From NCBI GenBank assembly GCA_041494705.1, contig JBGQBI010000001.1, positions 450,001 to 482,000 on the forward strand: a DNA stretch of 32,000 nucleotides. The letters are read 5' to 3'. Of this stretch, positions 1 to 32,000 are shown piece after piece. A program made the translations under genes and the position numbers. This DNA comes from Candidatus Methanoperedens sp. (GTDB lineage: Archaea > Halobacteriota > Methanosarcinia > Methanosarcinales > Methanoperedenaceae). The notes beneath the pieces were generated by a model, which worked only from the letters and a program-made list of their open reading frames with translations, had not been told where the DNA came from and did not search any database. The number at the start of each line of letters is the position of its first letter. Within the stretch, counting starts at the first letter, position 1.

Positions 1-2
1 TG

Positions 3-326
<324 letters not shown>

Positions 327-365
327 TGTAATGTTTATTGCGGTGCACGTTGTCTTAATTCCTGA

Positions 366-1973
366 ATGAATGCAATTGAATCGGCTGGCAGGGAGCTTAT
401 AGAACAACTCCTGCGAAAAGAGATAACAGACGAAAAAGGATTGAACGCAGCTAAAAAAGCAGCCAGCATCCGCTACAAACTTTCATCCCTTCCTGCCAAT
501 TCCCAGATACTTGCGGCTGCAAGGAACGAAGATGAAAAAGGACGCGTTCTTGACCTTCTCCAGTTAAAACCGGTCAGGACGATATCGGGCGTGGCTGTGA
601 TAGCCGCCATGACATCGCCTGCCCCGTGCCCTCACGGGCTTTGTGTTCCGTGCCCCGGTGGCATTGAATCGAAATTCCATTCGCCGCAGAGCTATATGGG
701 AGCAGAACCCGCTGCGCGGCGGGCATTTGAGAATAATTTTGACCCGTATTTGCAGGTCTCATCCAGGTTAAAACAGCTTTCGCAGATAGGTCACCCGATT
801 GGGAAAGCGGAACTTATCGTGATGGGGGGGACATATACATCCCGTACCCTGTGCTACCAGGAATGGTTCGTGAAACGCTGTATAGAGGCGATGAATGATT
901 TTTACGGCACAGAATGGCGAAAAGCCAGGGATTATGTTTCAATAGAAGAAGTCCAATCCGCAAACGAGAGCGCCGGAATAAGGAATGTGGGGATAACCAT
1001 AGAAACAAGACCGGACTGGACTAAAAAAGAGCATATAGATACCATTCTTGAGCTTGGCGCGACAAAAGTGGAGATAGGAGTCCAGAGCACCTACGATTTC
1101 ATACTTGCAGGCATACAGCGCGGTCATACCGTCGCTGAAAGCGCAGAAGCCAATAAGAGGCTTCGCGACAGCGGAATTAAAGTCGGGTTTCATATGATGC
1201 CGGGGCTGCCCGGGGCCTCTGTGGAATCGGATTTTCGCATGTTCAGGACGTTATTTGAAGATGAGCGATTCATGCCGGATTATCTCAAAATATATCCTAC
1301 ACTGGTAACTGAAGGAACGCGGCTTCACGGGATGTGGGAACTCGGGAATTATGCGCCCCTTGAAGTGCTGGAGGCTGTGGGATTGCTTGCAAAAATCAAA
1401 TCCATCCTGCCGAAGTGGGTTCGTTTGCAGAGAATACAGCGCGATATCCCAGCATACCAGGTGCTTGCCGGGATAAGGAAAAGCAATATAAGGCAGCTTG
1501 CAAAGGAAAGGCTCCTGGAAATGGGAGGAAAGTGCAACTGCATCAGGTGCCGCGAGGTAGGGCACAGGATGCTTGAGGGATTTAAGCCAGAGAATATCGA
1601 AATGACCGTGGAAGAATATGCAGCGTGCGGCGGAAAAGAGCATTTCATTTCATTCGAGGATACGGGAAAGGATGTATTGGTCGGGTTCTTAAGACTCCGC
1701 TTCCCATGCGCGCCCCACAGGCAGGAACTACACGGCGCGGCGCTGGTGCGCGAGCTGCATGTTTACGGCTCGATGGTCCCGCCGGGTGAAAGCGCGGGCA
1801 AGGCGCAGTGGCAGCATCGCGGGTACGGGGAGGAGCTTCTGGCGCATGCGGAAGAGACTGCACACGCTGCCGGATATGAGAAAATTGCGGTGACCAGTGG
1901 CATCGGTGTACGGGATTATTACAGGAAGTTCGGATACGGGCGCGAGGGTCCGTATATGATCAAGAAACTCTAA
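366..1973 (+). CDS. elp3: Elp3-type tRNA uridine(34) modification enzyme (radical SAM + GNAT acetyltransferase domains)
   Basis: 535-aa ORF. It has the Elp3-style cluster motif CPHGLCVPCPGG, a radical SAM core (IETRPDW, EIGVQS) and a C-terminal GNAT block (QHRGYGEELLAHAE). Confidence 0.9.
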   Translation: MNAIESAGRELIEQLLRKEITDEKGLNAAKKAASIRYKLSSLPANSQILAAARNEDEKGRVLDLLQLKPVRTISGVAVIAAMTSPAPCPHGLCVPCPGGIESKFHSPQSYMGAEPAARRAFENNFDPYLQVSSRLKQLSQIGHPIGKAELIVMGGTYTSRTLCYQEWFVKRCIEAMNDFYGTEWRKARDYVSIEEVQSANESAGIRNVGITIETRPDWTKKEHIDTILELGATKVEIGVQSTYDFILAGIQRGHTVAESAEANKRLRDSGIKVGFHMMPGLPGASVESDFRMFRTLFEDERFMPDYLKIYPTLVTEGTRLHGMWELGNYAPLEVLEAVGLLAKIKSILPKWVRLQRIQRDIPAYQVLAGIRKSNIRQLAKERLLEMGGKCNCIRCREVGHRMLEGFKPENIEMTVEEYAACGGKEHFISFEDTGKDVLVGFLRLRFPCAPHRQELHGAALVRELHVYGSMVPPGESAGKAQWQHRGYGEELLAHAEETAHAAGYEKIAVTSGIGVRDYYRKFGYGREGPYMIKKL

Positions 1974-2102
1974 CTTTTAAATATTAACCGCAGATGAACG
2001 CGAATCTCCATCTGTCTTAAGGTTCAAAATCAACAATTGCCAGCTTCACATATCCGCAAAGATTATCTGCAAAGGTATCAATAAGAAAAAAAAGGTATCA
2101 GT

Positions 2103-3128
2103 TTGAGCAAGAAAACTCTATCAACACTTAAAAAACAGGTTGCACTCCGAATGCAATATTACTTGAAGAAAAACTTCAGACCAACCAGTCTTGCTTATAA
2201 AGTTCTATCGGACTACCCCACCAGACCTGGAAAGGGGATTCGGCCAGCGTTCTGTCTTGCAGCTGCAGCATCGGTAGGGGGAGACTACAACAAAGCTATC
2301 AATACAGGAGTGGCTATAGAACTGCTCCACAATGCGTTTCTCATCAAGGACGACATCGTAGATCAATCACTTTATCGAAGAGGCGACCTCACTTTGAACA
2401 GGAAATATGGTCTTGCCCTGGCTGCCAATGCAGGTGACGCCGTTAAGATTCTTAGCATGTCTCCGCTCATAGATAACCTCGGCTTAATAGGAGTGCAAAA
2501 ATCTTTGCAGGTAATCCTGGAGATACAGGAGATGGCCAGGAGAAGCGTTGAAGGGCAGATAATGGAGCTGACATACGTAAAGCAGAACAGGACAGATCTG
2601 AAGCCAAGGGATTATTTTAGATTATGCGAGAACAAGACTTGCTGGTACACTATAATTACCCCAATCAGGACAGGTCTGATTATTGGCAGTGAACATGCTA
2701 CTCCCGGGCAACTTGATACATTTACGAGGTTTGGACTGAACTTAGGGCTGGCATTTCAGATAACTGATGATACTTTGAACCTGACCGCATCCCAGAAACA
2801 GTATGGCAAAGAAATCAAAGGCGACATCTTTGAGGGTAAACGAACTCTCATACTTATTCATCTTCTTAACTCATGCACTTCGCAGGAGAGACAAAAAATG
2901 CGAAGAATTCTGAAAACACCACGTGACAATAAGACTGACTCGGACGTGACATACGTGGAGGAACTTATGCAAAAGTATTCCAGCATCGAATACGCTGAGA
3001 AAATAGCGCAAAGTTTGGCTATAAAGGCTGAAAGAATACTCCTTAATGAATGCGACTGGATGACAGAGAAACGCTGGAAACAATTCTTTTTGGATCAGAC
3101 CAGTTACCTTATTAAGCGTAAGAAATAA
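2103..3128 (+). CDS. Polyprenyl (trans-isoprenyl) diphosphate synthase family protein, divergent
   Basis: 341-aa ORF with a TTG start. The first Asp-rich motif DDIVD lies at 2349-2363, followed by RRG. The second motif FQITDDTLN (2766-2780) ends in Asn instead of Asp. GKEIKGDIFEGKRT lies downstream, as in GGPP/FPP synthases. Confidence 0.8.
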   Translation: MSKKTLSTLKKQVALRMQYYLKKNFRPTSLAYKVLSDYPTRPGKGIRPAFCLAAAASVGGDYNKAINTGVAIELLHNAFLIKDDIVDQSLYRRGDLTLNRKYGLALAANAGDAVKILSMSPLIDNLGLIGVQKSLQVILEIQEMARRSVEGQIMELTYVKQNRTDLKPRDYFRLCENKTCWYTIITPIRTGLIIGSEHATPGQLDTFTRFGLNLGLAFQITDDTLNLTASQKQYGKEIKGDIFEGKRTLILIHLLNSCTSQERQKMRRILKTPRDNKTDSDVTYVEELMQKYSSIEYAEKIAQSLAIKAERILLNECDWMTEKRWKQFFLDQTSYLIKRKK

Positions 3129-3163
3129 ATAGGCATAGATTACTACAATATCAAGGGATTTTT

Positions 3164-3550
3164 ATGAGTGAAAAAAAGAAGGTTACAAGATCCAAGCGTG
3201 AAAACACAGCTATACCCCGCCCAGTGATGATCAATCAACGTTCCATCCAGCGGGCTATGAACAAAGTCGTCGGGAACCTTAGCGATCCTGACTACCAGGA
3301 ACAAGTGACGAAGTTAGCCCAGGCCTCAGCTAACAATTCCCTGGAAACACTCCAAAAATTAGTCCAGGTTTCTGAACGCATGTCCAAACTGGATAACAAA
3401 GGCTGGGACTCTCTTATCGACGGTTCGGTAAATGACCTGATGCGCGCCTACCTTCAATTCAATTCTGACTTGATTGTGCTCCTGCAAAAACAATCGAGTA
3501 AGACAATAGATATTCTGGATGCAGCTTTGCCAAGAAAAGAAGAAAAATAA
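3164..3550 (+). CDS. Hypothetical protein, predicted all-helical, basic N-terminus (phasin-like appearance, not established)
   Basis: 128-aa ORF in the same orientation and tightly spaced with its neighbours. I recognised no diagnostic motif. Confidence 0.5.
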   Translation: MSEKKKVTRSKRENTAIPRPVMINQRSIQRAMNKVVGNLSDPDYQEQVTKLAQASANNSLETLQKLVQVSERMSKLDNKGWDSLIDGSVNDLMRAYLQFNSDLIVLLQKQSSKTIDILDAALPRKEEK

Positions 3551-3567
3551 TTCAGGCCGCCATCCGA

Positions 3568-4698
3568 ATGAACCTCTACTCCATAGATGATACTGTCCAC
3601 CTCGACGCTTTTAAAATTCCTTCAATCTTTGACGATCGTCTGGCTCTATATAAAGAATGGCACGATTTCGTATTTTACGATAGAAAAGCCCGTATATTCG
3701 GGCTTCTGAATTTCGGGATTCATGGCAACCCCTTTGATGCCAAACGTGGATATGGAAGTGCTCTTTCATTCTTCGTAGACCCGCAGGGTAGAATTTTAAC
3801 AGGGAGTAAGATAATCCCCTTAGGAAAGCTTAAAATATCAGCATACAACCCGGATTTTATCGGTGAAGATGTTGCGGTGACTTACCAGAAGGATAACAGT
3901 TTCAAAATAGAAGGTAAGATTGATAAAATATCCTTCAACCTCAGTCTTGCGGTTATCCTGCCTCCTGTATCCAGTAAAGAGATAGTTTTTGATGTTCTGG
4001 GCGGGCATGAACCAATAAGTATCGGAATGATTCGGGCAGCAGATGAAATGCGTAAGTTCTGGGAAAACTGGGTGGAATGTCCAAGACTTCTGTCCTCAGG
4101 AGAAGTCACACTGGACGGAACTGTTTTTCCTGTTAATACCACCACAGGATACCACGACCATGAGGGCGGTCGTTTCGATTGGGGCGCCCCATGGGGATGG
4201 GACACCGGAGTCTTACTTTGCGATCCATCGAATGCAAAAGAACCCGTGAGCGCAAGGTTTCTGTTTTACCGATATGGTCCATCCGACGATTTATCATATG
4301 GCGGTTTTATCGTCGAAAAGAAAAACGGTGAAAAAAAGTATTTTGGCAGTGAAAAAATTGAGATTACCCGGGAAGGAAAGTTTTGTGGGGAACATAGCAT
4401 AATTCCTGGAGTTACACGCCTCCTTTATCCGGATTACAATCCATGCATACCCGAAAGAATAGAATTCTTAGCAGTCGATGGTTCTGACAACCTTAACATT
4501 ATCTTTAAGCCCAGGGCTGTTTGCAGCGTAATCGCTTCAAGTATCAATGGTACATCGGATACTGAACTCAATGAAATGTTCTGCAGCGCATCCCTCAGCG
4601 GAAGCGTGGGAGGCAAAACCTATAATAAGACCATTCCCTGTTGGTTTGAATCTGTCAGGCCGCGTGGGAGCGTGAGAAATTATGACTTTGAAGCTTAA
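3568..4698 (+). CDS. Hypothetical protein; possible CrtC/AttH-like (carotenoid 1,2-hydratase fold) beta-rich protein
   Basis: 376-aa ORF. The segments EWHDFVFYD...GLLNFGIHGNP and GYHDHEGGRFDWGAPWGWDTG resemble the two-lobed CrtC/AttH pattern. This is recalled from memory, not computed. Confidence 0.5.
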   Translation: MNLYSIDDTVHLDAFKIPSIFDDRLALYKEWHDFVFYDRKARIFGLLNFGIHGNPFDAKRGYGSALSFFVDPQGRILTGSKIIPLGKLKISAYNPDFIGEDVAVTYQKDNSFKIEGKIDKISFNLSLAVILPPVSSKEIVFDVLGGHEPISIGMIRAADEMRKFWENWVECPRLLSSGEVTLDGTVFPVNTTTGYHDHEGGRFDWGAPWGWDTGVLLCDPSNAKEPVSARFLFYRYGPSDDLSYGGFIVEKKNGEKKYFGSEKIEITREGKFCGEHSIIPGVTRLLYPDYNPCIPERIEFLAVDGSDNLNIIFKPRAVCSVIASSINGTSDTELNEMFCSASLSGSVGGKTYNKTIPCWFESVRPRGSVRNYDFEA

Positions 4699-5080
4699 AA
4701 AATTCCTGAGCGATTTCATAGAAATAATGAAGGAAGACTTCCCGCTCCAGCTGCGTGGAATCGTCAAAGATGCCCGGGGGATTACCTGCCTTCAAACTCT
4801 TGATAACGAAAAAGCCGTAATCCAGACACGAAAACGTGAAATCATAATCACCAAAGGGGCTCCCAAAAACGAAATAAACGCCCGTGTCGTCCTCTCCAGG
4901 GACTGTCTCTTCAAAATTATAGAAGGCAAACTGACTCTTGCAGAAGCGTTTTACACGAAGGAATTTGATGTCATTGGAGATCCTCAAACACTTCTACGAT
5001 GCTATGAGATGTGGATAAGGATTATATCTATAGCGCGGACTTCCCCGCGATTTCACTTTTTGATTTACAAATTGCGCTAA
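4682..5080 (+). CDS. SCP2 sterol/lipid-carrier domain protein
   Basis: 132-aa ORF overlapping the upstream gene by 17 nt. The block SRDCLFKIIEGKLTLAEAFYTKEFDVIGDPQTLL matches the SCP2 C-terminal signature (G-K-L-x-x-x-x-A-F-x-x-G-x-x-x-v-x-G-D). Confidence 0.6.
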   Translation: MTLKLKKFLSDFIEIMKEDFPLQLRGIVKDARGITCLQTLDNEKAVIQTRKREIIITKGAPKNEINARVVLSRDCLFKIIEGKLTLAEAFYTKEFDVIGDPQTLLRCYEMWIRIISIARTSPRFHFLIYKLR

Positions 5081-5171
5081 ATAGCAAAACCTGGAAAAGT
5101 TTTGACTGTACAGATCCAGTGGCCAAAAACAATAAATATCATCAAGATATAATGTAGGTCTGGGTGCGATC

Positions 5172-6263
5172 TTGAGCAAAAATTTGAGAAAAACTAAGGC
5201 TTCAAATCCTGGGAAGGCAACTTTCGCTACTTCAAGAGTGGTAGAGCAGTTAAATAATATTAATATGCCCAAAACAGATAGAAAGTGTGGAAGTTGTCCC
5301 CCTCCAGAACCACGCTGTCCCAACCAGGCCAAGAAAGTAACATCCCGTGTGATAATCCCGAATTCAGAGATTGCCTCAAGCATTGGGGGTCCGGTCTCCA
5401 TCGACCAAATCGAGATTAGTACGATGACTATTCCGAATGTCGAGTTGGATGATTTCAAAGGAGATTTCACATATGAATCGTGCAAGGCAAAAAACGTCGA
5501 AATAGCTATGACGCTTTCCATTAGTTCTTCCTTCTCCGGGACTATTCATACGCCCTGGCCATTGCCAGATTTGCATCCGTCGGGTACCGTAAATTTTGCT
5601 TCTTATACCGAAACGCATTCTCTTGGAGACATCGACTTCCAAAGCGGCAGCATTTCAATGCAGTCGCCAAAGATGACCATGGGTCCTTTTTCAATGACAC
5701 CTGAGCCAATTCGGAGAACAACCATAGGCGAAGTTACTGCAGAGAATGTCCAAATGAAATGTACGAGTATACCCTTGGACAGTCCCTTGTGCAAGGCTCT
5801 TGGCGTCTGTCTTCCAATGCTGAATCCCATGTGTCCCAACAATGTAATAACTGAAGAAACGAACATCGAGAGAATGGATTCGAAGAATATATCAAGCTCG
5901 CACATAGTAATGAATGACATAAGCGCATTAAACATCAATATCCCGTCTGTCACTACCAAAGGATTTAAAGCCATTTCAACTACTCCGATTACAATAAATA
6001 CGTCTAAGAAGACTTATGGGCCTGGGGTAACGCGTACAGGGGATGCGGATAATGCTGATATCAATACCGTCATGACCCTTAATATTGAAAAAGTAGTAAT
6101 GAGTGTTAAAGGTGGAATGGAAATCAGTAACGTAAAGGGCAAGGTCACAACAGCCTCAGCGATTTCGGATAAACTTGACATCGACCTCGTCTTAAAAGGA
6201 ATCAAAATCAAAGGATTGAATTTGTGTGGCATGAAAATTCCTGAGATAGAGGTGGAATTCTAG
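5172..6263 (+). CDS. Hypothetical protein (orphan, Cys/Pro-rich N-terminal segment, beta-rich remainder)
   Basis: 363-aa ORF with a TTG start; an alternative ATG at Met32 is possible. I saw no signal peptide or TM segment. CGSCPPPEPRCPNQ lies near the N-terminus. No family recognised. Confidence 0.5.
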   Translation: MSKNLRKTKASNPGKATFATSRVVEQLNNINMPKTDRKCGSCPPPEPRCPNQAKKVTSRVIIPNSEIASSIGGPVSIDQIEISTMTIPNVELDDFKGDFTYESCKAKNVEIAMTLSISSSFSGTIHTPWPLPDLHPSGTVNFASYTETHSLGDIDFQSGSISMQSPKMTMGPFSMTPEPIRRTTIGEVTAENVQMKCTSIPLDSPLCKALGVCLPMLNPMCPNNVITEETNIERMDSKNISSSHIVMNDISALNINIPSVTTKGFKAISTTPITINTSKKTYGPGVTRTGDADNADINTVMTLNIEKVVMSVKGGMEISNVKGKVTTASAISDKLDIDLVLKGIKIKGLNLCGMKIPEIEVEF

Positions 6264-6539
6264 ATGATAAGACCTCAGAAAATCGATAAGAATGCGAACT
6301 TGAAAGATGAAGAAATTTCAAGAAGAGAAGAGATAGCAAAAGCACTCTGGGAACAAAAAGAGCCCGATAAAGCCGACATAAAAAGCACGCTTGAATTAAT
6401 ATATCTTAGCTTTATCACCCTTCTTGGTAATAGAGAGCTTGTCGAGGATGATTTGAAAGAAATCAAATCTAAGCTTGACGATTGCGCAGATCGAATGATT
6501 GAAATAAAAGAGAAATCAAAAAGAAAATCCCGGAAGTAA
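6264..6539 (+). CDS. Hypothetical small charged coiled-coil protein
   Basis: 91-aa ORF whose ATG directly abuts the TAG of the upstream gene (6261-6263 / 6264-6266). It is rich in K and E and has a basic tail KSKRKSRK. Confidence 0.45.
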   Translation: MIRPQKIDKNANLKDEEISRREEIAKALWEQKEPDKADIKSTLELIYLSFITLLGNRELVEDDLKEIKSKLDDCADRMIEIKEKSKRKSRK

Positions 6540-6549
6540 CTTCAAGAAA

Positions 6550-7305
6550 TTAATCCACGAGTTCTCTGGGTTTATCTGCGGTTCCTATCCTTACAGCGGG
6601 CTTATCTTCAATAAAAACCGACTCGACTGGCAATCTTTCGCACAATCTTTTCATGGCAGGCGCTTCTGTGGCATAATGTGTCGCATCAAACAGGCAAAGC
6701 TCCCCTCCATAACGGAGTGCATCATGGCGAAGTTCTCCCGATACAAGCGCATCTGCGCCGTGTTCAAGGGCGATATCGATGTATTCCCTGCGAAAACCGC
6801 TCCCGCCTACGACCATGACTTTTCTTATTTCGTGGTCTCCAGTGTATTGTACATGCGTATCCAGCTTTTTTGTTATGATGGATGCAAATTCCGGCGCGCT
6901 GCATGGCTTTATTTCGCCTACCCTGCCAAGCGCAAGCGGAATTATGTTACGCAAGCCCAGAATTTCAGCGAGCACATCGTTCACGCCGCCTTCAGCTTTG
7001 TCATAATTGGTGTGCATTGTATAGATGGAAATATCGTTGTTGATAGCAATTTTCAAGGTATCTGATAATCTTTTTGAAATAATGTTTACAGGGTCGAAAA
7101 TCAGCGTGTGATGGGTGATGAGCAGGTTTGCGCCCAGTCGCGCCGCTTCTTTCAGCACATGGTCGGTCGGGTCAAGCGCCACTGCGATTTTTCGGATGTC
7201 AGCGGCGCGGTCAAGAACGAGTCCGATTCTGCCTGTGTCGAAGTCTTCTGCGAGGGCGGGAGGTGCTATGGATTCGAGGAGTGGGATTAGTTCACAAAGG
7301 TTCAT
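6550..7305 (-). CDS. NIF3-family dinuclear metal centre protein (GTP cyclohydrolase 1 type 2 homologue)
   Basis: 251-aa ORF with the NIF3 blocks LLITHHTLIF, YTMHTNYD and ATHYATE. Confidence 0.85.
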   Translation of the reverse strand: MNLCELIPLLESIAPPALAEDFDTGRIGLVLDRAADIRKIAVALDPTDHVLKEAARLGANLLITHHTLIFDPVNIISKRLSDTLKIAINNDISIYTMHTNYDKAEGGVNDVLAEILGLRNIIPLALGRVGEIKPCSAPEFASIITKKLDTHVQYTGDHEIRKVMVVGGSGFRREYIDIALEHGADALVSGELRHDALRYGGELCLFDATHYATEAPAMKRLCERLPVESVFIEDKPAVRIGTADKPRELVD

Positions 7306-7375
7306 GTGTTGTTGTTATCGGCGGAATTATTTAAGGTTTGGTTTTTTATATGTATAATCTCTTTTCTTCGATATG

Positions 7376-7405
7376 AAAAAAACGAGCCCATGATTATAGG
7401 CATGG
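7376..7405 (-). terminator. Putative archaeal terminator downstream of tRNA-Ser (short hairpin plus T7 tract)
   Basis: Minus strand reads CCATG-cctataat-CATGG (7405-7388), then gctcg, then TTTTTTT (7382-7376). Oligo-T tracts are the usual archaeal termination signal. Confidence 0.4.
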
Positions 7406-7419
7406 ATTGAACAGGTTGA

Positions 7420-7505
7420 CGCCGAGGTAGGGATTTGAACCCTAGCTTACCAGAAGGTAAAACAGGTCTCGAGCCTGCCGCGTTAGTCCGCTCTGCCACC
7501 TCGGC
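7420..7505 (-). tRNA. tRNA-Ser (anticodon CGA), class II with long variable arm, no encoded CCA
   Basis: Minus strand reads GCCGAGGTGGCAGAGCGGACTAACGCGGCAGGCTCGAGACCTGTTTTACCTTCTGGTAAGCTAGGGTTCAAATCCCTACCTCGGC plus discriminator G. Acceptor stem is GCCGAGG/CCTCGGC. T-arm is TAGGG-TTCAAAT-CCCTA. Anticodon stem is GCAGG/CCTGT with loop CT-CGA-GA. Variable arm is TACC-TTCT-GGTA. The D-stem has one A-C mismatch. Confidence 0.8.
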
Positions 7506-7568
7506 ACGGGTGTGTTTTTAATATAGTTTGTAGGCTATTAACCTTTGTAATACTTCATCAGGTGATTC
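7506..7568. promoter_or_regulatory. Possible bidirectional promoter region between tRNA-Ser and the methyltransferase gene
   Basis: An AT-rich TTTTTAATATAG box lies at about 7514-7525, roughly 45 nt upstream of the 7569 ATG. GGTGAT lies at about 7560-7565, just upstream of the ATG. The same box read on the minus strand sits just upstream of the tRNA 5' end. This rests on spacing only. Confidence 0.3.
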
Positions 7569-8225
7569 ATGAGACTTGACTCTTATCTTGTCGAGATTGG
7601 CAATCTTGGTTCCCGCGGGCGCGCAAAACGCGCCATTGTTGAAGGGCATGTGAAGGTCAATGGTAAGATTATCACCAAGCCGTCGTTTGATGTTGCATAT
7701 TCCGATAACATTGAGGTAATGGAGGGGCTTGACAAGCCCGCAGGTTACTGGAAACTAAAAGAGATACAGGAAAAGACTAATCTTATTAAGAAAGGAGATA
7801 CGGTACTCGACATAGGCTCAAGCGCGGGAGGTTTTCTCATGTTCGCTTCAGAGATTGCTTCCCGTGTTCATGGCATCGAGTTCAGCCATGAGTTCCGCTC
7901 TACACTTTCAAAACTCGCGCATGAACGTCCAAATATAACCGTGGAATTCGGCGATGTATTTACAATACCTGTTGAAAAAGAGAAATTTGATGTATTTGAT
8001 GTTTTACTTCTGGACATCACCGCAAGCCCTTTATCTTCTATAAAAGCTCTTGAGAATGTGCTTTCTGCTTTAAAAAGCGGCGGAATGCTCCTACAGGTAC
8101 TTAAATTGCCAAAAGACAGGGACAGGGAACCGATACTCAGGAAGCTCTCATCCCTGGGATTGGAAATTACCGAAGTACTTGAATCTGAGAAAAAAGAAGC
8201 ATATATCATTGCAAGGAAGTTATAA
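7569..8225 (+). CDS. S4-domain SAM-dependent RNA methyltransferase (TlyA/FtsJ-like)
   Basis: 218-aa ORF. N-terminal S4 fold (RLDSYLVE...[19 protein letters not shown]) followed by SAM motif [11 protein letters not shown]. Confidence 0.8.
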
Positions 8226-9205
8226 TGGAGCAATTTGATTTTGATATGGAACGCATTTTTAAAATTATAAATGACAAAAAATGCAAAAATATCGGGCTTC
8301 AGTTTCCTGAGGGTTTGAAAAGGCAGGCAATTAAAATCGCAAAGGAGATTGAAGAAAAAACCGGGGCAAGTACTATTATTTCAGGTAACCCCTGCTTCGG
8401 GGCATGCGATATTGATACCATCCTTGAAGGAAAAGTCGATTTGCTTTTCCATTTCGGGCATTCAAAAATGGGCAAACACGATAACGTGGTTTTTATTGAA
8501 ACGCGTTCAAATATCGATGTCCTGCCTGCCGTCAAAATCGCGCTTCCTCTATTAAAAACAAAGAAGATTGGTCTTGTAACTACAGTCCAGCATATTCATA
8601 AACTGGATGAAGTCTCAAAATTCCTGAGGGACAATGGAAAGGAACCGGTTATCGGGAAAGGAGATTTGAGAGTTAGTTATCCGGGGCAGGTATTGGGGTG
8701 TAATTTCACGGCTGCACGCATTGATTGCGAGGAGTACCTTTACGTAGGCAGCGGGTTTTTCCATCCACTTGGAGTTGCTATTGCGACAGGAAAAAGAGTG
8801 GTTGCAGCAGACCCGTATTTGAACCAGGCACAAGAGGTCTCTCCTGAAAAGTTCCTTCGCAAGCGAAGCGGGTATATCGCAAAGGTGATGGATGCAAAAG
8901 TCTTCGGGATAATCGTTTCAACAAAAAGCGGACAGGACAGGATGACGCTTGCGAGGCGACTTCTGGAAATCGCAAATAAGCACGGTATTTCGGCGCAAAT
9001 TATAATGATGGACCTTGTAACTCCCGAACAATTGCTTGGATTCAAAGCCGATGCTTATGTGAATACGGCATGTCCGAGAATCACGATTGATGATTCGGAA
9101 CGATTTCATGTGCCCGTATTGACCCCTGCGGAGTTTGAGATTGTGCTGGGGGAGAGAAAATGGGAAACCATTGAAATGGACGAGATACTGGAAGGGACAG
9201 AGTAG
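8225..9205 (+). CDS. dph2: Diphthamide synthesis enzyme Dph2 (2-(3-amino-3-carboxypropyl)histidine synthase)
   Basis: 326-aa ORF whose start overlaps the upstream stop (TAATG at 8223-8227). FPEGLKRQA is the N-terminal block. Three spaced Cys residues ([21 protein letters not shown]) match archaeal Dph2 4Fe-4S ligands. Confidence 0.85.
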
Positions 9206-9238
9206 CTATTTACTAATCAAATTTCCATGCGCAATGGA

Positions 9239-10033
9239 CTATGGCAGGTATCTTTTCTTTTCAGGGTTGCTGACCGAATGATTATATGGTGGCGGGGGAA
9301 GAATGGTAATATTTACAATGGTATCTGTATGACATCCTTCGCATGCCCAGTACCCTCTTGAAATGAAACCGCTTGAGCCGTTTGCATTGCCCGGCGTTCG
9401 CCCGAATGTTTCGCCTATTCCATAGTTTGAGGACAGATTGCTTGCCTGCAGATAAAATGCCTGGTGTGCGTTTGAAAGGCTTAAATTGTACCCGGCTGCC
9501 GTAATATTGGAGAAACTCCCGAGAATCAGGGGGCTGTTATCGGAATAAACCCTGTTGCCGTGACACCTGTCATCATCGCATACCCTGACTGTTGCCCCTG
9601 TATGCGTAGTTGCGCCTGCACCGAAGAGGGAAGCATTATGGCACAGCATGCATATTTCCACGCCATCTATTTGCCCGTTCCTGTTCACGTCAAGGCTGAC
9701 ATTGGCAGTTTCAAAGGGATTGCTTGAGTTATACCAGACTGTTCCATTCCACGTCCATAGAGAACCATCATATGCGGTTATCGAGCCGTTATAGGCTATT
9801 CCTCCGAGTGAAAGATATGTGGTATAATTAGTATTTCCCGCCGCAGCTTTATGTTTTTCATAAACATATCCGCTGTGTTCAACCTGCGATAATATATCAG
9901 AATGGCATTTCTCGCATGAAACACCCATCCCGCTGTAGAAAGTGTGCTGCCCTGCAAAAAGCGAGACCGTGTTCGGCATCACGTATAAACCGAATACCAT
10001 CAAAGCAAAATATAACAGGATTTTCTTATTCAT
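9239..10033 (-). CDS. Small membrane-anchored or secreted multihaem c-type cytochrome (3 CxxCH + 1 C-x4-CH)
   Basis: The ORF track extends to 10072. I prefer the ATG at 10033 (MNKKILLYFALMVFGLYV...) because it follows GGTGAT and lies 4 nt after the upstream stop. Motifs: CEKCH, CMLCH, CDDDRCH, CEGCH. N-terminal hydrophobic helix. Confidence 0.8.
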   Translation of the reverse strand: MNKKILLYFALMVFGLYVMPNTVSLFAGQHTFYSGMGVSCEKCHSDILSQVEHSGYVYEKHKAAAGNTNYTTYLSLGGIAYNGSITAYDGSLWTWNGTVWYNSSNPFETANVSLDVNRNGQIDGVEICMLCHNASLFGAGATTHTGATVRVCDDDRCHGNRVYSDNSPLILGSFSNITAAGYNLSLSNAHQAFYLQASNLSSNYGIGETFGRTPGNANGSSGFISRGYWACEGCHTDTIVNITILPPPPYNHSVSNPEKKRYLP

Positions 10034-10037
10034 ATCA

Positions 10038-10475
10038 TCACCCCGAACTGTTTGCAAAGAATTGTTTTGCATGCCTGTACAGGGTCGCTGTGTCGCTGGT
10101 TATGTAATGGGCGGACTGGTTTATGCCACTAATATTTACGCTACCGACCTGATGTATCGTGATGTTGCCGTCGTCTTCGTAATTTGAATGGCAGTTTGTA
10201 CAGTAGATATTCTTCGTAAGGTTGTGCGCTGCATTAAGATTGTATGTTTCATTGATATTCGGGTTATAACCATGGCATATACATCCCACATTGGCGTGGG
10301 CGCTCGCATTCACAATTGATACCTTGGTTGGATGACATTTGATGCAGAAATCCACTGCTGTTGTCTTATTTGTGTAAATGGTATGGCTTCCTGAGAATAT
10401 CGCATACGTTGTAAACATGGAGGCGGCTAATAATATCCCAAAGATTGCAAACAATAACAATATTTTCTTATCCAT
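10038..10475 (-). CDS. Small membrane-anchored or secreted c-type cytochrome (2 CxxCH)
   Basis: 145 aa with N-terminus MDKKILLLFAIFGILLAASMF, paralogous to the N-terminus of the downstream gene. Motifs: CIKCH and CTNCH. The start is preceded by GAGGT, which overlaps the stop of the 1514-aa gene (TGAGGTAAATATG). Confidence 0.75.
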   Translation of the reverse strand: MDKKILLLFAIFGILLAASMFTTYAIFSGSHTIYTNKTTAVDFCIKCHPTKVSIVNASAHANVGCICHGYNPNINETYNLNAAHNLTKNIYCTNCHSNYEDDGNITIHQVGSVNISGINQSAHYITSDTATLYRHAKQFFANSSG

Positions 10476-10482
10476 ATTTACC

Positions 10483-13400
10483 TCATGAATATGTCTTGTC
10501 CGGATATGTATGGCAATAATTACAATCTATAGTCTTATTGTAACCATAAGTGGCTATTGCGTTGTTATACAATGCCGAATCATGGCAAACGGTGCAGTCG
10601 GTGATATTTAAAACGTTCGTTCCATTGTAATTATACGGTATACTTGTTATGTTATGCCTGTAGTCGCTTCTCTTATCAGCCGGAATTGGAATCTGCTGCA
10701 CCACAGCATGGCAGTCCTCGCATGCTTTTCTCGCGCCGGTATTATTGTGCCCTTTGGTATGGCAGTCCTCGCATGCCAATGAACCGTGCGGGCTGCTGTT
10801 GAACATGGTTGAATTGACATATTTATCAGGTTTGTTTACACTGCTGCCGTTCATGTAGTCGTAGTTGAAGTGGCAGCTTGTGCATAACCCTGTGCTTATA
10901 TTATGCACAAATTCTTTTATATTGTCAGTAGACTGTGATTTACTATGGCAGCCCTTGCATGTGGAATCGTTATAATCAGGTGTCAGGGAGTGGTTATAAT
11001 AGCCGCTCACATTGTAAGGCGAATAGGAGGAGGAGTTTGTAATCTCAGGAGGCACTGAAAGATTGGCGCCCGTAAAGGCCAGAGTCATGTTAATGTAGTT
11101 CTTTCCGTTGTTGGAATAGCCCAGATAGTGGCATCCTGCACACCAGTTGCCATTACTGGTAATAGATGAATTCATAATGTTGCTCCCGCTCCAGTTGGAA
11201 GGTTTCCCCAGGCCTGTCGCATTATGCCTTGCGTCGCCGTGGCAATAATCGCACATGCTCTGCTGGCTGGTATTTGTCCAATACCCCTGCTGCGTGCCGT
11301 TCCAGAAAGAACCATTCAACGGGTTATCGCCGTGCTGGACTGTGGAGACTTTTGGAGGCTTATTTGAAAGAATTAAATCCAATGTATTTTGCTGGTGGCA
11401 ATCGGTGCAATTTACAGCCGTCTGGTTCGCAGTAGTGTAGTTTCCATTGGGCTGGCTATTGGGCTGGAGATAGGTCATTGGATGGATATTTGTCTTATTT
11501 GGACCTGTATGGCATTCAGTGCAATTGACCGTATTGTTGTGCATTTCTTTATATGTCGTCACTGCTCCGGTATAATTTGTGGTTCCATTTGATGTATTCA
11601 GCCCATGACAACCCAGGCAATATGAGCTATTATACAGTGTGATGTTAATATCCGGTTTAATTAATTGAGCACTATGCAGCGATGCATTTGTACTATTGTG
11701 GCATTCGCTTACGCTGCACGACGGGCTGGAGGAATTATATCTCAGGCTGTGGTTGGATATGCTTCGATTCGCAACATCCTGGAATACACCGTTGAATTCA
11801 CCTGTGCTGTTGCTGTTATGGCAATAAATACAATAATCATAACTCCCTGCAGTCTTTCCAAAGTTTGACCTGTTAGCGCCGTAATGGTAGAAGCTCGTGT
11901 TTCCTCCATTGACCCCTATTCCGTCGCTTGCATACGAGCCGTAATCCGTATCATTATTGGGTATTCTCATCCCTGATATGTTCTCATTCTCATGACATCC
12001 TATACATGAAGCGAGATCACTTGTCTTATTATCCAGCGCCCTGATATTTGTCCCGTTCCTGTAATGATTGGATATAATCGTTGCATTGTATGCTCCTGCA
12101 TTGCTTCCATTCGCAAGATGGCAGTCCGTGCAGGTGTAGGGCGTGTCTCTCTTATCCGGGTGGGTGTTGTTAGCTACTACGTAGCCGCTTGAGTTGTGAC
12201 ATGCCCAGCAGCTTGCGTTTATGCCATAGCCCGAAGCGTTGTTGCTGTTTATGTTTGCATGCACGGATATGCTGAAATTCGCGCCGTCTATGTAATGCAG
12301 GCCGGTGAAGTTCTGGGGATTGGAGTTATTATGGCAGTCAAGGCAGCCGGGACCGCCGCCGAGTACCACTTCGTTTGAATGGAAATCTACCGGCATGCTC
12401 TGGTTTCTGGTATGACAGGTATAGCACGAATTGTTGCTTATTGCGTATCTGTTCCCGAACATGTTGCTGGCGTTTACCTGCATTGCATTGCCCCATCCAT
12501 TTCTTATTGTTTCAATGCTCTGGTTGTGGCAGAACAGGCAGTTGGTGGTGTTGGGCATGCGGTCTATGGGGACTGTCCAGTGAGGTGGATCGTACTTGCC
12601 AACTGGTACAGAAGCATCGTTATACTGTGCATAGTAACCTCCGAAATTAGACTTGTTGAAATAGGGGGCTGCGTGACACGTTCCTTCTCCTGTGACTGCG
12701 TTGTAACTATAGCAGGTGGTAGAGTATGTTGCAGTGCCGCCCTGCGAGGGTACGCTTACATTAGTGCCCGTTATGTTGGAGTAATTGATATGGGAATAAA
12801 CATAGGGCAATGTATCATTTATGTCGCTCCTCAATGAATAGAAAGTGGTCCGGTTCGGGCCGGTGAAGAGACTGGTGGTGTTGGGGAGGTGGCAGTTCTC
12901 GCACAGTTTGACGCTCTGGAGGTTCGTTGCGATCGTGCCGGAGTTTGCTGAACCGTGGCAGGCATAGCACGGCTCGGAATCGCTGGGAACTGAGTTTGAT
13001 TCGTTGAAGTCATCCTGTTCCCAGTCAAAACCACGATCGTACGTAAGGGATGGGACGTCAATACCGCCGTGGATTGAATATGAATAGAACCACGGCTGAG
13101 AGTGGAATGTGTCGTTTGCGTTCGTGGATTTATTATGGCAGTTGCCACAGTCCTGGCTTTTTGCGGGATGTCTTGTGAGGTTGGCGTACCATTCCGTTGC
13201 ATTTGCAGGGGATTTGTGGCACAGCGAGCAGTTGGTGCTGTTTTTGATAAGGCTGGTGTTGGTGGCGTAGTGGGATATATTGGAATAGATTGCATCTATA
13301 GCGTCACCACCACTTATATAAAAACCACTCGTATTAAAACCGCCCATGCTTTTTATGTGGCAGGCGGCGCAATCTACCGAAGAGTTCAAGTCTGATGTAA

Positions 13401-15027
13401 TTTTGTAACCCAAACCTGCTGTGACTTCAATGGTATAATTATACGGTATGTGGTTGTATATTTTCCTCGCACTTAGGTCATTAATCCTGTCTGCATCGGT
13501 GTAGGTGAGGTTGTAGGTCGCATTATGGCATGCAACGCAGCCGGTTATTATTATTGTTGTGTTAAACTCTGTGCCGTTGGTATGGCATGCCCAGCAGGCT
13601 TTGTTCACAGGATCTGATAAAAGATTTGTTTTGTTTGCAAGATGGTTTAGATTTTGATGAGTTGCATTCGAGGACGAGTTCATTTTAGAAACATCCACTT
13701 TAGCTATCGAGTTGTTTGTGGTATTCGACACATCATGACATTTAACACAATCAGAAATATCCCCTGTGAGGTGAACTATCCCACTCTTTTTCACAAGCGA
13801 TTCCTGTCCTGTTATCGCAAAAGGGGACAGCGAACCTGTGCCGGCGCTTAACGTGCTATTTGTAATGTCCCTGATGGTTTCAAGCATCTCCCATTGTGTA
13901 ACATTCCAGTGATAGACTACAAGCGTATTTTCATTTACATTGTTGAGTTCGGCTTTGCTGTAGTGTATAGTTACTTCTGCTGATGAAAATGATATATTCT
14001 CCGCGCTAATCTCCACAAATTTTACAACCTTTCCCGGAACCGGAACTGGCACGGGGTTTTTCTTCCCGAAATCATCAAGAATGACTTTTCCTTTCCCGTG
14101 GACTGAAGCATTTTCCAGCTTCAGGGCGGCATTTTTTGTGGGGATTGCATCAATTTTAAAGGTTTTTGGATTATCCGGTGCTGCGCTGGCTACGGGTAGA
14201 AAAAAATCCAGAATTGAATAAAATATCACTGCCGGCTCGGTGATAATCGGGAAAGCCAGCCCGATTAGACCTGAGTTGTTTACCTTACGATAAGATTTGA
14301 CCAGCGAATTGTTTTCAAATATCTCTACAGTTGAATTGACAAGAGAACCCGATGTATCTATGACATTGATGTCCCACTCCGGAGAAGGAGCCACAATCGC
14401 AAAGACTGACAAAGAGTTCACCGTCGTGCCCAGGATATTATTTACCGCATCGATTTTTGTTGGCAGTTCGTTCCATACCTGCATAGCGCCATCGTACTTG
14501 TAAATAGTAAGGTTATTCACATCCAGTCCGCTCACTTCCGCATCCGTGTATTTTATTGATATATCGGCGTTAGAAAAGGAAACGCCGCTGGAATTGACTT
14601 CAACGTACTTTACCGGCGTCCCGGGCGCGGATACATTTACGCTCCCGGGCTGGTTGATACCGTAATTTTCCAGTACTACCCTTCCTTTTGGCGAATCACC
14701 TGAAATCCGAAGATTGATTGATATGCCCTTGGTTGCAAAATCATCATAACTGATTATAGTGCCAGGGATTCCGTGCCAGCTTATAAGATTGACATCCGGT
14801 TTTGGAGGGCCGCTTGATACCCCATCTCCGCTTAAAGATATTGCGCCCGTTAACGGATTTCCTGCACTGTCTGTGAATGTTATCTCGCCGCTTGTTTTTT
14901 GCGCTTCGGTATGTGTAAGTATTGGAGGAAAATACAATAAAGCCGCAGCTATGCCTGATAAAACTACAAACACAAGTATTATGAGCCTGATATTAGAGAG
15001 GCCTGCCTTATCTCTTAAAACATCCAT
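10483..15027 (-). CDS. Giant multihaem c-type cytochrome (1514 aa) with N-terminal anchor and two S-layer-type (PGF-pre-PGF-like) beta domains
   Basis: N-terminal TM/signal IRLIILVFVVLSGIAAALLY. A non-haem region (aa ~45-410) contains two related ~100-aa domains. From aa 427 on I hand-counted 26 CxxCH, plus CSVSECH (C-x4-CH) and CYSYNAVTGEGTCH (C-x11-CH). Extremely Asn/Ser/Thr rich. Confidence 0.9.
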   Translation of the reverse strand: MDVLRDKAGLSNIRLIILVFVVLSGIAAALLYFPPILTHTEAQKTSGEITFTDSAGNPLTGAISLSGDGVSSGPPKPDVNLISWHGIPGTIISYDDFATKGISINLRISGDSPKGRVVLENYGINQPGSVNVSAPGTPVKYVEVNSSGVSFSNADISIKYTDAEVSGLDVNNLTIYKYDGAMQVWNELPTKIDAVNNILGTTVNSLSVFAIVAPSPEWDINVIDTSGSLVNSTVEIFENNSLVKSYRKVNNSGLIGLAFPIITEPAVIFYSILDFFLPVASAAPDNPKTFKIDAIPTKNAALKLENASVHGKGKVILDDFGKKNPVPVPVPGKVVKFVEISAENISFSSAEVTIHYSKAELNNVNENTLVVYHWNVTQWEMLETIRDITNSTLSAGTGSLSPFAITGQESLVKKSGIVHLTGDISDCVKCHDVSNTTNNSIAKVDVSKMNSSSNATHQNLNHLANKTNLLSDPVNKACWACHTNGTEFNTTIIITGCVACHNATYNLTYTDADRINDLSARKIYNHIPYNYTIEVTAGLGYKITSDLNSSVDCAACHIKSMGGFNTSGFYISGGDAIDAIYSNISHYATNTSLIKNSTNCSLCHKSPANATEWYANLTRHPAKSQDCGNCHNKSTNANDTFHSQPWFYSYSIHGGIDVPSLTYDRGFDWEQDDFNESNSVPSDSEPCYACHGSANSGTIATNLQSVKLCENCHLPNTTSLFTGPNRTTFYSLRSDINDTLPYVYSHINYSNITGTNVSVPSQGGTATYSTTCYSYNAVTGEGTCHAAPYFNKSNFGGYYAQYNDASVPVGKYDPPHWTVPIDRMPNTTNCLFCHNQSIETIRNGWGNAMQVNASNMFGNRYAISNNSCYTCHTRNQSMPVDFHSNEVVLGGGPGCLDCHNNSNPQNFTGLHYIDGANFSISVHANINSNNASGYGINASCWACHNSSGYVVANNTHPDKRDTPYTCTDCHLANGSNAGAYNATIISNHYRNGTNIRALDNKTSDLASCIGCHENENISGMRIPNNDTDYGSYASDGIGVNGGNTSFYHYGANRSNFGKTAGSYDYCIYCHNSNSTGEFNGVFQDVANRSISNHSLRYNSSSPSCSVSECHNSTNASLHSAQLIKPDINITLYNSSYCLGCHGLNTSNGTTNYTGAVTTYKEMHNNTVNCTECHTGPNKTNIHPMTYLQPNSQPNGNYTTANQTAVNCTDCHQQNTLDLILSNKPPKVSTVQHGDNPLNGSFWNGTQQGYWTNTSQQSMCDYCHGDARHNATGLGKPSNWSGSNIMNSSITSNGNWCAGCHYLGYSNNGKNYINMTLAFTGANLSVPPEITNSSSYSPYNVSGYYNHSLTPDYNDSTCKGCHSKSQSTDNIKEFVHNISTGLCTSCHFNYDYMNGSSVNKPDKYVNSTMFNSSPHGSLACEDCHTKGHNNTGARKACEDCHAVVQQIPIPADKRSDYRHNITSIPYNYNGTNVLNITDCTVCHDSALYNNAIATYGYNKTIDCNYCHTYPDKTYS
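13807..14691 (-). repeat. Two copies of a ~100-aa beta-sandwich domain (archaeal S-layer / PGF-pre-PGF-like) within the 1514-aa cytochrome
   Basis: Copy 1 (14389-14691) reads GRVVLENYG...PVKYVEVNSSGVSFSNADISIKYTDAEVSGLDVNNLTIYKYDG..WNELPT...LSVFAIVAP. Copy 2 (13807-14097) reads GKVILDDFG...VVKFVEISAENISFSSAEVTIHYSKAELNNVNENTLVVYHWN..WEMLET...LSPFAITG. Confidence 0.6.
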
Positions 15028-15191
15028 TTTTTTGACCCTGGTTTTCTACATTGTTTTCATTCCAATCCTATTTTCCTATCACCTTAATTGTTATTTATGC
15101 GCGTTCAAAATAAATAGGTTTACATGATTTTAATTGAATGAACATAATTATCAATCAGGAACCTGGCTTTTGGTTGTATTGAATGGCATTA

Positions 15192-16028
15192 TCATGACGT
15201 TAAATAATCCGTATGACGCCCGCTATATACATACCCGACACCGAATGCGGAAAATGCAAGTATGAAGATGCTGAAAATGATTAGCCATGCAATCCTTTTT
15301 CCGGTCCATCCCGCATTCATCCGCAGGTGCAGGCAAATCCCGTATGTGAACCATGAAATCAAAGACCATGTCTCGATGGGGTCCCAGCCCCAGTACCTCC
15401 CCCATGTCTGGTTTGCCCATATAGCGCCTGCTGCTATCATGATAGTAAGGGCGAAAAATCCCAATGCCACGAAACGATACATAAGATCGTCCATTGTTCG
15501 CAAGTCGGGCAGCCTGTCGTAAAATGAATCCTGGACTCCGGTATTTAAGTGCTTCTCTTTCAATATATAAAGAGCAGCAATGCCTGCCGCTACCATTACT
15601 GACCCGAAGCCAAGACTTGCAAAACCCACATGGACTATCAGCCAGTAACTCTGGAGAGAAGCCGGTATCATCTGGATATCCCTCGAATAAGTCGAACCTA
15701 TAGCCATCATCAAAAAGGATGCGGGCAGCACTATAAATCCTGCAATCTTTATCTTTTCATATTTTTGCTGCGCGAGCAGGAATATAACTACGGAAAACCA
15801 TGCATATTTTGATAAAACCTCGTACATACTGATGTAGGGACCGTGCCCTGTTTCTATCCACCGCAGGGCTATGGAAACGCTGTGGAACAACAAGCCGATT
15901 AGGGCGCTGCTGACTGCAAGATTTATTCTTTCTTCTTTCTTGAAAACAAGGCAGTATAAGTAAACAGCCGAACTGAGCGCATAAAGCATTGCAGCGGCCA
16001 CGTACATAATCCATTCAGTCTGTCCCAT
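15192..16028 (-). CDS. ccsA: Cytochrome c biogenesis System II haem-handling protein CcsA/ResC
   Basis: 278-aa polytopic membrane protein with the tryptophan-rich WWD-type motif WGRYWGWDPIETWSLISW followed by a conserved His (CLHLR). Confidence 0.9.
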   Translation of the reverse strand: MGQTEWIMYVAAAMLYALSSAVYLYCLVFKKEERINLAVSSALIGLLFHSVSIALRWIETGHGPYISMYEVLSKYAWFSVVIFLLAQQKYEKIKIAGFIVLPASFLMMAIGSTYSRDIQMIPASLQSYWLIVHVGFASLGFGSVMVAAGIAALYILKEKHLNTGVQDSFYDRLPDLRTMDDLMYRFVALGFFALTIMIAAGAIWANQTWGRYWGWDPIETWSLISWFTYGICLHLRMNAGWTGKRIAWLIIFSIFILAFSAFGVGYVYSGRHTDYLTS

Positions 16029-17415
16029 GTAACCTCTTAATCTTATCTACAATACCTGAATATTCTTCTTCATATAAAGACCTGAACTTATCCGCCCGCC
16101 CTCCTATATAAATTTCCACTGCACCGGACTTTTCATCCCTCTTAACCTCAACCCATACCCTTTTAGGGATTATAAAGAAAGATACCATCAGGCTGAGTAT
16201 CATCAATCCGGCTCCCGCATACACAAGAGGCGTTCCGTCGTCCTTCACCACGTAGAAATTACTCCAGTATTTTATATCGTAAAAACCAAGATATTTATCA
16301 GATATTTTCACGGTCTCGTTGAGCCGCAAAGTCCCATCGTAAATCTGCTTTCCCCTGTCAAATACCCTCAAAAACATGATAGGTGTTTTTTCGGCTTCGG
16401 ATTCCATGAGTTTTCCTGTCAAAGGCGCAGTCATGTAAACCATCAATCCCCCTTCAAGCCCCGTATTCCCCATTTCAAATGATGCGACATACCTCCCGCT
16501 GTTATCGAGGTCTGATGCGGTTATATACGAGCCGGAATATACCGTCCCGTCAGGATTTTTCAACAACAGCAGCGGCGCAAGACCATAGACGTTTCCAAGA
16601 AACGTGTATCCATTATAAGTCATCATGTGATTTGAATATACGATATCAGTTTTCACTTTCTGACCATTCTCTATTATGGCAAGCTCACCTGCTGCTCCGC
16701 GAGGCGTATGTGTTTCATCCTTATAATCAGGGAAGAATCTCTCAAGAGATATACCGAATTTCCGATGTTGTTCATAAAAAAAAGGACCTTCATTGATAAA
16801 CATATAGTTCCCGTGCTCTTCTTCCATGGTCTGTCCCTCTATTAATCGCATATCCCCTTCCATCCTGCCCGTACTGCCGTAAACCGCAGCTATTATGATG
16901 AAAAGTATGCTGATGTGAAATAGCGATGTGCCCATTATCCCTAGCCTGTTTTTTTCAGCAAGAATGCAATTCTCTTCCTGCCATACCTTATATCCTGCGG
17001 ACTTAAGTAAAGAACCAGTTTCAGAAATAACACTGTTGCTATCTTTTTTTGTTTTAATTACCGAGCTGTTCTCAAGTCCGGTAATGTATGCTTTTTTTTG
17101 GAATTGTGGAGCATTGAGCCTTCGAAAAGCGTTGTTCAACATCGTTCTTGTGCAAAAAAGAGTATTGATGACAAGGAGCGCCGCTATACTTAAAAATATA
17201 AATGATGAAAAAAGATGGGTAAAACCGATTTTCTCAAAGATATCAGCCTGCTCCGGATGGGCAGACTTCCATTTATCATATACATCAGGCTTGAGCTGCG
17301 ATTGCTGGGGTACATGGGTCCCGATTATCGAAAATACGATAATAAGAGTAATAAGAACTATCGCAAGTTTTCTGGAGCTAAAAAAAGTAGCGATTTTGCC
17401 CATACTAAAATCCAT
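16015..17415 (-). CDS. resB: Cytochrome c biogenesis System II protein ResB/CcsB (Ccs1)
   Basis: 466 aa with a ResB-type N-terminus FFSSRKLAIVLITLIIVFSIIGTHVPQQ, a large soluble loop and a C-terminal TM YAGAGLMILSLMVSFFIIPKRVWVEV. It overlaps ccsA by 14 nt. Confidence 0.85.
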   Translation of the reverse strand: MDFSMGKIATFFSSRKLAIVLITLIIVFSIIGTHVPQQSQLKPDVYDKWKSAHPEQADIFEKIGFTHLFSSFIFLSIAALLVINTLFCTRTMLNNAFRRLNAPQFQKKAYITGLENSSVIKTKKDSNSVISETGSLLKSAGYKVWQEENCILAEKNRLGIMGTSLFHISILFIIIAAVYGSTGRMEGDMRLIEGQTMEEEHGNYMFINEGPFFYEQHRKFGISLERFFPDYKDETHTPRGAAGELAIIENGQKVKTDIVYSNHMMTYNGYTFLGNVYGLAPLLLLKNPDGTVYSGSYITASDLDNSGRYVASFEMGNTGLEGGLMVYMTAPLTGKLMESEAEKTPIMFLRVFDRGKQIYDGTLRLNETVKISDKYLGFYDIKYWSNFYVVKDDGTPLVYAGAGLMILSLMVSFFIIPKRVWVEVKRDEKSGAVEIYIGGRADKFRSLYEEEYSGIVDKIKRLHGTD

Positions 17416-17542
17416 TATTTTATCTTCCTGGCTTATTGTTTTTCTAATGTATTACGTTGTTCCATAGAATTGATGCGCATCTCACTATACCCTTGATAAG
17501 TAGATATAAATAACTTTGCAGATGATGTAAACGTAAACTAAA

Positions 17543-18010
17543 ATGACGCCTCTAAATAAAATAATCGTCCTGATTGCCCTGGGTTCAGTTCTCGTTTTAT
17601 CGGCTGCCTGGTGGGATTCGCAATCAGGAAACAATTCAGCTTTTATCAAACTTGGCGGTGTTTCATTTCATACATCAATAGAACCGGGAATCACAGAGGC
17701 AAAGAACTTAAGCAAACCTGTTTTCCTGTATTTCAGGTCAGAAACGTGTTACTGGTGCATAAGATTTGAAGATGAAGCCCTGTCTGATAAAAGGGTCATC
17801 GATAAACTCAATAAAAATTTTGTTCTTATATCGATAGATACATTCAAACAAAAAAATGTTTCTCTCAATCTCAATGTACGAAATACCCCGTACATGATTT
17901 TCTTTACAAAAGACGGCGAAGAGATATCAAGAATCCCGGGCTACCTGCAAACTGACGATTTCCTGGTAAAATTAGATTCCGTATCTGAAAACCTCAACCG
18001 GAGCTCTTAG
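17543..18010 (+). CDS. Membrane-anchored thioredoxin-fold protein with CYWC active site (ResA/CcsX-like candidate)
   Basis: 155 aa with an N-terminal TM IIVLIALGSVLVLSAAWW, then PVFLYFRSETCYWCIRFEDE (CxxC in thioredoxin context). Transcribed divergently from resB. Confidence 0.7.
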   Translation: MTPLNKIIVLIALGSVLVLSAAWWDSQSGNNSAFIKLGGVSFHTSIEPGITEAKNLSKPVFLYFRSETCYWCIRFEDEALSDKRVIDKLNKNFVLISIDTFKQKNVSLNLNVRNTPYMIFFTKDGEEISRIPGYLQTDDFLVKLDSVSENLNRSS

Positions 18011-19454
18011 TTGCAGTTATATATGTTTCAATAAACTTCTTAACCTGAGGTGGCATCTCCCCTTTCATCTGGTTTGAGAGGTAAGAATCGTTGATGAGCA
18101 GTCGCGTGACCTCTATCATGTAGTTTTTCTTAAAATCGCTCATCTCCTCAATCTTTTCAAGCTTTCCCATGTAAAAATCCCGGAACGCCTTTAAAAGATG
18201 TTTATTTAGCTCCTCCCGCGTCATGTTGACGGGCCTGACTATCGGTTCGATAAGATTGTATTTTGAATAATCAAATTCCTCTATATACGGCGCAAGTTCA
18301 GGATAAATATCAGAATAAGGCCATGGGGCAATTGCAAGGAAAAACGCAAGGTCAGGATTATAATACTGCGCCAGCTTACATGCCGCCTCTATGGATTCGG
18401 GCGTTTCTTCCGGCATCCCAAGGACAAAAGATGTCTCCGAAATAATCCCGGTATTGTTTATCAGGTCAATCGCTTCCCTTGACTGCCCTATCCTGATATT
18501 TTTCTGATAGCGGTCAAGTGTATCCTGGCTTGCGGATTCCGCTCCCACGTAGATATGAAGGATTCCCGCCTTTTTGTATTTATCAATTATATCCTTATCA
18601 CGCAGGATGTCGTCCACCCTTGTTTCCATCAGGAGTTCAAGGTCAAGTTCTTTCTCGATGAGCAGATCAAGGATTTTCTCCCACCGTTTGCGGTCATACG
18701 TGGGGGTTTCATCAGCTATCATGGCAACATCCACGCCATATGTGCTGTTTAAGTATTCAAGCTCGGATACGAAGTTTTCAGGGCTTCTCCCTCTCCATTT
18801 CTCCCTCCAGAAAAGACGCTGCGAACAGAAGGTGCATTTCTGGGTGCAGCCCCTTGAAGAACTCACGACTGCAAGTGTGGAATTTTTCTTTGTCTTGAAT
18901 GTATAATCCTTCCACTCTATAAGGTTCCATGCCGCAGGCATTGTGTCCAGATTTGAGATGAGAGGCCGTTCTTTCGTGCAGATGATTTTCCCATCCCGCG
19001 CATAAGCAATTCCCGGGGTATCCGGGTTTTTTTCTGCAAAAACCTGGCTTAAAAGTTCTGATGTAGTGATTTCACCTTCGCCGCGTATGATATAATCTAC
19101 TATGCTCCTCTCTTTTTGCAGGATTTCCTCCCAGCAGAAAGTGGGATGGATGCCGCCAAGGAGCGTAATTATCCCCGGATTTACCTCTTTAGCTACCTTG
19201 AGAACCGCAATAGCATCGTAAAGGCTTGATGTATATGCCGCCGTGCCCACAACATCGGGAGTGATTTCTTTTATGCGCCTTTTGATGTCATCAAAAGTAT
19301 GGTATTTTGACATCGCATCGTATATGCTGACTTCATACCCGGATTTTTGCAGGCTTCCGGCAACATAGACCATGCCAAGTGGCATCCATGTGCCTGCGGA
19401 TTCGAGTACGCCGCAGTGGTAAGGCGGTGTTATTAACAGGACTTTTTTAGACAT
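17994..19454 (-). CDS. B12-binding domain radical SAM protein (class B)
   Basis: The ORF track starts at 19517. I prefer the ATG at 19454 (MSKKVLLITPPYH...), which removes the overlap with the upstream gene. The N-terminal region looks like a Rossmann-type cobalamin domain. Radical SAM motif SSSRGCTQKCTFCS. Confidence 0.85.
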   Translation of the reverse strand: MSKKVLLITPPYHCGVLESAGTWMPLGMVYVAGSLQKSGYEVSIYDAMSKYHTFDDIKRRIKEITPDVVGTAAYTSSLYDAIAVLKVAKEVNPGIITLLGGIHPTFCWEEILQKERSIVDYIIRGEGEITTSELLSQVFAEKNPDTPGIAYARDGKIICTKERPLISNLDTMPAAWNLIEWKDYTFKTKKNSTLAVVSSSRGCTQKCTFCSQRLFWREKWRGRSPENFVSELEYLNSTYGVDVAMIADETPTYDRKRWEKILDLLIEKELDLELLMETRVDDILRDKDIIDKYKKAGILHIYVGAESASQDTLDRYQKNIRIGQSREAIDLINNTGIISETSFVLGMPEETPESIEAACKLAQYYNPDLAFFLAIAPWPYSDIYPELAPYIEEFDYSKYNLIEPIVRPVNMTREELNKHLLKAFRDFYMGKLEKIEEMSDFKKNYMIEVTRLLINDSYLSNQMKGEMPPQVKKFIETYITATKSSG

Positions 19455-19482
19455 TTGGTTTCTTTGAATACCGGTATGATAA

Positions 19483-22437
19483 TTATATTTTGTGTTTCTT
19501 CCAGAACCATAGTGCAACTATTCCTATTACCAACGAAAATGCAGCTATGTAGGTTAAATATGGTTTTGTTACTATTTTAACAATCTCTTTGCCATGAAAA
19601 CTTTTTAATTCTCCTTCAACATGGCATCCCCAGCAATCCTTATTTCCAATATTACTATGTTGCGAATCCGAAGGCAGGGCTCTGGGATTCCCCCATGCTT
19701 TTCTTATAGTTTCATTTTCCTGGATATGGCAGAAAACGCAATTTTTTGAATCCGGCATGTAATCAACAGGAGAATTCCAGTGGTAAGGGTCGCCCTTGTT
19801 AAATAATGTGCCTGTATAATTTGTATTGAAGGAAAAATAACCGCCTGCTTTTGCTTTATTCCCGAACGTCACGCCATGGCACGAACCCTGGCCGGTTGCT
19901 GCATCAAATCCGAAGCAGGAAGACCTTGTATTACCTAAAGAAGACTGGTCTGTCACATTGATGGGAGAATTATTGTAATGGGAATATACCACCGGGATAT
20001 ATTTTGTAATATCGGGCCGCACGTTAGCAAGGGGACTTAGCTCCGGGTTTACTTTTACATGGCAGTCTTCACATACATTCAATTTCGGCGATACATGCTC
20101 CGTCATTTTTACGTGGCACACCGGGCAGCTTTCATTCAGCCTGTCAGCTCCTTTTTCATTGGCATTATCCCCTTCCCAGTCAAAACTATCATGCATGAAT
20201 CCGGGTGAAAATGGCTTTTCCGGATGTTTACCGTTTGAAAAAGTAGTATTGTAATGACAGTTTTCACAATTGTTGCCAGTCGTTCCATGCCTTATTTTAT
20301 GGCATGAGGTACAATCTTCGGCCGCTGAATAAGAAGTAGAATTCACACCTGGCAATTTGTCTGCGGCTGATAGTTTCGGGGTTGTATCGCTATTATTATA
20401 TTTGCCGCCGGAATTATCCATTGTTGTCGGGAGAGACATGGTTATCCTGACCACAGCGGTTTTCATTGTTTCTGCGTTACCCGCATTATCCAAACTGAAA
20501 TATTTAATGGTATGTCCGCCTTCTTCATTAAAAGTAAGCTGTATATATGGTAAATAAGATACCTGCCCGACTCCATCCACTATGTAGTTTATTGCTTCAA
20601 CACCTGAGATATTATCAGAAGCTGTAATATTGAGAGTTACATTTGCAGTGTGCCACGTACTGTCTGAGTTATCGACCGTCTGTGGAGGGATATTATCAAT
20701 CCTGATAGTGGCAGTATGAGGTTGTTCAGCGTTCCCTGCATTATCCACACTATAATACCTGATAGTATGATTGCCTTCCCCGCTTATGGAAACGGTTGTG
20801 CCTTTCAGAGAGTATGATGTAGGAATTGGGCCATCAACGGTGTAATAAGTTTCCATTATACCTGAGCCTGCATCGCTGGCAGTAAGCATGACCGCAACGC
20901 TGCTATTATACCATTGACCATCAGCATTGTCTGACGTAAGAGGTGGGGTTTTGTCGATTTTCACCTGGCTCGGTGCTGTCTTTATCCCTTCGACATTGCC
21001 TGCTTTATCCACGCTGAAATATTTGATAGTATAAATCCCTTCATTTGAAATACTAAATGTTGTTCCTTCTGTGGAGTTTACTGTTGGTTCTGTTCCATCA
21101 ATAGTATAGTACGTGGCTGCCACCCCGCTTTCATTATCTTTCGCTGTCAATGTAACTGTAACGCTGCTATTATGCCATTGCCCGTCCACATCATCCGTGG
21201 TTGCGGGAGGTATGGTGTCCGCTGGTTTGTTATAGTAAGTATAGGCATAGATGTTCCCATTGGAATTCCCCAATATAATCTCCTTGTTGCCGTCCCCTTC
21301 CAGGTCCGCTATAGTCGCCGATGTAAACATATCATTAGCGACCCTTGTATTTTCAAGGACATTTCCCTGGTTATCCCATATATACAGGTTCCCGTATGCG
21401 TCGCCGGCTGCAATTTCCATCTTCCCGTCGCCGTTTATGTCTCCAAGCGCGAGATTACTGTCAACCCTTCCGATAGAAGAAAATTCTTTCAGGATGCCAT
21501 TCCTTATCAGATATATTTTTTTCTCATCATTTGAGGCGATTGCCGCACTAATCACGCCTGTGCCGTCTATATCGCCCGTGCCAGGAGATGCTAGGTTACT
21601 TTTTATGTTAAATTTATAAAGCTGATTACCGCTATTATCGAAAATAGATACTCCCGATGACGAAGTCACAATAATTTCATTCCTACCGCTCCCCTCAAAG
21701 TCACCGAACCTTGCGCTTCTCGCATCCCCTCCGAGATCCCTGCTCCAGAGAATTGTTCCCATAATACTATTTACTTTTATTACCCAGATTTTCCCATCTA
21801 TTGGATTTGCAGAATTGATATCCTGGGTTAAAATAACAGCCTCATCGATTCCATCCCCGTCGATATCGCCAACCGGGATTGGCGCCCTGTAATTCACAGC
21901 CTTTCCAAGCTCAAGATACCAGAGTTTATTTCCAGAGCTGTCGAATGCATACACACCTGTAGCCTGGGTTATTGATCCCAAAGACGACCCCGGAGCCGCC
22001 CCGGTAAGAATTATTCCTTCTTTTGTAATTGACGGGGAGGAAATAAGCAGATATTTTCCCGGCGTTATATTCGCAATATTATTACCCGCAGTATCCCAGA
22101 TATAAAAAGTGGCATCCGAGTAACCGGGATTACCATAAGAAATTATTTCAAGCCTGCCGCTGATATTGGCTACCAGAGGAGTTCTTGCTTCATCTGCCAG
22201 ATTTATTCCGCCGGTATTCTCCCAGTCAAGGACGCCCATATAATTGAACACTTTAATCATCCTGTTATCGGGCGCCGCTATTATCTCAGGTTTCCCGTCT
22301 CCGTCTATATCCTGTACAACTAAAAGGGATTTAATTGGGCTACCAGTATTGACAGGGAAACCTGCGTGTTGTTCTATCTTGGCAGATACTGTTGTTATCA
22401 TTAGAAACACTGTTAAAAATAAAACTAGTTTATTCAT
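19483..22437 (-). CDS. FG-GAP beta-propeller / triple Ig-like repeat / hexahaem cytochrome c fusion protein with C-terminal TM anchor
   Basis: The preferred start at 22437 (MNKLVLFLTVFLMITTVSA) is preceded by GGAGGGAGGAG and lies 1 nt after the upstream TAA. Six or more FG-GAP-like Ca-binding loops are present (DIDGDGKPEII, GDIDGDGIDEAVI, GDFEGSGRNEIIV, GDIDGTGV, GDINGDGKMEIAAG, ADLEGDGNKEIILG). Then come three ~88-aa repeats, then CTSCH, CENCH, CPVCH, CEDCH, CVFCH, CWGCH plus CFGFDAATGQGSCH. The C-terminus is IAAFSLVIGIVALWFWKKHKI. Confidence 0.9.
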   Translation of the reverse strand: MNKLVLFLTVFLMITTVSAKIEQHAGFPVNTGSPIKSLLVVQDIDGDGKPEIIAAPDNRMIKVFNYMGVLDWENTGGINLADEARTPLVANISGRLEIISYGNPGYSDATFYIWDTAGNNIANITPGKYLLISSPSITKEGIILTGAAPGSSLGSITQATGVYAFDSSGNKLWYLELGKAVNYRAPIPVGDIDGDGIDEAVILTQDINSANPIDGKIWVIKVNSIMGTILWSRDLGGDARSARFGDFEGSGRNEIIVTSSSGVSIFDNSGNQLYKFNIKSNLASPGTGDIDGTGVISAAIASNDEKKIYLIRNGILKEFSSIGRVDSNLALGDINGDGKMEIAAGDAYGNLYIWDNQGNVLENTRVANDMFTSATIADLEGDGNKEIILGNSNGNIYAYTYYNKPADTIPPATTDDVDGQWHNSSVTVTLTAKDNESGVAATYYTIDGTEPTVNSTEGTTFSISNEGIYTIKYFSVDKAGNVEGIKTAPSQVKIDKTPPLTSDNADGQWYNSSVAVMLTASDAGSGIMETYYTVDGPIPTSYSLKGTTVSISGEGNHTIRYYSVDNAGNAEQPHTATIRIDNIPPQTVDNSDSTWHTANVTLNITASDNISGVEAINYIVDGVGQVSYLPYIQLTFNEEGGHTIKYFSLDNAGNAETMKTAVVRITMSLPTTMDNSGGKYNNSDTTPKLSAADKLPGVNSTSYSAAEDCTSCHKIRHGTTGNNCENCHYNTTFSNGKHPEKPFSPGFMHDSFDWEGDNANEKGADRLNESCPVCHVKMTEHVSPKLNVCEDCHVKVNPELSPLANVRPDITKYIPVVYSHYNNSPINVTDQSSLGNTRSSCFGFDAATGQGSCHGVTFGNKAKAGGYFSFNTNYTGTLFNKGDPYHWNSPVDYMPDSKNCVFCHIQENETIRKAWGNPRALPSDSQHSNIGNKDCWGCHVEGELKSFHGKEIVKIVTKPYLTYIAAFSLVIGIVALWFWKKHKI
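20422..21219 (-). repeat. Three tandem ~88-aa (~264-nt) Ig-like domain repeats, plus a truncated fourth copy immediately downstream
   Basis: Each unit reads PP.T.D..DG.W.N..V.V.LTA.D..SG...TYYT.DG......G.T..IS.EG.HTI.Y.S.DNAGN.E. The copies are diverged at nucleotide level. A partial fourth unit (PTTMDNSGGKYNNSDTTPKLSAADKLPGV) is fused to the haem domain. Confidence 0.75.
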
Positions 22438-22438
22438 T

Positions 22439-25400
22439 TTACCTGTTTCTCCTCCCTCCAGTGCTTGGTTGAACATGGCAGCCCGTTGAGAAGCATCCGC
22501 TACTGCCTACATACATGCCTATATTTTTATCATGAAGTGTCATATTAACCTGCGGATTGGAATTATGGCATGAAGACTGGCAGGAAATCCCTGTGCTGCC
22601 CATTATATTATGACTAGATGGTAAGATTCTGGCATTTCCATAATCCTTCCCCACTGCACCTGCGTTATGGCATTTATTGCATCCAAAATTTGTTCCCGTT
22701 GTGGCTCTCGTATCGGGCAGTATGCCTGTTACTGCTGATGGCATACTTTCACCGAGTGTCCTGCTAACCACGTAATGCGATACCGAGGCGTTCTTTAATT
22801 TTTCCGCGGCATAGCCGCCATAATTAATGTTCTGGTTTGCTACTAAACTATTATTATGACATGAAACGCACGTCCTGTTAGAGTCCACGTTATCGTAAAC
22901 CACCGTGCCTGAAAATACCGAACCCGGATAATGCCGGTACACTAAAGTGGCATTGAAATTATTATTGACATGACAATACTCGCATGGTTTTGGATACTGA
23001 TAATTAACCGGATGCTTTTCCGGCTGGGTGCCATTGCCATGACATGCCCAGCAGGCTTTGTTTATCGGGTCCAATACTGAGGTGTTGGTTGCATTACTGT
23101 TAAGATTCGCATGCACGCCAAGCTTCATCGCACTAAAGTTTATCTTCCTGTCGTCCGGCGCCCCGTTTCCTGATACATCGTGACATGAAACACAATCAGG
23201 TCCGCTCGCGCTGGGTTTAAGATTGTGGCTAAAGTCAAGCGAAGTGGCGCCTGTTTTGAGCGCGCTGCCGTGGCAATTTTTACATTTAATATCATCATAT
23301 CCCGAGGAAAGCGCACCTGAATGGTTGTAGAAAGCTGTGCCATCCCTGGAAGTAAGCGGGACAAGTCCGCCCATGTTTAACACTTCAGGAGGCACCGGAT
23401 TGAGAAGGTTCCCCGAGTAATTGGGCGCATTCTTGTAATGGCAGTTGGCACACCAGTAACTTCCGTTTAAGCTCTGGTTGTTTGTATTGTTCCCCATGAT
23501 CTTTGTGATATTGCCCAGAGCTGATGCATTATGGAGGGTAATACCATGGCAGTAAACACATGCGCTCTGCGTGTCGCTGTTTGTCCAGTAACCCTGCTGC
23601 GTGCCATTCCACAGTGAACCGTTATAAGGATCGGCGCTGTGATTCATGGGCGCGGGGATTTTCGGGGCAGTGCTGAAGTTGCCAGGACCGCTCTGGTGGC
23701 ATGTGGTACAGTTTACTGCATTTGTCCTTGATGTGCTGAAGTTGGAGCCGTCCTGCTGGAGGTACCGCACCGGATGGATGCTCCTGCTATCGTTGAGATG
23801 GCAGTCTGTACAATTTACGGCATTATTGTGTGGTTGTTTAAAACCAGTTACTGCTCCTGTATAATTTGTGCCGCCGGTGCCGTTGTTGCCGTGACAGCTC
23901 AAGCATAAACGGTTATTATTCACGGGCGACGCCGGCTTGTAAAGTGTACTGTTGTGAATTCTGCCAGCCTGGGTTGCATGGCAGTCCGTACAACCCGGAT
24001 TGGAGGAGGGATAGCCGGATGAGTGGTTTGCTATCGTCTTGTTTGCATTATCGATGAACGGAAATACTGTTGTCTGGTTGTTGTGGCATTTATTACAGTA
24101 ATCGTTTGTTCCCTGTGCAGGGTAATCAGTGCGTTTCTTGCCATAATGACTTGTGCTATTGCTTCCGCCGTTTTCACCGCCGTAAACGCCTGCTGCGCCG
24201 TCAGGGTCAGGGTTTGTGCCCAGCATCATCTCAGTCCTATTATGGCAATCATAGCACGTGGTCACCGCCTCCGTTCTTATACTGGTGCCGTTCCAGTAGT
24301 GCTGGGTTACGTATGGTATTATTGCAATAAGATCTCCATACATATTATGGCATACTGCACAGCTTATACCTATGTGCCTCGTAACATGGCAATCCACACA
24401 TCTGTAGGGTGTCTTGTAATTGGATGGATGACTACTTCCCGGTTCGTTGCCGTTGCCGTGGCATGCCCAGCATTTCTTGTTCTCTGCGGGCAGGGTTGTT
24501 GTGGTTCTGCTGTTCAGGTCACTGTGGATGGCGTTTACATCGTTCATCGCACTGATATTTACAAGTTTTCCTGCACCGGCTGAGCCTCCGATGTTGTGGC
24601 AGCCTGTACAGTTGGCTCCTCCTGCCTGTCCTATACCCACATTATGGCTAAAGTTGAGAGACGTTGCCCCTGCATTGAGGTTATTATCATGGCAGTTCTT
24701 GCACGTAGCATCATCATAGCTTGTTGAGATTGCACTTGAATGGTTGTAGAATGAAGTTCCATCTTTGGAAATTACAGGGACAAGCCCGCTCTGGTTTAAC
24801 ACCTCAGGCGGCTGCTGAGTTAACAGGTTTCCTCCATAATCGGGTGCAGTCTTATAATGGCAGTTTGCACACCATCTACTTGTGGTAAGGTCCTGATTTA
24901 AACTATTCGTCCCTTTGACGTTGCTTACGCTACCCAGTGCTGAGATGCTGTGAAGAGTCGATAGACCGTGGCAGTAATAACATGCGCTCTTCTGGCTTGT
25001 ATTATCCCAGTAAGCGGATTGCAAGCCATTCCAGAGGACGCCTGCATATGGGTCTGTGCTGTGGTTCAAAGGTACTGGAATCTGTGGCGGGTTCCTGCCT
25101 GTGTAGTTGCCTGCCTTGGGCTGCGCTTTCAGAGCAGCGAAGAACGAAGCGTTCTGGTGGCAATTGGTGCAGTTGCCTCTTGCTGGATTTGGATTATTAT
25201 GATTCAAATCTACATACGTGGCGTTCTGTGCAAACACCTGTATGTCATGCACATCGTCGCTGTGGCATAGTGTGCAGTTCACGCCGCCCGATGTGGTGTT
25301 GCTTGAGTTGTGCTCGGTATTGCTTGTGTGGCAGGTTTTACATTGAGAATCTTCTGTATTACTATTCCTTATAAATCTCTGGGTTTCATCAGGTTTAGTG

Positions 25401-27532
25401 ATATTATGCATCGGACCGTGGCAGATGATGCAGGGGACTGTTGAGTTGGGTGTATGGAAGGTTCCATTAAAGTCAGTGCCATTGTTTTCAGAATATTCGC
25501 TATGTGCAATTGCTTTATTGGAATTATTAAGAGTGGATTTGCCTGAGATATCCGACCTGTTTGCAGGAGTGTGGCAGACTGTTGTATTGAAACATGAACC
25601 TATGACAGCATTTGTACTATGGACTGAACTGGCTTGATGGCAGTTTGGGTCACTGCAAGTGAGATTTCTGTGAACATCTTTGGTATTAATCCCATGGTTT
25701 GCACCACCGGAAGTAAGGGCACCTGGATTGCCATCAAATGATTGGTGACAGTTTGTACAGTTCAGAGTTGCACTTGTGTGTGTACCAGTTTGAGATATTG
25801 TCTCCCTTCCGCCCATATAAGGCGAATTTTTGGCCATCGTCCCGGCAGGATTCGAACCTGTATGGCCACTGTTACATCCTGACATCCCGCATCCCCACCA
25901 GTTGTAGATAAAGCTTGTATTATCGTTAAGATTGCCGTTCGACGCTTTGACCGTCCAGTTCCCATAATAGTTCCTTGCATCCATGTCAAAGCTGAAGTTG
26001 GCAAGACCATATGCATTGGTTGTAGCATTTATTCTTGCCGGAGTATATTCTGTCCCGTTGGGCATGTATAAATTGAATGTTATGACCCTTCCGCTCAAAG
26101 GTGAACCTTTATCATCTATGAAAAAGGCTGTTGCATTGATATTGGTATTTATACCCGTCCAGGAATTAGCGGTGTGAGTTGTTGTCGGTTTAAAAAATCC
26201 TGTACCATTTGAACTGGCCGTTGTCCAATCGTCCAGTATCACATAGCGGTTGGTGGCAACCAGTATTTTCCCCCCAGCCGAAGGCGGCGTGGGCGTAAGC
26301 AAGATATTAACATTGCTCATCGCAGCGCCGCTTACTGTTCCTGTGGTTGAGTTGTCGTTATAACCCGGCTTACTGGCTGTTATGATATAAGTGCCGTTGC
26401 CTACCGTAAAATTGTAGTAGCCCGTGCCGTCCGTACTGGTGGAAAGGCTCGTGTTCGTTGTAACTGCGGCGCCCGTTATCGCCTGTCCGTTTGAGGCATT
26501 GGTAACGTAGCCTGATAATTGATAAGTCGGCACAGGTGTTAGCGAGATGTTTGCAGTGGTATTATGAGCGCCGTTAATTGCTACGTTAATCGAATTTACA
26601 CCATAACCTGTGAGGCTTGCATTAATAACATATGTCCCATTGGATAAGCCCGTGAAATTATAGAAGCCGGTAGCATTTGTTGTCGTGGTCAGGCTTGTGT
26701 TTGTCTGAACTGTGGCACCGCTTAGAGGAAGACCGCTGGATTTGTTGGTAACATAGCCTGAAATATTGTAGAGTGTGGTATCGTTTATAGTGATATTCGA
26801 TATATAATTATTGAAATACAAACTCACTGTCCCGGCAGTACCCGTAGTCGTGTTTATTTGAACCATCAGCCTGTGCCCTTTCGGAACAATATATGTAGTA
26901 TAATTGATTCGAGAGCTGTAGTTTCCCTGGGTGGTTGCGGTTGGAGTTAGATTTACCTTGTTGCCAATACGGGTTTTTGCGCCGTTTGCAGGATCATATT
27001 CGAATAGTGATACGTTTAGCCGGTTATTTGTAGTACTCGTAGCCTTCCAGCTTATATTAAAAGTGGTATTTCCAGTGATTAAGGTATCATTGGTATAATT
27101 AAAAGGGAGATAAAACCTGAAAAGCTCGTATTCGGTAGTGGTGGAAGTGGTAGTAAAACTTATATTTGCTACTGTGCCCATGGTTCCGTTTTTCAATAAA
27201 TTCTTGTAAGGTCTTTGTGCCAGCGGGACTATAGTGTTTGTTGCGGAATAATTTGTCATTCCATCCGCCCCCACTGACACATTGCCTGCGGTGTTGTTGT
27301 TTTCCAGATAATAAATTTTCACATCCGCCGCTGCCGGCTGAACCATAGCAAACATAACGCCGGTTATAACTAGAACCAGAATCACAGCTAGTCTTGCCCG
27401 TTTTATCCGCTTTTTACAGAAACCTGCATTCATTTTAGAAGCCATACCACCATTTTCAATAGCAACTGCTATGCCATCAATTCGTTTTCTATTCTGAAGC
27501 ATCATGAATTGATGTCCTATCCAATTCATCAA
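22439..27532 (-). CDS. Giant multihaem c-type cytochrome (up to 1697 aa) with N-terminal beta-sandwich and CarboxypepD_reg-like domains
   Basis: The signal-like segment KKRIKRARLAVILVLVITGVMFAMVQPAAA-DV suggests the true start is Met30 (27445) or Met34 (27433, preceded by GGTGGT). The non-haem region runs to aa ~590. Beyond it I hand-counted 26 CxxCH plus CSDPNCH, CFNTTVCH, CQSSCH and CFSTGCH. Confidence 0.9.
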   Translation of the reverse strand: MMNWIGHQFMMLQNRKRIDGIAVAIENGGMASKMNAGFCKKRIKRARLAVILVLVITGVMFAMVQPAAADVKIYYLENNNTAGNVSVGADGMTNYSATNTIVPLAQRPYKNLLKNGTMGTVANISFTTTSTTTEYELFRFYLPFNYTNDTLITGNTTFNISWKATSTTNNRLNVSLFEYDPANGAKTRIGNKVNLTPTATTQGNYSSRINYTTYIVPKGHRLMVQINTTTGTAGTVSLYFNNYISNITINDTTLYNISGYVTNKSSGLPLSGATVQTNTSLTTTTNATGFYNFTGLSNGTYVINASLTGYGVNSINVAINGAHNTTANISLTPVPTYQLSGYVTNASNGQAITGAAVTTNTSLSTSTDGTGYYNFTVGNGTYIITASKPGYNDNSTTGTVSGAAMSNVNILLTPTPPSAGGKILVATNRYVILDDWTTASSNGTGFFKPTTTHTANSWTGINTNINATAFFIDDKGSPLSGRVITFNLYMPNGTEYTPARINATTNAYGLANFSFDMDARNYYGNWTVKASNGNLNDNTSFIYNWWGCGMSGCNSGHTGSNPAGTMAKNSPYMGGRETISQTGTHTSATLNCTNCHQSFDGNPGALTSGGANHGINTKDVHRNLTCSDPNCHQASSVHSTNAVIGSCFNTTVCHTPANRSDISGKSTLNNSNKAIAHSEYSENNGTDFNGTFHTPNSTVPCIICHGPMHNITKPDETQRFIRNSNTEDSQCKTCHTSNTEHNSSNTTSGGVNCTLCHSDDVHDIQVFAQNATYVDLNHNNPNPARGNCTNCHQNASFFAALKAQPKAGNYTGRNPPQIPVPLNHSTDPYAGVLWNGLQSAYWDNTSQKSACYYCHGLSTLHSISALGSVSNVKGTNSLNQDLTTSRWCANCHYKTAPDYGGNLLTQQPPEVLNQSGLVPVISKDGTSFYNHSSAISTSYDDATCKNCHDNNLNAGATSLNFSHNVGIGQAGGANCTGCHNIGGSAGAGKLVNISAMNDVNAIHSDLNSRTTTTLPAENKKCWACHGNGNEPGSSHPSNYKTPYRCVDCHVTRHIGISCAVCHNMYGDLIAIIPYVTQHYWNGTSIRTEAVTTCYDCHNRTEMMLGTNPDPDGAAGVYGGENGGSNSTSHYGKKRTDYPAQGTNDYCNKCHNNQTTVFPFIDNANKTIANHSSGYPSSNPGCTDCHATQAGRIHNSTLYKPASPVNNNRLCLSCHGNNGTGGTNYTGAVTGFKQPHNNAVNCTDCHLNDSRSIHPVRYLQQDGSNFSTSRTNAVNCTTCHQSGPGNFSTAPKIPAPMNHSADPYNGSLWNGTQQGYWTNSDTQSACVYCHGITLHNASALGNITKIMGNNTNNQSLNGSYWCANCHYKNAPNYSGNLLNPVPPEVLNMGGLVPLTSRDGTAFYNHSGALSSGYDDIKCKNCHGSALKTGATSLDFSHNLKPSASGPDCVSCHDVSGNGAPDDRKINFSAMKLGVHANLNSNATNTSVLDPINKACWACHGNGTQPEKHPVNYQYPKPCEYCHVNNNFNATLVYRHYPGSVFSGTVVYDNVDSNRTCVSCHNNSLVANQNINYGGYAAEKLKNASVSHYVVSRTLGESMPSAVTGILPDTRATTGTNFGCNKCHNAGAVGKDYGNARILPSSHNIMGSTGISCQSSCHNSNPQVNMTLHDKNIGMYVGSSGCFSTGCHVQPSTGGRRNR
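22967..23668 (-). repeat. Copy 2 of the ~235-aa six-haem module
   Basis: APKIPAPMNHSADPYNGSLWNGTQQGYWTNSDTQSACVYCH...WCANCHYK...PPEVLNMGGLVPL...CKNCH...CVSCH...CWACHGNG...CEYCHV. A partial third copy lies in the 1514-aa gene at about 10942-11361 (NGSFWNGTQQGYWTNTSQQSMCDYCH...WCAGCHY...CKGCH). Confidence 0.8.
24383..25093 (-). repeat. Copy 1 of a ~235-aa six-haem module duplicated inside the 1697-aa cytochrome
   Basis: NPPQIPVPLNHSTDPYAGVLWNGLQSAYWDNTSQKSACYYCH...WCANCHYK...PPEVLNQSGLVPV...CKNCH...CTGCH...CWACHGNG...CVDCHV is colinear with copy 2. Confidence 0.8.
26288..26770 (-). repeat. Two tandem ~80-aa carboxypeptidase-regulatory-like (CarboxypepD_reg / Ig-like) domains
   Basis: Copy 1 reads ISGYVTNKSSGLPLSGATVQTNTSLTTTTNATGFYNFTGLSNGTYVINASLTGYG...ISLTPVP. 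Copy 2 reads LSGYVTNASNGQAITGAAVTTNTSLSTSTDGTGYYNFTVGNGTYIITASKPGYN...ILLTPTP. Confidence 0.7.
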
Positions 27533-27536
27533 TTCG

Positions 27537-27600
27537 TTTTATAAACCTTAGTTAGTAACCCTTAATATAGTTTTGGTATAATTTAGGTATATTTATCCAG
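27537..27600 (-). promoter_or_regulatory. AT-rich candidate promoter region of the giant cytochrome operon (several TATA-like boxes)
   Basis: The minus strand carries GGATAAATATACC, AAATTATACC, CTATATTAAG and TTTATAAAA (27545-27537). The last box lies only ~5 nt upstream of the ATG at 27532, so if it is used, the real start codon must lie further downstream. Confidence 0.3.
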
Positions 27601-27645
27601 ATAAATCATTATAATTGTGAGTGAAATAACCAGGAAAGAATACAT

Positions 27646-27951
27646 TTAATTATTGAGATACTTCTCTATCCTGTCAAGACCTTCTCTGATATTTTCAAGG
27701 CTGAACTTCTGGTTGTAATATTGCGCCACTGCTTCCCGGAGTTCCGGCAGACCCAAACTGTGGGTGTATTTTGTCTCACCTGCTTTCAGGGCATTGAACG
27801 CTGCCTCGCAGATGTGCGGCGCTGTGGGGAAATCGGGCTCGCCGATCTCAAGATGGATTATGCTTTTGCCTGCGCGCTCAAGTTCCTTCGCCCGCTCAAG
27901 GACTTCCATTACATAAAAAGGAGGGATTTTTTCTGATTTCCGGGAGAACAT
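27646..27951 (-). pseudogene. Internally deleted class I/II (aspartate-type) aminotransferase remnant
   Basis: The 101-aa ORF has an N-terminal ~83 aa typical of AspAT-like enzymes (HLEIGEPDFPTAPHI..A...AL..GETKYTHSLGLPELREAVAQYY). This is fused in frame to SLENIREGLDRIEKYLNN, which resembles the extreme C-terminus of the same family. The PLP-lysine core (~290 aa) is missing. Confidence 0.6.
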
Positions 27952-27953
27952 TA

Positions 27954-29057
27954 CTAATACCGCTCCAGGATATTATACAGCGTATCCCGTTTCGCAACTG
28001 GGCGCCCCATTTTTTTCGCAATGTGCACAAACTCATCTATGCTCTTGCTGTGGAAAGGCACGCCTGCCGCCCTGACAACGTTCTCTTCTATCATCGTCCC
28101 GCCAAGGTCGTTTGCCCCGTAATTCAACGCAACCTGGGCTACGGAAAGACCCTGCGTAACCCAGGATGCCTGTATGTTTTTAATATAGCCATTAAGAAGA
28201 ATGCGAGATACTGCGACCATTTTCAGGTAATCAACTCCTGTTGAAGTCCCGCTCAATTGCGTATTTTCCGGTTGAAAACTCCATGGTATGAAAGCTGTGA
28301 ACCCGTTATATTTTTCCTGCATGTCGCGCACGCGAAGGATGTGTTTCACCCTCTCCTCAAGCGTCTCGGCATGTCCGAATACCATGGTCGCTGTGGTCGG
28401 GATACCCAGCGAATGGGCAGCCAGCATGACCTCCTCCCATTGCTTCCAGCCGATTTTATTGGGTGAGATGCTCTTTCGAACGCGGTCATCAAGGATTTCA
28501 GCCCCGCCGCCCGGTATGGAATCAAGCCCTGCGTCATGCAGGCGTGAAATCGTTTCCCTGATACTTGCCCCATATAACTTTGAGATATGCACGATTTCAG
28601 GCGGCGAGAAAGCATGCATCTGGACGTTAAATCTTTTTTTAACCTGACGCAGCATCTCTTCGTAATAATCGATAGGTATATCGGGATTCAGCCCCCCTTG
28701 CAGGAGAATCTGTGTCGCTCCGAGCCTGACCGCCTCATCGATTTTTGCCAGGATATCATCGATTGTCAGCACGTATGCATCCTTTGCATCACGTTCCCTG
28801 TAGAATGCACAGAACTTGCATTTTGAAGAGCATATATTGGTATAATTTATATTCCGGTCAACGACGAAAGTGACAAGCTCTCCTGCGCTTTGTTTTCTTA
28901 ACTCGTCCGCTGCTGCGCCCAGAAGGTTAAGGTTGTTGCATTCAAGAAGCGAAACGCCTTCTTGCAGTCCAATTGGTTCATTATCAAGGGCACGCCTCAG
29001 GATTTCAGAAATGGCATCGTTATCCGAAAATTTTTTTATTATTTCAAAATTTGTCAT
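27954..29057 (-). CDS. Radical SAM enzyme of the CofH / MqnC / MqnE family
   Basis: 367 aa with the cluster motif NYTNICSSKCKFCAF, then ILLQGGLNP, and GGTMIEENVVRAAG near the C-terminus, as in FO synthase subunit 2 and futalosine-pathway enzymes. I cannot separate these subfamilies by eye. Confidence 0.8.
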   Translation of the reverse strand: MTNFEIIKKFSDNDAISEILRRALDNEPIGLQEGVSLLECNNLNLLGAAADELRKQSAGELVTFVVDRNINYTNICSSKCKFCAFYRERDAKDAYVLTIDDILAKIDEAVRLGATQILLQGGLNPDIPIDYYEEMLRQVKKRFNVQMHAFSPPEIVHISKLYGASIRETISRLHDAGLDSIPGGGAEILDDRVRKSISPNKIGWKQWEEVMLAAHSLGIPTTATMVFGHAETLEERVKHILRVRDMQEKYNGFTAFIPWSFQPENTQLSGTSTGVDYLKMVAVSRILLNGYIKNIQASWVTQGLSVAQVALNYGANDLGGTMIEENVVRAAGVPFHSKSIDEFVHIAKKMGRPVAKRDTLYNILERY

Positions 29058-30525
29058 CCTGTGAATAGCTCCTCTTGAATTTCAGGGCAAGTTCGGCTTT
29101 CATTAGTTCTCTTCCGAGATAACCTGCATGGTCAAGGCGTGAAACAAGCCCAAGCCTTATGATTGTTTCAAGAACATCCTTTGCTGTTGTTCCTGCGATT
29201 GAATTATCATTATGCTTTACCACTATTTTTCCCGGAAGGATTTTTCCATTACGGTATTCCTCATCTGTAATCTCGATTTTAAAACAGCCTGCCGGGTCAA
29301 GATGCCATTTTCCGTTTCCTTTTGCTTCTGTTGCATTTTCAGGAAGCAAACCGAACTCCCGCCTTCTTTTCTCTTTTATCGAAAGCATATCAATCCCCAG
29401 GTCTTTCGGGGCGCTTCCCCGTTCTCTTGCAAGCATCATCATCATAGAGGCGGTTTTTAACTCTGATACGCTGTCATGGGCTTTTGAGCTGAATTCGGGT
29501 GTGAACAGGATGCTTGCGCCAAGCTCCATGGCAACACCCGATAGCATGGCATTCACCCCTATCGAATCCGCATCTATGAGTTCTGTCACATTGCCGATGC
29601 CAAAGAAAAGCGGCGTTTCCCGGTCGCGTTTCCTGAACTCGTAATACCTGTTAATGGATTCCACAAGACCGTGCCCCGCAGGTTCAAGCACAGGGTCGGC
29701 GATGATATTCTTGATGCCTGAATTTTGGGCATATTCGATATTTTTAAATAAACTCTCCAGGTCCTCAACACAATCAGGAATTATTACAGCGGCGGCGGAA
29801 TTTTGGACGATGTTATCTTTTACTTCATTGATGTTTTCAGAGTTCAGGCTGAGCACGATATCTATCCCGGAGTCAAGAGCCGTATTGATTAGCACAGGGT
29901 CAAGAGTATCGATGCTCAAAGGGGCATCAGTCGCTGATTTTGCAGTTTCCACTGCTGCTCTCACTTTGTCAGGCTTTGTGTCAAGTGAAATCCCAAGGTC
30001 GATGATATCGGCTCCCCGTTTTACAAAATAGGAGATTTTTTTGGCAAGCTCGCTCCTGGTCAAATGCCCAGCATCCACTATCTCGGCCATCACCTTCATG
30101 CGGGAATTCCCGCCAAGTTTTACTCCTTTTAACGTTAAAGACGAAATTGACCTTTCTTCAATTTCGATTGTCTTTTCAAATGCGCTGCTTCGCCTGTTTT
30201 CCAACAACAGCTCACATGCAGGGATTTTTCTGGAAAAAGCGATTGCGTCTCCAAAGGAAAGAACAAAATCAAGATCAACCGCATGTTTCGGCCCGAGCCT
30301 TATTTGCGTGTTGAGTTCTTTTTCAAGTCCTGAAAAATCACCTGAGGCAAGGCCGGGAATGAGAACAAGGTCATATTTTTTGGCTGGCATTGAAAGGCGA
30401 AGAAGCGCGGGAGTAACAAAAGCCGCAACCTCTATATCCAGTACGAGAACATCGGCTTCATCCTGTACTGACTTTTTAACGGTATTCCCTGCCAGTTTCC
30501 CTGTTACTACGAGGATGTTTTTCAT
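29044..30525 (-). CDS. Dihydropteroate synthase-like (pterin-binding domain) protein, long archaeal form
   Basis: 493 aa with a central TIM-barrel pterin-binding-like region (ADIIDLG...PLSIDT...IVLSLN...IADPVLEP...FFGIGNVTELIDADS) flanked by extra N- and C-terminal domains. Overlaps the downstream radical SAM start by 14 nt. Confidence 0.7.
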   Translation of the reverse strand: MKNILVVTGKLAGNTVKKSVQDEADVLVLDIEVAAFVTPALLRLSMPAKKYDLVLIPGLASGDFSGLEKELNTQIRLGPKHAVDLDFVLSFGDAIAFSRKIPACELLLENRRSSAFEKTIEIEERSISSLTLKGVKLGGNSRMKVMAEIVDAGHLTRSELAKKISYFVKRGADIIDLGISLDTKPDKVRAAVETAKSATDAPLSIDTLDPVLINTALDSGIDIVLSLNSENINEVKDNIVQNSAAAVIIPDCVEDLESLFKNIEYAQNSGIKNIIADPVLEPAGHGLVESINRYYEFRKRDRETPLFFGIGNVTELIDADSIGVNAMLSGVAMELGASILFTPEFSSKAHDSVSELKTASMMMMLARERGSAPKDLGIDMLSIKEKRRREFGLLPENATEAKGNGKWHLDPAGCFKIEITDEEYRNGKILPGKIVVKHNDNSIAGTTAKDVLETIIRLGLVSRLDHAGYLGRELMKAELALKFKRSYSQDDKF

Positions 30526-31154
30526 GCCAGATTGAATATTCCTTTAATTCCGGTAGAGATAAAATCAACCGCTATAGCCGCCAGGAAAAGACCCATCAAT
30601 CGTGTCATTACAAGCATGCCTGTCATCCCGACCACCCTGTTAAAGTAATCTGAAAACCTGAAGATTAAAAATGTAAAAATAAAAGTGAGCAGTATTGCGC
30701 CTATGACCACCAGTTTTAAGTCGAGGCTGTCTGCAGTCTTTATCAATACTATTATTGTCGTAATCGCTCCCGGTCCTGTCAGGAGGGGCATTGCTATCGG
30801 GAATATCGATATGTTTTCTCTTTGCGCCGCATCTTTTAATTCCTCGGATGTAATGCTTTCACGCGTGGTTCTTGCAAACAGCATGTCTATCGCTACAAGG
30901 AAAAGTAAGACGCCGCCCGCCACTCTTAAGGAATGGACTGTTATATTAAAAAGGTTTAAAATAATGTCTCCTAATACGGAAAAGATAATAGCAATAATGC
31001 AGGCGACCAGTACCGACCGCTTTGCCACATAGATTTTGTCAGCCTTGGTCATGTGTGTGGTCATTGAAATAAAAGCCATCACACCGCTGACCGGATTGAC
31101 GATTGCAAAGATGGATGTAAAGGCATAAATGAAGAAGGTAAGCTCCGGTGTCAT
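30522..31154 (-). CDS. MarC-family (UPF0056) integral membrane protein
   Basis: 210 aa with six predicted TM helices and the N-terminal signature FAIVNPVSGVMAFISMT. ATGA overlap with the downstream gene at 30522-30525. Confidence 0.85.
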   Translation of the reverse strand: MTPELTFFIYAFTSIFAIVNPVSGVMAFISMTTHMTKADKIYVAKRSVLVACIIAIIFSVLGDIILNLFNITVHSLRVAGGVLLFLVAIDMLFARTTRESITSEELKDAAQRENISIFPIAMPLLTGPGAITTIIVLIKTADSLDLKLVVIGAILLTFIFTFLIFRFSDYFNRVVGMTGMLVMTRLMGLFLAAIAVDFISTGIKGIFNLA

Positions 31155-31280
31155 TACTAATACTATTCTTTAAATGCTATTGAAGGTTTTGGATAGACGG
31201 GTTATTTCCGGAAGTCCCTGGAAAATGAAAAGAAACGGTCTCTGAATTTAGAAAAGGATAAGTGGAAGGAGCGAGCATAT

Positions 31281-31952
31281 TTGTTTATTATGCACACCAC
31301 CGAGGTTCCTATTGGATATGACGTTCTGGAAGTGAACTCAGAACTTGCACGGCGCAACCGTGATGCCCTGGAAAAACATGGTATTACGGCTTTTAACATA
31401 ATGGGCGCCATTGGCTCAGGCAAGACGTTGTTGATTGAAAAAACAATCGAGCGGCTTGGAAAAAGCCAGAGGATTGGCGCCATTGCCGGGGATGTGATAG
31501 CGCGGATAGATGCCGCGCGATTTGAAAAGTATGGAATCCCGACCATAGGGTTAAACACAGGGAAAGAGTGCCATCTTGACGCGCATCTTGTCGAGCATGG
31601 GCTTCTGGAACTCCCGCTTGATTCCCTTGATATCCTTTTTATTGAAAACGTGGGGAATCTTATATGCCCTGCCGACTTTGAACTTGGTGAACATAAAAAG
31701 GTCGTGATTGTAAGCGTCAGCGAGGGCGATGATATTGTGGAAAAGCATCCATTGATTTTCAGCACGGCTGACCTTATTATTGTGAATAAGATAGATATCG
31801 CGGAAGCTGTGAATGCGGATGCCGATAAAATGGTTAGTGATGCCAGGCTCATCAATCCGCGCATTGATGTTTTGAAGATGAGCCTTAAGACTGGCGAGGG
31901 TTTTGGCGAGTGGGTGGATTTTGTGAAGAGGTCTCACGAGCGCAGGGGTTAG
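31281..31952 (+). CDS. hypB: Hydrogenase nickel-incorporation GTPase HypB
   Basis: P-loop GAIGSGKT, then ENVGNLICPADFELGE and NKIDI. TTG start at 31281, about 9 nt after GGAAGGAG, with an alternative ATG at 31290. Confidence 0.9.
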   Translation: MFIMHTTEVPIGYDVLEVNSELARRNRDALEKHGITAFNIMGAIGSGKTLLIEKTIERLGKSQRIGAIAGDVIARIDAARFEKYGIPTIGLNTGKECHLDAHLVEHGLLELPLDSLDILFIENVGNLICPADFELGEHKKVVIVSVSEGDDIVEKHPLIFSTADLIIVNKIDIAEAVNADADKMVSDARLINPRIDVLKMSLKTGEGFGEWVDFVKRSHERRG

Positions 31953-32000
31953 GCACTGGTGATGAGGTGGGGTTGGAGAGAAGTATTTTTCAGACATCGT

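Follow-up and report, generated by a model that had tools for sequence, protein, structure and literature searches.

In several bacterial lineages and in Methanosarcinales archaea, the genes for System II cytochrome c synthase and for multihaem cytochromes have a conserved genomic partner, a class B (B12-binding) radical SAM enzyme (rSAM). In the window (the whole stretch of 32,000 nt that was analysed), the enzyme belongs to a four-gene core together with a thioredoxin-like protein, ResB/CcsB and CcsA, and this core is flanked by five genes for extracytoplasmic c-type cytochromes (Table 1). The occurrence of the rSAM-System II linkage in many metal-respiring bacteria and archaea points to an undescribed cytochrome maturation step.

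The window derives from a Candidatus Methanoperedens chromosome, as the homologues of its rSAM and CcsA at 65-94% identity are named Methanoperedens, and housekeeping genes flank the island. Positions 14315-29454 and 13358-26650 were found again at 100% identity in two other public assemblies, so the arrangement is not an assembly artefact. The coordinates in an earlier note on this DNA were right for 9/9 ORFs, and the gene junctions it described (TAA-A-ATG and TGA-GGTAAAT-ATG) are present. Domain identities, assigned with Pfam and NCBIfam, agree with its reading of ResB/CcsA, a CYWC thioredoxin and a B12-rSAM interleaved with cytochromes. The island is not a single operon because the thioredoxin gene lies antisense between the rSAM gene and ResB.

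Table 1 Features of the cytochrome island, in window coordinates
Feature	Coordinates	Strand	Length (aa)	Characteristics
Small anchored cytochrome	9239..10033	-	264	3 CxxCH + one CX4CH; ~4 haems
Small anchored cytochrome	10038..10475	-	145	2 CxxCH + contracted CICH motif; ~3 haems
Giant multihaem cytochrome	10483..15027	-	1514	26 CxxCH + CX11CH (CYSYNAVTGEGTCH) + CX4CH; ~28 haems
CcsA	15192..16028	-	278	Cytochrom_C_asm + TIGR03144 (above its cutoff; NCBI model name 'CcsB')
ResB/CcsB	16015..17415	-	466	ResB domain match
Membrane-anchored thioredoxin-like protein	17543..18010	+	155	CYWC motif; Thioredoxin_2/_7
Class B (B12-binding) radical SAM enzyme	17994..19454	-	486	B12-binding + Radical_SAM domains
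Propeller-cytochrome fusion	19483..22437	-	984 (997 from upstream ATG at 22476)	
Giant multihaem cytochrome	22439..27532	-	1697	TTG start; 26 CxxCH + 4 atypical; ~30 haems

The earlier hand count of 63 CxxCH and about nine atypical motifs was reproduced exactly (63 + 9), giving 72 putative haem sites in five minus-strand genes (3, 2, 26, 6 and 26 CxxCH in order of position). CxxCH is absent from the remaining 18 ORFs of the window; the clustering is thus far beyond chance. The nine C-x(n)-CH variants comprise four CX4CH, two CX11CH and one each of CXCH, CX5CH and CX3CH, and only three cysteines in all five cytochromes together lie outside any haem motif. The two giant cytochromes are paralogous (34% identity over 680 aa). 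Both carry an N-terminal hydrophobic anchor, combined in the larger with two CarboxypepD_reg domains, one MG2 domain and 93 NxS/T sequons, and in the smaller with a PGF-pre-PGF domain and 96 sequons. The fusion protein consists of an FG-GAP beta-propeller, three OmpL47-type/CHB_HEX_C domains and a C-terminal 7-haem domain (6 CxxCH + one CX11CH, CFGFDAATGQGSCH), and has a transmembrane helix at its C-terminal end; close relatives encode the propeller protein and the 6-CxxCH cytochrome in two genes. Sequon density in four of the five cytochromes is 4.7-6.3 NxS/T per 100 aa, compared with ~0.5 in cytoplasmic ORFs. Judged by these sequons, the N-terminal anchors and the one C-terminal helix, the cytochromes look extracytoplasmic. 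Some start sites vary with the method: for two genes, the mechanical ORFs start 13 codons further upstream than in the earlier note (at 10072 and 22476), and the gene caller took 22476 for the propeller-cytochrome and 27502 instead of 27532 for the largest cytochrome (1687 aa).

ResB/CcsB has four hydrophobic segments, with a large loop separating the third from the fourth, and its His167 is kept in 98% of 50 homologues. CcsA contains the WWD motif WGRYWGWDPIE, and its His133, His234 and His272 align to the Helicobacter hepaticus CcsBA chain (PDB 7S9Y), at positions that we take to be the three haem-ligand histidines of the CcsA part. The motif and the three histidines are conserved in 98-100% of 66 sequences. 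With the WWD motif and the conserved histidines both retained in alignment with the solved CcsBA sequence, ResB and CcsA make up a bona fide System II cytochrome c synthase; from its canonical haem-handling residues alone, CcsA gives no hint of an unusual haem. The proposal that the cytochrome cluster carries its own haem-attachment genes thus stands, with ResB and CcsA identified among the five cytochrome genes.

The neighbouring thioredoxin-like protein has an N-terminal hydrophobic anchor and resembles the C-terminal domain of DsbD; its gene is convergent with that of the rSAM and covers 17 nt of its 3' end. It is a candidate for the ResA/CcsX role of reducing apocytochrome thiols. The locus resembles bacterial System II (CcsBA/ResBC, with solved CcsBA of H. 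hepaticus and Bacteroides thetaiotaomicron) in its ResB family protein with four hydrophobic segments, in an identical WGRYWGWD core of the WWD motif and three histidines aligned to the H. hepaticus chain, in the overlap of the two synthase genes (14 nt) and in a nearby membrane-anchored thioredoxin-like protein. It differs in its archaeal host, in a thiol reductase of the Thioredoxin_7/DsbD-C rather than TlpA/ResA type, in the absence of CcdA, and in a BchE-like B12-rSAM as conserved extra member; in bacteria, this set is frequently enlarged by a LuxE-like ligase and a small membrane protein. In a 2015 survey that covered about 300 archaeal proteomes, System II was not found in Archaea (PMC4429474). 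Our literature search found no paper on System II in ANME archaea or on its linkage to an rSAM, in agreement with the earlier remark that the combination of System II, thioredoxin and class B rSAM is undescribed; it also turned up no expression data for the island.

To assess the linkage across genomes, we picked related loci via the rSAM, called their ORFs mechanically and considered neighbours within 10 kb. Of the 32 species-level loci flanked on each side by 8 kb or more, which include kin species and hence non-independent samples, 26 had ResB and/or CcsA near the rSAM, and 31 had either System II genes or a cytochrome carrying four or more CxxCH. Where present, CcsA (50/51 loci) and ResB (43/43) shared the strand of the rSAM at a median distance of 1.4-2.0 kb. 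The linked loci span 13 taxon labels, with hosts including Methanoperedens, an ANME-2 cluster archaeon, Methanosarcinaceae, Geobacterales, Nitrospirota and Actinomycetota; no Archaeoglobales locus was among the best 80 rSAM loci. Gene order changes from rSAM-Trx-ResB-CcsA in Methanoperedens to ResB-CcsA-rSAM elsewhere, so that the linkage outlasts rearrangement. The thioredoxin-like gene occurs in 13/20 Methanoperedens loci and in no other loci of this survey. A reciprocal search from CcsA recovered the core twice, once with toxin-antitoxin genes inserted inside it. The conserved linkage that the earlier note had asked for in related genomes is thus seen both across Methanoperedens, also when searched from CcsA, and, as rSAM-ResB-CcsA, in the ANME-2 cluster archaeon, Methanosarcinaceae and several bacterial phyla. 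Some family members have no System II genes nearby, among them a second paralogue in Methanoperedens (L023, L024) and four loci of Geobacterales.

The rSAM itself, which carries the cluster motif CTQKCTFC and in which no signal peptide or transmembrane segment was found, belongs to a tight family (465-607 bits). Its nearest relative outside this family, at 38% identity in a 1.8-billion-protein representative library, is genuine BchE, the anaerobic Mg-protoporphyrin IX monomethyl ester cyclase. The BchE matches (P0134, P0135) score 770 and 761 bits on the corresponding model TIGR02026, while the rSAM aligns over its full length with 401 bits (family cutoff 481; all tested family members 382-403 bits) and reaches at most 138 bits with any other model. 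Both share the B12-binding and radical SAM architecture, but the hosts of the rSAM are not known phototrophs, and its genomic partners are haem-attachment and cytochrome genes instead of bch genes. A fold search returned only generic class B enzymes. Between bacteria and archaea, the rSAM is 55-64% identical, compared with 35-41% for CcsA and 19-28% for ResB, and the neighbouring cytochromes have no family in common. Such conservation, above that of CcsA, ResB and the unrelated cytochromes, would fit a universal small-molecule substrate. Natural fusions join the rSAM to a LuxE-like domain or to an SRPBCC ligand-binding domain, partners that would also fit a lipid substrate.

On balance, we favour a dedicated System II module for the neighbouring cytochromes in which the rSAM would act on the tetrapyrrole before export. 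Alternatively, the rSAM could modify the apocytochrome polypeptide while this is still in the cytoplasm, e.g. through methylation or cross-linking of a residue as by RiPP maturases, leaving CcsBA to handle the modified protein. Class B rSAMs act also on peptides, lipids and antibiotics, many of them on peptides; cytochrome genes directly adjoin the rSAM in many loci, UBA5214-type loci carry rSAM/SPASM and further rSAM genes beside CcsA, and secondary NCBIfam matches include RiPP C-methyltransferases and ApyD (116-130 bits). We nevertheless consider modification of the polypeptide unlikely: the enzyme is strongly conserved between archaea and bacteria although its partner cytochromes there belong to unrelated families, BchE is by far its nearest family (~400 bits), and the SRPBCC and LuxE-like fusions suggest a small ligand. 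Moreover, no motif common to all partner cytochromes next to the rSAM was found, and CX11CH is confined to Methanoperedens among those compared.

The rSAM might instead be an oxygen-independent enzyme of haem biosynthesis or supply (propionate or ring oxidation or decarboxylation) that provides ordinary haem b to a high-demand cytochrome factory, the attached haem being normal. This is suggested by the sister family BchE, which works on a porphyrin propionate side chain (PMC10114771, PMC13598231). The hosts are all anaerobes with a very large haem demand, and the haem-binding residues of CcsA are canonical. However, the hosts probably already possess complete anaerobic haem routes (Ahb in archaea, HemN and the protoporphyrin route in Geobacter), a housekeeping step is not expected to travel with one CcsBA paralogue or to be duplicated, and LuxE-like ligases and further B12-rSAM paralogues would be unexpected beside it, which makes a supply role quite improbable. 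Least credible, and in our view very improbable, is that chance or hitch-hiking placed the rSAM near the maturation genes and that its own pathway is unrelated to them. The host organisms have numerous B12-rSAM genes, and some family members lack System II neighbours, but we estimate that, with few ResB/CcsA pairs in a 2-5 Mb genome, such a pair would be expected in only a few percent of 21-kb windows. The observed linkage extends over two domains with the same strand in 93/94 cases and withstands rearrangement and insertions, and beyond CcsA, ResB, the small membrane protein and the LuxE-like family, no family recurs in more than 20 rSAM loci.

ANME-2d is also reported to have an archaeal Ccm system (PMC9012536), so the System II module would probably be a dedicated maturation line in addition to it. 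It would serve the adjoining large or unusual cytochromes with their CX11CH, CXCH and CX3-5CH motifs. In the favoured tetrapyrrole scheme, apocytochromes would leave the cell unfolded, the thioredoxin-like protein would hold their motif cysteines reduced, and ResB/CcsA would export haem and form the thioether bonds. The cytoplasmic rSAM would act on the tetrapyrrole that CcsBA exports, either modifying a haem side chain or supplying a special haem anaerobically, possibly helped in many bacteria by the LuxE-like adenylating enzyme.

Dedicated haem lyases for unusual motifs include Wolinella CcsA1 for CX15CH of MccA and NrfI for CXXCK; as far as is known, radical SAM enzymes are not part of any such dedicated lyase system. 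In ANME, a CcmF2 paralogue adjoins MHC-B (PMC9012536). As in these cases, a maturation paralogue lies beside the special cytochromes that it presumably serves and that carry rare motifs (here CX11CH, CXCH and CX3-5CH), but the present system is System II and not CcmF, and its core also occurs in bacteria whose neighbouring cytochromes are without CX11CH. The island likewise resembles the giant cytochrome clusters of Methanoperedens/ANME-2 in its very large, sequon-rich proteins with 26-30 haem motifs and non-cytochrome surface domains, and in its lineage-specific paralogues. In contrast to published ANME-2 clusters, genes for CcmF2, signal peptidase or a menaquinol:cytochrome c oxidoreductase are not adjacent. 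The expected fusion of the giant cytochromes to S-layer-type (DUF1608-type) domains was not seen: Pfam and NCBIfam detected none, and PGF-pre-PGF, CarboxypepD_reg and MG2 domains are present instead.

Once matured, the cytochromes most likely pass electrons from the membrane on to acceptors outside the cell. The earlier note went further and read the 18-kb island, its own genes for maturation included, as a complete, self-contained chain that leads from small membrane-side cytochromes via two haem wires to a propeller-cytochrome at the surface. The five cytochromes, anchored or secreted and bearing many haem sites and dense N-glycosylation sequons, are consistent with this, as is an architecture kept in two close relatives (L013 and L019), and cytochrome-mediated extracellular electron transfer is experimentally established in Methanoperedens (PMC10542353, PMC10874420). 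The cluster with haem-attachment genes stands, but that it is complete and self-contained is doubtful: no entry point for electrons at the membrane is encoded in the island, and we found no quinol or menaquinol dehydrogenase, quinol oxidase, cytochrome b, NrfD-like entry module or CcdA/DsbD thiol-electron importer encoded within the 32-kb window. That no S-layer domain was detected also argues against it, and the proposed arrangement of the cytochromes in space (from the membrane side through wires to the surface) is a matter of inference. In other Methanoperedens genomes, the core lies beside other cytochromes or has no cytochrome gene inside 10 kb (L025, L031, L093), which indicates that the unit under selection is the core and not the whole island.

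All nine open reading frames of the cytochrome island described in the earlier note are present at the coordinates it gave, as are its two tight junctions, TAA-A-ATG and TGA-GGTAAAT-ATG; the starts of three window genes are uncertain by 10-13 codons. Its hand count of 63 canonical CxxCH motifs and about nine atypical ones was reproduced on the translations, which carry 63 CxxCH (3+2+26+6+26) and exactly nine variants of the form C-x(n)-CH: four CX4CH, two CX11CH and one each of CXCH, CX5CH and CX3CH. Taken together, the five cytochromes have 72 putative haem sites and three cysteines outside any motif, and CxxCH is absent from each of the remaining 18 window ORFs.

Cytochrome and maturation genes of the island (window positions; haem sites include variant motifs)
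Feature	Position	Strand	CxxCH	Putative haem sites	Domain matches and scores
Cytochrome	9239-10033	minus	3	4	
Cytochrome, 145 aa	10038-10475	minus	2	3	
Giant cytochrome, 1514 aa	10483-15027	minus	26	28	
CcsA	15192-16028				PF01578; TIGR03144, 200.6 bits (cutoff 187.6)
ResB	16015-17415				PF05140, E 3.7e-55
Thioredoxin-like protein (Trx), CYWC motif, N-terminal hydrophobic anchor	17543-18010	plus			Thioredoxin_2/_7, DsbD-C-like
Radical SAM protein (rSAM)	17994-19454	minus			B12-binding (PF02310), radical SAM (PF04055)
Propeller-cytochrome, 984 aa	19483-22437	minus	6	7	
Giant cytochrome, 1697 aa	22439-27532	minus	26	30	

Each of the five cytochromes starts with a hydrophobic segment, to which the propeller-cytochrome adds a C-terminal transmembrane helix; with at least two CxxCH motifs in a protein predicted to be exported, all five qualify by sequence as multihaem c-type cytochromes. 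Their Pfam matches include Cytochrome_C7, c3 and MtrC-domain models, and none has a sequence relative in the PDB. NxS/T sequons reach 4.7-6.3 per 100 residues in the cytochromes except the propeller fusion, compared with about 0.5 in cytoplasmic ORFs, a pattern that fits secreted archaeal glycoproteins. The two giant cytochromes are paralogues (34% identity across 680 aa). No S-layer domain was detected among the Pfam and NCBIfam matches: the 1514-aa cytochrome carries a PGF-pre-PGF domain instead, the 1697-aa one has two CarboxypepD_reg domains plus MG2, and the 984-aa one combines an FG-GAP propeller with three domains of OmpL47 type.

The propeller and a 6-haem CX11CH cytochrome form one fused gene in the window and in two identical assemblies, and are two genes in related species (locus L013, 5909-9970; locus L019, 6387-9972). 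Residues 14-716 of the window protein correspond to the first gene and residues 717-996 to the second without its signal peptide. CX11CH is listed among the known rare motifs (PMC11492766). The single CXCH variant, CICH, occupies residues 65-68 of the 145-aa cytochrome, flanked by two canonical CxxCH motifs; because all six cysteines of this protein lie in motifs, it may be a real haem site with a single-residue spacer.

The window CcsA has the tryptophan-rich WWD domain (WGRYWGWDPIE) with two external histidines flanking it, and a transmembrane histidine. It aligns with the solved CcsBA proteins of H. hepaticus and B. thetaiotaomicron, with an identical WGRYWGWD core, and its His133, His234 and His272 align to the H. 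hepaticus chain 7S9Y opposite H761, H858 and H897, which we take to be the three haem-ligand histidines of the CcsA part. The WWD motif and the three histidines are kept in 98-100% of 66 homologues. ResB has four hydrophobic segments, a large extracytoplasmic loop of 220 aa and a conserved transmembrane histidine, with His167 kept in 98% of 50 sequences; no solved structure in the PDB matches it in sequence. Judged by these sequence features, ResB and CcsA are a canonical System II cytochrome c synthase. As for the thiol-reduction arm (ResA/CcsX plus CcdA/DsbD), the window holds the anchored CYWC protein of Thioredoxin_2/_7, DsbD-C-like type, and no CcdA/DsbD homologue was found among the ORFs of the 32-kb window. 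The Trx gene converges on the rSAM gene, and their 3' ends overlap by 17 nt (17994-18010).

In the rSAM, C203, C207 and C210 (CxxxCxxC) are invariant in the alignment, and both the PF02310 and the PF04055 model match. Its AF2 model (pLDDT 82.7) shows a class B fold with matches to AprD4, TsrM, CysS, OxsB, TokK and MgmA, and the protein has no export signal. Sequence and model agree in assigning it to the class B (cobalamin-dependent) enzymes, with cobalamin binding predicted. The fold search returned generic class B radical SAM enzymes alone. Among 1.8 billion representative proteins, the rSAM family comprises nine full-length representatives scoring 465-607 bits, with the next proteins at 345 bits or less; the first full-length proteins past this gap, P0134 and P0135 (38% identity), are genuine BchE. 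On the BchE model TIGR02026 the window protein reaches 401.5 bits against a cutoff of 481.35, and together with three family representatives it lies at 382-403 bits, compared with 770 and 761 bits for P0134 and P0135. Because of the score gap and the scores under the cutoff, we regard the rSAM family as a distinct sister of BchE and not as BchE itself. Genomic context also differs: the rSAM neighbours cytochrome and haem-attachment genes, whereas BchE belongs to bacteriochlorophyll synthesis.

Between bacteria and archaea, identity is 55-64% for the rSAM, 35-41% for the linked CcsA and 19-28% for ResB. A rough neighbour-joining tree, calculated without support values, places the archaeal rSAMs as one clade nested among Actinomycetota and UBA5214, which is consistent with one inter-domain transfer. 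Two library proteins are fusions, of the rSAM with a LuxE-like domain (P0127) and with an SRPBCC/polyketide-cyclase-type ligand-binding domain (P0122). A third apparent fusion, the 1,075-aa P0125, was discarded; no domain could be recognised in its C-terminal part, which may have arisen through faulty gene calling.

Scanning one genome per GTDB species with the rSAM alignment yielded 385 relatives, of which the best 80 loci (53-94% identity) were analysed by mechanical ORF calling followed by protein clustering. These best 80 derive from Methanoperedens (20), other Methanosarcinales (4), Geobacterales and Desulfuromonadales (23), Nitrospirota (20) and Actinomycetota (8), with single genomes labelled Desulfarculales, Desulfobacteraceae, Planctomycetota, Elusimicrobia UBA5214 and an unidentified bacterium. 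The Geobacterales/Desulfuromonadales set includes the cultured carriers Geobacter argillaceus, G. hydrogenophilus, Geomonas silvestris, Geomonas limicola and Geotalea SG265. ResB and/or CcsA lie within 10 kb of the rSAM in 26 of the 32 loci flanked by at least 8 kb on either side, and in 23/27 when bacterial loci alone are counted; by our estimate, the chance of meeting one in a random 21-kb stretch of a genome with a few ResB/CcsA pairs is only a few percent. When cytochromes with at least four CxxCH are admitted beside System II genes, 31 of the 32 fully flanked loci have a partner near the rSAM. Across the best 80 of 385 loci, the strand is shared with the rSAM by CcsA in 50/51 cases and by ResB in 43/43, at median distances of 2.0 kb and 1.4 kb, respectively. 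The earlier note had staked its proposal on conserved linkage in related genomes, and for the rSAM and System II this linkage exists in both domains.

System II and the class B rSAM are a conserved cross-domain module, in which the highly conserved sister of BchE accompanies genes for System II and for multihaem cytochromes in both bacteria and archaea. The close relatives L013 and L019 retain the whole window architecture, in the order giant cytochrome, propeller, 6-haem CX11CH cytochrome, rSAM, Trx (convergent), ResB, CcsA, giant cytochrome. More distant Methanoperedens (L025, L031) retain only rSAM-Trx-ResB-CcsA, with cytochromes that are different or missing within 10 kb, and a reverse search from CcsA homologues on long contigs recovered this four-gene core in both loci examined, in one of them interrupted by toxin-antitoxin genes. 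The Trx gene is confined to Methanoperedens among the best 80 of 385 loci, occurring in 13 of 20 and convergent in 11 of those 13. In an ANME-2 cluster archaeon (L003/L033, 1-7559), ResB, CcsA and rSAM are directly adjacent; no cytochrome gene was found in the 10 kb upstream of this trio, and the contig ends just past the rSAM. The conserved unit beside the exported multihaem cytochromes consists of the System II synthase, an external Trx-like protein and a BchE-like rSAM of the cytoplasm.

Several loci show further particulars. Next to the L003/L033 trio are MtrA/MtrH-like genes and genes of folate one-carbon metabolism (FolD, SHMT, pterin-binding protein). Methanoperedens locus L095 has toxin-antitoxin-type genes (TumE; HEPN plus nucleotidyltransferase) between the core genes, at 6254-6938 and 8986-9606, and a subtilisin-like peptidase after CcsA. 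L023 and L025, both from the MAG MnB_21, show that a Methanoperedens genome can carry two rSAM copies, each about 82% identical to that of the window, one in the Trx-ResB-CcsA core and the other elsewhere. In L024 (11637-21461), an unlinked rSAM has a 6-haem CX11CH cytochrome on one side and, on the other, an ORF exceeding 3,274 aa that has 69 CxxCH and runs off the locus end. The Elusimicrobia UBA5214-type loci L004, L005 and L009 have CcsA among up to five radical SAM/B12-binding genes, one with SPASM, together with Y1 transposases; ResB lies at a distance of about 9.6 kb, and genes for 23-haem cytochromes and for NHL-repeat and PorV-like proteins follow downstream.

The typical bacterial operon runs cytochrome(s), ResB, CcsA, optionally a second B12-rSAM, a LuxE-like gene and a small membrane protein gene, then rSAM and cytochrome(s). 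Only two other families occur in more than 20 loci, the LuxE-like acyl-adenylate-forming enzyme (25) and a membrane protein of about 120 aa (38), which is multi-histidine, has no Pfam match and matches a CopD-like NCBIfam model weakly (E 0.0012). L057, from a Methanosarcinaceae genome, has the full operon set. One or two LuxE-like genes, the small membrane protein and a second, far more distant B12-rSAM are often seen in L007, L057, L078, L085 and others, and L016, from Methanoperedens, retains the small membrane protein. HMMs built from the 25 and 38 loci matched nothing among the window's six-frame ORFs of at least 40 aa, and the second B12-rSAM is likewise not in the window. Two candidates for a feature common to all module neighbours were rejected: CX11CH occurs in Methanoperedens cytochromes only and in none of the bacterial loci, and phmmer searches with the five window cytochromes gave no bacterial counterparts, the sole bacterial match being a propeller without haem motifs.

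The earlier note had read the island as a complete electron-transfer chain with dedicated maturation genes. The cytochrome cluster and its dedicated maturation core stand; the complete chain is not supported, as the 32-kb window contains no quinol dehydrogenase, cytochrome b, NrfD-like protein, Rieske or FeS oxidoreductase and hence no quinol-oxidising entry to a surface path. With CcdA/DsbD also missing, what the window encodes falls short of a complete electron-transfer chain and of a complete maturation pathway. It also differs from the ANME MHC-A/B type, which combines an S-layer fusion with an adjacent CcmF2 (PMC9012536); the window has neither feature, and ResB/CcsA stand where that type has a CcmF2 paralogue. 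Judged from published Methanoperedens work, it is plausible that the finished cytochromes serve extracellular electron transfer. Expression evidence was sought in two Methanoperedens electron-transfer papers, whose main texts, and the supplements of one, have no ResB, radical SAM or biogenesis entries.

The earlier note presented such a combination as unfamiliar, and System II with a class B rSAM indeed appears undescribed in the open-access and bioRxiv literature. A survey states that System II has not been identified in Archaea (PMC4429474), and beyond that statement we found nothing relevant there on System II in ANME or Methanoperedens, nor anything linking radical SAM, BchE or LuxE with ResB, CcsA, System II or multihaem proteins. 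The large ANME comparative-genomics paper discusses Ccm alone, without "ResB", "CcsA" or "radical SAM" (PMC9012536); three Methanoperedens papers, on electron transfer or lateral gene transfer, mention neither ResB nor radical SAM, and reviews and primary work on BchE and tetrapyrrole rSAM enzymes mention no such family. Under the name "CcsB", which the NCBI pipeline gives to the CcsA homologues of Methanoperedens, the gene is already on record in the databases, and we found no printed discussion of it. Archaeal cytochrome maturation is currently described as Ccm-only, and the locus adds a canonical System II conserved across Methanoperedens. Since CcmABCEF and CcmH are reported in ANME-2d genomes (PMC9012536), System II is probably an additional line dedicated to the neighbouring large or unusual cytochromes, comparable to the lyases that serve rare motifs and to the CcmF2 next to ANME MHC-B (PMC9012536).

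How dozens of haems are loaded onto cytochromes of at least 1,500 aa and tuned for long-range electron transfer is an open problem that bears on methane oxidation, metal cycling and bioelectrochemistry. With the rSAM there is a specific and testable candidate for a step of maturation or haem modification that is still missing, and several of its carriers are cultured bacteria. It most plausibly acts on the tetrapyrrole exported by CcsBA, because it is cytoplasmic, because its BchE sister works on a porphyrin propionate side chain and because it fuses to small-ligand-handling domains. It is also far more conserved than its protein neighbours, which argues for the tetrapyrrole as target; that the rSAM instead modifies the apoprotein we consider unlikely. 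A role in supplying ordinary haem we rate slightly lower still.

That the rSAM modifies haem we rate higher than these two, though still below even odds. The BchE-like enzyme would alter a haem side chain in the cytoplasm, possibly a propionate by analogy with BchE, assisted in many bacteria by the LuxE-like adenylating enzyme, the second B12-rSAM and the small membrane protein. The dedicated CcsBA would then export the altered haem and join it to cytochromes of extracellular electron transfer. Geobacterales, Nitrospirota, Actinomycetota and methane-oxidising archaea would have this branch in common, with exchange between bacteria and archaea. If haem is indeed modified, both the modified haem c and the rSAM-dependent branch of System II biogenesis would be new, and models of redox potential as well as structural interpretations of these cytochromes would have to be revised.

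The island lies on the chromosome and is not a recent acquisition. Two independent public assemblies match window segments 14315-29454 and 13358-26650 with 100% identity, which rules out an assembly artefact; recounted motifs, coordinates and these assemblies agree, so the feature itself is no artefact. A recent foreign island is ruled out by the identical assemblies, a GC content not obviously different from the flanks, and housekeeping genes on either side (Dph2, rRNA methyltransferase, NIF3, polyprenyl synthase and Elp3 on one; CofH-like, pterin-binding protein and MarC on the other). The rSAM and CcsA homologues with 65-94% identity bear the names Candidatus Methanoperedens or Methanoperedenaceae. 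Elsewhere in the window, no significant Pfam match was obtained for four consecutive plus-strand ORFs at 3164-6263 (128, 376, 132 and 363 aa) or for the minus-strand ORF at 31202-31864, whose 220 aa include six cysteines. At the island edge, a 101-aa ORF (27646-27951) covers no more than the first ~55 of 361 positions of the Pfam model for class I/II aminotransferases and probably represents a gene remnant; gene calling in the identical assembly L001 lists it too.

Follow-up and report, generated by a model that had tools for sequence, protein, structure and literature searches.

The CX11CH motif found in two multihaem cytochromes of the Methanoperedens DNA analyzed here (a stretch of 32,000 nt, referred to as the window) very probably binds haem. 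We propose that it serves as an extended attachment site for haem c, the third of five in a pentahaem module, and that it would be matured by a System II cytochrome c biogenesis set; taken as a whole, this explanation seems to us a probable one. Extended haem c motifs are already known, and CX11CH is a variant of them. Haem counts in ANME and Methanoperedens cytochromes rest on CXXCH and miss this strictly conserved site, and the haem that is overlooked in this way probably fills a break in the electron wire.

Two cytochromes of one gene island carry the motif

An earlier note on this DNA had reported a C-x11-CH motif in each of two cytochrome genes, and translation of the minus strand showed that both are indeed encoded: positions 12640-12750 give ...YSTTCYSYNAVTGEGTCHAAPYF... 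in the open reading frame of 1514 aa, and positions 19840-19950 give ...TRSSCFGFDAATGQGSCHGVTF... in that of 997 aa (Table 1). In both motifs a His directly follows the second Cys. All Cys residues of the two proteins are accounted for by C-x(n)-CH motifs (56 of 56 in the 1514-aa protein and 14 of 14 in the 997-aa protein), and both proteins have an N-terminal hydrophobic signal or anchor, an indication of export that is read from the sequence. The bare C-x7-11-CH string is common, a six-frame scan of the window having returned 10 such strings, 8 of them in frames or on strands other than those of the two cytochrome motifs. The pattern by itself is not significant; CX11CH gains its significance because it is conserved among homologues. 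The consensus of the 11 spacer residues is [FY]-G-[FYW]-[ND]-x-x-T-G-E-G-[ST].

The seven-haem domain of the 997-aa fusion protein is orthologous to free-standing cytochromes of about 300 aa in other Methanoperedens. The 145-aa cytochrome recurs downstream of CX11CH cytochromes as a conserved partner, and its invariant CICH adds another non-standard motif to this conserved neighbourhood. The 1697-aa cytochrome gene is located upstream in the same operon-like array. Its short variants beginning with C-F, which the earlier note had related to CX11CH, are real (CFNTTVCH, a CX5CH at residue 647, and CFSTGCH, a CX4CH at residue 1680), whereas the suggested kinship was not established: alignments of the module profile with the rest of the 1514-aa protein and with the 1697-aa protein were weak and ambiguous, and we claim no positional equivalence. 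Besides CX11CH, the island has about 78 canonical haem sites and a further 8 that are non-canonical (CXCH, CX3CH, four CX4CH, CX5CH and C-x4-C-x3-H), which could also be served by System II. A Borg extrachromosomal element was considered as the origin of the window and rejected, the window having housekeeping genes and a GC content of 44.8%.

Table 1. Positions of the features described in the text, counted within the window.
Feature	Position	Strand	Description
145-aa trihaem cytochrome	10038..10475	minus	contracted CICH motif
1514-aa multihaem cytochrome	10483..15027	minus	26 CXXCH, 1 CX4CH, 1 CX11CH; N-terminal membrane anchor
Pentahaem module of 1514-aa protein	12340..13065	minus	residues 655-896: CXXCH, CXXCH, CX11CH, CXXCH, CXXCH
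CX11CH motif CYSYNAVTGEGTCH	12714-12673	minus	residues 772-785 of 1514-aa cytochrome
CcsA/ResC haem lyase subunit	15192..16028	minus	PF01578, 140 bits; TIGR03144, 200.6 (cut-off 187.6)
ResB/CcsB, System II cytochrome c biogenesis	16015..17415	minus	PF05140, 188 bits
Membrane-anchored thioredoxin-like protein	17543..18010	plus	155 aa, N-terminal helix, CYWC active site
BchE-like B12-binding radical SAM protein	17994..19517	minus	PF02310, PF04055
997-aa fusion protein	19483..22476	minus	signal peptide, FG-GAP beta-propeller, Ig-like repeats, seven-haem CX11CH domain, C-terminal helix
Seven-haem domain of 997-aa protein	19552..20412	minus	6 CXXCH + CX11CH, then C-terminal membrane helix; motif-spanning peptide ...SSCFGFDAATGQGSCHGV...
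CX11CH motif CFGFDAATGQGSCH	19917-19876	minus	residues 854-867 of 997-aa protein
1697-aa multihaem cytochrome	22439..27532	minus	26 CXXCH, CX3CH, two CX4CH, CX5CH, WWGC-x4-C-x3-H

The cysteines and the histidine of the motif are invariant

Both Cys residues and the His of CX11CH were unchanged in all aligned homologues (44 of 44 and 74 of 74, at 26-43% identity), and these three residues are kept as strictly as the canonical CXXCH motifs in the module core. The long motif was kept in 89 of the 93 module copies that span the site, 84 with the exact x11 spacer and 5 with a spacer of x7-x10 in which the deletions fall mid-spacer. Among the four paralogous copies that do not have the long motif, the Cys-His is matched by a canonical CXXCH in two (CAICH, CVECH), and the other two returned no alignment. 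Family members have 14 Cys, as expected from six CXXCH and one CX11CH, and there is otherwise no non-motif Cys. The earlier note had left it to an alignment of homologues to show whether both Cys residues, the His and the spacer length of 11 are conserved, and this conservation proved to be family-wide.

The pentahaem module is rare, since an exhaustive HMMER search yielded 67 clusters in 1.84 billion representatives; all full-length matches retained the C...CH. All named sources of these clusters are archaeal, the hosts being Methanoperedens, ANME-2 and related Methanosarcinales, and Hydrothermarchaeales. An N-glycosylation sequon as the cause of the loop conservation was rejected, N-x-S/T being present in only some family members. 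CX11CH represents a sharply defined natural substrate, a predicted 14-residue hairpin with nearly 90 sequence variants and lengths from x7 to x11, and these variants should be useful for asking what haem lyases recognise.

The motif occupies the third haem position of a pentahaem module

The module comprises about 230 residues, with CX11CH as haem motif 3 of 5. It matched PF22113, the MtrC/MtrF pentahaem domain, at residues 684-879 of the 1514-aa protein with 102.3 bits (gathering score 30), and the alignment spans profile positions 6-170 of 176. The matched stretch contains exactly five motifs, namely four CXXCH and, as the third, CX11CH; the paralogous PF22113 region in the 1697-aa protein contains five plain CXXCH. 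Elsewhere in the 1514-aa protein the spacing from motif to motif is 17-63 residues, and omission of CX11CH leaves a gap of 121 residues in this protein and of 111 residues in the 997-aa protein. The seven-haem domain has seven motif His and seven conserved non-motif columns of His or His/Met, which fit two axial ligands per haem for seven haems; in two of these seven columns, which hold the putative distal ligands, conservation is only about 57-72%.

The domain of the 997-aa protein was modelled with AlphaFold from an alignment of 74 sequences (pLDDT 81, pTM 0.77); this model replaced that of an earlier run on the module of the 1514-aa protein, which had a 44-sequence alignment and an unusable pLDDT of 45. 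In the model, which is without haem, pLDDT is about 95 across the CX11CH motif, and the 11-residue spacer is predicted to form a tight beta-hairpin whose two strands (167-170 and 175-178) lie between C166 and C178. Such a hairpin implies proximity of the two Cys. A Foldseek search of the model against the PDB gave 0 matches, and the module profile recovered generic CXXCH noise only from all PDB chains (E up to 10; best E-value 0.035). Homology to the structures of MccA, OmcZ or MtrC was rejected at the sensitivity of these profile searches.

We envisage that the two Cys form thioether bonds and that the following His is the proximal iron ligand. The beta-hairpin would turn the chain back and thereby allow both thiols to reach one haem, and this haem would bridge what is otherwise a 111-121-residue break in the haem wire. 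The C-terminal helix would tether the CX11CH domain to the membrane in the 997-aa protein and in the orthologues of about 300 aa; a membrane-tethered domain therefore probably passes electrons on from the membrane to the giant extracellular cytochromes of the neighbouring genes. The unconventional haem-binding site that the earlier note had suggested gains support from the first Cys, which is conserved family-wide, from the CXXCH aligned with it in two of the four paralogous copies, and from the predicted hairpin.

In six Methanoperedens loci, System II genes lie between CX11CH cytochrome genes

ResB and CcsA had been recognized before, and both identities were confirmed by domain matches (PF05140 for ResB; PF01578 and, above its cut-off, the NCBIfam equivalog TIGR03144 for CcsA). 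CcsA also has the tryptophan-rich motif WGRYWGWDPIETW with flanking His. The CYWC protein resembles thiol reductases of the ResA/CcsX/DsbD type in its sequence, its matches to NCBIfam families of the DsbD/DsbH type being far below the cut-offs. The gene order in Methanoperedens is cytochrome, radical SAM protein, thioredoxin, ResB, CcsA and giant cytochrome. The thioredoxin-ResB-CcsA synteny was observed in six Methanoperedens loci (the window, L006, L010, L011, L014 and L015), where CX11CH genes flank the System II genes on both sides, and the opposite-strand position of the thioredoxin gene is conserved in the five loci outside the window (L006, L010, L011, L014 and L015). The ANME-2 genome bin B4-03 combines the module (L016) and a ResB-CcsA-radical SAM set (L102) in one genome.

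The CX11CH site in Methanoperedens would probably be matured by this co-encoded System II set, with the thioredoxin keeping the Cys residues reduced and ResB/CcsA exporting and ligating the haem. That System II acts on the cytochromes of the cluster is rather likely in our judgement; a specific requirement of the CX11CH site for it is doubtful. Dedicated components are reportedly needed in two experimentally tested cases of long spacers, CcsA1 for the CX15CH of MccA in Wolinella and others for SirA in Shewanella. System II would be additional to the Ccm system reported in the literature for these archaea, Ccm having been described as the general system in ANME-2d (PMC9012536). Our literature search found no report of ResB/CcsA in Methanoperedens, nor any paper that mentions a complete System II beside Ccm in methane-oxidising archaea.

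The earlier note had suggested that maturation of CX11CH may explain the presence of ResB/CcsA. The Methanoperedens synteny and the co-occurrence in the ANME-2 bin lend this idea partial support, and the placement of System II exactly between two CX11CH-bearing genes in six loci, like the precedents of MccA and SirA, argues against a haem site that does without a dedicated lyase. In that alternative, to which we give a chance not far below even, Ccm or a CcmF paralogue would mature the site, and System II would serve the very large cytochromes or the haem load. Several observations favour it. No ResB/CcsA was found in the available flank of the module in Hydrothermarchaeales, ANME-2, Methanosarcinales and several Methanoperedens paralogues, so that many loci and lineages have the module and no adjacent System II. 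A co-located lyase gene was not found at L001/L017, L004, L008, L012, L013, L016 and L019-L021; at the Hydrothermarchaeales locus L019 this covers the full 10 kb on either side, and in the cluster type of L001/L017 no System II genes stand between the radical SAM gene and that of the giant cytochrome. Conversely, the ResB/CcsA/radical SAM set also occurs in bacteria-like contigs that do not have the CX11CH module, beside ordinary 23-haem cytochromes. Finally, CcmF paralogues are linked to ANME cytochromes with extended motifs (Chadwick et al., PMC9012536), and for OmcZ, which has a CX14CH, production and maturation in a heterologous host were reported, from a cluster without a lyase (PMC11208441).

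A metagenome scan anchored on CcsA returned mostly bacterial CcsA and only one close relative (70% identity, on a 1.6-kb contig); the pairing of CcsA with a radical SAM protein was seen in L026 and L031.

A BchE-like radical SAM gene is the closest neighbour

The tightest-linked neighbour of the CX11CH cytochrome gene is a gene that the earlier note did not mention, encoding a BchE-like radical SAM protein. Its true start is likely an ATG near position 19454, which would give a protein of 486 aa, as in the homologues. The protein aligned over nearly its full length with TIGR02026 (BchE, the anaerobic Mg-protoporphyrin IX monomethyl ester cyclase) at 401.3 bits, below the cut-off of 481.35, and judged by this comparison it is a BchE-like paralogue and not BchE. 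In 11 of the 21 module-anchored loci, including some that do not have ResB/CcsA, the radical SAM gene comes directly after that of the CX11CH cytochrome. In ANME-2 as well as six bacteria-like contigs, relatives with 51-72% identity are found together with ResB/CcsA and multihaem cytochromes.

These linkages, together with the near-full-length relationship to the tetrapyrrole cyclase BchE, raise the idea that the hairpin or its haem is the substrate of the BchE-like enzyme, giving a modified haem, an extra cross-link or a methylation. We regard this as improbable, because the score falls under the BchE equivalog cut-off, the substrates of B12 radical SAM enzymes are very diverse, the bacteria-like clusters have the radical SAM gene without the CX11CH module, and the Hydrothermarchaeales loci have the module without a radical SAM gene within their 10-kb flanks. 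We know of no chemistry that would join a BchE-like enzyme and a CX11CH haem site, and our literature search did not find BchE-like enzymes with cytochrome c biogenesis. An equally improbable, broader version would have the radical SAM protein, the thioredoxin and ResB/CcsA form an undescribed maturation pathway, common to ANME-2, Methanoperedens and some bacteria, that installs a modified haem, cross-link or methyl group at non-standard sites such as the CX11CH hairpin, the contracted CICH and WWGC-xn-C-x2-3-H. If this were true, these sites would have a special functional role as nodes of the extracellular electron conduit. The conserved pairing of System II with a BchE-like radical SAM protein in archaea and bacteria-like contigs points to a hitherto unexplored stage of cytochrome c maturation.

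Other roles for the two cysteines

A structural disulfide could staple the conserved hairpin, the His then being the distal ligand of a neighbouring haem and the site itself holding no haem. The geometry is compatible with this, since the modelled hairpin sets the two Cys near each other, and the loop residues are unusually conserved, as for a structural or recognition element. The adjacency of Cys and His in 74 of 74 homologues and the CXXCH on the same Cys-His in two paralogous copies nonetheless count against a disulfide. So do the lack of other non-motif Cys in the family, the gap that loss of the haem would leave in the wire, a His count that suits seven haems and not six, and the co-encoded thioredoxin-type reductase in archaea that are strict anaerobes, and we consider a disulfide very unlikely. 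Attachment of haem through a single thioether at the second Cys, as in AXXCH-type sites, with the first Cys free or binding a metal or substrate, is the least probable reading of all: single-Cys attachment occurs in nature and the first Cys lies 12 residues off, but this residue is unchanged across spacer lengths of 7-11, gives way to the first Cys of a CXXCH in two of the four paralogous modules that lack the long motif, and is predicted to be returned by the hairpin towards the second.

Comparison with known systems

CX3CH and CX4CH are slightly extended haem c motifs of cytochrome c3-type proteins. Sites of this kind have already been noted in Methanoperedens cytochromes (PMC4683180). Compared with these, the CX11CH spacer is far longer, with a predicted secondary structure of its own and a conserved sequence signature.

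A close parallel is offered by MccA of Wolinella succinogenes, an octahaem sulfite reductase with a CX15CH/CX17CH at haem 8 and a dedicated System II lyase, CcsA1. Both systems have a long spacer between the haem-binding Cys residues, followed by His, and a System II lyase gene beside the cytochrome gene. In contrast to MccA, the long motif here belongs to an electron-wire module and not to the active-site region of an enzyme, ResB is not fused to CcsA, the cluster also includes a thioredoxin and a radical SAM protein, and dependence on the lyase is a proposal; no sequence kinship with MccA was detected in PDB profile searches (E up to 10). In PMC11492766, 'CX11CH' is a list item credited to the MccA paper (reference 8), and our literature search for 'CX11CH' found nothing beyond this item.

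OmcZ, the nanowire cytochrome of Geobacter sulfurreducens, is likewise a multihaem cytochrome with an extended CXnCH, acting in extracellular electron transfer; the extra residues of its CX14CH (PDB 7LQ5) form a loop outside the haem core (PMC11208441), and OmcZ-like genes have been reported in Methanoperedens. However, no OmcZ chain was found by the sequence profile and Foldseek against the PDB gave no match, and the loop of OmcZ, as described, is exposed to solvent and missing in some homologues, whereas the CX11CH loop is a highly conserved, predicted hairpin of near-fixed length.

The invariant CICH of the 145-aa cytochrome resembles the contracted CXCH of a multihaem cytochrome from Kuenenia (Ferousi et al. 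2019, cited in PMC11492766), although the protein families differ. A CcmF2 paralogue adjoins ANME MHC-B (Chadwick et al. 2022, PMC9012536); that arrangement belongs to System I, whereas the island described here has a complete System II and a BchE-like radical SAM gene.

The module resembles domain II/IV of MtrC/MtrF (PF22113), scoring well above the gathering score and having five haem motifs in the matched stretch. The module profile retrieved no MtrC, MtrF or OmcA chain from the PDB, and the relationship is therefore distant. Unlike the canonical PF22113 domain with its five CXXCH, the module described here has CX11CH as its third motif.

Conservation of the CX11CH module

Direct translation of the minus strand gave TTCYSYNAVTGEGTCHAAPYF for positions 12640-12750 and SSCFGFDAATGQGSCHGVTF for positions 19840-19950 of the window, so that both peptides described in the earlier note are indeed encoded where it had placed them. 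The 1514-aa multihaem cytochrome contains 26 CXXCH motifs, one CX4CH and one CX11CH, while the 997-aa multihaem cytochrome contains six CXXCH motifs and one CX11CH; all cysteines of the two proteins reside in such motifs (56/56 and 14/14, respectively). A six-frame scan of the window detected ten C-x7-11-CH strings, 8 of which lie in frames or strands other than those of the two motifs. The bare pattern is thus not rare, and the weight of the CX11CH observation rests on conservation.

The stretches of about 230 residues around the two motifs are 35% identical and clearly paralogous, sharing the pattern FDWE...CxxCH...CxxCH...YSH...C-x11-CH...GGY...HW...CxFCHxQ...IR..WGN...CxxCH...FH. A word-indexed search with the alignment of these stretches retrieved 47 proteins, mostly of about 300 aa and from Candidatus Methanoperedens and ANME archaea, and the matches of this size have six CXXCH motifs, one C-x11-CH and exactly 14 cysteines. 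The module is rare, as only 67 clusters matched it when 1.84 billion cluster representatives were searched exhaustively with HMMER. Among all retrieved sequences, the spacer comprises 11 residues in 88 long motifs, the length variants being CX10CH (n = 2) and CX9CH, CX8CH and CX7CH (n = 1 each). The shorter spacers lack middle residues and keep those flanking the cysteines, and one CX18CH found elsewhere in a giant protein is unrelated.

The earlier note had proposed that CX11CH may be an unconventional haem-binding site, and the conservation of its two cysteines and its histidine proved to be strict: C166, C178 and H179 are each present in 74/74 sequences of an alignment spanning 28-83% identity to the reference. 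In the same alignment the spacer is unusually conserved as [FYL]-G-[FYW]-[ND]-x-x-T-G-E-G-[ST], followed by CH-G-V. The invariant positions of a 44-sequence alignment are four CXXCH motifs, the C/C/H of CX11CH, one Pro and one Gln. When module copies with a match spanning the site were counted (93 copies), the spacer was x11 in 84/93 and x7-x10 in 5/93. The long motif is missing from 4/93, all of which are secondary, paralogous modules within multi-module proteins. In two of these four (in the retrieved homologues P0050 and P0066) the profile places a canonical CAICH or CVECH with its Cys-His on the Cys-His of CX11CH, and the downstream signature CxYCHxQ..TIR..WG is retained; the other two yielded no alignment. 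The ordinary haem motif at the same position in sister modules is the strongest single argument for CX11CH as a haem site.

The position of the motif in the haem chain was also considered. Residues 684-879 of the 1514-aa protein match the Pfam MtrC/MtrF domain II/IV pentahaem family (102 bits, gathering score 30) and include five haem motifs, of which CX11CH is the third; the 1697-aa protein also has a PF22113 region, whose five motifs are all plain CXXCH. Consecutive motifs of the 1514-aa protein are 17-63 residues apart, and leaving CX11CH out would open a haem-free gap of 121 residues; in the 997-aa protein the gap would measure 111 residues. Besides seven motif histidines, the seven-haem domain of the latter has five strongly conserved non-motif histidines (42, 63, 74, 145 and 273 in the modelled domain) and moderately conserved His or His/Met at 211 and 251/252. 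These 14 candidate ligands equal the number for seven six-coordinate haems, a parity that is suggestive only.

Predicted structure of the spacer

A first model, of the module of the 1514-aa protein, was unusable (pLDDT 45). The seven-haem domain, modelled with the 74-sequence alignment, reached a mean pLDDT of 81 and a pTM of 0.77, with a pLDDT of about 95 for residues 161-180. Strands 167-170 and 175-178 both lie between C166 and C178. The high-confidence prediction for the spacer is therefore a tight beta-hairpin whose turn comprises four residues. Judged by the strand register of this haem-free model, C166 and C178 would be diagonal neighbours across the hairpin base, at about the separation found in a CXXCH turn. 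Neither sequence profiles against PDB chains nor Foldseek found a related solved structure.

Gene neighbourhoods

Features discussed here, with the window genes in their minus-strand order
Feature	Source	Position	Strand	Remark
Island	window	9239-27532	minus
1697-aa cytochrome	window		minus
NWWGC-x4-7-C-x2-3-H	window	about 25860-25903	minus	residues 548-557 of the 1697-aa protein
997-aa propeller cytochrome	window	19483-22476	minus
CX11CH (translation)	window	19917-19876	minus	residues 854-867 of the 997-aa ORF
B12-binding radical SAM gene	window	17994-19517	minus
Thioredoxin-like gene	window	17543-18010	opposite to cluster	CYWC active site
ResB	window	16015-17415	minus
CcsA	window	15192-16028	minus
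1514-aa cytochrome	window	10483-15027	minus
CX11CH (translation)	window	12714-12673	minus	residues 772-785 of the 1514-aa ORF
145-aa trihaem cytochrome	window	10038-10475	minus
C-I-C-H-G-Y	window	about 10272-10283	minus	in the 145-aa cytochrome
277-aa cytochrome	window		minus
Radical SAM gene	L026	11245-12759
Radical SAM gene	L031	10809-12281
Radical SAM gene	L102	10001-11449
Larger ResB/CcsA cluster	L103	1-11482
Larger ResB/CcsA cluster	L104	1-11467
Seven-haem CX11CH paralogue	L004/L005	7485-10924
Trihaem orthologue	L019	11097-11729
Trihaem orthologue	L020	1174-1686

The window represents a chromosome segment of Methanoperedens type, with closest relatives named Methanoperedens, housekeeping genes and a GC content of 44.8%. 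Its CcsA exceeds the NCBIfam equivalog cut-off (TIGR03144) and carries the WGRYWGWDPIETW motif. Five other Methanoperedens loci (L006, L010, L011, L014, L015) show the order cytochrome, radical SAM, thioredoxin, ResB, CcsA, giant cytochrome. Their first gene encodes a free-standing seven-haem CX11CH cytochrome of about 300 aa in place of the fusion protein, their radical SAM proteins are 80-92% identical, and their giant cytochrome bears a second CX11CH module. In L001-L003 and L017 the giant cytochrome directly follows the radical SAM gene, and thioredoxin, ResB and CcsA are missing. Radical SAM, thioredoxin, ResB and CcsA genes are all absent from the flanks present around the module in L004, L008 and L012 (Methanoperedens), L013, L016 and L018 (ANME-2 and Methanosarcinales), and L019-L021 (Hydrothermarchaeales and relatives); three modules occur in L019, whose flanks reach the full 10 kb. 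In one bin of an ANME-2 genome (isolate B4-03), the module lies on contig L016 and ResB-CcsA-radical SAM on a separate contig, L102.

The 997-aa protein combines an FG-GAP beta-propeller, three Ig-like (chitobiase C-terminal/Fn3-associated) repeats and the seven-haem domain that is free-standing in other Methanoperedens; the fusion may be specific to this lineage and supply a head for binding or adhesion. In L004/L005 a seven-haem CX11CH paralogue lies directly downstream of AglB (STT3 oligosaccharyltransferase) and a glycosyltransferase block, and N-x-S/T sequons are very abundant in the window cytochromes.

The radical SAM protein is related over almost its full length to BchE, the anaerobic Mg-protoporphyrin cyclase, scoring 401 bits with TIGR02026, under the 481-bit equivalog cut-off. 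Its listed ORF begins at a TTG overlapping the end of the 997-aa gene; homologues are 480-495 aa long and align to 94-96% of the query, which makes the ATG 21 codons downstream (MSKKVLLITPPYH), near 19454, the probable true start. Orthologues are numerous in Methanoperedens, ANME-2 relatives are 70-72% identical, and relatives at 51-66% identity come from contigs that are named as bacterial or resemble bacteria in gene content. In every non-Methanoperedens context examined (L102 from ANME-2; the bacteria-like L026, L031 and L103-L106), ResB and CcsA lie within about 10 kb of the radical SAM gene, as do multihaem cytochromes except at the truncated L102; L026 and L031 have the order cytochrome, ResB, CcsA, radical SAM. 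These shared contexts mark ResB, CcsA and the BchE-like protein as a conserved unit. No CX11CH module was found in the six bacteria-like loci, where some cytochromes are fully canonical and others are rich in CXCH, CX3CH, CX4CH, CX6CH, CX7CH, CX10CH and C-x4-6-C-x2-3-H. The unit therefore predates the module and is more widespread, and in Methanoperedens the module has become its neighbour. Conservation of the radical SAM gene beside ResB/CcsA and multihaem cytochromes in Methanoperedens, ANME-2 and six bacteria-like contigs points to a not yet described role in the maturation of haem or cytochrome c. The larger L103 and L104 clusters comprise ResB, a SPASM-type radical SAM gene, 3-4 B12-binding or radical SAM genes and CcsA, and continue with 23-haem cytochromes and NHL/beta-propeller proteins; they look like tetrapyrrole-modification and export clusters.

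Other non-canonical motifs

The island is enriched in non-canonical haem motifs: besides 63 CXXCH it holds two CX11CH, four CX4CH, and one each of CX5CH, CX3CH and CXCH. The contracted C-I-C-H-G-Y motif of the 145-aa cytochrome is invariant in Hydrothermarchaeales orthologues (L019 and L020, 43-53% identity), and the trihaem gene directly follows a CX11CH-module cytochrome in 3/3 cases (window, L019, L020). The giant cytochrome's haem region begins with a Cys pair and displaced His, NWWGC-x4-7-C-x2-3-H, which is kept in the Methanoperedens homologues of L001, L006, L010, L014 and L017. Similar C-x4-6-C-x2-3-H strings (CYSTVTGCSAH, CYSTVSGCTTH, CYATPCRGSH) occur near cytochrome C-termini in the bacteria-like ResB/CcsA/radical SAM clusters L026, L031 and L106.

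Discussion

Extended haem c motifs are established as CX3CH, CX4CH, CX14CH (OmcZ), and CX15CH and CX17CH (MccA). Comparative evidence and structure prediction together indicate that CX11CH is very probably a genuine extended haem c site. The further proposal of the earlier note, that this site explains the ResB and CcsA (System II) of the island, is plausible and was borne out only in part: the System II genes are flanked by two CX11CH genes, but the module is found elsewhere without System II nearby. Ccm is reported to serve ANME-2d as its general system (PMC9012536), which makes the System II of the island an extra one. On balance we favour the view that it serves the cytochromes of this cluster, and regard a specific requirement for CX11CH as rather unlikely. 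That System II is present for reasons other than dedicated CX11CH maturation has nearly even chances. This explanation gains from the module's occurrence without System II, from the 8 other non-canonical and about 78 canonical sites of the island, and from OmcZ (CX14CH), whose heterologous production from a gene cluster without a lyase has been reported (PMC11208441); the flanking of System II by two CX11CH genes, however, speaks against it.

In two reviews 'CX11CH' is a mere list item, attributed to the MccA paper. For the giant cytochromes of ANME archaea, Chadwick et al. described extended motifs and proposed CcmF paralogues as the components that deal with them (PMC9012536), and the extended motifs that Arshad et al. 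recorded for Methanoperedens were CX3CH and CX4CH only (PMC4683180). Our literature search yielded no description of the module family, its hairpin motif, System II in these archaea or the radical SAM association. Homology of the module to MccA or OmcZ was rejected, since at the available sensitivity neither profile searches of PDB chains nor Foldseek recovered them. The module has the extended CXnCH in common with MccA (CX15CH/CX17CH) and OmcZ (CX14CH), but detectable homology with neither, and it would add a variant to the extended haem c motifs already known.

Follow-up and report, generated by a model that had tools for sequence, protein, structure and literature searches.

The window, i.e. 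the whole stretch of 32,000 nucleotides that was analysed, carries a pair of genes, resB and ccsA, of the System II type of cytochrome c maturation, accompanied by genes for a thioredoxin-like protein, a B12-binding radical SAM protein and multiheme cytochromes. The features on which the analysis bears are the following (L-numbers denote loci that were compared, L081 and L082 being this genome's own copies):

9239-10475, minus strand: two small c-type cytochromes, one of 145 aa (10038-10475) and one of 277 aa (9239-10072), with weak Pfam cytochrome matches
10483-15027, minus strand: multiheme cytochrome c of 1514 aa, a candidate substrate, with Cytochrome_C7 and MtrC/MtrF domain matches
15192-16028, minus strand: CcsA/ResC, the WWD-domain heme-handling synthase subunit, 278 aa (PF01578, E 1.1e-40; TIGR03144)
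16015-17415, minus strand: ResB/CcsB, 466 aa, the subunit of System II for the heme channel and for handling of the apocytochrome (Pfam PF05140, E 3.7e-55)
17416-17542, no strand: AT-rich spacer of 127 bp that separates the divergent resB and thioredoxin genes, with presumed promoters
17543-18010, plus strand: membrane-anchored thioredoxin-like protein with a CYWC motif, 155 aa (Pfam matches to Thioredoxin_2, Thioredoxin_7 and DsbH)
17994-19454, minus strand: BchE-like B12-binding radical SAM protein (Pfam B12-binding and Radical_SAM); the calls in L081/L082 give 486 aa
19483-22476, minus strand: FG-GAP beta-propeller protein, 997 aa (Pfam FG-GAP_3 and CHB_HEX_C_1)
22439-27532, minus strand: giant multiheme cytochrome of ~1690 aa (Pfam matches to CarboxypepD_reg and to MtrC/F-like domains)

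The locus resides on the chromosome of Candidatus Methanoperedens, since a Pfam scan located archaeal housekeeping genes on both flanks (ELP3, the diphthamide synthase Dph2, NIF3 and a CofH-like protein) and the nearest ResB and CcsA homologs in the cluster searches carry the name of this archaeon. The identical ResB sequence is also recorded on a contig of 2,065,243 bp. A scan for sigma-70 promoters and terminators was left unused for the divergent intergenic region, as it is inapplicable to archaea. An earlier note on this DNA, made from the letters alone, had recognised System II genes in an archaeal context, with ResB and CcsA overlapping by 14 nt, a 1514-aa cytochrome directly downstream of ccsA, a divergent CYWC thioredoxin gene, and no CcdA or DsbD reductant transporter in the window. 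All of these points were confirmed by the domain matches, coordinates and searches given here.

The assignment of the two synthase subunits is firm. CcsA scored 200.6 bits against the CcsB equivalog of NCBIfam (TIGR03144), above the curated cutoff of 187.6. Its WWD motif, WGRYWGWDPIETW, aligned to WGRYWGWDSKETW of the Helicobacter hepaticus CcsBA (7S9Y), and in the same alignment H133, H234 and H272 correspond to H761, H858 and H897. The external histidines beside the WWD domain (P-His1 and P-His2) are H133 and H272. The ResB reading frame, which includes SSRKLAIVLITLIIVFSIIGTHVPQ, encodes four hydrophobic segments (17-35, 68-86, 160-178 and 398-416), the last two of which enclose a large loop of ~220 aa. 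All 20 archaeal and bacterial ResB sequences compared have H167, which lies in the third segment. As a single sequence ResB gave no relevant match among the solved structures (phmmer, up to E 10); the match required a profile made from 20 ResB sequences, which aligned H167 with a histidine in the CcsB part of the Bacteroides thetaiotaomicron CcsBA (25vk). Two other candidate heme ligands of ResB, H67 (GFTHLF) and H34 (IGTHVPQ), were rejected, as orthologs show N, G, Y or I at these positions. It has been reported that every CcsBA protein has one transmembrane histidine in CcsB and one in CcsA (PMC10663686), and both histidines of the membrane heme site are found here, namely ResB H167 and CcsA H234. 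The genes share 14 nt (16015-16028), and the identical 14-nt overlap recurs in L001, L002, L083 and L085. Thus, as the WWD motif is there and none of the four heme-ligand histidines is missing, resB-ccsA looks like a complete and functional System II holocytochrome c synthase, which would export heme and attach it to CxxCH motifs through thioether bonds.

The thioredoxin-like protein has one N-terminal transmembrane segment and the active-site motif C69-Y-W-C72. In NCBIfam and the PDB it matches the C-terminal (gamma) domain of DsbD, and it is not ResA-like. C69, W71 and C72 are invariant among the seven Methanoperedens orthologs, each of which adjoins resB. The gene lies upstream of resB; it is divergent in the window and in most other Methanoperedens loci examined and co-oriented in L083 and L084; it was not found beside the resB-ccsA cassettes of the bacterial loci examined. 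The protein is probably the apocytochrome thiol reductase. Neither the Pfam scans of 25 ORFs nor a phmmer search with archaeal CcdA against all six-frame ORFs found CcdA or DsbD in the window, and in L002 CcdA is encoded near ResB-CcsA.

The 1514-aa cytochrome begins 164 nt past the stop codon of ccsA and contains 26 CxxCH motifs, one CX4CH (CSVSECH) and one CX11CH (CYSYNAVTGEGTCH), besides an N-terminal hydrophobic anchor and 96 N-x-S/T sequons. The giant cytochrome, called as 1687 aa in L082, has 26 CxxCH together with a CX3CH, two CX4CH and a CX5CH. The FG-GAP protein contains six CxxCH, one CX11CH (CFGFDAATGQGSCH) and a C-terminal transmembrane segment, and its CX11CH motif is similar to that of the 1514-aa cytochrome (C[YF]xxxAxTGxGxCH). 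The small cytochromes, with 2 and 3 CxxCH and N-terminal hydrophobic segments, are the last in the run of genes on the minus strand.

A comparison of loci revealed that this arrangement recurs. The System II cassette adjoins giant cytochromes in five of the seven Methanoperedens contexts (the window, L001, L085, L086 and L088), and in L085, L086 and L088 the genes downstream of ccsA encode cytochromes with the domain types of the giant cytochrome of the window. In L083 and L087 the cassette has no adjacent giant cytochrome. The closest bacterial loci also pair System II genes with giant cytochromes, and in cytochrome-rich bacteria generally such genes are commonly found beside multiheme cytochromes. 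Judged by this synteny, a cassette dedicated to the giant cytochromes is plausible; more specifically, because the cassette nearly always adjoins their genes, System II most likely adds capacity for, or specialises in, giant extracellular multiheme cytochromes.

The B12-radical SAM gene also belongs to the conserved cassette, which is an observation that the earlier reading of the sequence did not contain. It is syntenic with the genes for the thioredoxin, ResB and CcsA in L001, L083, L085, L086 and L088, and homologs with 38-54% identity adjoin ResB-CcsA in eight bacterial loci, including those closest to the archaeal ones. The bacteria with the cassette are Geobacter, Anaeromyxobacter, Nitrospirota, Acidobacteriota, Lentisphaerota and one gammaproteobacterium. 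The conserved unit is B12-radical SAM, thioredoxin, ResB and CcsA, usually beside a giant cytochrome. The radical SAM protein has one CxxxCxxC motif, and its mechanical ORF runs on to a TTG at 19517. Its best match in NCBIfam was BchE (TIGR02026), at 401.3 bits below the cutoff of 481.35; an identification as BchE was rejected on this ground, and the protein is referred to as BchE-like only.

More than 120 homolog clusters of the Methanoperedens type were found for each of the two synthase subunits, at 57-100% identity (for ResB, 128 clusters were listed). Such a distribution points to a vertically inherited trait of the lineage rather than to something peculiar to this cytochrome island. The note had also advocated a phylogeny of CcsA. 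In a neighbour-joining tree the archaeal sequences formed a single clade among bacterial CcsA (100/100 bootstraps); the tree is distance-based and identified no specific bacterial donor group. Among the matches listed, the next-best CcsA sequences were bacterial, with at most 45% identity (Frackibacter, Thermoleophilia, Actinomycetes, Nitrospirales and Geobacter). A scan of a genome collection yielded two archaeal species among the matches listed, and a scan of a viral collection found no ResB. The GC content and the codon-usage (RSCU) distance of resB and ccsA fall inside the range of the housekeeping genes of the window. The monophyly of the archaeal clade, the distance to its bacterial neighbours and the host-like composition indicate that the cassette (B12-radical SAM, ResB and CcsA) entered the ancestor of Methanoperedens by one ancient bacterial transfer and was inherited vertically thereafter. 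The horizontal acquisition that the earlier note put forward is consistent with these results as to its bacterial origin, but the transfer was not recent: the proposed comparison of GC and codon usage with the flanking genes showed no compositional deviation from the host.

The note had further stated that published accounts of archaeal cytochrome c maturation mainly concern System I, and the literature agrees. The sole systematic survey of archaea, in which Ca. Methanoperedens nitroreducens was included, reports that systems II-V are absent (PMC4429474), and a comparative-genomics paper on ANME treats Ccm only (PMC9012536). Our literature searches gave no report of an archaeal System II, be it in Methanoperedens or in ANME; in databases the genes are named. 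Within the window, phmmer searches of all six-frame ORFs with archaeal queries did not find CcmE, CcmF or CcmH, and the Pfam scans of 25 ORFs gave nothing resembling CcmA/B/C; the CcmF query cross-matches CcsA weakly, through the shared WWD domain. In the wider lineage a word-based search retrieved CcmF from many Methanoperedens (at least ~37 clusters). In L083 the gene order is rSAM-Trx-ResB-CcsA-CcmE-CcmF-CcmH, in which ResB to CcmH are co-oriented, and the CcmE carries the archaeal CPSKY motif. In L002 CcdA..CcmH-CcmF lies beside ResB-CcsA, in L085 CcmE is located after the giant cytochrome, and in another MAG the nearby accessions MCZ7406416 (CcmF) and MCZ7406419 (ResB) imply an order like that of L083. 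System I (Ccm) coexists with System II in the Methanoperedens lineage. The situation considered in the earlier note, in which System II would be the only maturation system, is thus not that of this lineage, where CcmF is present and ccm genes lie beside resB-ccsA in L083 and L002.

Considering the above, we are fairly confident that the locus encodes a complete System II synthase that was acquired once from bacteria, has been kept by vertical descent and works alongside Ccm, most likely for the giant cytochromes. We infer its activity, its substrate preference, its partner CcdA and the role of the radical SAM protein, and we propose a mechanism from the residue conservation and the structures of CcsBA. 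Heme b would come in from the cytoplasmic side and be held between ResB H167 and CcsA H234. It would then traverse the channel and arrive at the WWD site on the external side, with CcsA H133 and H272 as ligands. The membrane-anchored, DsbD-gamma-like CxWC thioredoxin would keep the cysteines of the apocytochrome reduced, and is predicted to draw its electrons from a CcdA encoded outside the window.

A different division of labour, in which System II is the main housekeeping route for all c-type cytochromes, the Ccm paralogs are specialised and the adjacency to giant cytochromes is incidental co-regulation, has a real but clearly lesser chance of being correct. The cassette is conserved widely across the lineage, in L087 it sits among genes for ribosomal proteins and FtsZ, and nothing in its canonical catalytic residues suggests a changed specificity. 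Moreover, a dedicated role has already been given to a Ccm component, the CcmF2 paralog beside the ANME MHC-B (Chadwick 2022, PMC9012536). However, in Methanosarcina the archaeal Ccm system is enough by itself to mature cytochrome c (PMC9084895). In addition, M. nitroreducens and M. nitratireducens both yielded CcmF, yet neither name occurs among the 128 ResB clusters; the missing names weakly hint that some cytochrome-rich Methanoperedens may manage without System II. The recurrence of the synteny with giant cytochromes in five of the seven contexts examined also argues against an incidental association.

By analogy with Wolinella succinogenes, the lyase could be dedicated to unconventional heme motifs, either CX11CH or CX3-5CH. 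Wolinella reportedly has System II isoenzymes that are dedicated to unusual motifs; CcsA1 handles CX15CH and NrfI handles CXXCK, and the location of its synthase genes beside particular cytochromes provides the precedent for such a dedication. Like Wolinella with its CcsA1, CcsA2 and NrfI, the lineage studied here combines a synthase gene beside particular cytochrome genes with a second maturation system, and the island does contain CX11CH in two proteins as well as CX3CH, CX4CH and CX5CH. In a cross-locus motif screen that covered CX11CH only, this motif was nevertheless absent from the cassette-adjacent cytochromes of L001 and of all bacterial loci, and was found only in L081 and L082. The view that CX11CH calls for a dedicated lyase was rejected, being unsupported by this comparison. 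The active-site residues of CcsA are canonical, and L083 and L087 retain the cassette without such a neighbour. In contrast to Wolinella, a link between cassette and CX11CH was not found across loci, and the second system is System I; dedication to odd motifs is unlikely.

Slightly less likely still is a hybrid pathway, in which ResB-CcsA would mainly be a heme exporter that feeds an archaeal ligation module of CcmE, CcmF and CcmH. The idea is suggested by the co-oriented ResB-CcsA-CcmE-CcmF-CcmH string of L083, by the same order implied by the accessions MCZ7406416 and MCZ7406419, by the CcmE after the giant cytochrome in L085 and by CcmF/H beside ResB-CcsA in L002. CcsA, however, keeps the WWD site with its pair of external histidines, on which ligation itself depends, and no ccm gene is adjacent in the window, L086 or L088. 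To our knowledge heme transfer from CcsBA to CcmE is without precedent. For the loading of CcmE, CcmABC has been reported in ANME genomes (PMC9012536).

It is highly improbable that the cassette is an artefact, i.e. a mis-assembled or mis-binned bacterial fragment or a decaying relic: a few near-identical proteins do carry bacterial MAG names (Zixibacteria P0080/P0163 and Limnocylindrales P0183), but mis-binning of Methanoperedens contigs is a simpler explanation for these, the locus lies on one contig with archaeal genes on both flanks and has a host-matching composition, the arrangement recurs on many independent contigs and assemblies, and orthologs that have diverged to 57% identity with intact reading frames and conserved catalytic residues point to purifying selection.

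The preferred reading, a System II synthase of bacterial origin that works alongside Ccm, can be compared with the systems already described. With bacterial CcsBA, CcsB-CcsA and ResB-ResC (7S9Y/7S9Z; 25vk) the archaeal pair shares the protein families, a near-identical WWD motif and the four histidines, and as in these bacterial systems ResB has four transmembrane segments and a large external domain and the genes are adjacent and overlapping. The solved CcsBA proteins are fused, whereas ResB and CcsA are separate in the archaeal host; the best bacterial CcsA has at most 45% identity to the archaeal one, and ResB matches the solved structures via a profile only. Unlike the bacterial systems just named, the archaeal cassette comes with a B12-radical SAM and a DsbD-gamma-like thioredoxin. 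The ResA-ResB-ResC and CcdA set of Bacillus subtilis provides a further parallel, with a single-membrane envelope and an anchored thioredoxin-like protein encoded beside resB-resC; in that species CcdA is encoded elsewhere. The thioredoxin of the archaeal cassette differs in being of the DsbD-C-terminal/Thioredoxin_7 kind with CYWC, not of the ResA/TlpA type, and in being mostly divergent. The archaeal variant of System I (CcmABCEF, with a CxxxY-type CcmE) has the end product and the lineage in common with the cassette and is sometimes adjacent to it (L083 and L002), and the ANME CcmF2 beside MHC-B is likewise a case of maturation genes beside giant cytochromes (PMC9012536). The machinery itself is unrelated, except that both contain the WWD domain for heme handling.

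An intact System II thus also occurs in methane-oxidising archaea of a widespread group, whereas the literature speaks of System I only. Archaea of the Methanoperedens type have the largest known repertoires of multiheme cytochromes, and their reduction of metals and electrodes depends on such proteins. System II is relevant to extracellular electron transfer through its position beside giant extracellular cytochromes and, in some loci, beside Ccm genes. The resB-ccsA pair is a concrete target for the heterologous production of ANME cytochromes, for example in Methanosarcina or E. coli hosts, and would represent a further case of bacterial respiratory hardware that entered the Methanoperedens lineage.

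With regard to the radical SAM protein, it is tempting but doubtful to speak of a cross-domain cassette (the BchE-like B12-radical SAM, ResB and CcsA, with the thioredoxin in archaea) that travels with giant cytochromes in Methanoperedens and in electroactive bacteria and in which the radical SAM protein acts as a hitherto undescribed accessory factor of maturation. A co-phylogeny of the radical SAM protein and CcsA over the eight bacterial cassettes, a small and very divergent sample, gave no signal (Mantel r -0.21). As a relative of an enzyme that modifies porphyrins, the protein might act on the heme or the apocytochrome by modifying it ahead of export. If real, the association across bacteria and archaea would indicate that very large cytochromes mature through a step that has gone unrecognised.

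At the level of sequence, the ResB and CcsA of the window carry the defining features of a System II cytochrome c synthase (ResB/CcsB together with CcsA/ResC). The two genes and their main neighbours are as follows.

10483-15027 (-), multiheme cytochrome of 1514 aa with 26 CxxCH, downstream of ccsA
15192-16028 (-), CcsA, 278 aa, containing WGRYWGWDPIETW; Cytochrom_C_asm, E 1.1e-40
16015-17415 (-), ResB, 466 aa, containing SSRKLAIVLITLIIVFSIIGTHVPQ; Pfam ResB, E 3.7e-55
17543-18010 (+), thioredoxin-fold protein with CYWC, divergent from resB
17994-19454 (-), B12-binding radical SAM gene, upstream of resB
19483-22476 (-), FG-GAP/heme protein of 997 aa, upstream of resB
22439-27532 (-), giant cytochrome of ~1690 aa, upstream of resB

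The resB and ccsA ORFs and their 14-nt overlap, described in the earlier note, were confirmed by reading of the ORFs, by Pfam and by the System II-specific NCBIfam model TIGR03144, against which CcsA scored 200.6 bits (cutoff 187.6). The divergent thioredoxin and the 1514-aa cytochrome of the same note were found as well, the latter accompanied by two small cytochromes, likewise downstream of ccsA on its strand, and its statement that the window lacks CcdA was upheld: scans of the window for CcdA, CcmE, CcmF and CcmH found none of these. The thioredoxin has a single N-terminal membrane anchor (hydropathy scan) and resembles the C-terminal domain of DsbD, and its C-x-W-C is invariant in seven orthologs. 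Its 3' end overlaps that of the convergent radical SAM gene by 17 nt (17994-18010).

In an alignment with the Helicobacter hepaticus CcsBA structure 7S9Y, H133 and H272 of CcsA correspond to the external histidines H761 and H897, H234 to the membrane histidine H858, and the WWD motif (WGRYWGWDPIETW) to WGRYWGWDSKETW. As a lone query against solved structures ResB found no relative. When an alignment of 20 ResB proteins from archaea and bacteria was turned into a profile, the profile hit the CcsB part in two CcsBA structures. Only three columns of that alignment are invariant, among them H167 in the third hydrophobic segment, and in the printed alignment of the profile search with 25vk (CcsBA of Bacteroides thetaiotaomicron) this residue lines up with the CcsB histidine. 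A review of the Kranz laboratory assigns to every CcsBA two membrane histidines, one each for CcsB and CcsA (PMC10663686). In a hydropathy scan, four membrane segments appear in ResB, along with an external loop of ~220 aa.

The window flanks code for ELP3, polyprenyl synthase, NIF3, diphthamide synthase, a CofH-like enzyme and MarC. Diphthamide synthesis occurs in archaea and eukaryotes. Four ORFs without a Pfam match at E <= 0.001, namely 3164-3550 (+), 3568-4698 (+), 5172-6263 (+) and 31202-31864 (-) (128, 376, 363 and 220 aa), stand between the housekeeping genes. The best 120 CcsA homologs are 65-94% and the ResB homologs 57-100% identical to the window proteins, and those that are named belong to Candidatus Methanoperedens, Methanoperedenaceae or an 'uncultured archaeon'. 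An identical ResB is on record in a contig of 2,065,243 bp, and the gene order of the window recurs on independent contigs. Three homologous proteins (CcsA/ResB, 66-72% identity) bear the names of bacterial MAGs in NCBI, P0080 and P0163 ('Zixibacteria') and P0183 ('Limnocylindrales'); they probably stem from mis-binned Methanoperedens contigs, since P0080 branches within Methanoperedens in the CcsA tree. The ResB-CcsA machine is canonical and its archaeal host is unexpected. The one systematic survey of archaea declares System II absent (PMC4429474), and a full-text literature search returned no paper reporting it in Methanoperedens, ANME or archaea generally; the proteins themselves are already named correctly by the NCBI and JGI pipelines.

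Among the matches listed (one genome per species), the closest to the window CcsA come from Methanoperedens (76%) and then from 'ANME-2 cluster archaeon B4-08' (55%), followed by bacterial CcsA only, at 44% identity or less. An exhaustive search of 50%-identity representatives gave a cluster at 54%, below which come bacteria such as Frackibacter (45%) and Thermoleophilia (44%). In a neighbour-joining tree of 112 CcsA, every archaeal sequence falls in one clade within the bacterial radiation (100/100 bootstrap replicates), the tree leaving the bacterial sister group unsettled. For resB, ccsA and the radical SAM gene alike, GC, GC3 and codon-usage (RSCU) distance lie inside the spread of the window housekeeping genes; the comparison of GC and codon usage proposed in the earlier note revealed no deviation. 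Together, these identities, the single archaeal clade and the host-like composition indicate a single old transfer from bacteria, followed by amelioration and vertical descent. The locus is not a recent, island-specific acquisition; the horizontal acquisition suggested earlier is supported, as an ancient one from bacteria.

The Methanoperedens lineage holds both System I (Ccm) and System II. For ANME-2d, CcmABCEF and CcmH were reported by Chadwick et al. (PMC9012536), and CcmF of a related archaeal contig (L002) retrieved many Methanoperedens CcmF, with M. nitroreducens and M. nitratireducens among the source species. In L002 itself CcdA, CcmH and CcmF directly adjoin ResB-CcsA, and in the Methanoperedens locus L085 CcmE comes after the giant cytochrome. 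A third locus, L083 (GCA_012026835.1, VEPN01000060.1, 8046-15376), has radical SAM, thioredoxin, ResB, CcsA, CcmE, CcmF and CcmH on one strand, and its CcmE, with CPSKY, is of the archaeal CxxxY type. For another MAG this gene order is implied by the consecutive numbering of its protein accessions. System II is therefore not the sole maturation system of the lineage, the case that the earlier note took to mark it as housekeeping. Possibly the L083 string reflects co-regulation or functional coupling of the two systems. The names M. nitroreducens and M. nitratireducens are absent from the 128 ResB clusters. This would fit a patchy distribution of System II and also the negative result of Kletzin; as evidence it is weak, since the majority of database entries bear no species name.

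Within Methanoperedens the pair belongs to a conserved cassette.

Window, L001, L085, L086, L088: B12-radical SAM, thioredoxin, ResB, CcsA, with a giant multiheme cytochrome
L083: B12-radical SAM, thioredoxin, ResB, CcsA, then ccmEFH
L087: no more than thioredoxin, ResB, CcsA, with ribosomal genes and an S-layer cytochrome nearby

The linked giant cytochromes (1500-2850 aa, with CarboxypepD_reg and MtrC/F-like domains) follow directly in L085 and L088 and with one gene in between in L001 and L086; in the window the 1514-aa cytochrome (Cytochrome_C7, MtrC/F-like) follows ccsA, and the CarboxypepD_reg cytochrome lies upstream. The thioredoxin gene runs opposite to resB in the window and most other Methanoperedens loci examined, whereas in L083 (9508-9993) and L084 it sits between the radical SAM gene and resB and shares their orientation, which points to a small inversion within the cassette. 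GCA_040960625.1 has two thioredoxin-ResB-CcsA loci, L087 (4861-7670) among ribosomal-protein/FtsZ genes and L088 (7979-12200) with radical SAM gene and giant cytochrome, whose ResB are 63% and 74% identical to that of the window; either the two are true paralogs or the bin is mixed.

The part likeliest to hold something new is the linkage to the radical SAM gene, which is syntenic with ResB-CcsA in Methanoperedens and codes for a BchE-like protein (401 bits, below the BchE cutoff of 481). Of the 24 closest bacterial loci, eight have a homolog 38-54% identical to the window copy, at a distance of 8-2238 bp from CcsA.

L004 2515-3987, radical SAM gene
L005 11536-13008, radical SAM gene
L006 19327-20772, radical SAM gene
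L008 10866-12362, radical SAM gene
L017 6987-9308, radical SAM gene
L018 11281-12840, radical SAM gene
L022 1025-2539, radical SAM gene
L026 11149-13095, radical SAM gene

The hosts (Nitrospirales, two Nitrospiraceae, Geobacter, Acidobacteriota, Lentisphaeraceae, Anaeromyxobacter and a gammaproteobacterium) represent at least five phyla. None of the 54 more distant loci has such a gene near ResB-CcsA (hypergeometric p ~3e-5, with a post hoc split into close and distant loci). Very large cytochromes adjoin ResB/CcsA in most of the eight, for instance in Geobacter (2185 aa, 20 CxxCH) and Anaeromyxobacter (2464 aa, 55 CxxCH), and the Nitrospiraceae locus L005 and the Geobacter locus L006 have a second ResB-CcsA pair. 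The recurrence of radical SAM linkage and giant cytochromes in bacteria suggests that the genes form a specialised, mobile System II cassette. A role of the radical SAM protein in heme or cytochrome maturation would be a guess; a full-text search returned no paper in which such an enzyme is tied to ResB and to multiheme cytochromes.

That this System II is dedicated to the giant cytochromes is plausible from synteny only; a general role, or just added capacity, is equally compatible with the data. A lyase specific for CX11CH, an unconventional candidate heme-binding motif, is unsupported, because that motif was not seen in the cytochromes beside the cassette at other loci. In the window it occurs, with a similar interior, in the 1514-aa cytochrome (residues 771-784, CYSYNAVTGEGTCH) and the FG-GAP protein (residues 853-866, CFGFDAATGQGSCH), and CX3CH, CX4CH and CX5CH, likewise unconventional, are also present in the island cytochromes. 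The cytochromes at 10483-15027 (-) and 22439-27532 (-) contain 96 and 93 N-x-S/T sequons, about one per 16-18 residues, which suggests that both giant extracellular proteins may be very heavily N-glycosylated.

Follow-up and report, generated by a model that had tools for sequence, protein, structure and literature searches.

The minus-strand gene at 22437..19483 of the window (the whole 32,000-nt stretch of Candidatus Methanoperedens DNA analysed here) encodes a 984-aa protein and is a lineage-specific, recent fusion of two adjacent genes in a Methanoperedens extracellular-electron-transfer locus. It equals two neighbouring unfused genes minus a clean in-frame stretch of 1,098 bp, and joins an FG-GAP β-propeller with Ig-like repeats to a membrane-anchored heptahaem cytochrome (Table 1). 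Judged from its sequence, the product is best read as an anchor cytochrome with a covalently attached docking or adhesion arm. The two-gene origin by deletion was missed in the initial annotation of this DNA, which described the protein from its open reading frame.

Table 1. Features of the fused gene and of its neighbours (positions in the window; aa numbering of the fused protein unless stated otherwise)
Feature	Positions	Strand	Basis
Signal peptide, aa 1-21, MNKLVLFLTVFLMITTVSA/K	22375..22437	-	Read from sequence; aligns to N-terminus of unfused ortholog P0002
FG-GAP β-propeller, aa 22-406	21220..22374	-	Pfam FG-GAP_3 and FG-GAP, calcium-type loops, model
Three OmpL47-type Ig-like β-barrel repeats, aa 407-495, 496-581, 582-667	20437..21219	-	NF047446, CHB_HEX_C_1, repeat alignment
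36-aa stump of fourth OmpL47 repeat, aa 668-703	20329..20436	-	Matches first 36 aa of P0002 repeat 4
Heptahaem c-type cytochrome domain, aa 704-955	19573..20328	-	Motifs; 85-96% identity to separate cytochromes
C-terminal TM anchor, aa 958-979, and basic cytoplasmic tail KKHKI, aa 980-984	19486..19566	-	AlphaFold helix aa 961-983
Upstream giant multihaem cytochrome, 1697 aa	22439..27532	-	26 CxxCH, signal peptide, no TM anchor
B12-binding radical SAM gene	17994..19451	-	Pfam; synteny with L002, L005, L010, L011, L026
ResB-like and CcsA-like (System II) cytochrome c maturation genes	15192..17415	-	PF05140 188 bits, PF01578 140 bits
Paralogous heptahaem module, including Cx11CH, in 1514-aa cytochrome (its aa 588-888)	12364..13266	-	BLASTP

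The unfused syntenic loci (L005/L012, L010, L011 and L031) provide the parental genes. The ancestral order consists of a giant multihaem cytochrome (MHC), a secreted haem-free FG-GAP/OmpL47-repeat protein, and a heptahaem cytochrome of ~306 aa that carries a signal peptide of its own as well as a C-terminal TM anchor, followed by the B12 radical-SAM gene, thioredoxin, ResB, CcsA and another giant MHC. Residues 1-703 of the window protein match aa 1-706 of the propeller protein P0002 at 81% identity, and residues 704-983 match aa 26-306 of the free cytochrome at 85%; across the separate cytochromes of L005, L010 and P0121, the identity of the haem half to this segment is 85-96%. In blastn against L012, an unfused locus, neighbouring HSPs meet at window nt 20329 and leave out about 1.1 kb of L012. 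The deletion junction lies at nt 20329/20328 and reads STSY/SAAEDC at the codon level, where the unfused propeller gene has STYY-KVD and the unfused cytochrome gene AAS-AAEDC. Removed were the last 319 propeller codons, the propeller stop codon, a 63-nt spacer and the first 25 cytochrome codons (the signal peptide), the deletion ending inside the fourth Ig-like repeat on one side and at the cytochrome signal-peptide cleavage region on the other. By these alignments, the propeller-haem architecture is not ancient, and the signal peptide of the fused protein is inherited from the propeller-Ig gene. A shared heptamer, ACTTATT, close to the start codon of the cytochrome was considered as microhomology at the junction and rejected; the blastn breakpoints overlap by only about 1 nt, so no mechanism is claimed past illegitimate recombination or deletion. 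A candidate second fusion or intermediate, P0160 (281 aa, called without a signal peptide), is shown by its DNA to be a normal unfused gene whose start was called wrongly.

The fused gene runs from the ATG at 22437 to the stop codon at 19485-19483 (minus strand), and the ATG lies 1 nt beyond the TAA (22441-22439) of the 1697-aa cytochrome. An alternative, longer ORF of 997 aa opens at ATG 22476, which is unlikely to be the true start, since homologues begin at an MNK/MRK/MKK signal peptide. The initial annotation had placed the start 1 nt past the stop of the giant cytochrome and drawn co-translation and stoichiometric coupling from it; the coordinates agree, and the tight coupling to this gene is real and also conserved in relatives. 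Its feature list stands in every sequence feature, comprising the signal peptide, the FG-GAP propeller with calcium loops, the Ig-like repeats with a truncated fourth, the six CxxCH motifs and one Cx11CH, the TM helix and the KKHKI tail, and left out only the minus-strand location. The membrane-tethered type-I topology and the domain order are likewise as it described them, AlphaFold placing the TM helix at aa 961-983, and the propeller, whose folding it had proposed to check by AlphaFold, is modelled confidently (pLDDT >90).

The propeller is recognized by two Pfam families, FG-GAP_3 (PF13517, 60.4 bits vs a cut-off of 26.9, 3 stretches) and FG-GAP (PF01839, 38.2 bits vs 22.1). Six D-x-[DNE]-G-x-G loops, predicted to be of the calcium type (DxDGxG..E), occur at aa 43, 191, 246, 289, 333 and 378, and a loop periodicity of ~48 aa across 385 aa gives 8 blades, with 31 strands in the model. 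Among known structures, designed propellers with 8 blades give the highest target-normalised TM-scores (6tjg 0.84, 8prj 0.79). The modelled domain thus probably has 8 blades, six of them with DxDGxG calcium-type loops, and is not of the seven-bladed integrin-alpha form, periodicity and superposition both pointing to 8. The repeats that follow (89, 86 and 86 aa, then a 36-aa partial fourth) match the OmpL47-type barrel domain (NF047446, 173 bits vs a cut-off of 40, 3 stretches), the full-length OmpL47 equivalog model staying below threshold (91.9 bits vs 250), and the three full repeats are modelled with pLDDT 80-95. The model also places a helix at aa 2-12, in the signal-peptide region. The region of the fourth-repeat stump is disordered (pLDDT about 27, aa 667-708), and in this model the stump now serves as a disordered linker.

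The haem domain has CxxCH motifs at aa 709, 724, 771, 789, 900 and 935 and Cx11CH at aa 841, and no haem motif occurs in the first 700 aa of the fused protein. Across an alignment of 36 homologues, the seven motifs show little or no variation. The match to Pfam Cytochrome_C7 is under threshold (21.3 bits vs a cut-off of 24.8), and a sequence search against PDB chains gave no match at E up to 10. The domain has pLDDT 40-60 in the full-length AlphaFold model, and pLDDT 47.5 and pTM 0.27 when modelled alone with 36 sequences. The prerequisites of a multihaem cytochrome are present in the sequence, namely a signal peptide and the nearby ResB and CcsA genes, about 2-3 kb downstream of the fused gene. 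The paralogous module in the 1514-aa cytochrome is 32% identical to the fused haem domain (BLASTP, E 1e-38), with the seven motifs in register. Archaeosortase processing of the C-terminus, by which the initial annotation thought its topology might be overturned, is rejected as regards the known sorting signals, the last 53 aa giving no match to archaeosortase sorting-signal families at E up to 10 (NCBIfam/TIGRFAM) and containing no PGF/PEF motif.

Both halves have numerous unfused relatives. The free heptahaem cytochromes P0121-P0153 (~300 aa; annotated as ‘hypothetical’ or ‘Cytochrome c7 c’) are 85-96% identical to aa 704-984 and similarly have six CxxCH and Cx11CH in register, a TM helix and a basic tail; their genes, too, immediately precede the B12 radical-SAM gene. 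Unlike these single-domain proteins, the fused protein lacks the cytochrome signal peptide and has 703 aa of propeller-Ig sequence in its place. About 35 clusters of anchor cytochromes of ~300 aa were found (signal peptide, 7 motifs, TM helix, basic tail), and the free-standing cytochromes in the alignment end in a TM helix and a K/R-rich tail, e.g. WKKQR. The weakest member of the heptahaem family found is P0156, from a Methanosarcinaceae MAG, at 42% identity. In all inspected relatives whose 3' flank was read, except L031, the anchor cytochrome gene is followed directly by a radical-SAM homologue.

The haem-free propeller/OmpL47 proteins P0002-P0034 have the same signal peptide, propeller, repeat type and coupling to a giant MHC. 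In contrast to the fused protein, they have 4-6 repeats and a variable C-terminal module (unknown, FIMAH, CarboxypepD_reg, or PKD with dockerin), and lack the TM helix and haem motifs. The top 34 unfused propeller-Ig homologues all lack both clustered haem motifs and a hydrophobic C-terminus. In every propeller-Ig gene inspected (12/12), no more than a few nucleotides separate the start from the stop codon of a giant ORF that contains 25-62 CxxCH motifs. From this gene order and coupling, we infer that the propeller-Ig protein is a dedicated partner of the giant MHC. Among close relatives, the MHC and propeller cassette is 45-88% identical, vs 88-96% for the flanks, which shows frequent rearrangement at the locus; across loci, the sequence divergence of the MHC correlates only loosely with that of the propeller.

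The fusion suggests that the propeller-Ig protein and the anchor cytochrome normally cooperate in electron export. In the mechanism proposed, the propeller signal peptide would export the entire chain, and the cytochrome TM helix would stop transfer, giving a type-I membrane protein, the seven haems of which could be loaded beside the membrane by the products of the neighbouring System II genes. Spaced by the three Ig domains and a flexible linker, the propeller may sit some 10-25 nm from the membrane. The haem domain would retain the task of the free anchor cytochrome, electron relay at the membrane surface to giant secreted MHCs, and the propeller-Ig arm would still dock or position the upstream giant MHC at the cell surface as its translationally coupled partner, the propeller itself conducting no electrons. 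With the docking arm and the relay haem domain in one chain, the fusion would link the 1697-aa MHC, which has no anchor of its own, by way of its partner to the cytochrome supplying it with electrons, and might substitute for an attachment once provided by the lost C-terminal part of the propeller protein. This explanation as a whole, a fusion origin together with a type-I anchor cytochrome with a docking arm for the giant MHC, is given a probability of roughly 0.55.

The propeller-Ig arm could instead be a general surface adhesin or matrix binder unrelated to the MHC, the fusion having given it an anchor and the haem domain being independent. The paralogs that end in surface or scaffold modules agree with such a role, as does the combination of a propeller with Ig/PKD domains, a classic Methanosarcinales surface-layer architecture (1l0q is among the structure matches). 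This alternative is unlikely, though to be taken seriously, and it leaves unexplained why a giant MHC gene directly precedes, and is translationally coupled with, every member inspected, across neighbourhoods that are otherwise unrelated.

The selection data bear on a further alternative, in which the fusion is a tolerated accident, neutral or mildly harmful, with one half dead (probably the propeller arm, now short of its 319 C-terminal residues) and eventual loss to be expected. One junction is common to the fused copies L001, L009, P0158, P0162, P0165 and P0169/P0170, and the fused architecture is limited to these six sequences, which form one cluster at about 90% identity (about 9-11% protein divergence). 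Such a restriction to one shallow clade would suit an accident, as would the hypervariability of the cassette among close relatives and the decaying fourth-repeat stump (dN/dS 0.45-0.88; 0.45 for the window vs L001). Against this, the reading frame is intact in all six sequences, and dN/dS for the window vs L001 is 0.20 in the propeller, 0.28 in the Ig repeats and 0.21 in the haem domain; at a dS of ~0.18 between the fused copies compared, the propeller and Ig values indicate continued constraint since the fusion. Both halves have thus evolved under purifying selection after the fusion, and an accident is improbable. Because the fusion is young, this selection could largely mirror the two original functions, rather than a benefit of linkage.

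Slightly more improbable still is that the propeller is a head that binds mineral, matrix or partner cells and is electrically linked to the haems, making the protein itself the terminal contact. This was the proposal of the initial annotation, a propeller ‘wired to haems’ as a terminal contact for mineral, and it draws on the fact that FG-GAP propellers with calcium loops are typical ligand or adhesion modules. The model does place the propeller distal to the membrane, and in other MHCs the heptahaem module is fused to lectin-like domains (e.g. P0195, with two Laminin_G_3). However, no electron path to the propeller is visible, since the haem domain is the membrane-proximal end, orthologous to the short anchored cytochrome, and three cofactor-free Ig domains (about 260 aa) and the disordered stump, all without Cys-His motifs, separate it from the propeller; the orthologous propeller-Ig proteins, moreover, are entirely haem-free. 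An assembly or gene-calling artefact, such as a chimeric contig or a collapsed repeat, might be suspected from a junction within OmpL47 tandem repeats, where short-read assemblies can collapse, but is highly improbable given that the right-hand fusion partner is not a repeat and that the same junction is present in independent NCBI, JGI and Logan assemblies, in sequences 89-93% identical and on one contig of 2.07 Mb.

Several characterized or described systems resemble parts of the fused protein. The large MHCs of ANME, types A, B and C (PMC9012536; McGlynn et al. 2015), likewise come from archaeal methanotrophs and combine haem regions with large haem-free extracellular domains, and types A and B have a C-terminal TM helix (PMC9012536), which the fused protein shares (aa 961-983). 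The ANME proteins contain S-layer, peptidase-M6-like or pectin-lyase-like domains and dozens of haems, whereas the fused protein has 7 haem motifs, an FG-GAP propeller and a very recent fusion origin, and the S-layer domain that characterizes types A and B has no Pfam or NCBIfam match in it. β-Propeller proteins are core genes of bacterial giant-MHC operons (PMC5539420), and a role in stabilising cytochrome complexes or in adhesion has been put forward for them (bioRxiv 10.1101/2022.05.06.490989); protein-protein interaction is a further proposed role. For example, the six-bladed propeller of SEEP-SRB1 and Desulfuromonadales (PMC5539420) and the NHL-repeat proteins UetH/I and Gmet_0556 are secreted, conserved neighbours of 16- to 26-haem cytochromes; as set beside the fused protein by description, these are six- or seven-bladed NHL-type propellers, unfused and without an Ig stalk. 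MmcA of Methanosarcina acetivorans, also compared by description, is another seven-haem, signal-peptide-bearing Methanosarcinales cytochrome, acting at the membrane surface in intracellular and extracellular electron transfer (PMC9084895, PMC10153276). MmcA is described as Rnf-associated, pseudo-periplasmic and matured by the archaeal Ccm system, whereas the locus of the fused gene encodes ResB and CcsA. No literature was found on Methanoperedens FG-GAP or multihaem β-propeller proteins, and neither Ouboter 2024 nor Chadwick 2022 contains a description of this propeller-cytochrome pair. FG-GAP was also absent from the 10 longer multi-domain matches checked, out of 76 representative clusters with the haem module. 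The fusion called unusual in the initial annotation is rare and undescribed.

As to how electrons leave anaerobic methane-oxidising archaea, many giant cytochromes are known from genomes, but to our knowledge there is no model for what keeps these anchorless cytochromes of 1,300-3,500 aa at the cell surface or how the membrane feeds them. Every giant cytochrome gene examined has a propeller-Ig gene behind it, with translational coupling, and no paper was found that mentions such a partner. Its natural covalent joining to an anchor heptahaem cytochrome predicts that both proteins interact in the unfused species. More tentatively, and with more doubt than belief, the fusion may be read as a ‘Rosetta stone’, in which the 8-bladed FG-GAP propeller/Ig proteins would be an undescribed, obligatory docking subunit between every Methanoperedens giant MHC and the membrane heptahaem cytochrome, within an exchangeable MHC-propeller cassette. 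If true, this would supply the missing physical link from the membrane to the extracellular conduit in archaeal methane-driven electron export, and the hypervariable MHC-propeller pair would slot into a core that stays conserved, made up of the anchor cytochrome, the radical-SAM enzyme and the System II maturation genes. The fused gene is also a clear case of a new multidomain redox protein arising from a single deletion, with breakpoints at the nucleotide level and both halves still under selection.

A Borg origin was set aside; the flanks of the window carry housekeeping genes (Elp3-like, polyprenyl synthase, NIF3 and FtsJ), together with putative diphthamide-synthase and futalosine-pathway genes assigned from their translations.

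The fused gene lies on the minus strand, with its ATG 1 nt beyond the stop (TAA) of the 1697-aa ORF that precedes it, and encodes a 984-aa protein combining an FG-GAP propeller, OmpL47-type Ig-like repeats, a heptahaem domain and a C-terminal transmembrane (TM) helix. The initial annotation had listed these features and this start; the start is correct, and domain searches confirmed every element of the list. A 997-aa reading from an upstream ATG, called in two public entries, stands against homologues that start at an MNK/MRK/MKK signal peptide. Residues 1-700 contain no haem motif. The Cx11CH motif is invariant in 36 members of the heptahaem module, recurs at aa 772 of the 1514-aa multihaem cytochrome (MHC) of the window, in a paralogous heptahaem copy, and is presumably a seventh haem site of unusual spacing. 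N-x-S/T sequons number 93-96 in each of the two giant MHCs versus 18 in the fused protein, suggesting a strong difference in glycosylation load.

Coordinates of the fused gene, its domains and motifs, and related genes (nt positions in the window unless a locus is named; aa positions in the fused protein unless another is named)
Feature	Location	Detail
Fused gene	22437-19483 (-); ATG 22437, stop 19485-19483	984 aa
Preceding ORF (giant MHC)	22439-27532 (-); TAA 22441-22439	1697 aa
Alternative start of fused gene	ATG 22476	997 aa; entries P0158, P0165
FG-GAP_3	fused protein	60.4 bits, above cut-off
FG-GAP	fused protein	38.2 bits, above cut-off
OmpL47-type barrel domain	fused protein, three stretches	173 bits
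D-x-[DNE]-G-x-G loops (n = 6)	aa 43, 191, 246, 289, 333, 378	
Ig-like repeats	fused protein	89, 86, 86 aa and 36-aa stump of a fourth
CxxCH (n = 6)	aa 709, 724, 771, 789, 900, 935	
Cx11CH	aa 841-854 (nt about 19876-19917)	
C-terminal helix	aa 961-983	followed by KKHKI
Junction peptide	fused protein	GVNSTSYSAAEDC, spans fusion point
B12-binding radical-SAM gene	17994-19451 (-)	
B12-binding radical-SAM gene, relatives	L002 7087-8544; L005 14093-15553; L010 11515-13038; L026 10985-12469	
ResB/CcsA	15192-17415 (-)	
Second giant MHC	10483-15027 (-)	1514 aa
PGF-pre-PGF domain of second giant MHC	aa 293-407	TIGR04213, 33.5 bits, above cut-off
HypB-like ORF	31281-31952 (+)	223 aa
Antisense ORF	31202-31864 (-)	220 aa

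The gene is almost certainly, as far as its origin alone is concerned, a fusion of two adjacent genes by a 1,098-bp in-frame deletion. A whole-protein search returned about 35 close relatives matching the propeller-Ig part, with the haem part covered by the P0001 cluster alone (91% identity); the remaining relatives have no CxxCH (a single motif in one), differ in their C-terminal modules and, outside the P0001 cluster, lack a hydrophobic C-terminus. The haem part retrieved about 35 clusters of stand-alone ~300-aa proteins (anchor cytochromes), each with a signal peptide of its own and all sharing the seven motifs, the TM helix and the basic tail. In the syntenic locus L005/L012 the two genes are separate and adjacent, in the order MHC (1314 aa), propeller-Ig P0002 (1025 aa, six OmpL47 repeats) and 306-aa cytochrome, followed by radical-SAM, thioredoxin, ResB, CcsA and another MHC. 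They are likewise adjacent and unfused in L010, L011 and L031, the first two sharing the full gene order. Residues 1-703 of the fused protein align to P0002 (81% identity) and residues 704-983 to aa 26-306 of the separate cytochrome (85% identity), and two DNA HSPs against L012 meet at window nt 20329, joining position 9598 of that locus to 10696. The deletion takes 319 codons from the 3' end of the propeller gene together with its stop, a 63-nt spacer and the first 25 cytochrome codons; its left breakpoint accounts for the 'truncated fourth repeat' described initially, and its right breakpoint, between …AAS and AAEDC, removes the signal peptide almost exactly. Locus L031 (GCA_027460565.1, JAPZAQ010000155.1, 8001-13441), where a 1487-aa MHC directly follows the anchor cytochrome and the radical-SAM/thioredoxin/ResB/CcsA block is missing, provides a second structural variant at this boundary.

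In an AlphaFold model based on a 68-sequence alignment, pLDDT exceeds 90 in the propeller, is 80-95 in the three Ig domains, and is about 27 at aa 667-708 and 40-60 in the haem domain, with a confident TM helix. The expected propeller fold is thus borne out, and its closest superpositions are on designed propellers with 8 blades (TMt 0.84 and 0.79), in agreement with the ~48-aa loop periodicity. The haem domain yielded no reliable model, even when run alone, and matches no solved structure by sequence. As the sequence features predict, the propeller signal peptide would drive export, the cytochrome TM helix would serve as a stop-transfer anchor with its basic tail inside, the seven haems would sit beside the membrane, and the three Ig domains and floppy linker would hold the propeller off it. 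The reading we favour, with a probability of about 0.55, is that the haem half stays a membrane-surface relay, the propeller-Ig half stays a dedicated partner of the anchorless 1697-aa MHC, and the fusion tethers both.

In its strongest rival, the propeller-Ig part is a generic adhesin arm. Generic adhesion has to be weighed against the company that the propeller-Ig gene keeps: in 12 of 12 cases read (the window, L001, L009, L010, L011, two pairs in L005, L006, L007, L028, L029 and L030) its start and the stop of a giant ORF with 25-62 CxxCH are no more than a few nt apart, and the pairing persists in otherwise unrelated surroundings. This MHC-propeller partnership is apparently universal and undescribed; a literature search found no paper joining Methanoperedens with FG-GAP, or any MHC of Methanoperedens with a propeller protein, and the only two matches for 'propeller' concern the operon of the SRB partner. 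Among close relatives, identity to the window is 85-96% in the flanking genes and haem domain, 45-88% in the upstream MHC and 71-91% in propeller-Ig. Because identity differs so sharply by region, the MHC and its propeller partner behave like one hypervariable cassette, which may be an exchangeable surface unit set between conserved flanks; the fusion junction sits at its 3' boundary. When window 20329-27532 (-) is compared with L009, L010, L011 and L012, identity is 88-96% in the mqn-like, radical-SAM, ResB and CcsA genes of the flanks. The propeller paralogs P0027, P0033 (L030 3725-6229) and P0034, also encoded 3' of giant MHCs, have PKD domains in place of OmpL47 repeats and end in a type I dockerin, a hint that the extracellular cytochrome apparatus may be assembled in cohesin-dockerin fashion.

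A second rival, that the fusion is a tolerated accident carrying a dead arm, finds some favour in the stump, where dN/dS is 0.45 between the window and L001 (dS about 0.18) and 0.55-0.88 against the unfused gene. For window versus L001 the propeller gives 0.20, the Ig repeats 0.28 and the haem domain 0.21, indicating that both halves are still constrained while the stump decays into a linker. The terminal-contact model of the initial annotation, in which a propeller wired to the haems meets mineral, partner cell or matrix, fares no better: its list of features stands, but the wired propeller is unsupported, since no redox cofactor motif lies between haems and propeller. An assembly artefact is made very unlikely by the same junction in L001 (GCA_041643025.1), L009 (JBGPUU01) and the further cluster members P0158, P0162, P0165 and P0169/P0170, drawn from NCBI, JGI and Logan assemblies and including a 2.07-Mb contig.

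The fusion is thus real and maintained, yet young and rare. When 1.84 billion representative proteins were scanned exhaustively with a profile, only 76 clusters carried the heptahaem module, either as a free protein of ~300 aa or as part of a larger MHC, and none of ten longer multi-domain matches checked contained FG-GAP. One of the ten, the 1059-aa MHC P0195, has two Laminin_G_3 (ConA-like lectin) domains on the N-terminal side of its haems and is an independent case of fusion between a binding domain and the heptahaem module. In the large ANME MHCs of types A, B and C, haem regions are joined to extracellular domains free of haem, and A and B also have a C-terminal TM helix (PMC9012536); these MHCs possess S-layer domains and far more haems, neither of which was found in the fused protein. 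In bacteria, giant-MHC operons hold six-bladed propeller genes (PMC5539420), and NHL propellers have been proposed to stabilize cytochrome complexes or to mediate adhesion (bioRxiv 10.1101/2022.05.06.490989). The fusion varies a known theme, and its origin is recent and well resolved. Itself shallow and lineage-specific, it points to the MHC-propeller partnership and the conserved anchor-cytochrome module, both open to direct testing.

The best matches to the fused protein are all from Candidatus Methanoperedens (ANME-2d), and G+C is about 44%. Flanked by housekeeping genes, the minus-strand cluster runs from the 1697-aa MHC (26 CxxCH) through the fused gene, a B12-binding radical-SAM gene, thioredoxin (opposite strand), ResB and CcsA to the 1514-aa MHC (26 CxxCH) and two small cytochromes. 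In all loci with the 3' flank read, L031 excepted, the anchor cytochrome is followed immediately by the radical-SAM gene, which usually precedes thioredoxin, ResB and CcsA; the pairing occurs with or without an upstream propeller gene, and the enzyme may modify the anchor cytochrome or its haem. The System II pair ResB/CcsA sits here among archaeal MHC genes; two papers on archaeal cytochrome c maturation centre on a variant System I (Ccm) (PMC9084895, PMC4429474). The 1514-aa MHC contains a PGF-pre-PGF domain, and no PGF-CTERM signal was found at its C-terminus. Towards the end of the window, a low-complexity Ser/Arg-rich ORF runs antisense to a putative HypB-like GTPase, so read from its translation alone, and is probably spurious.
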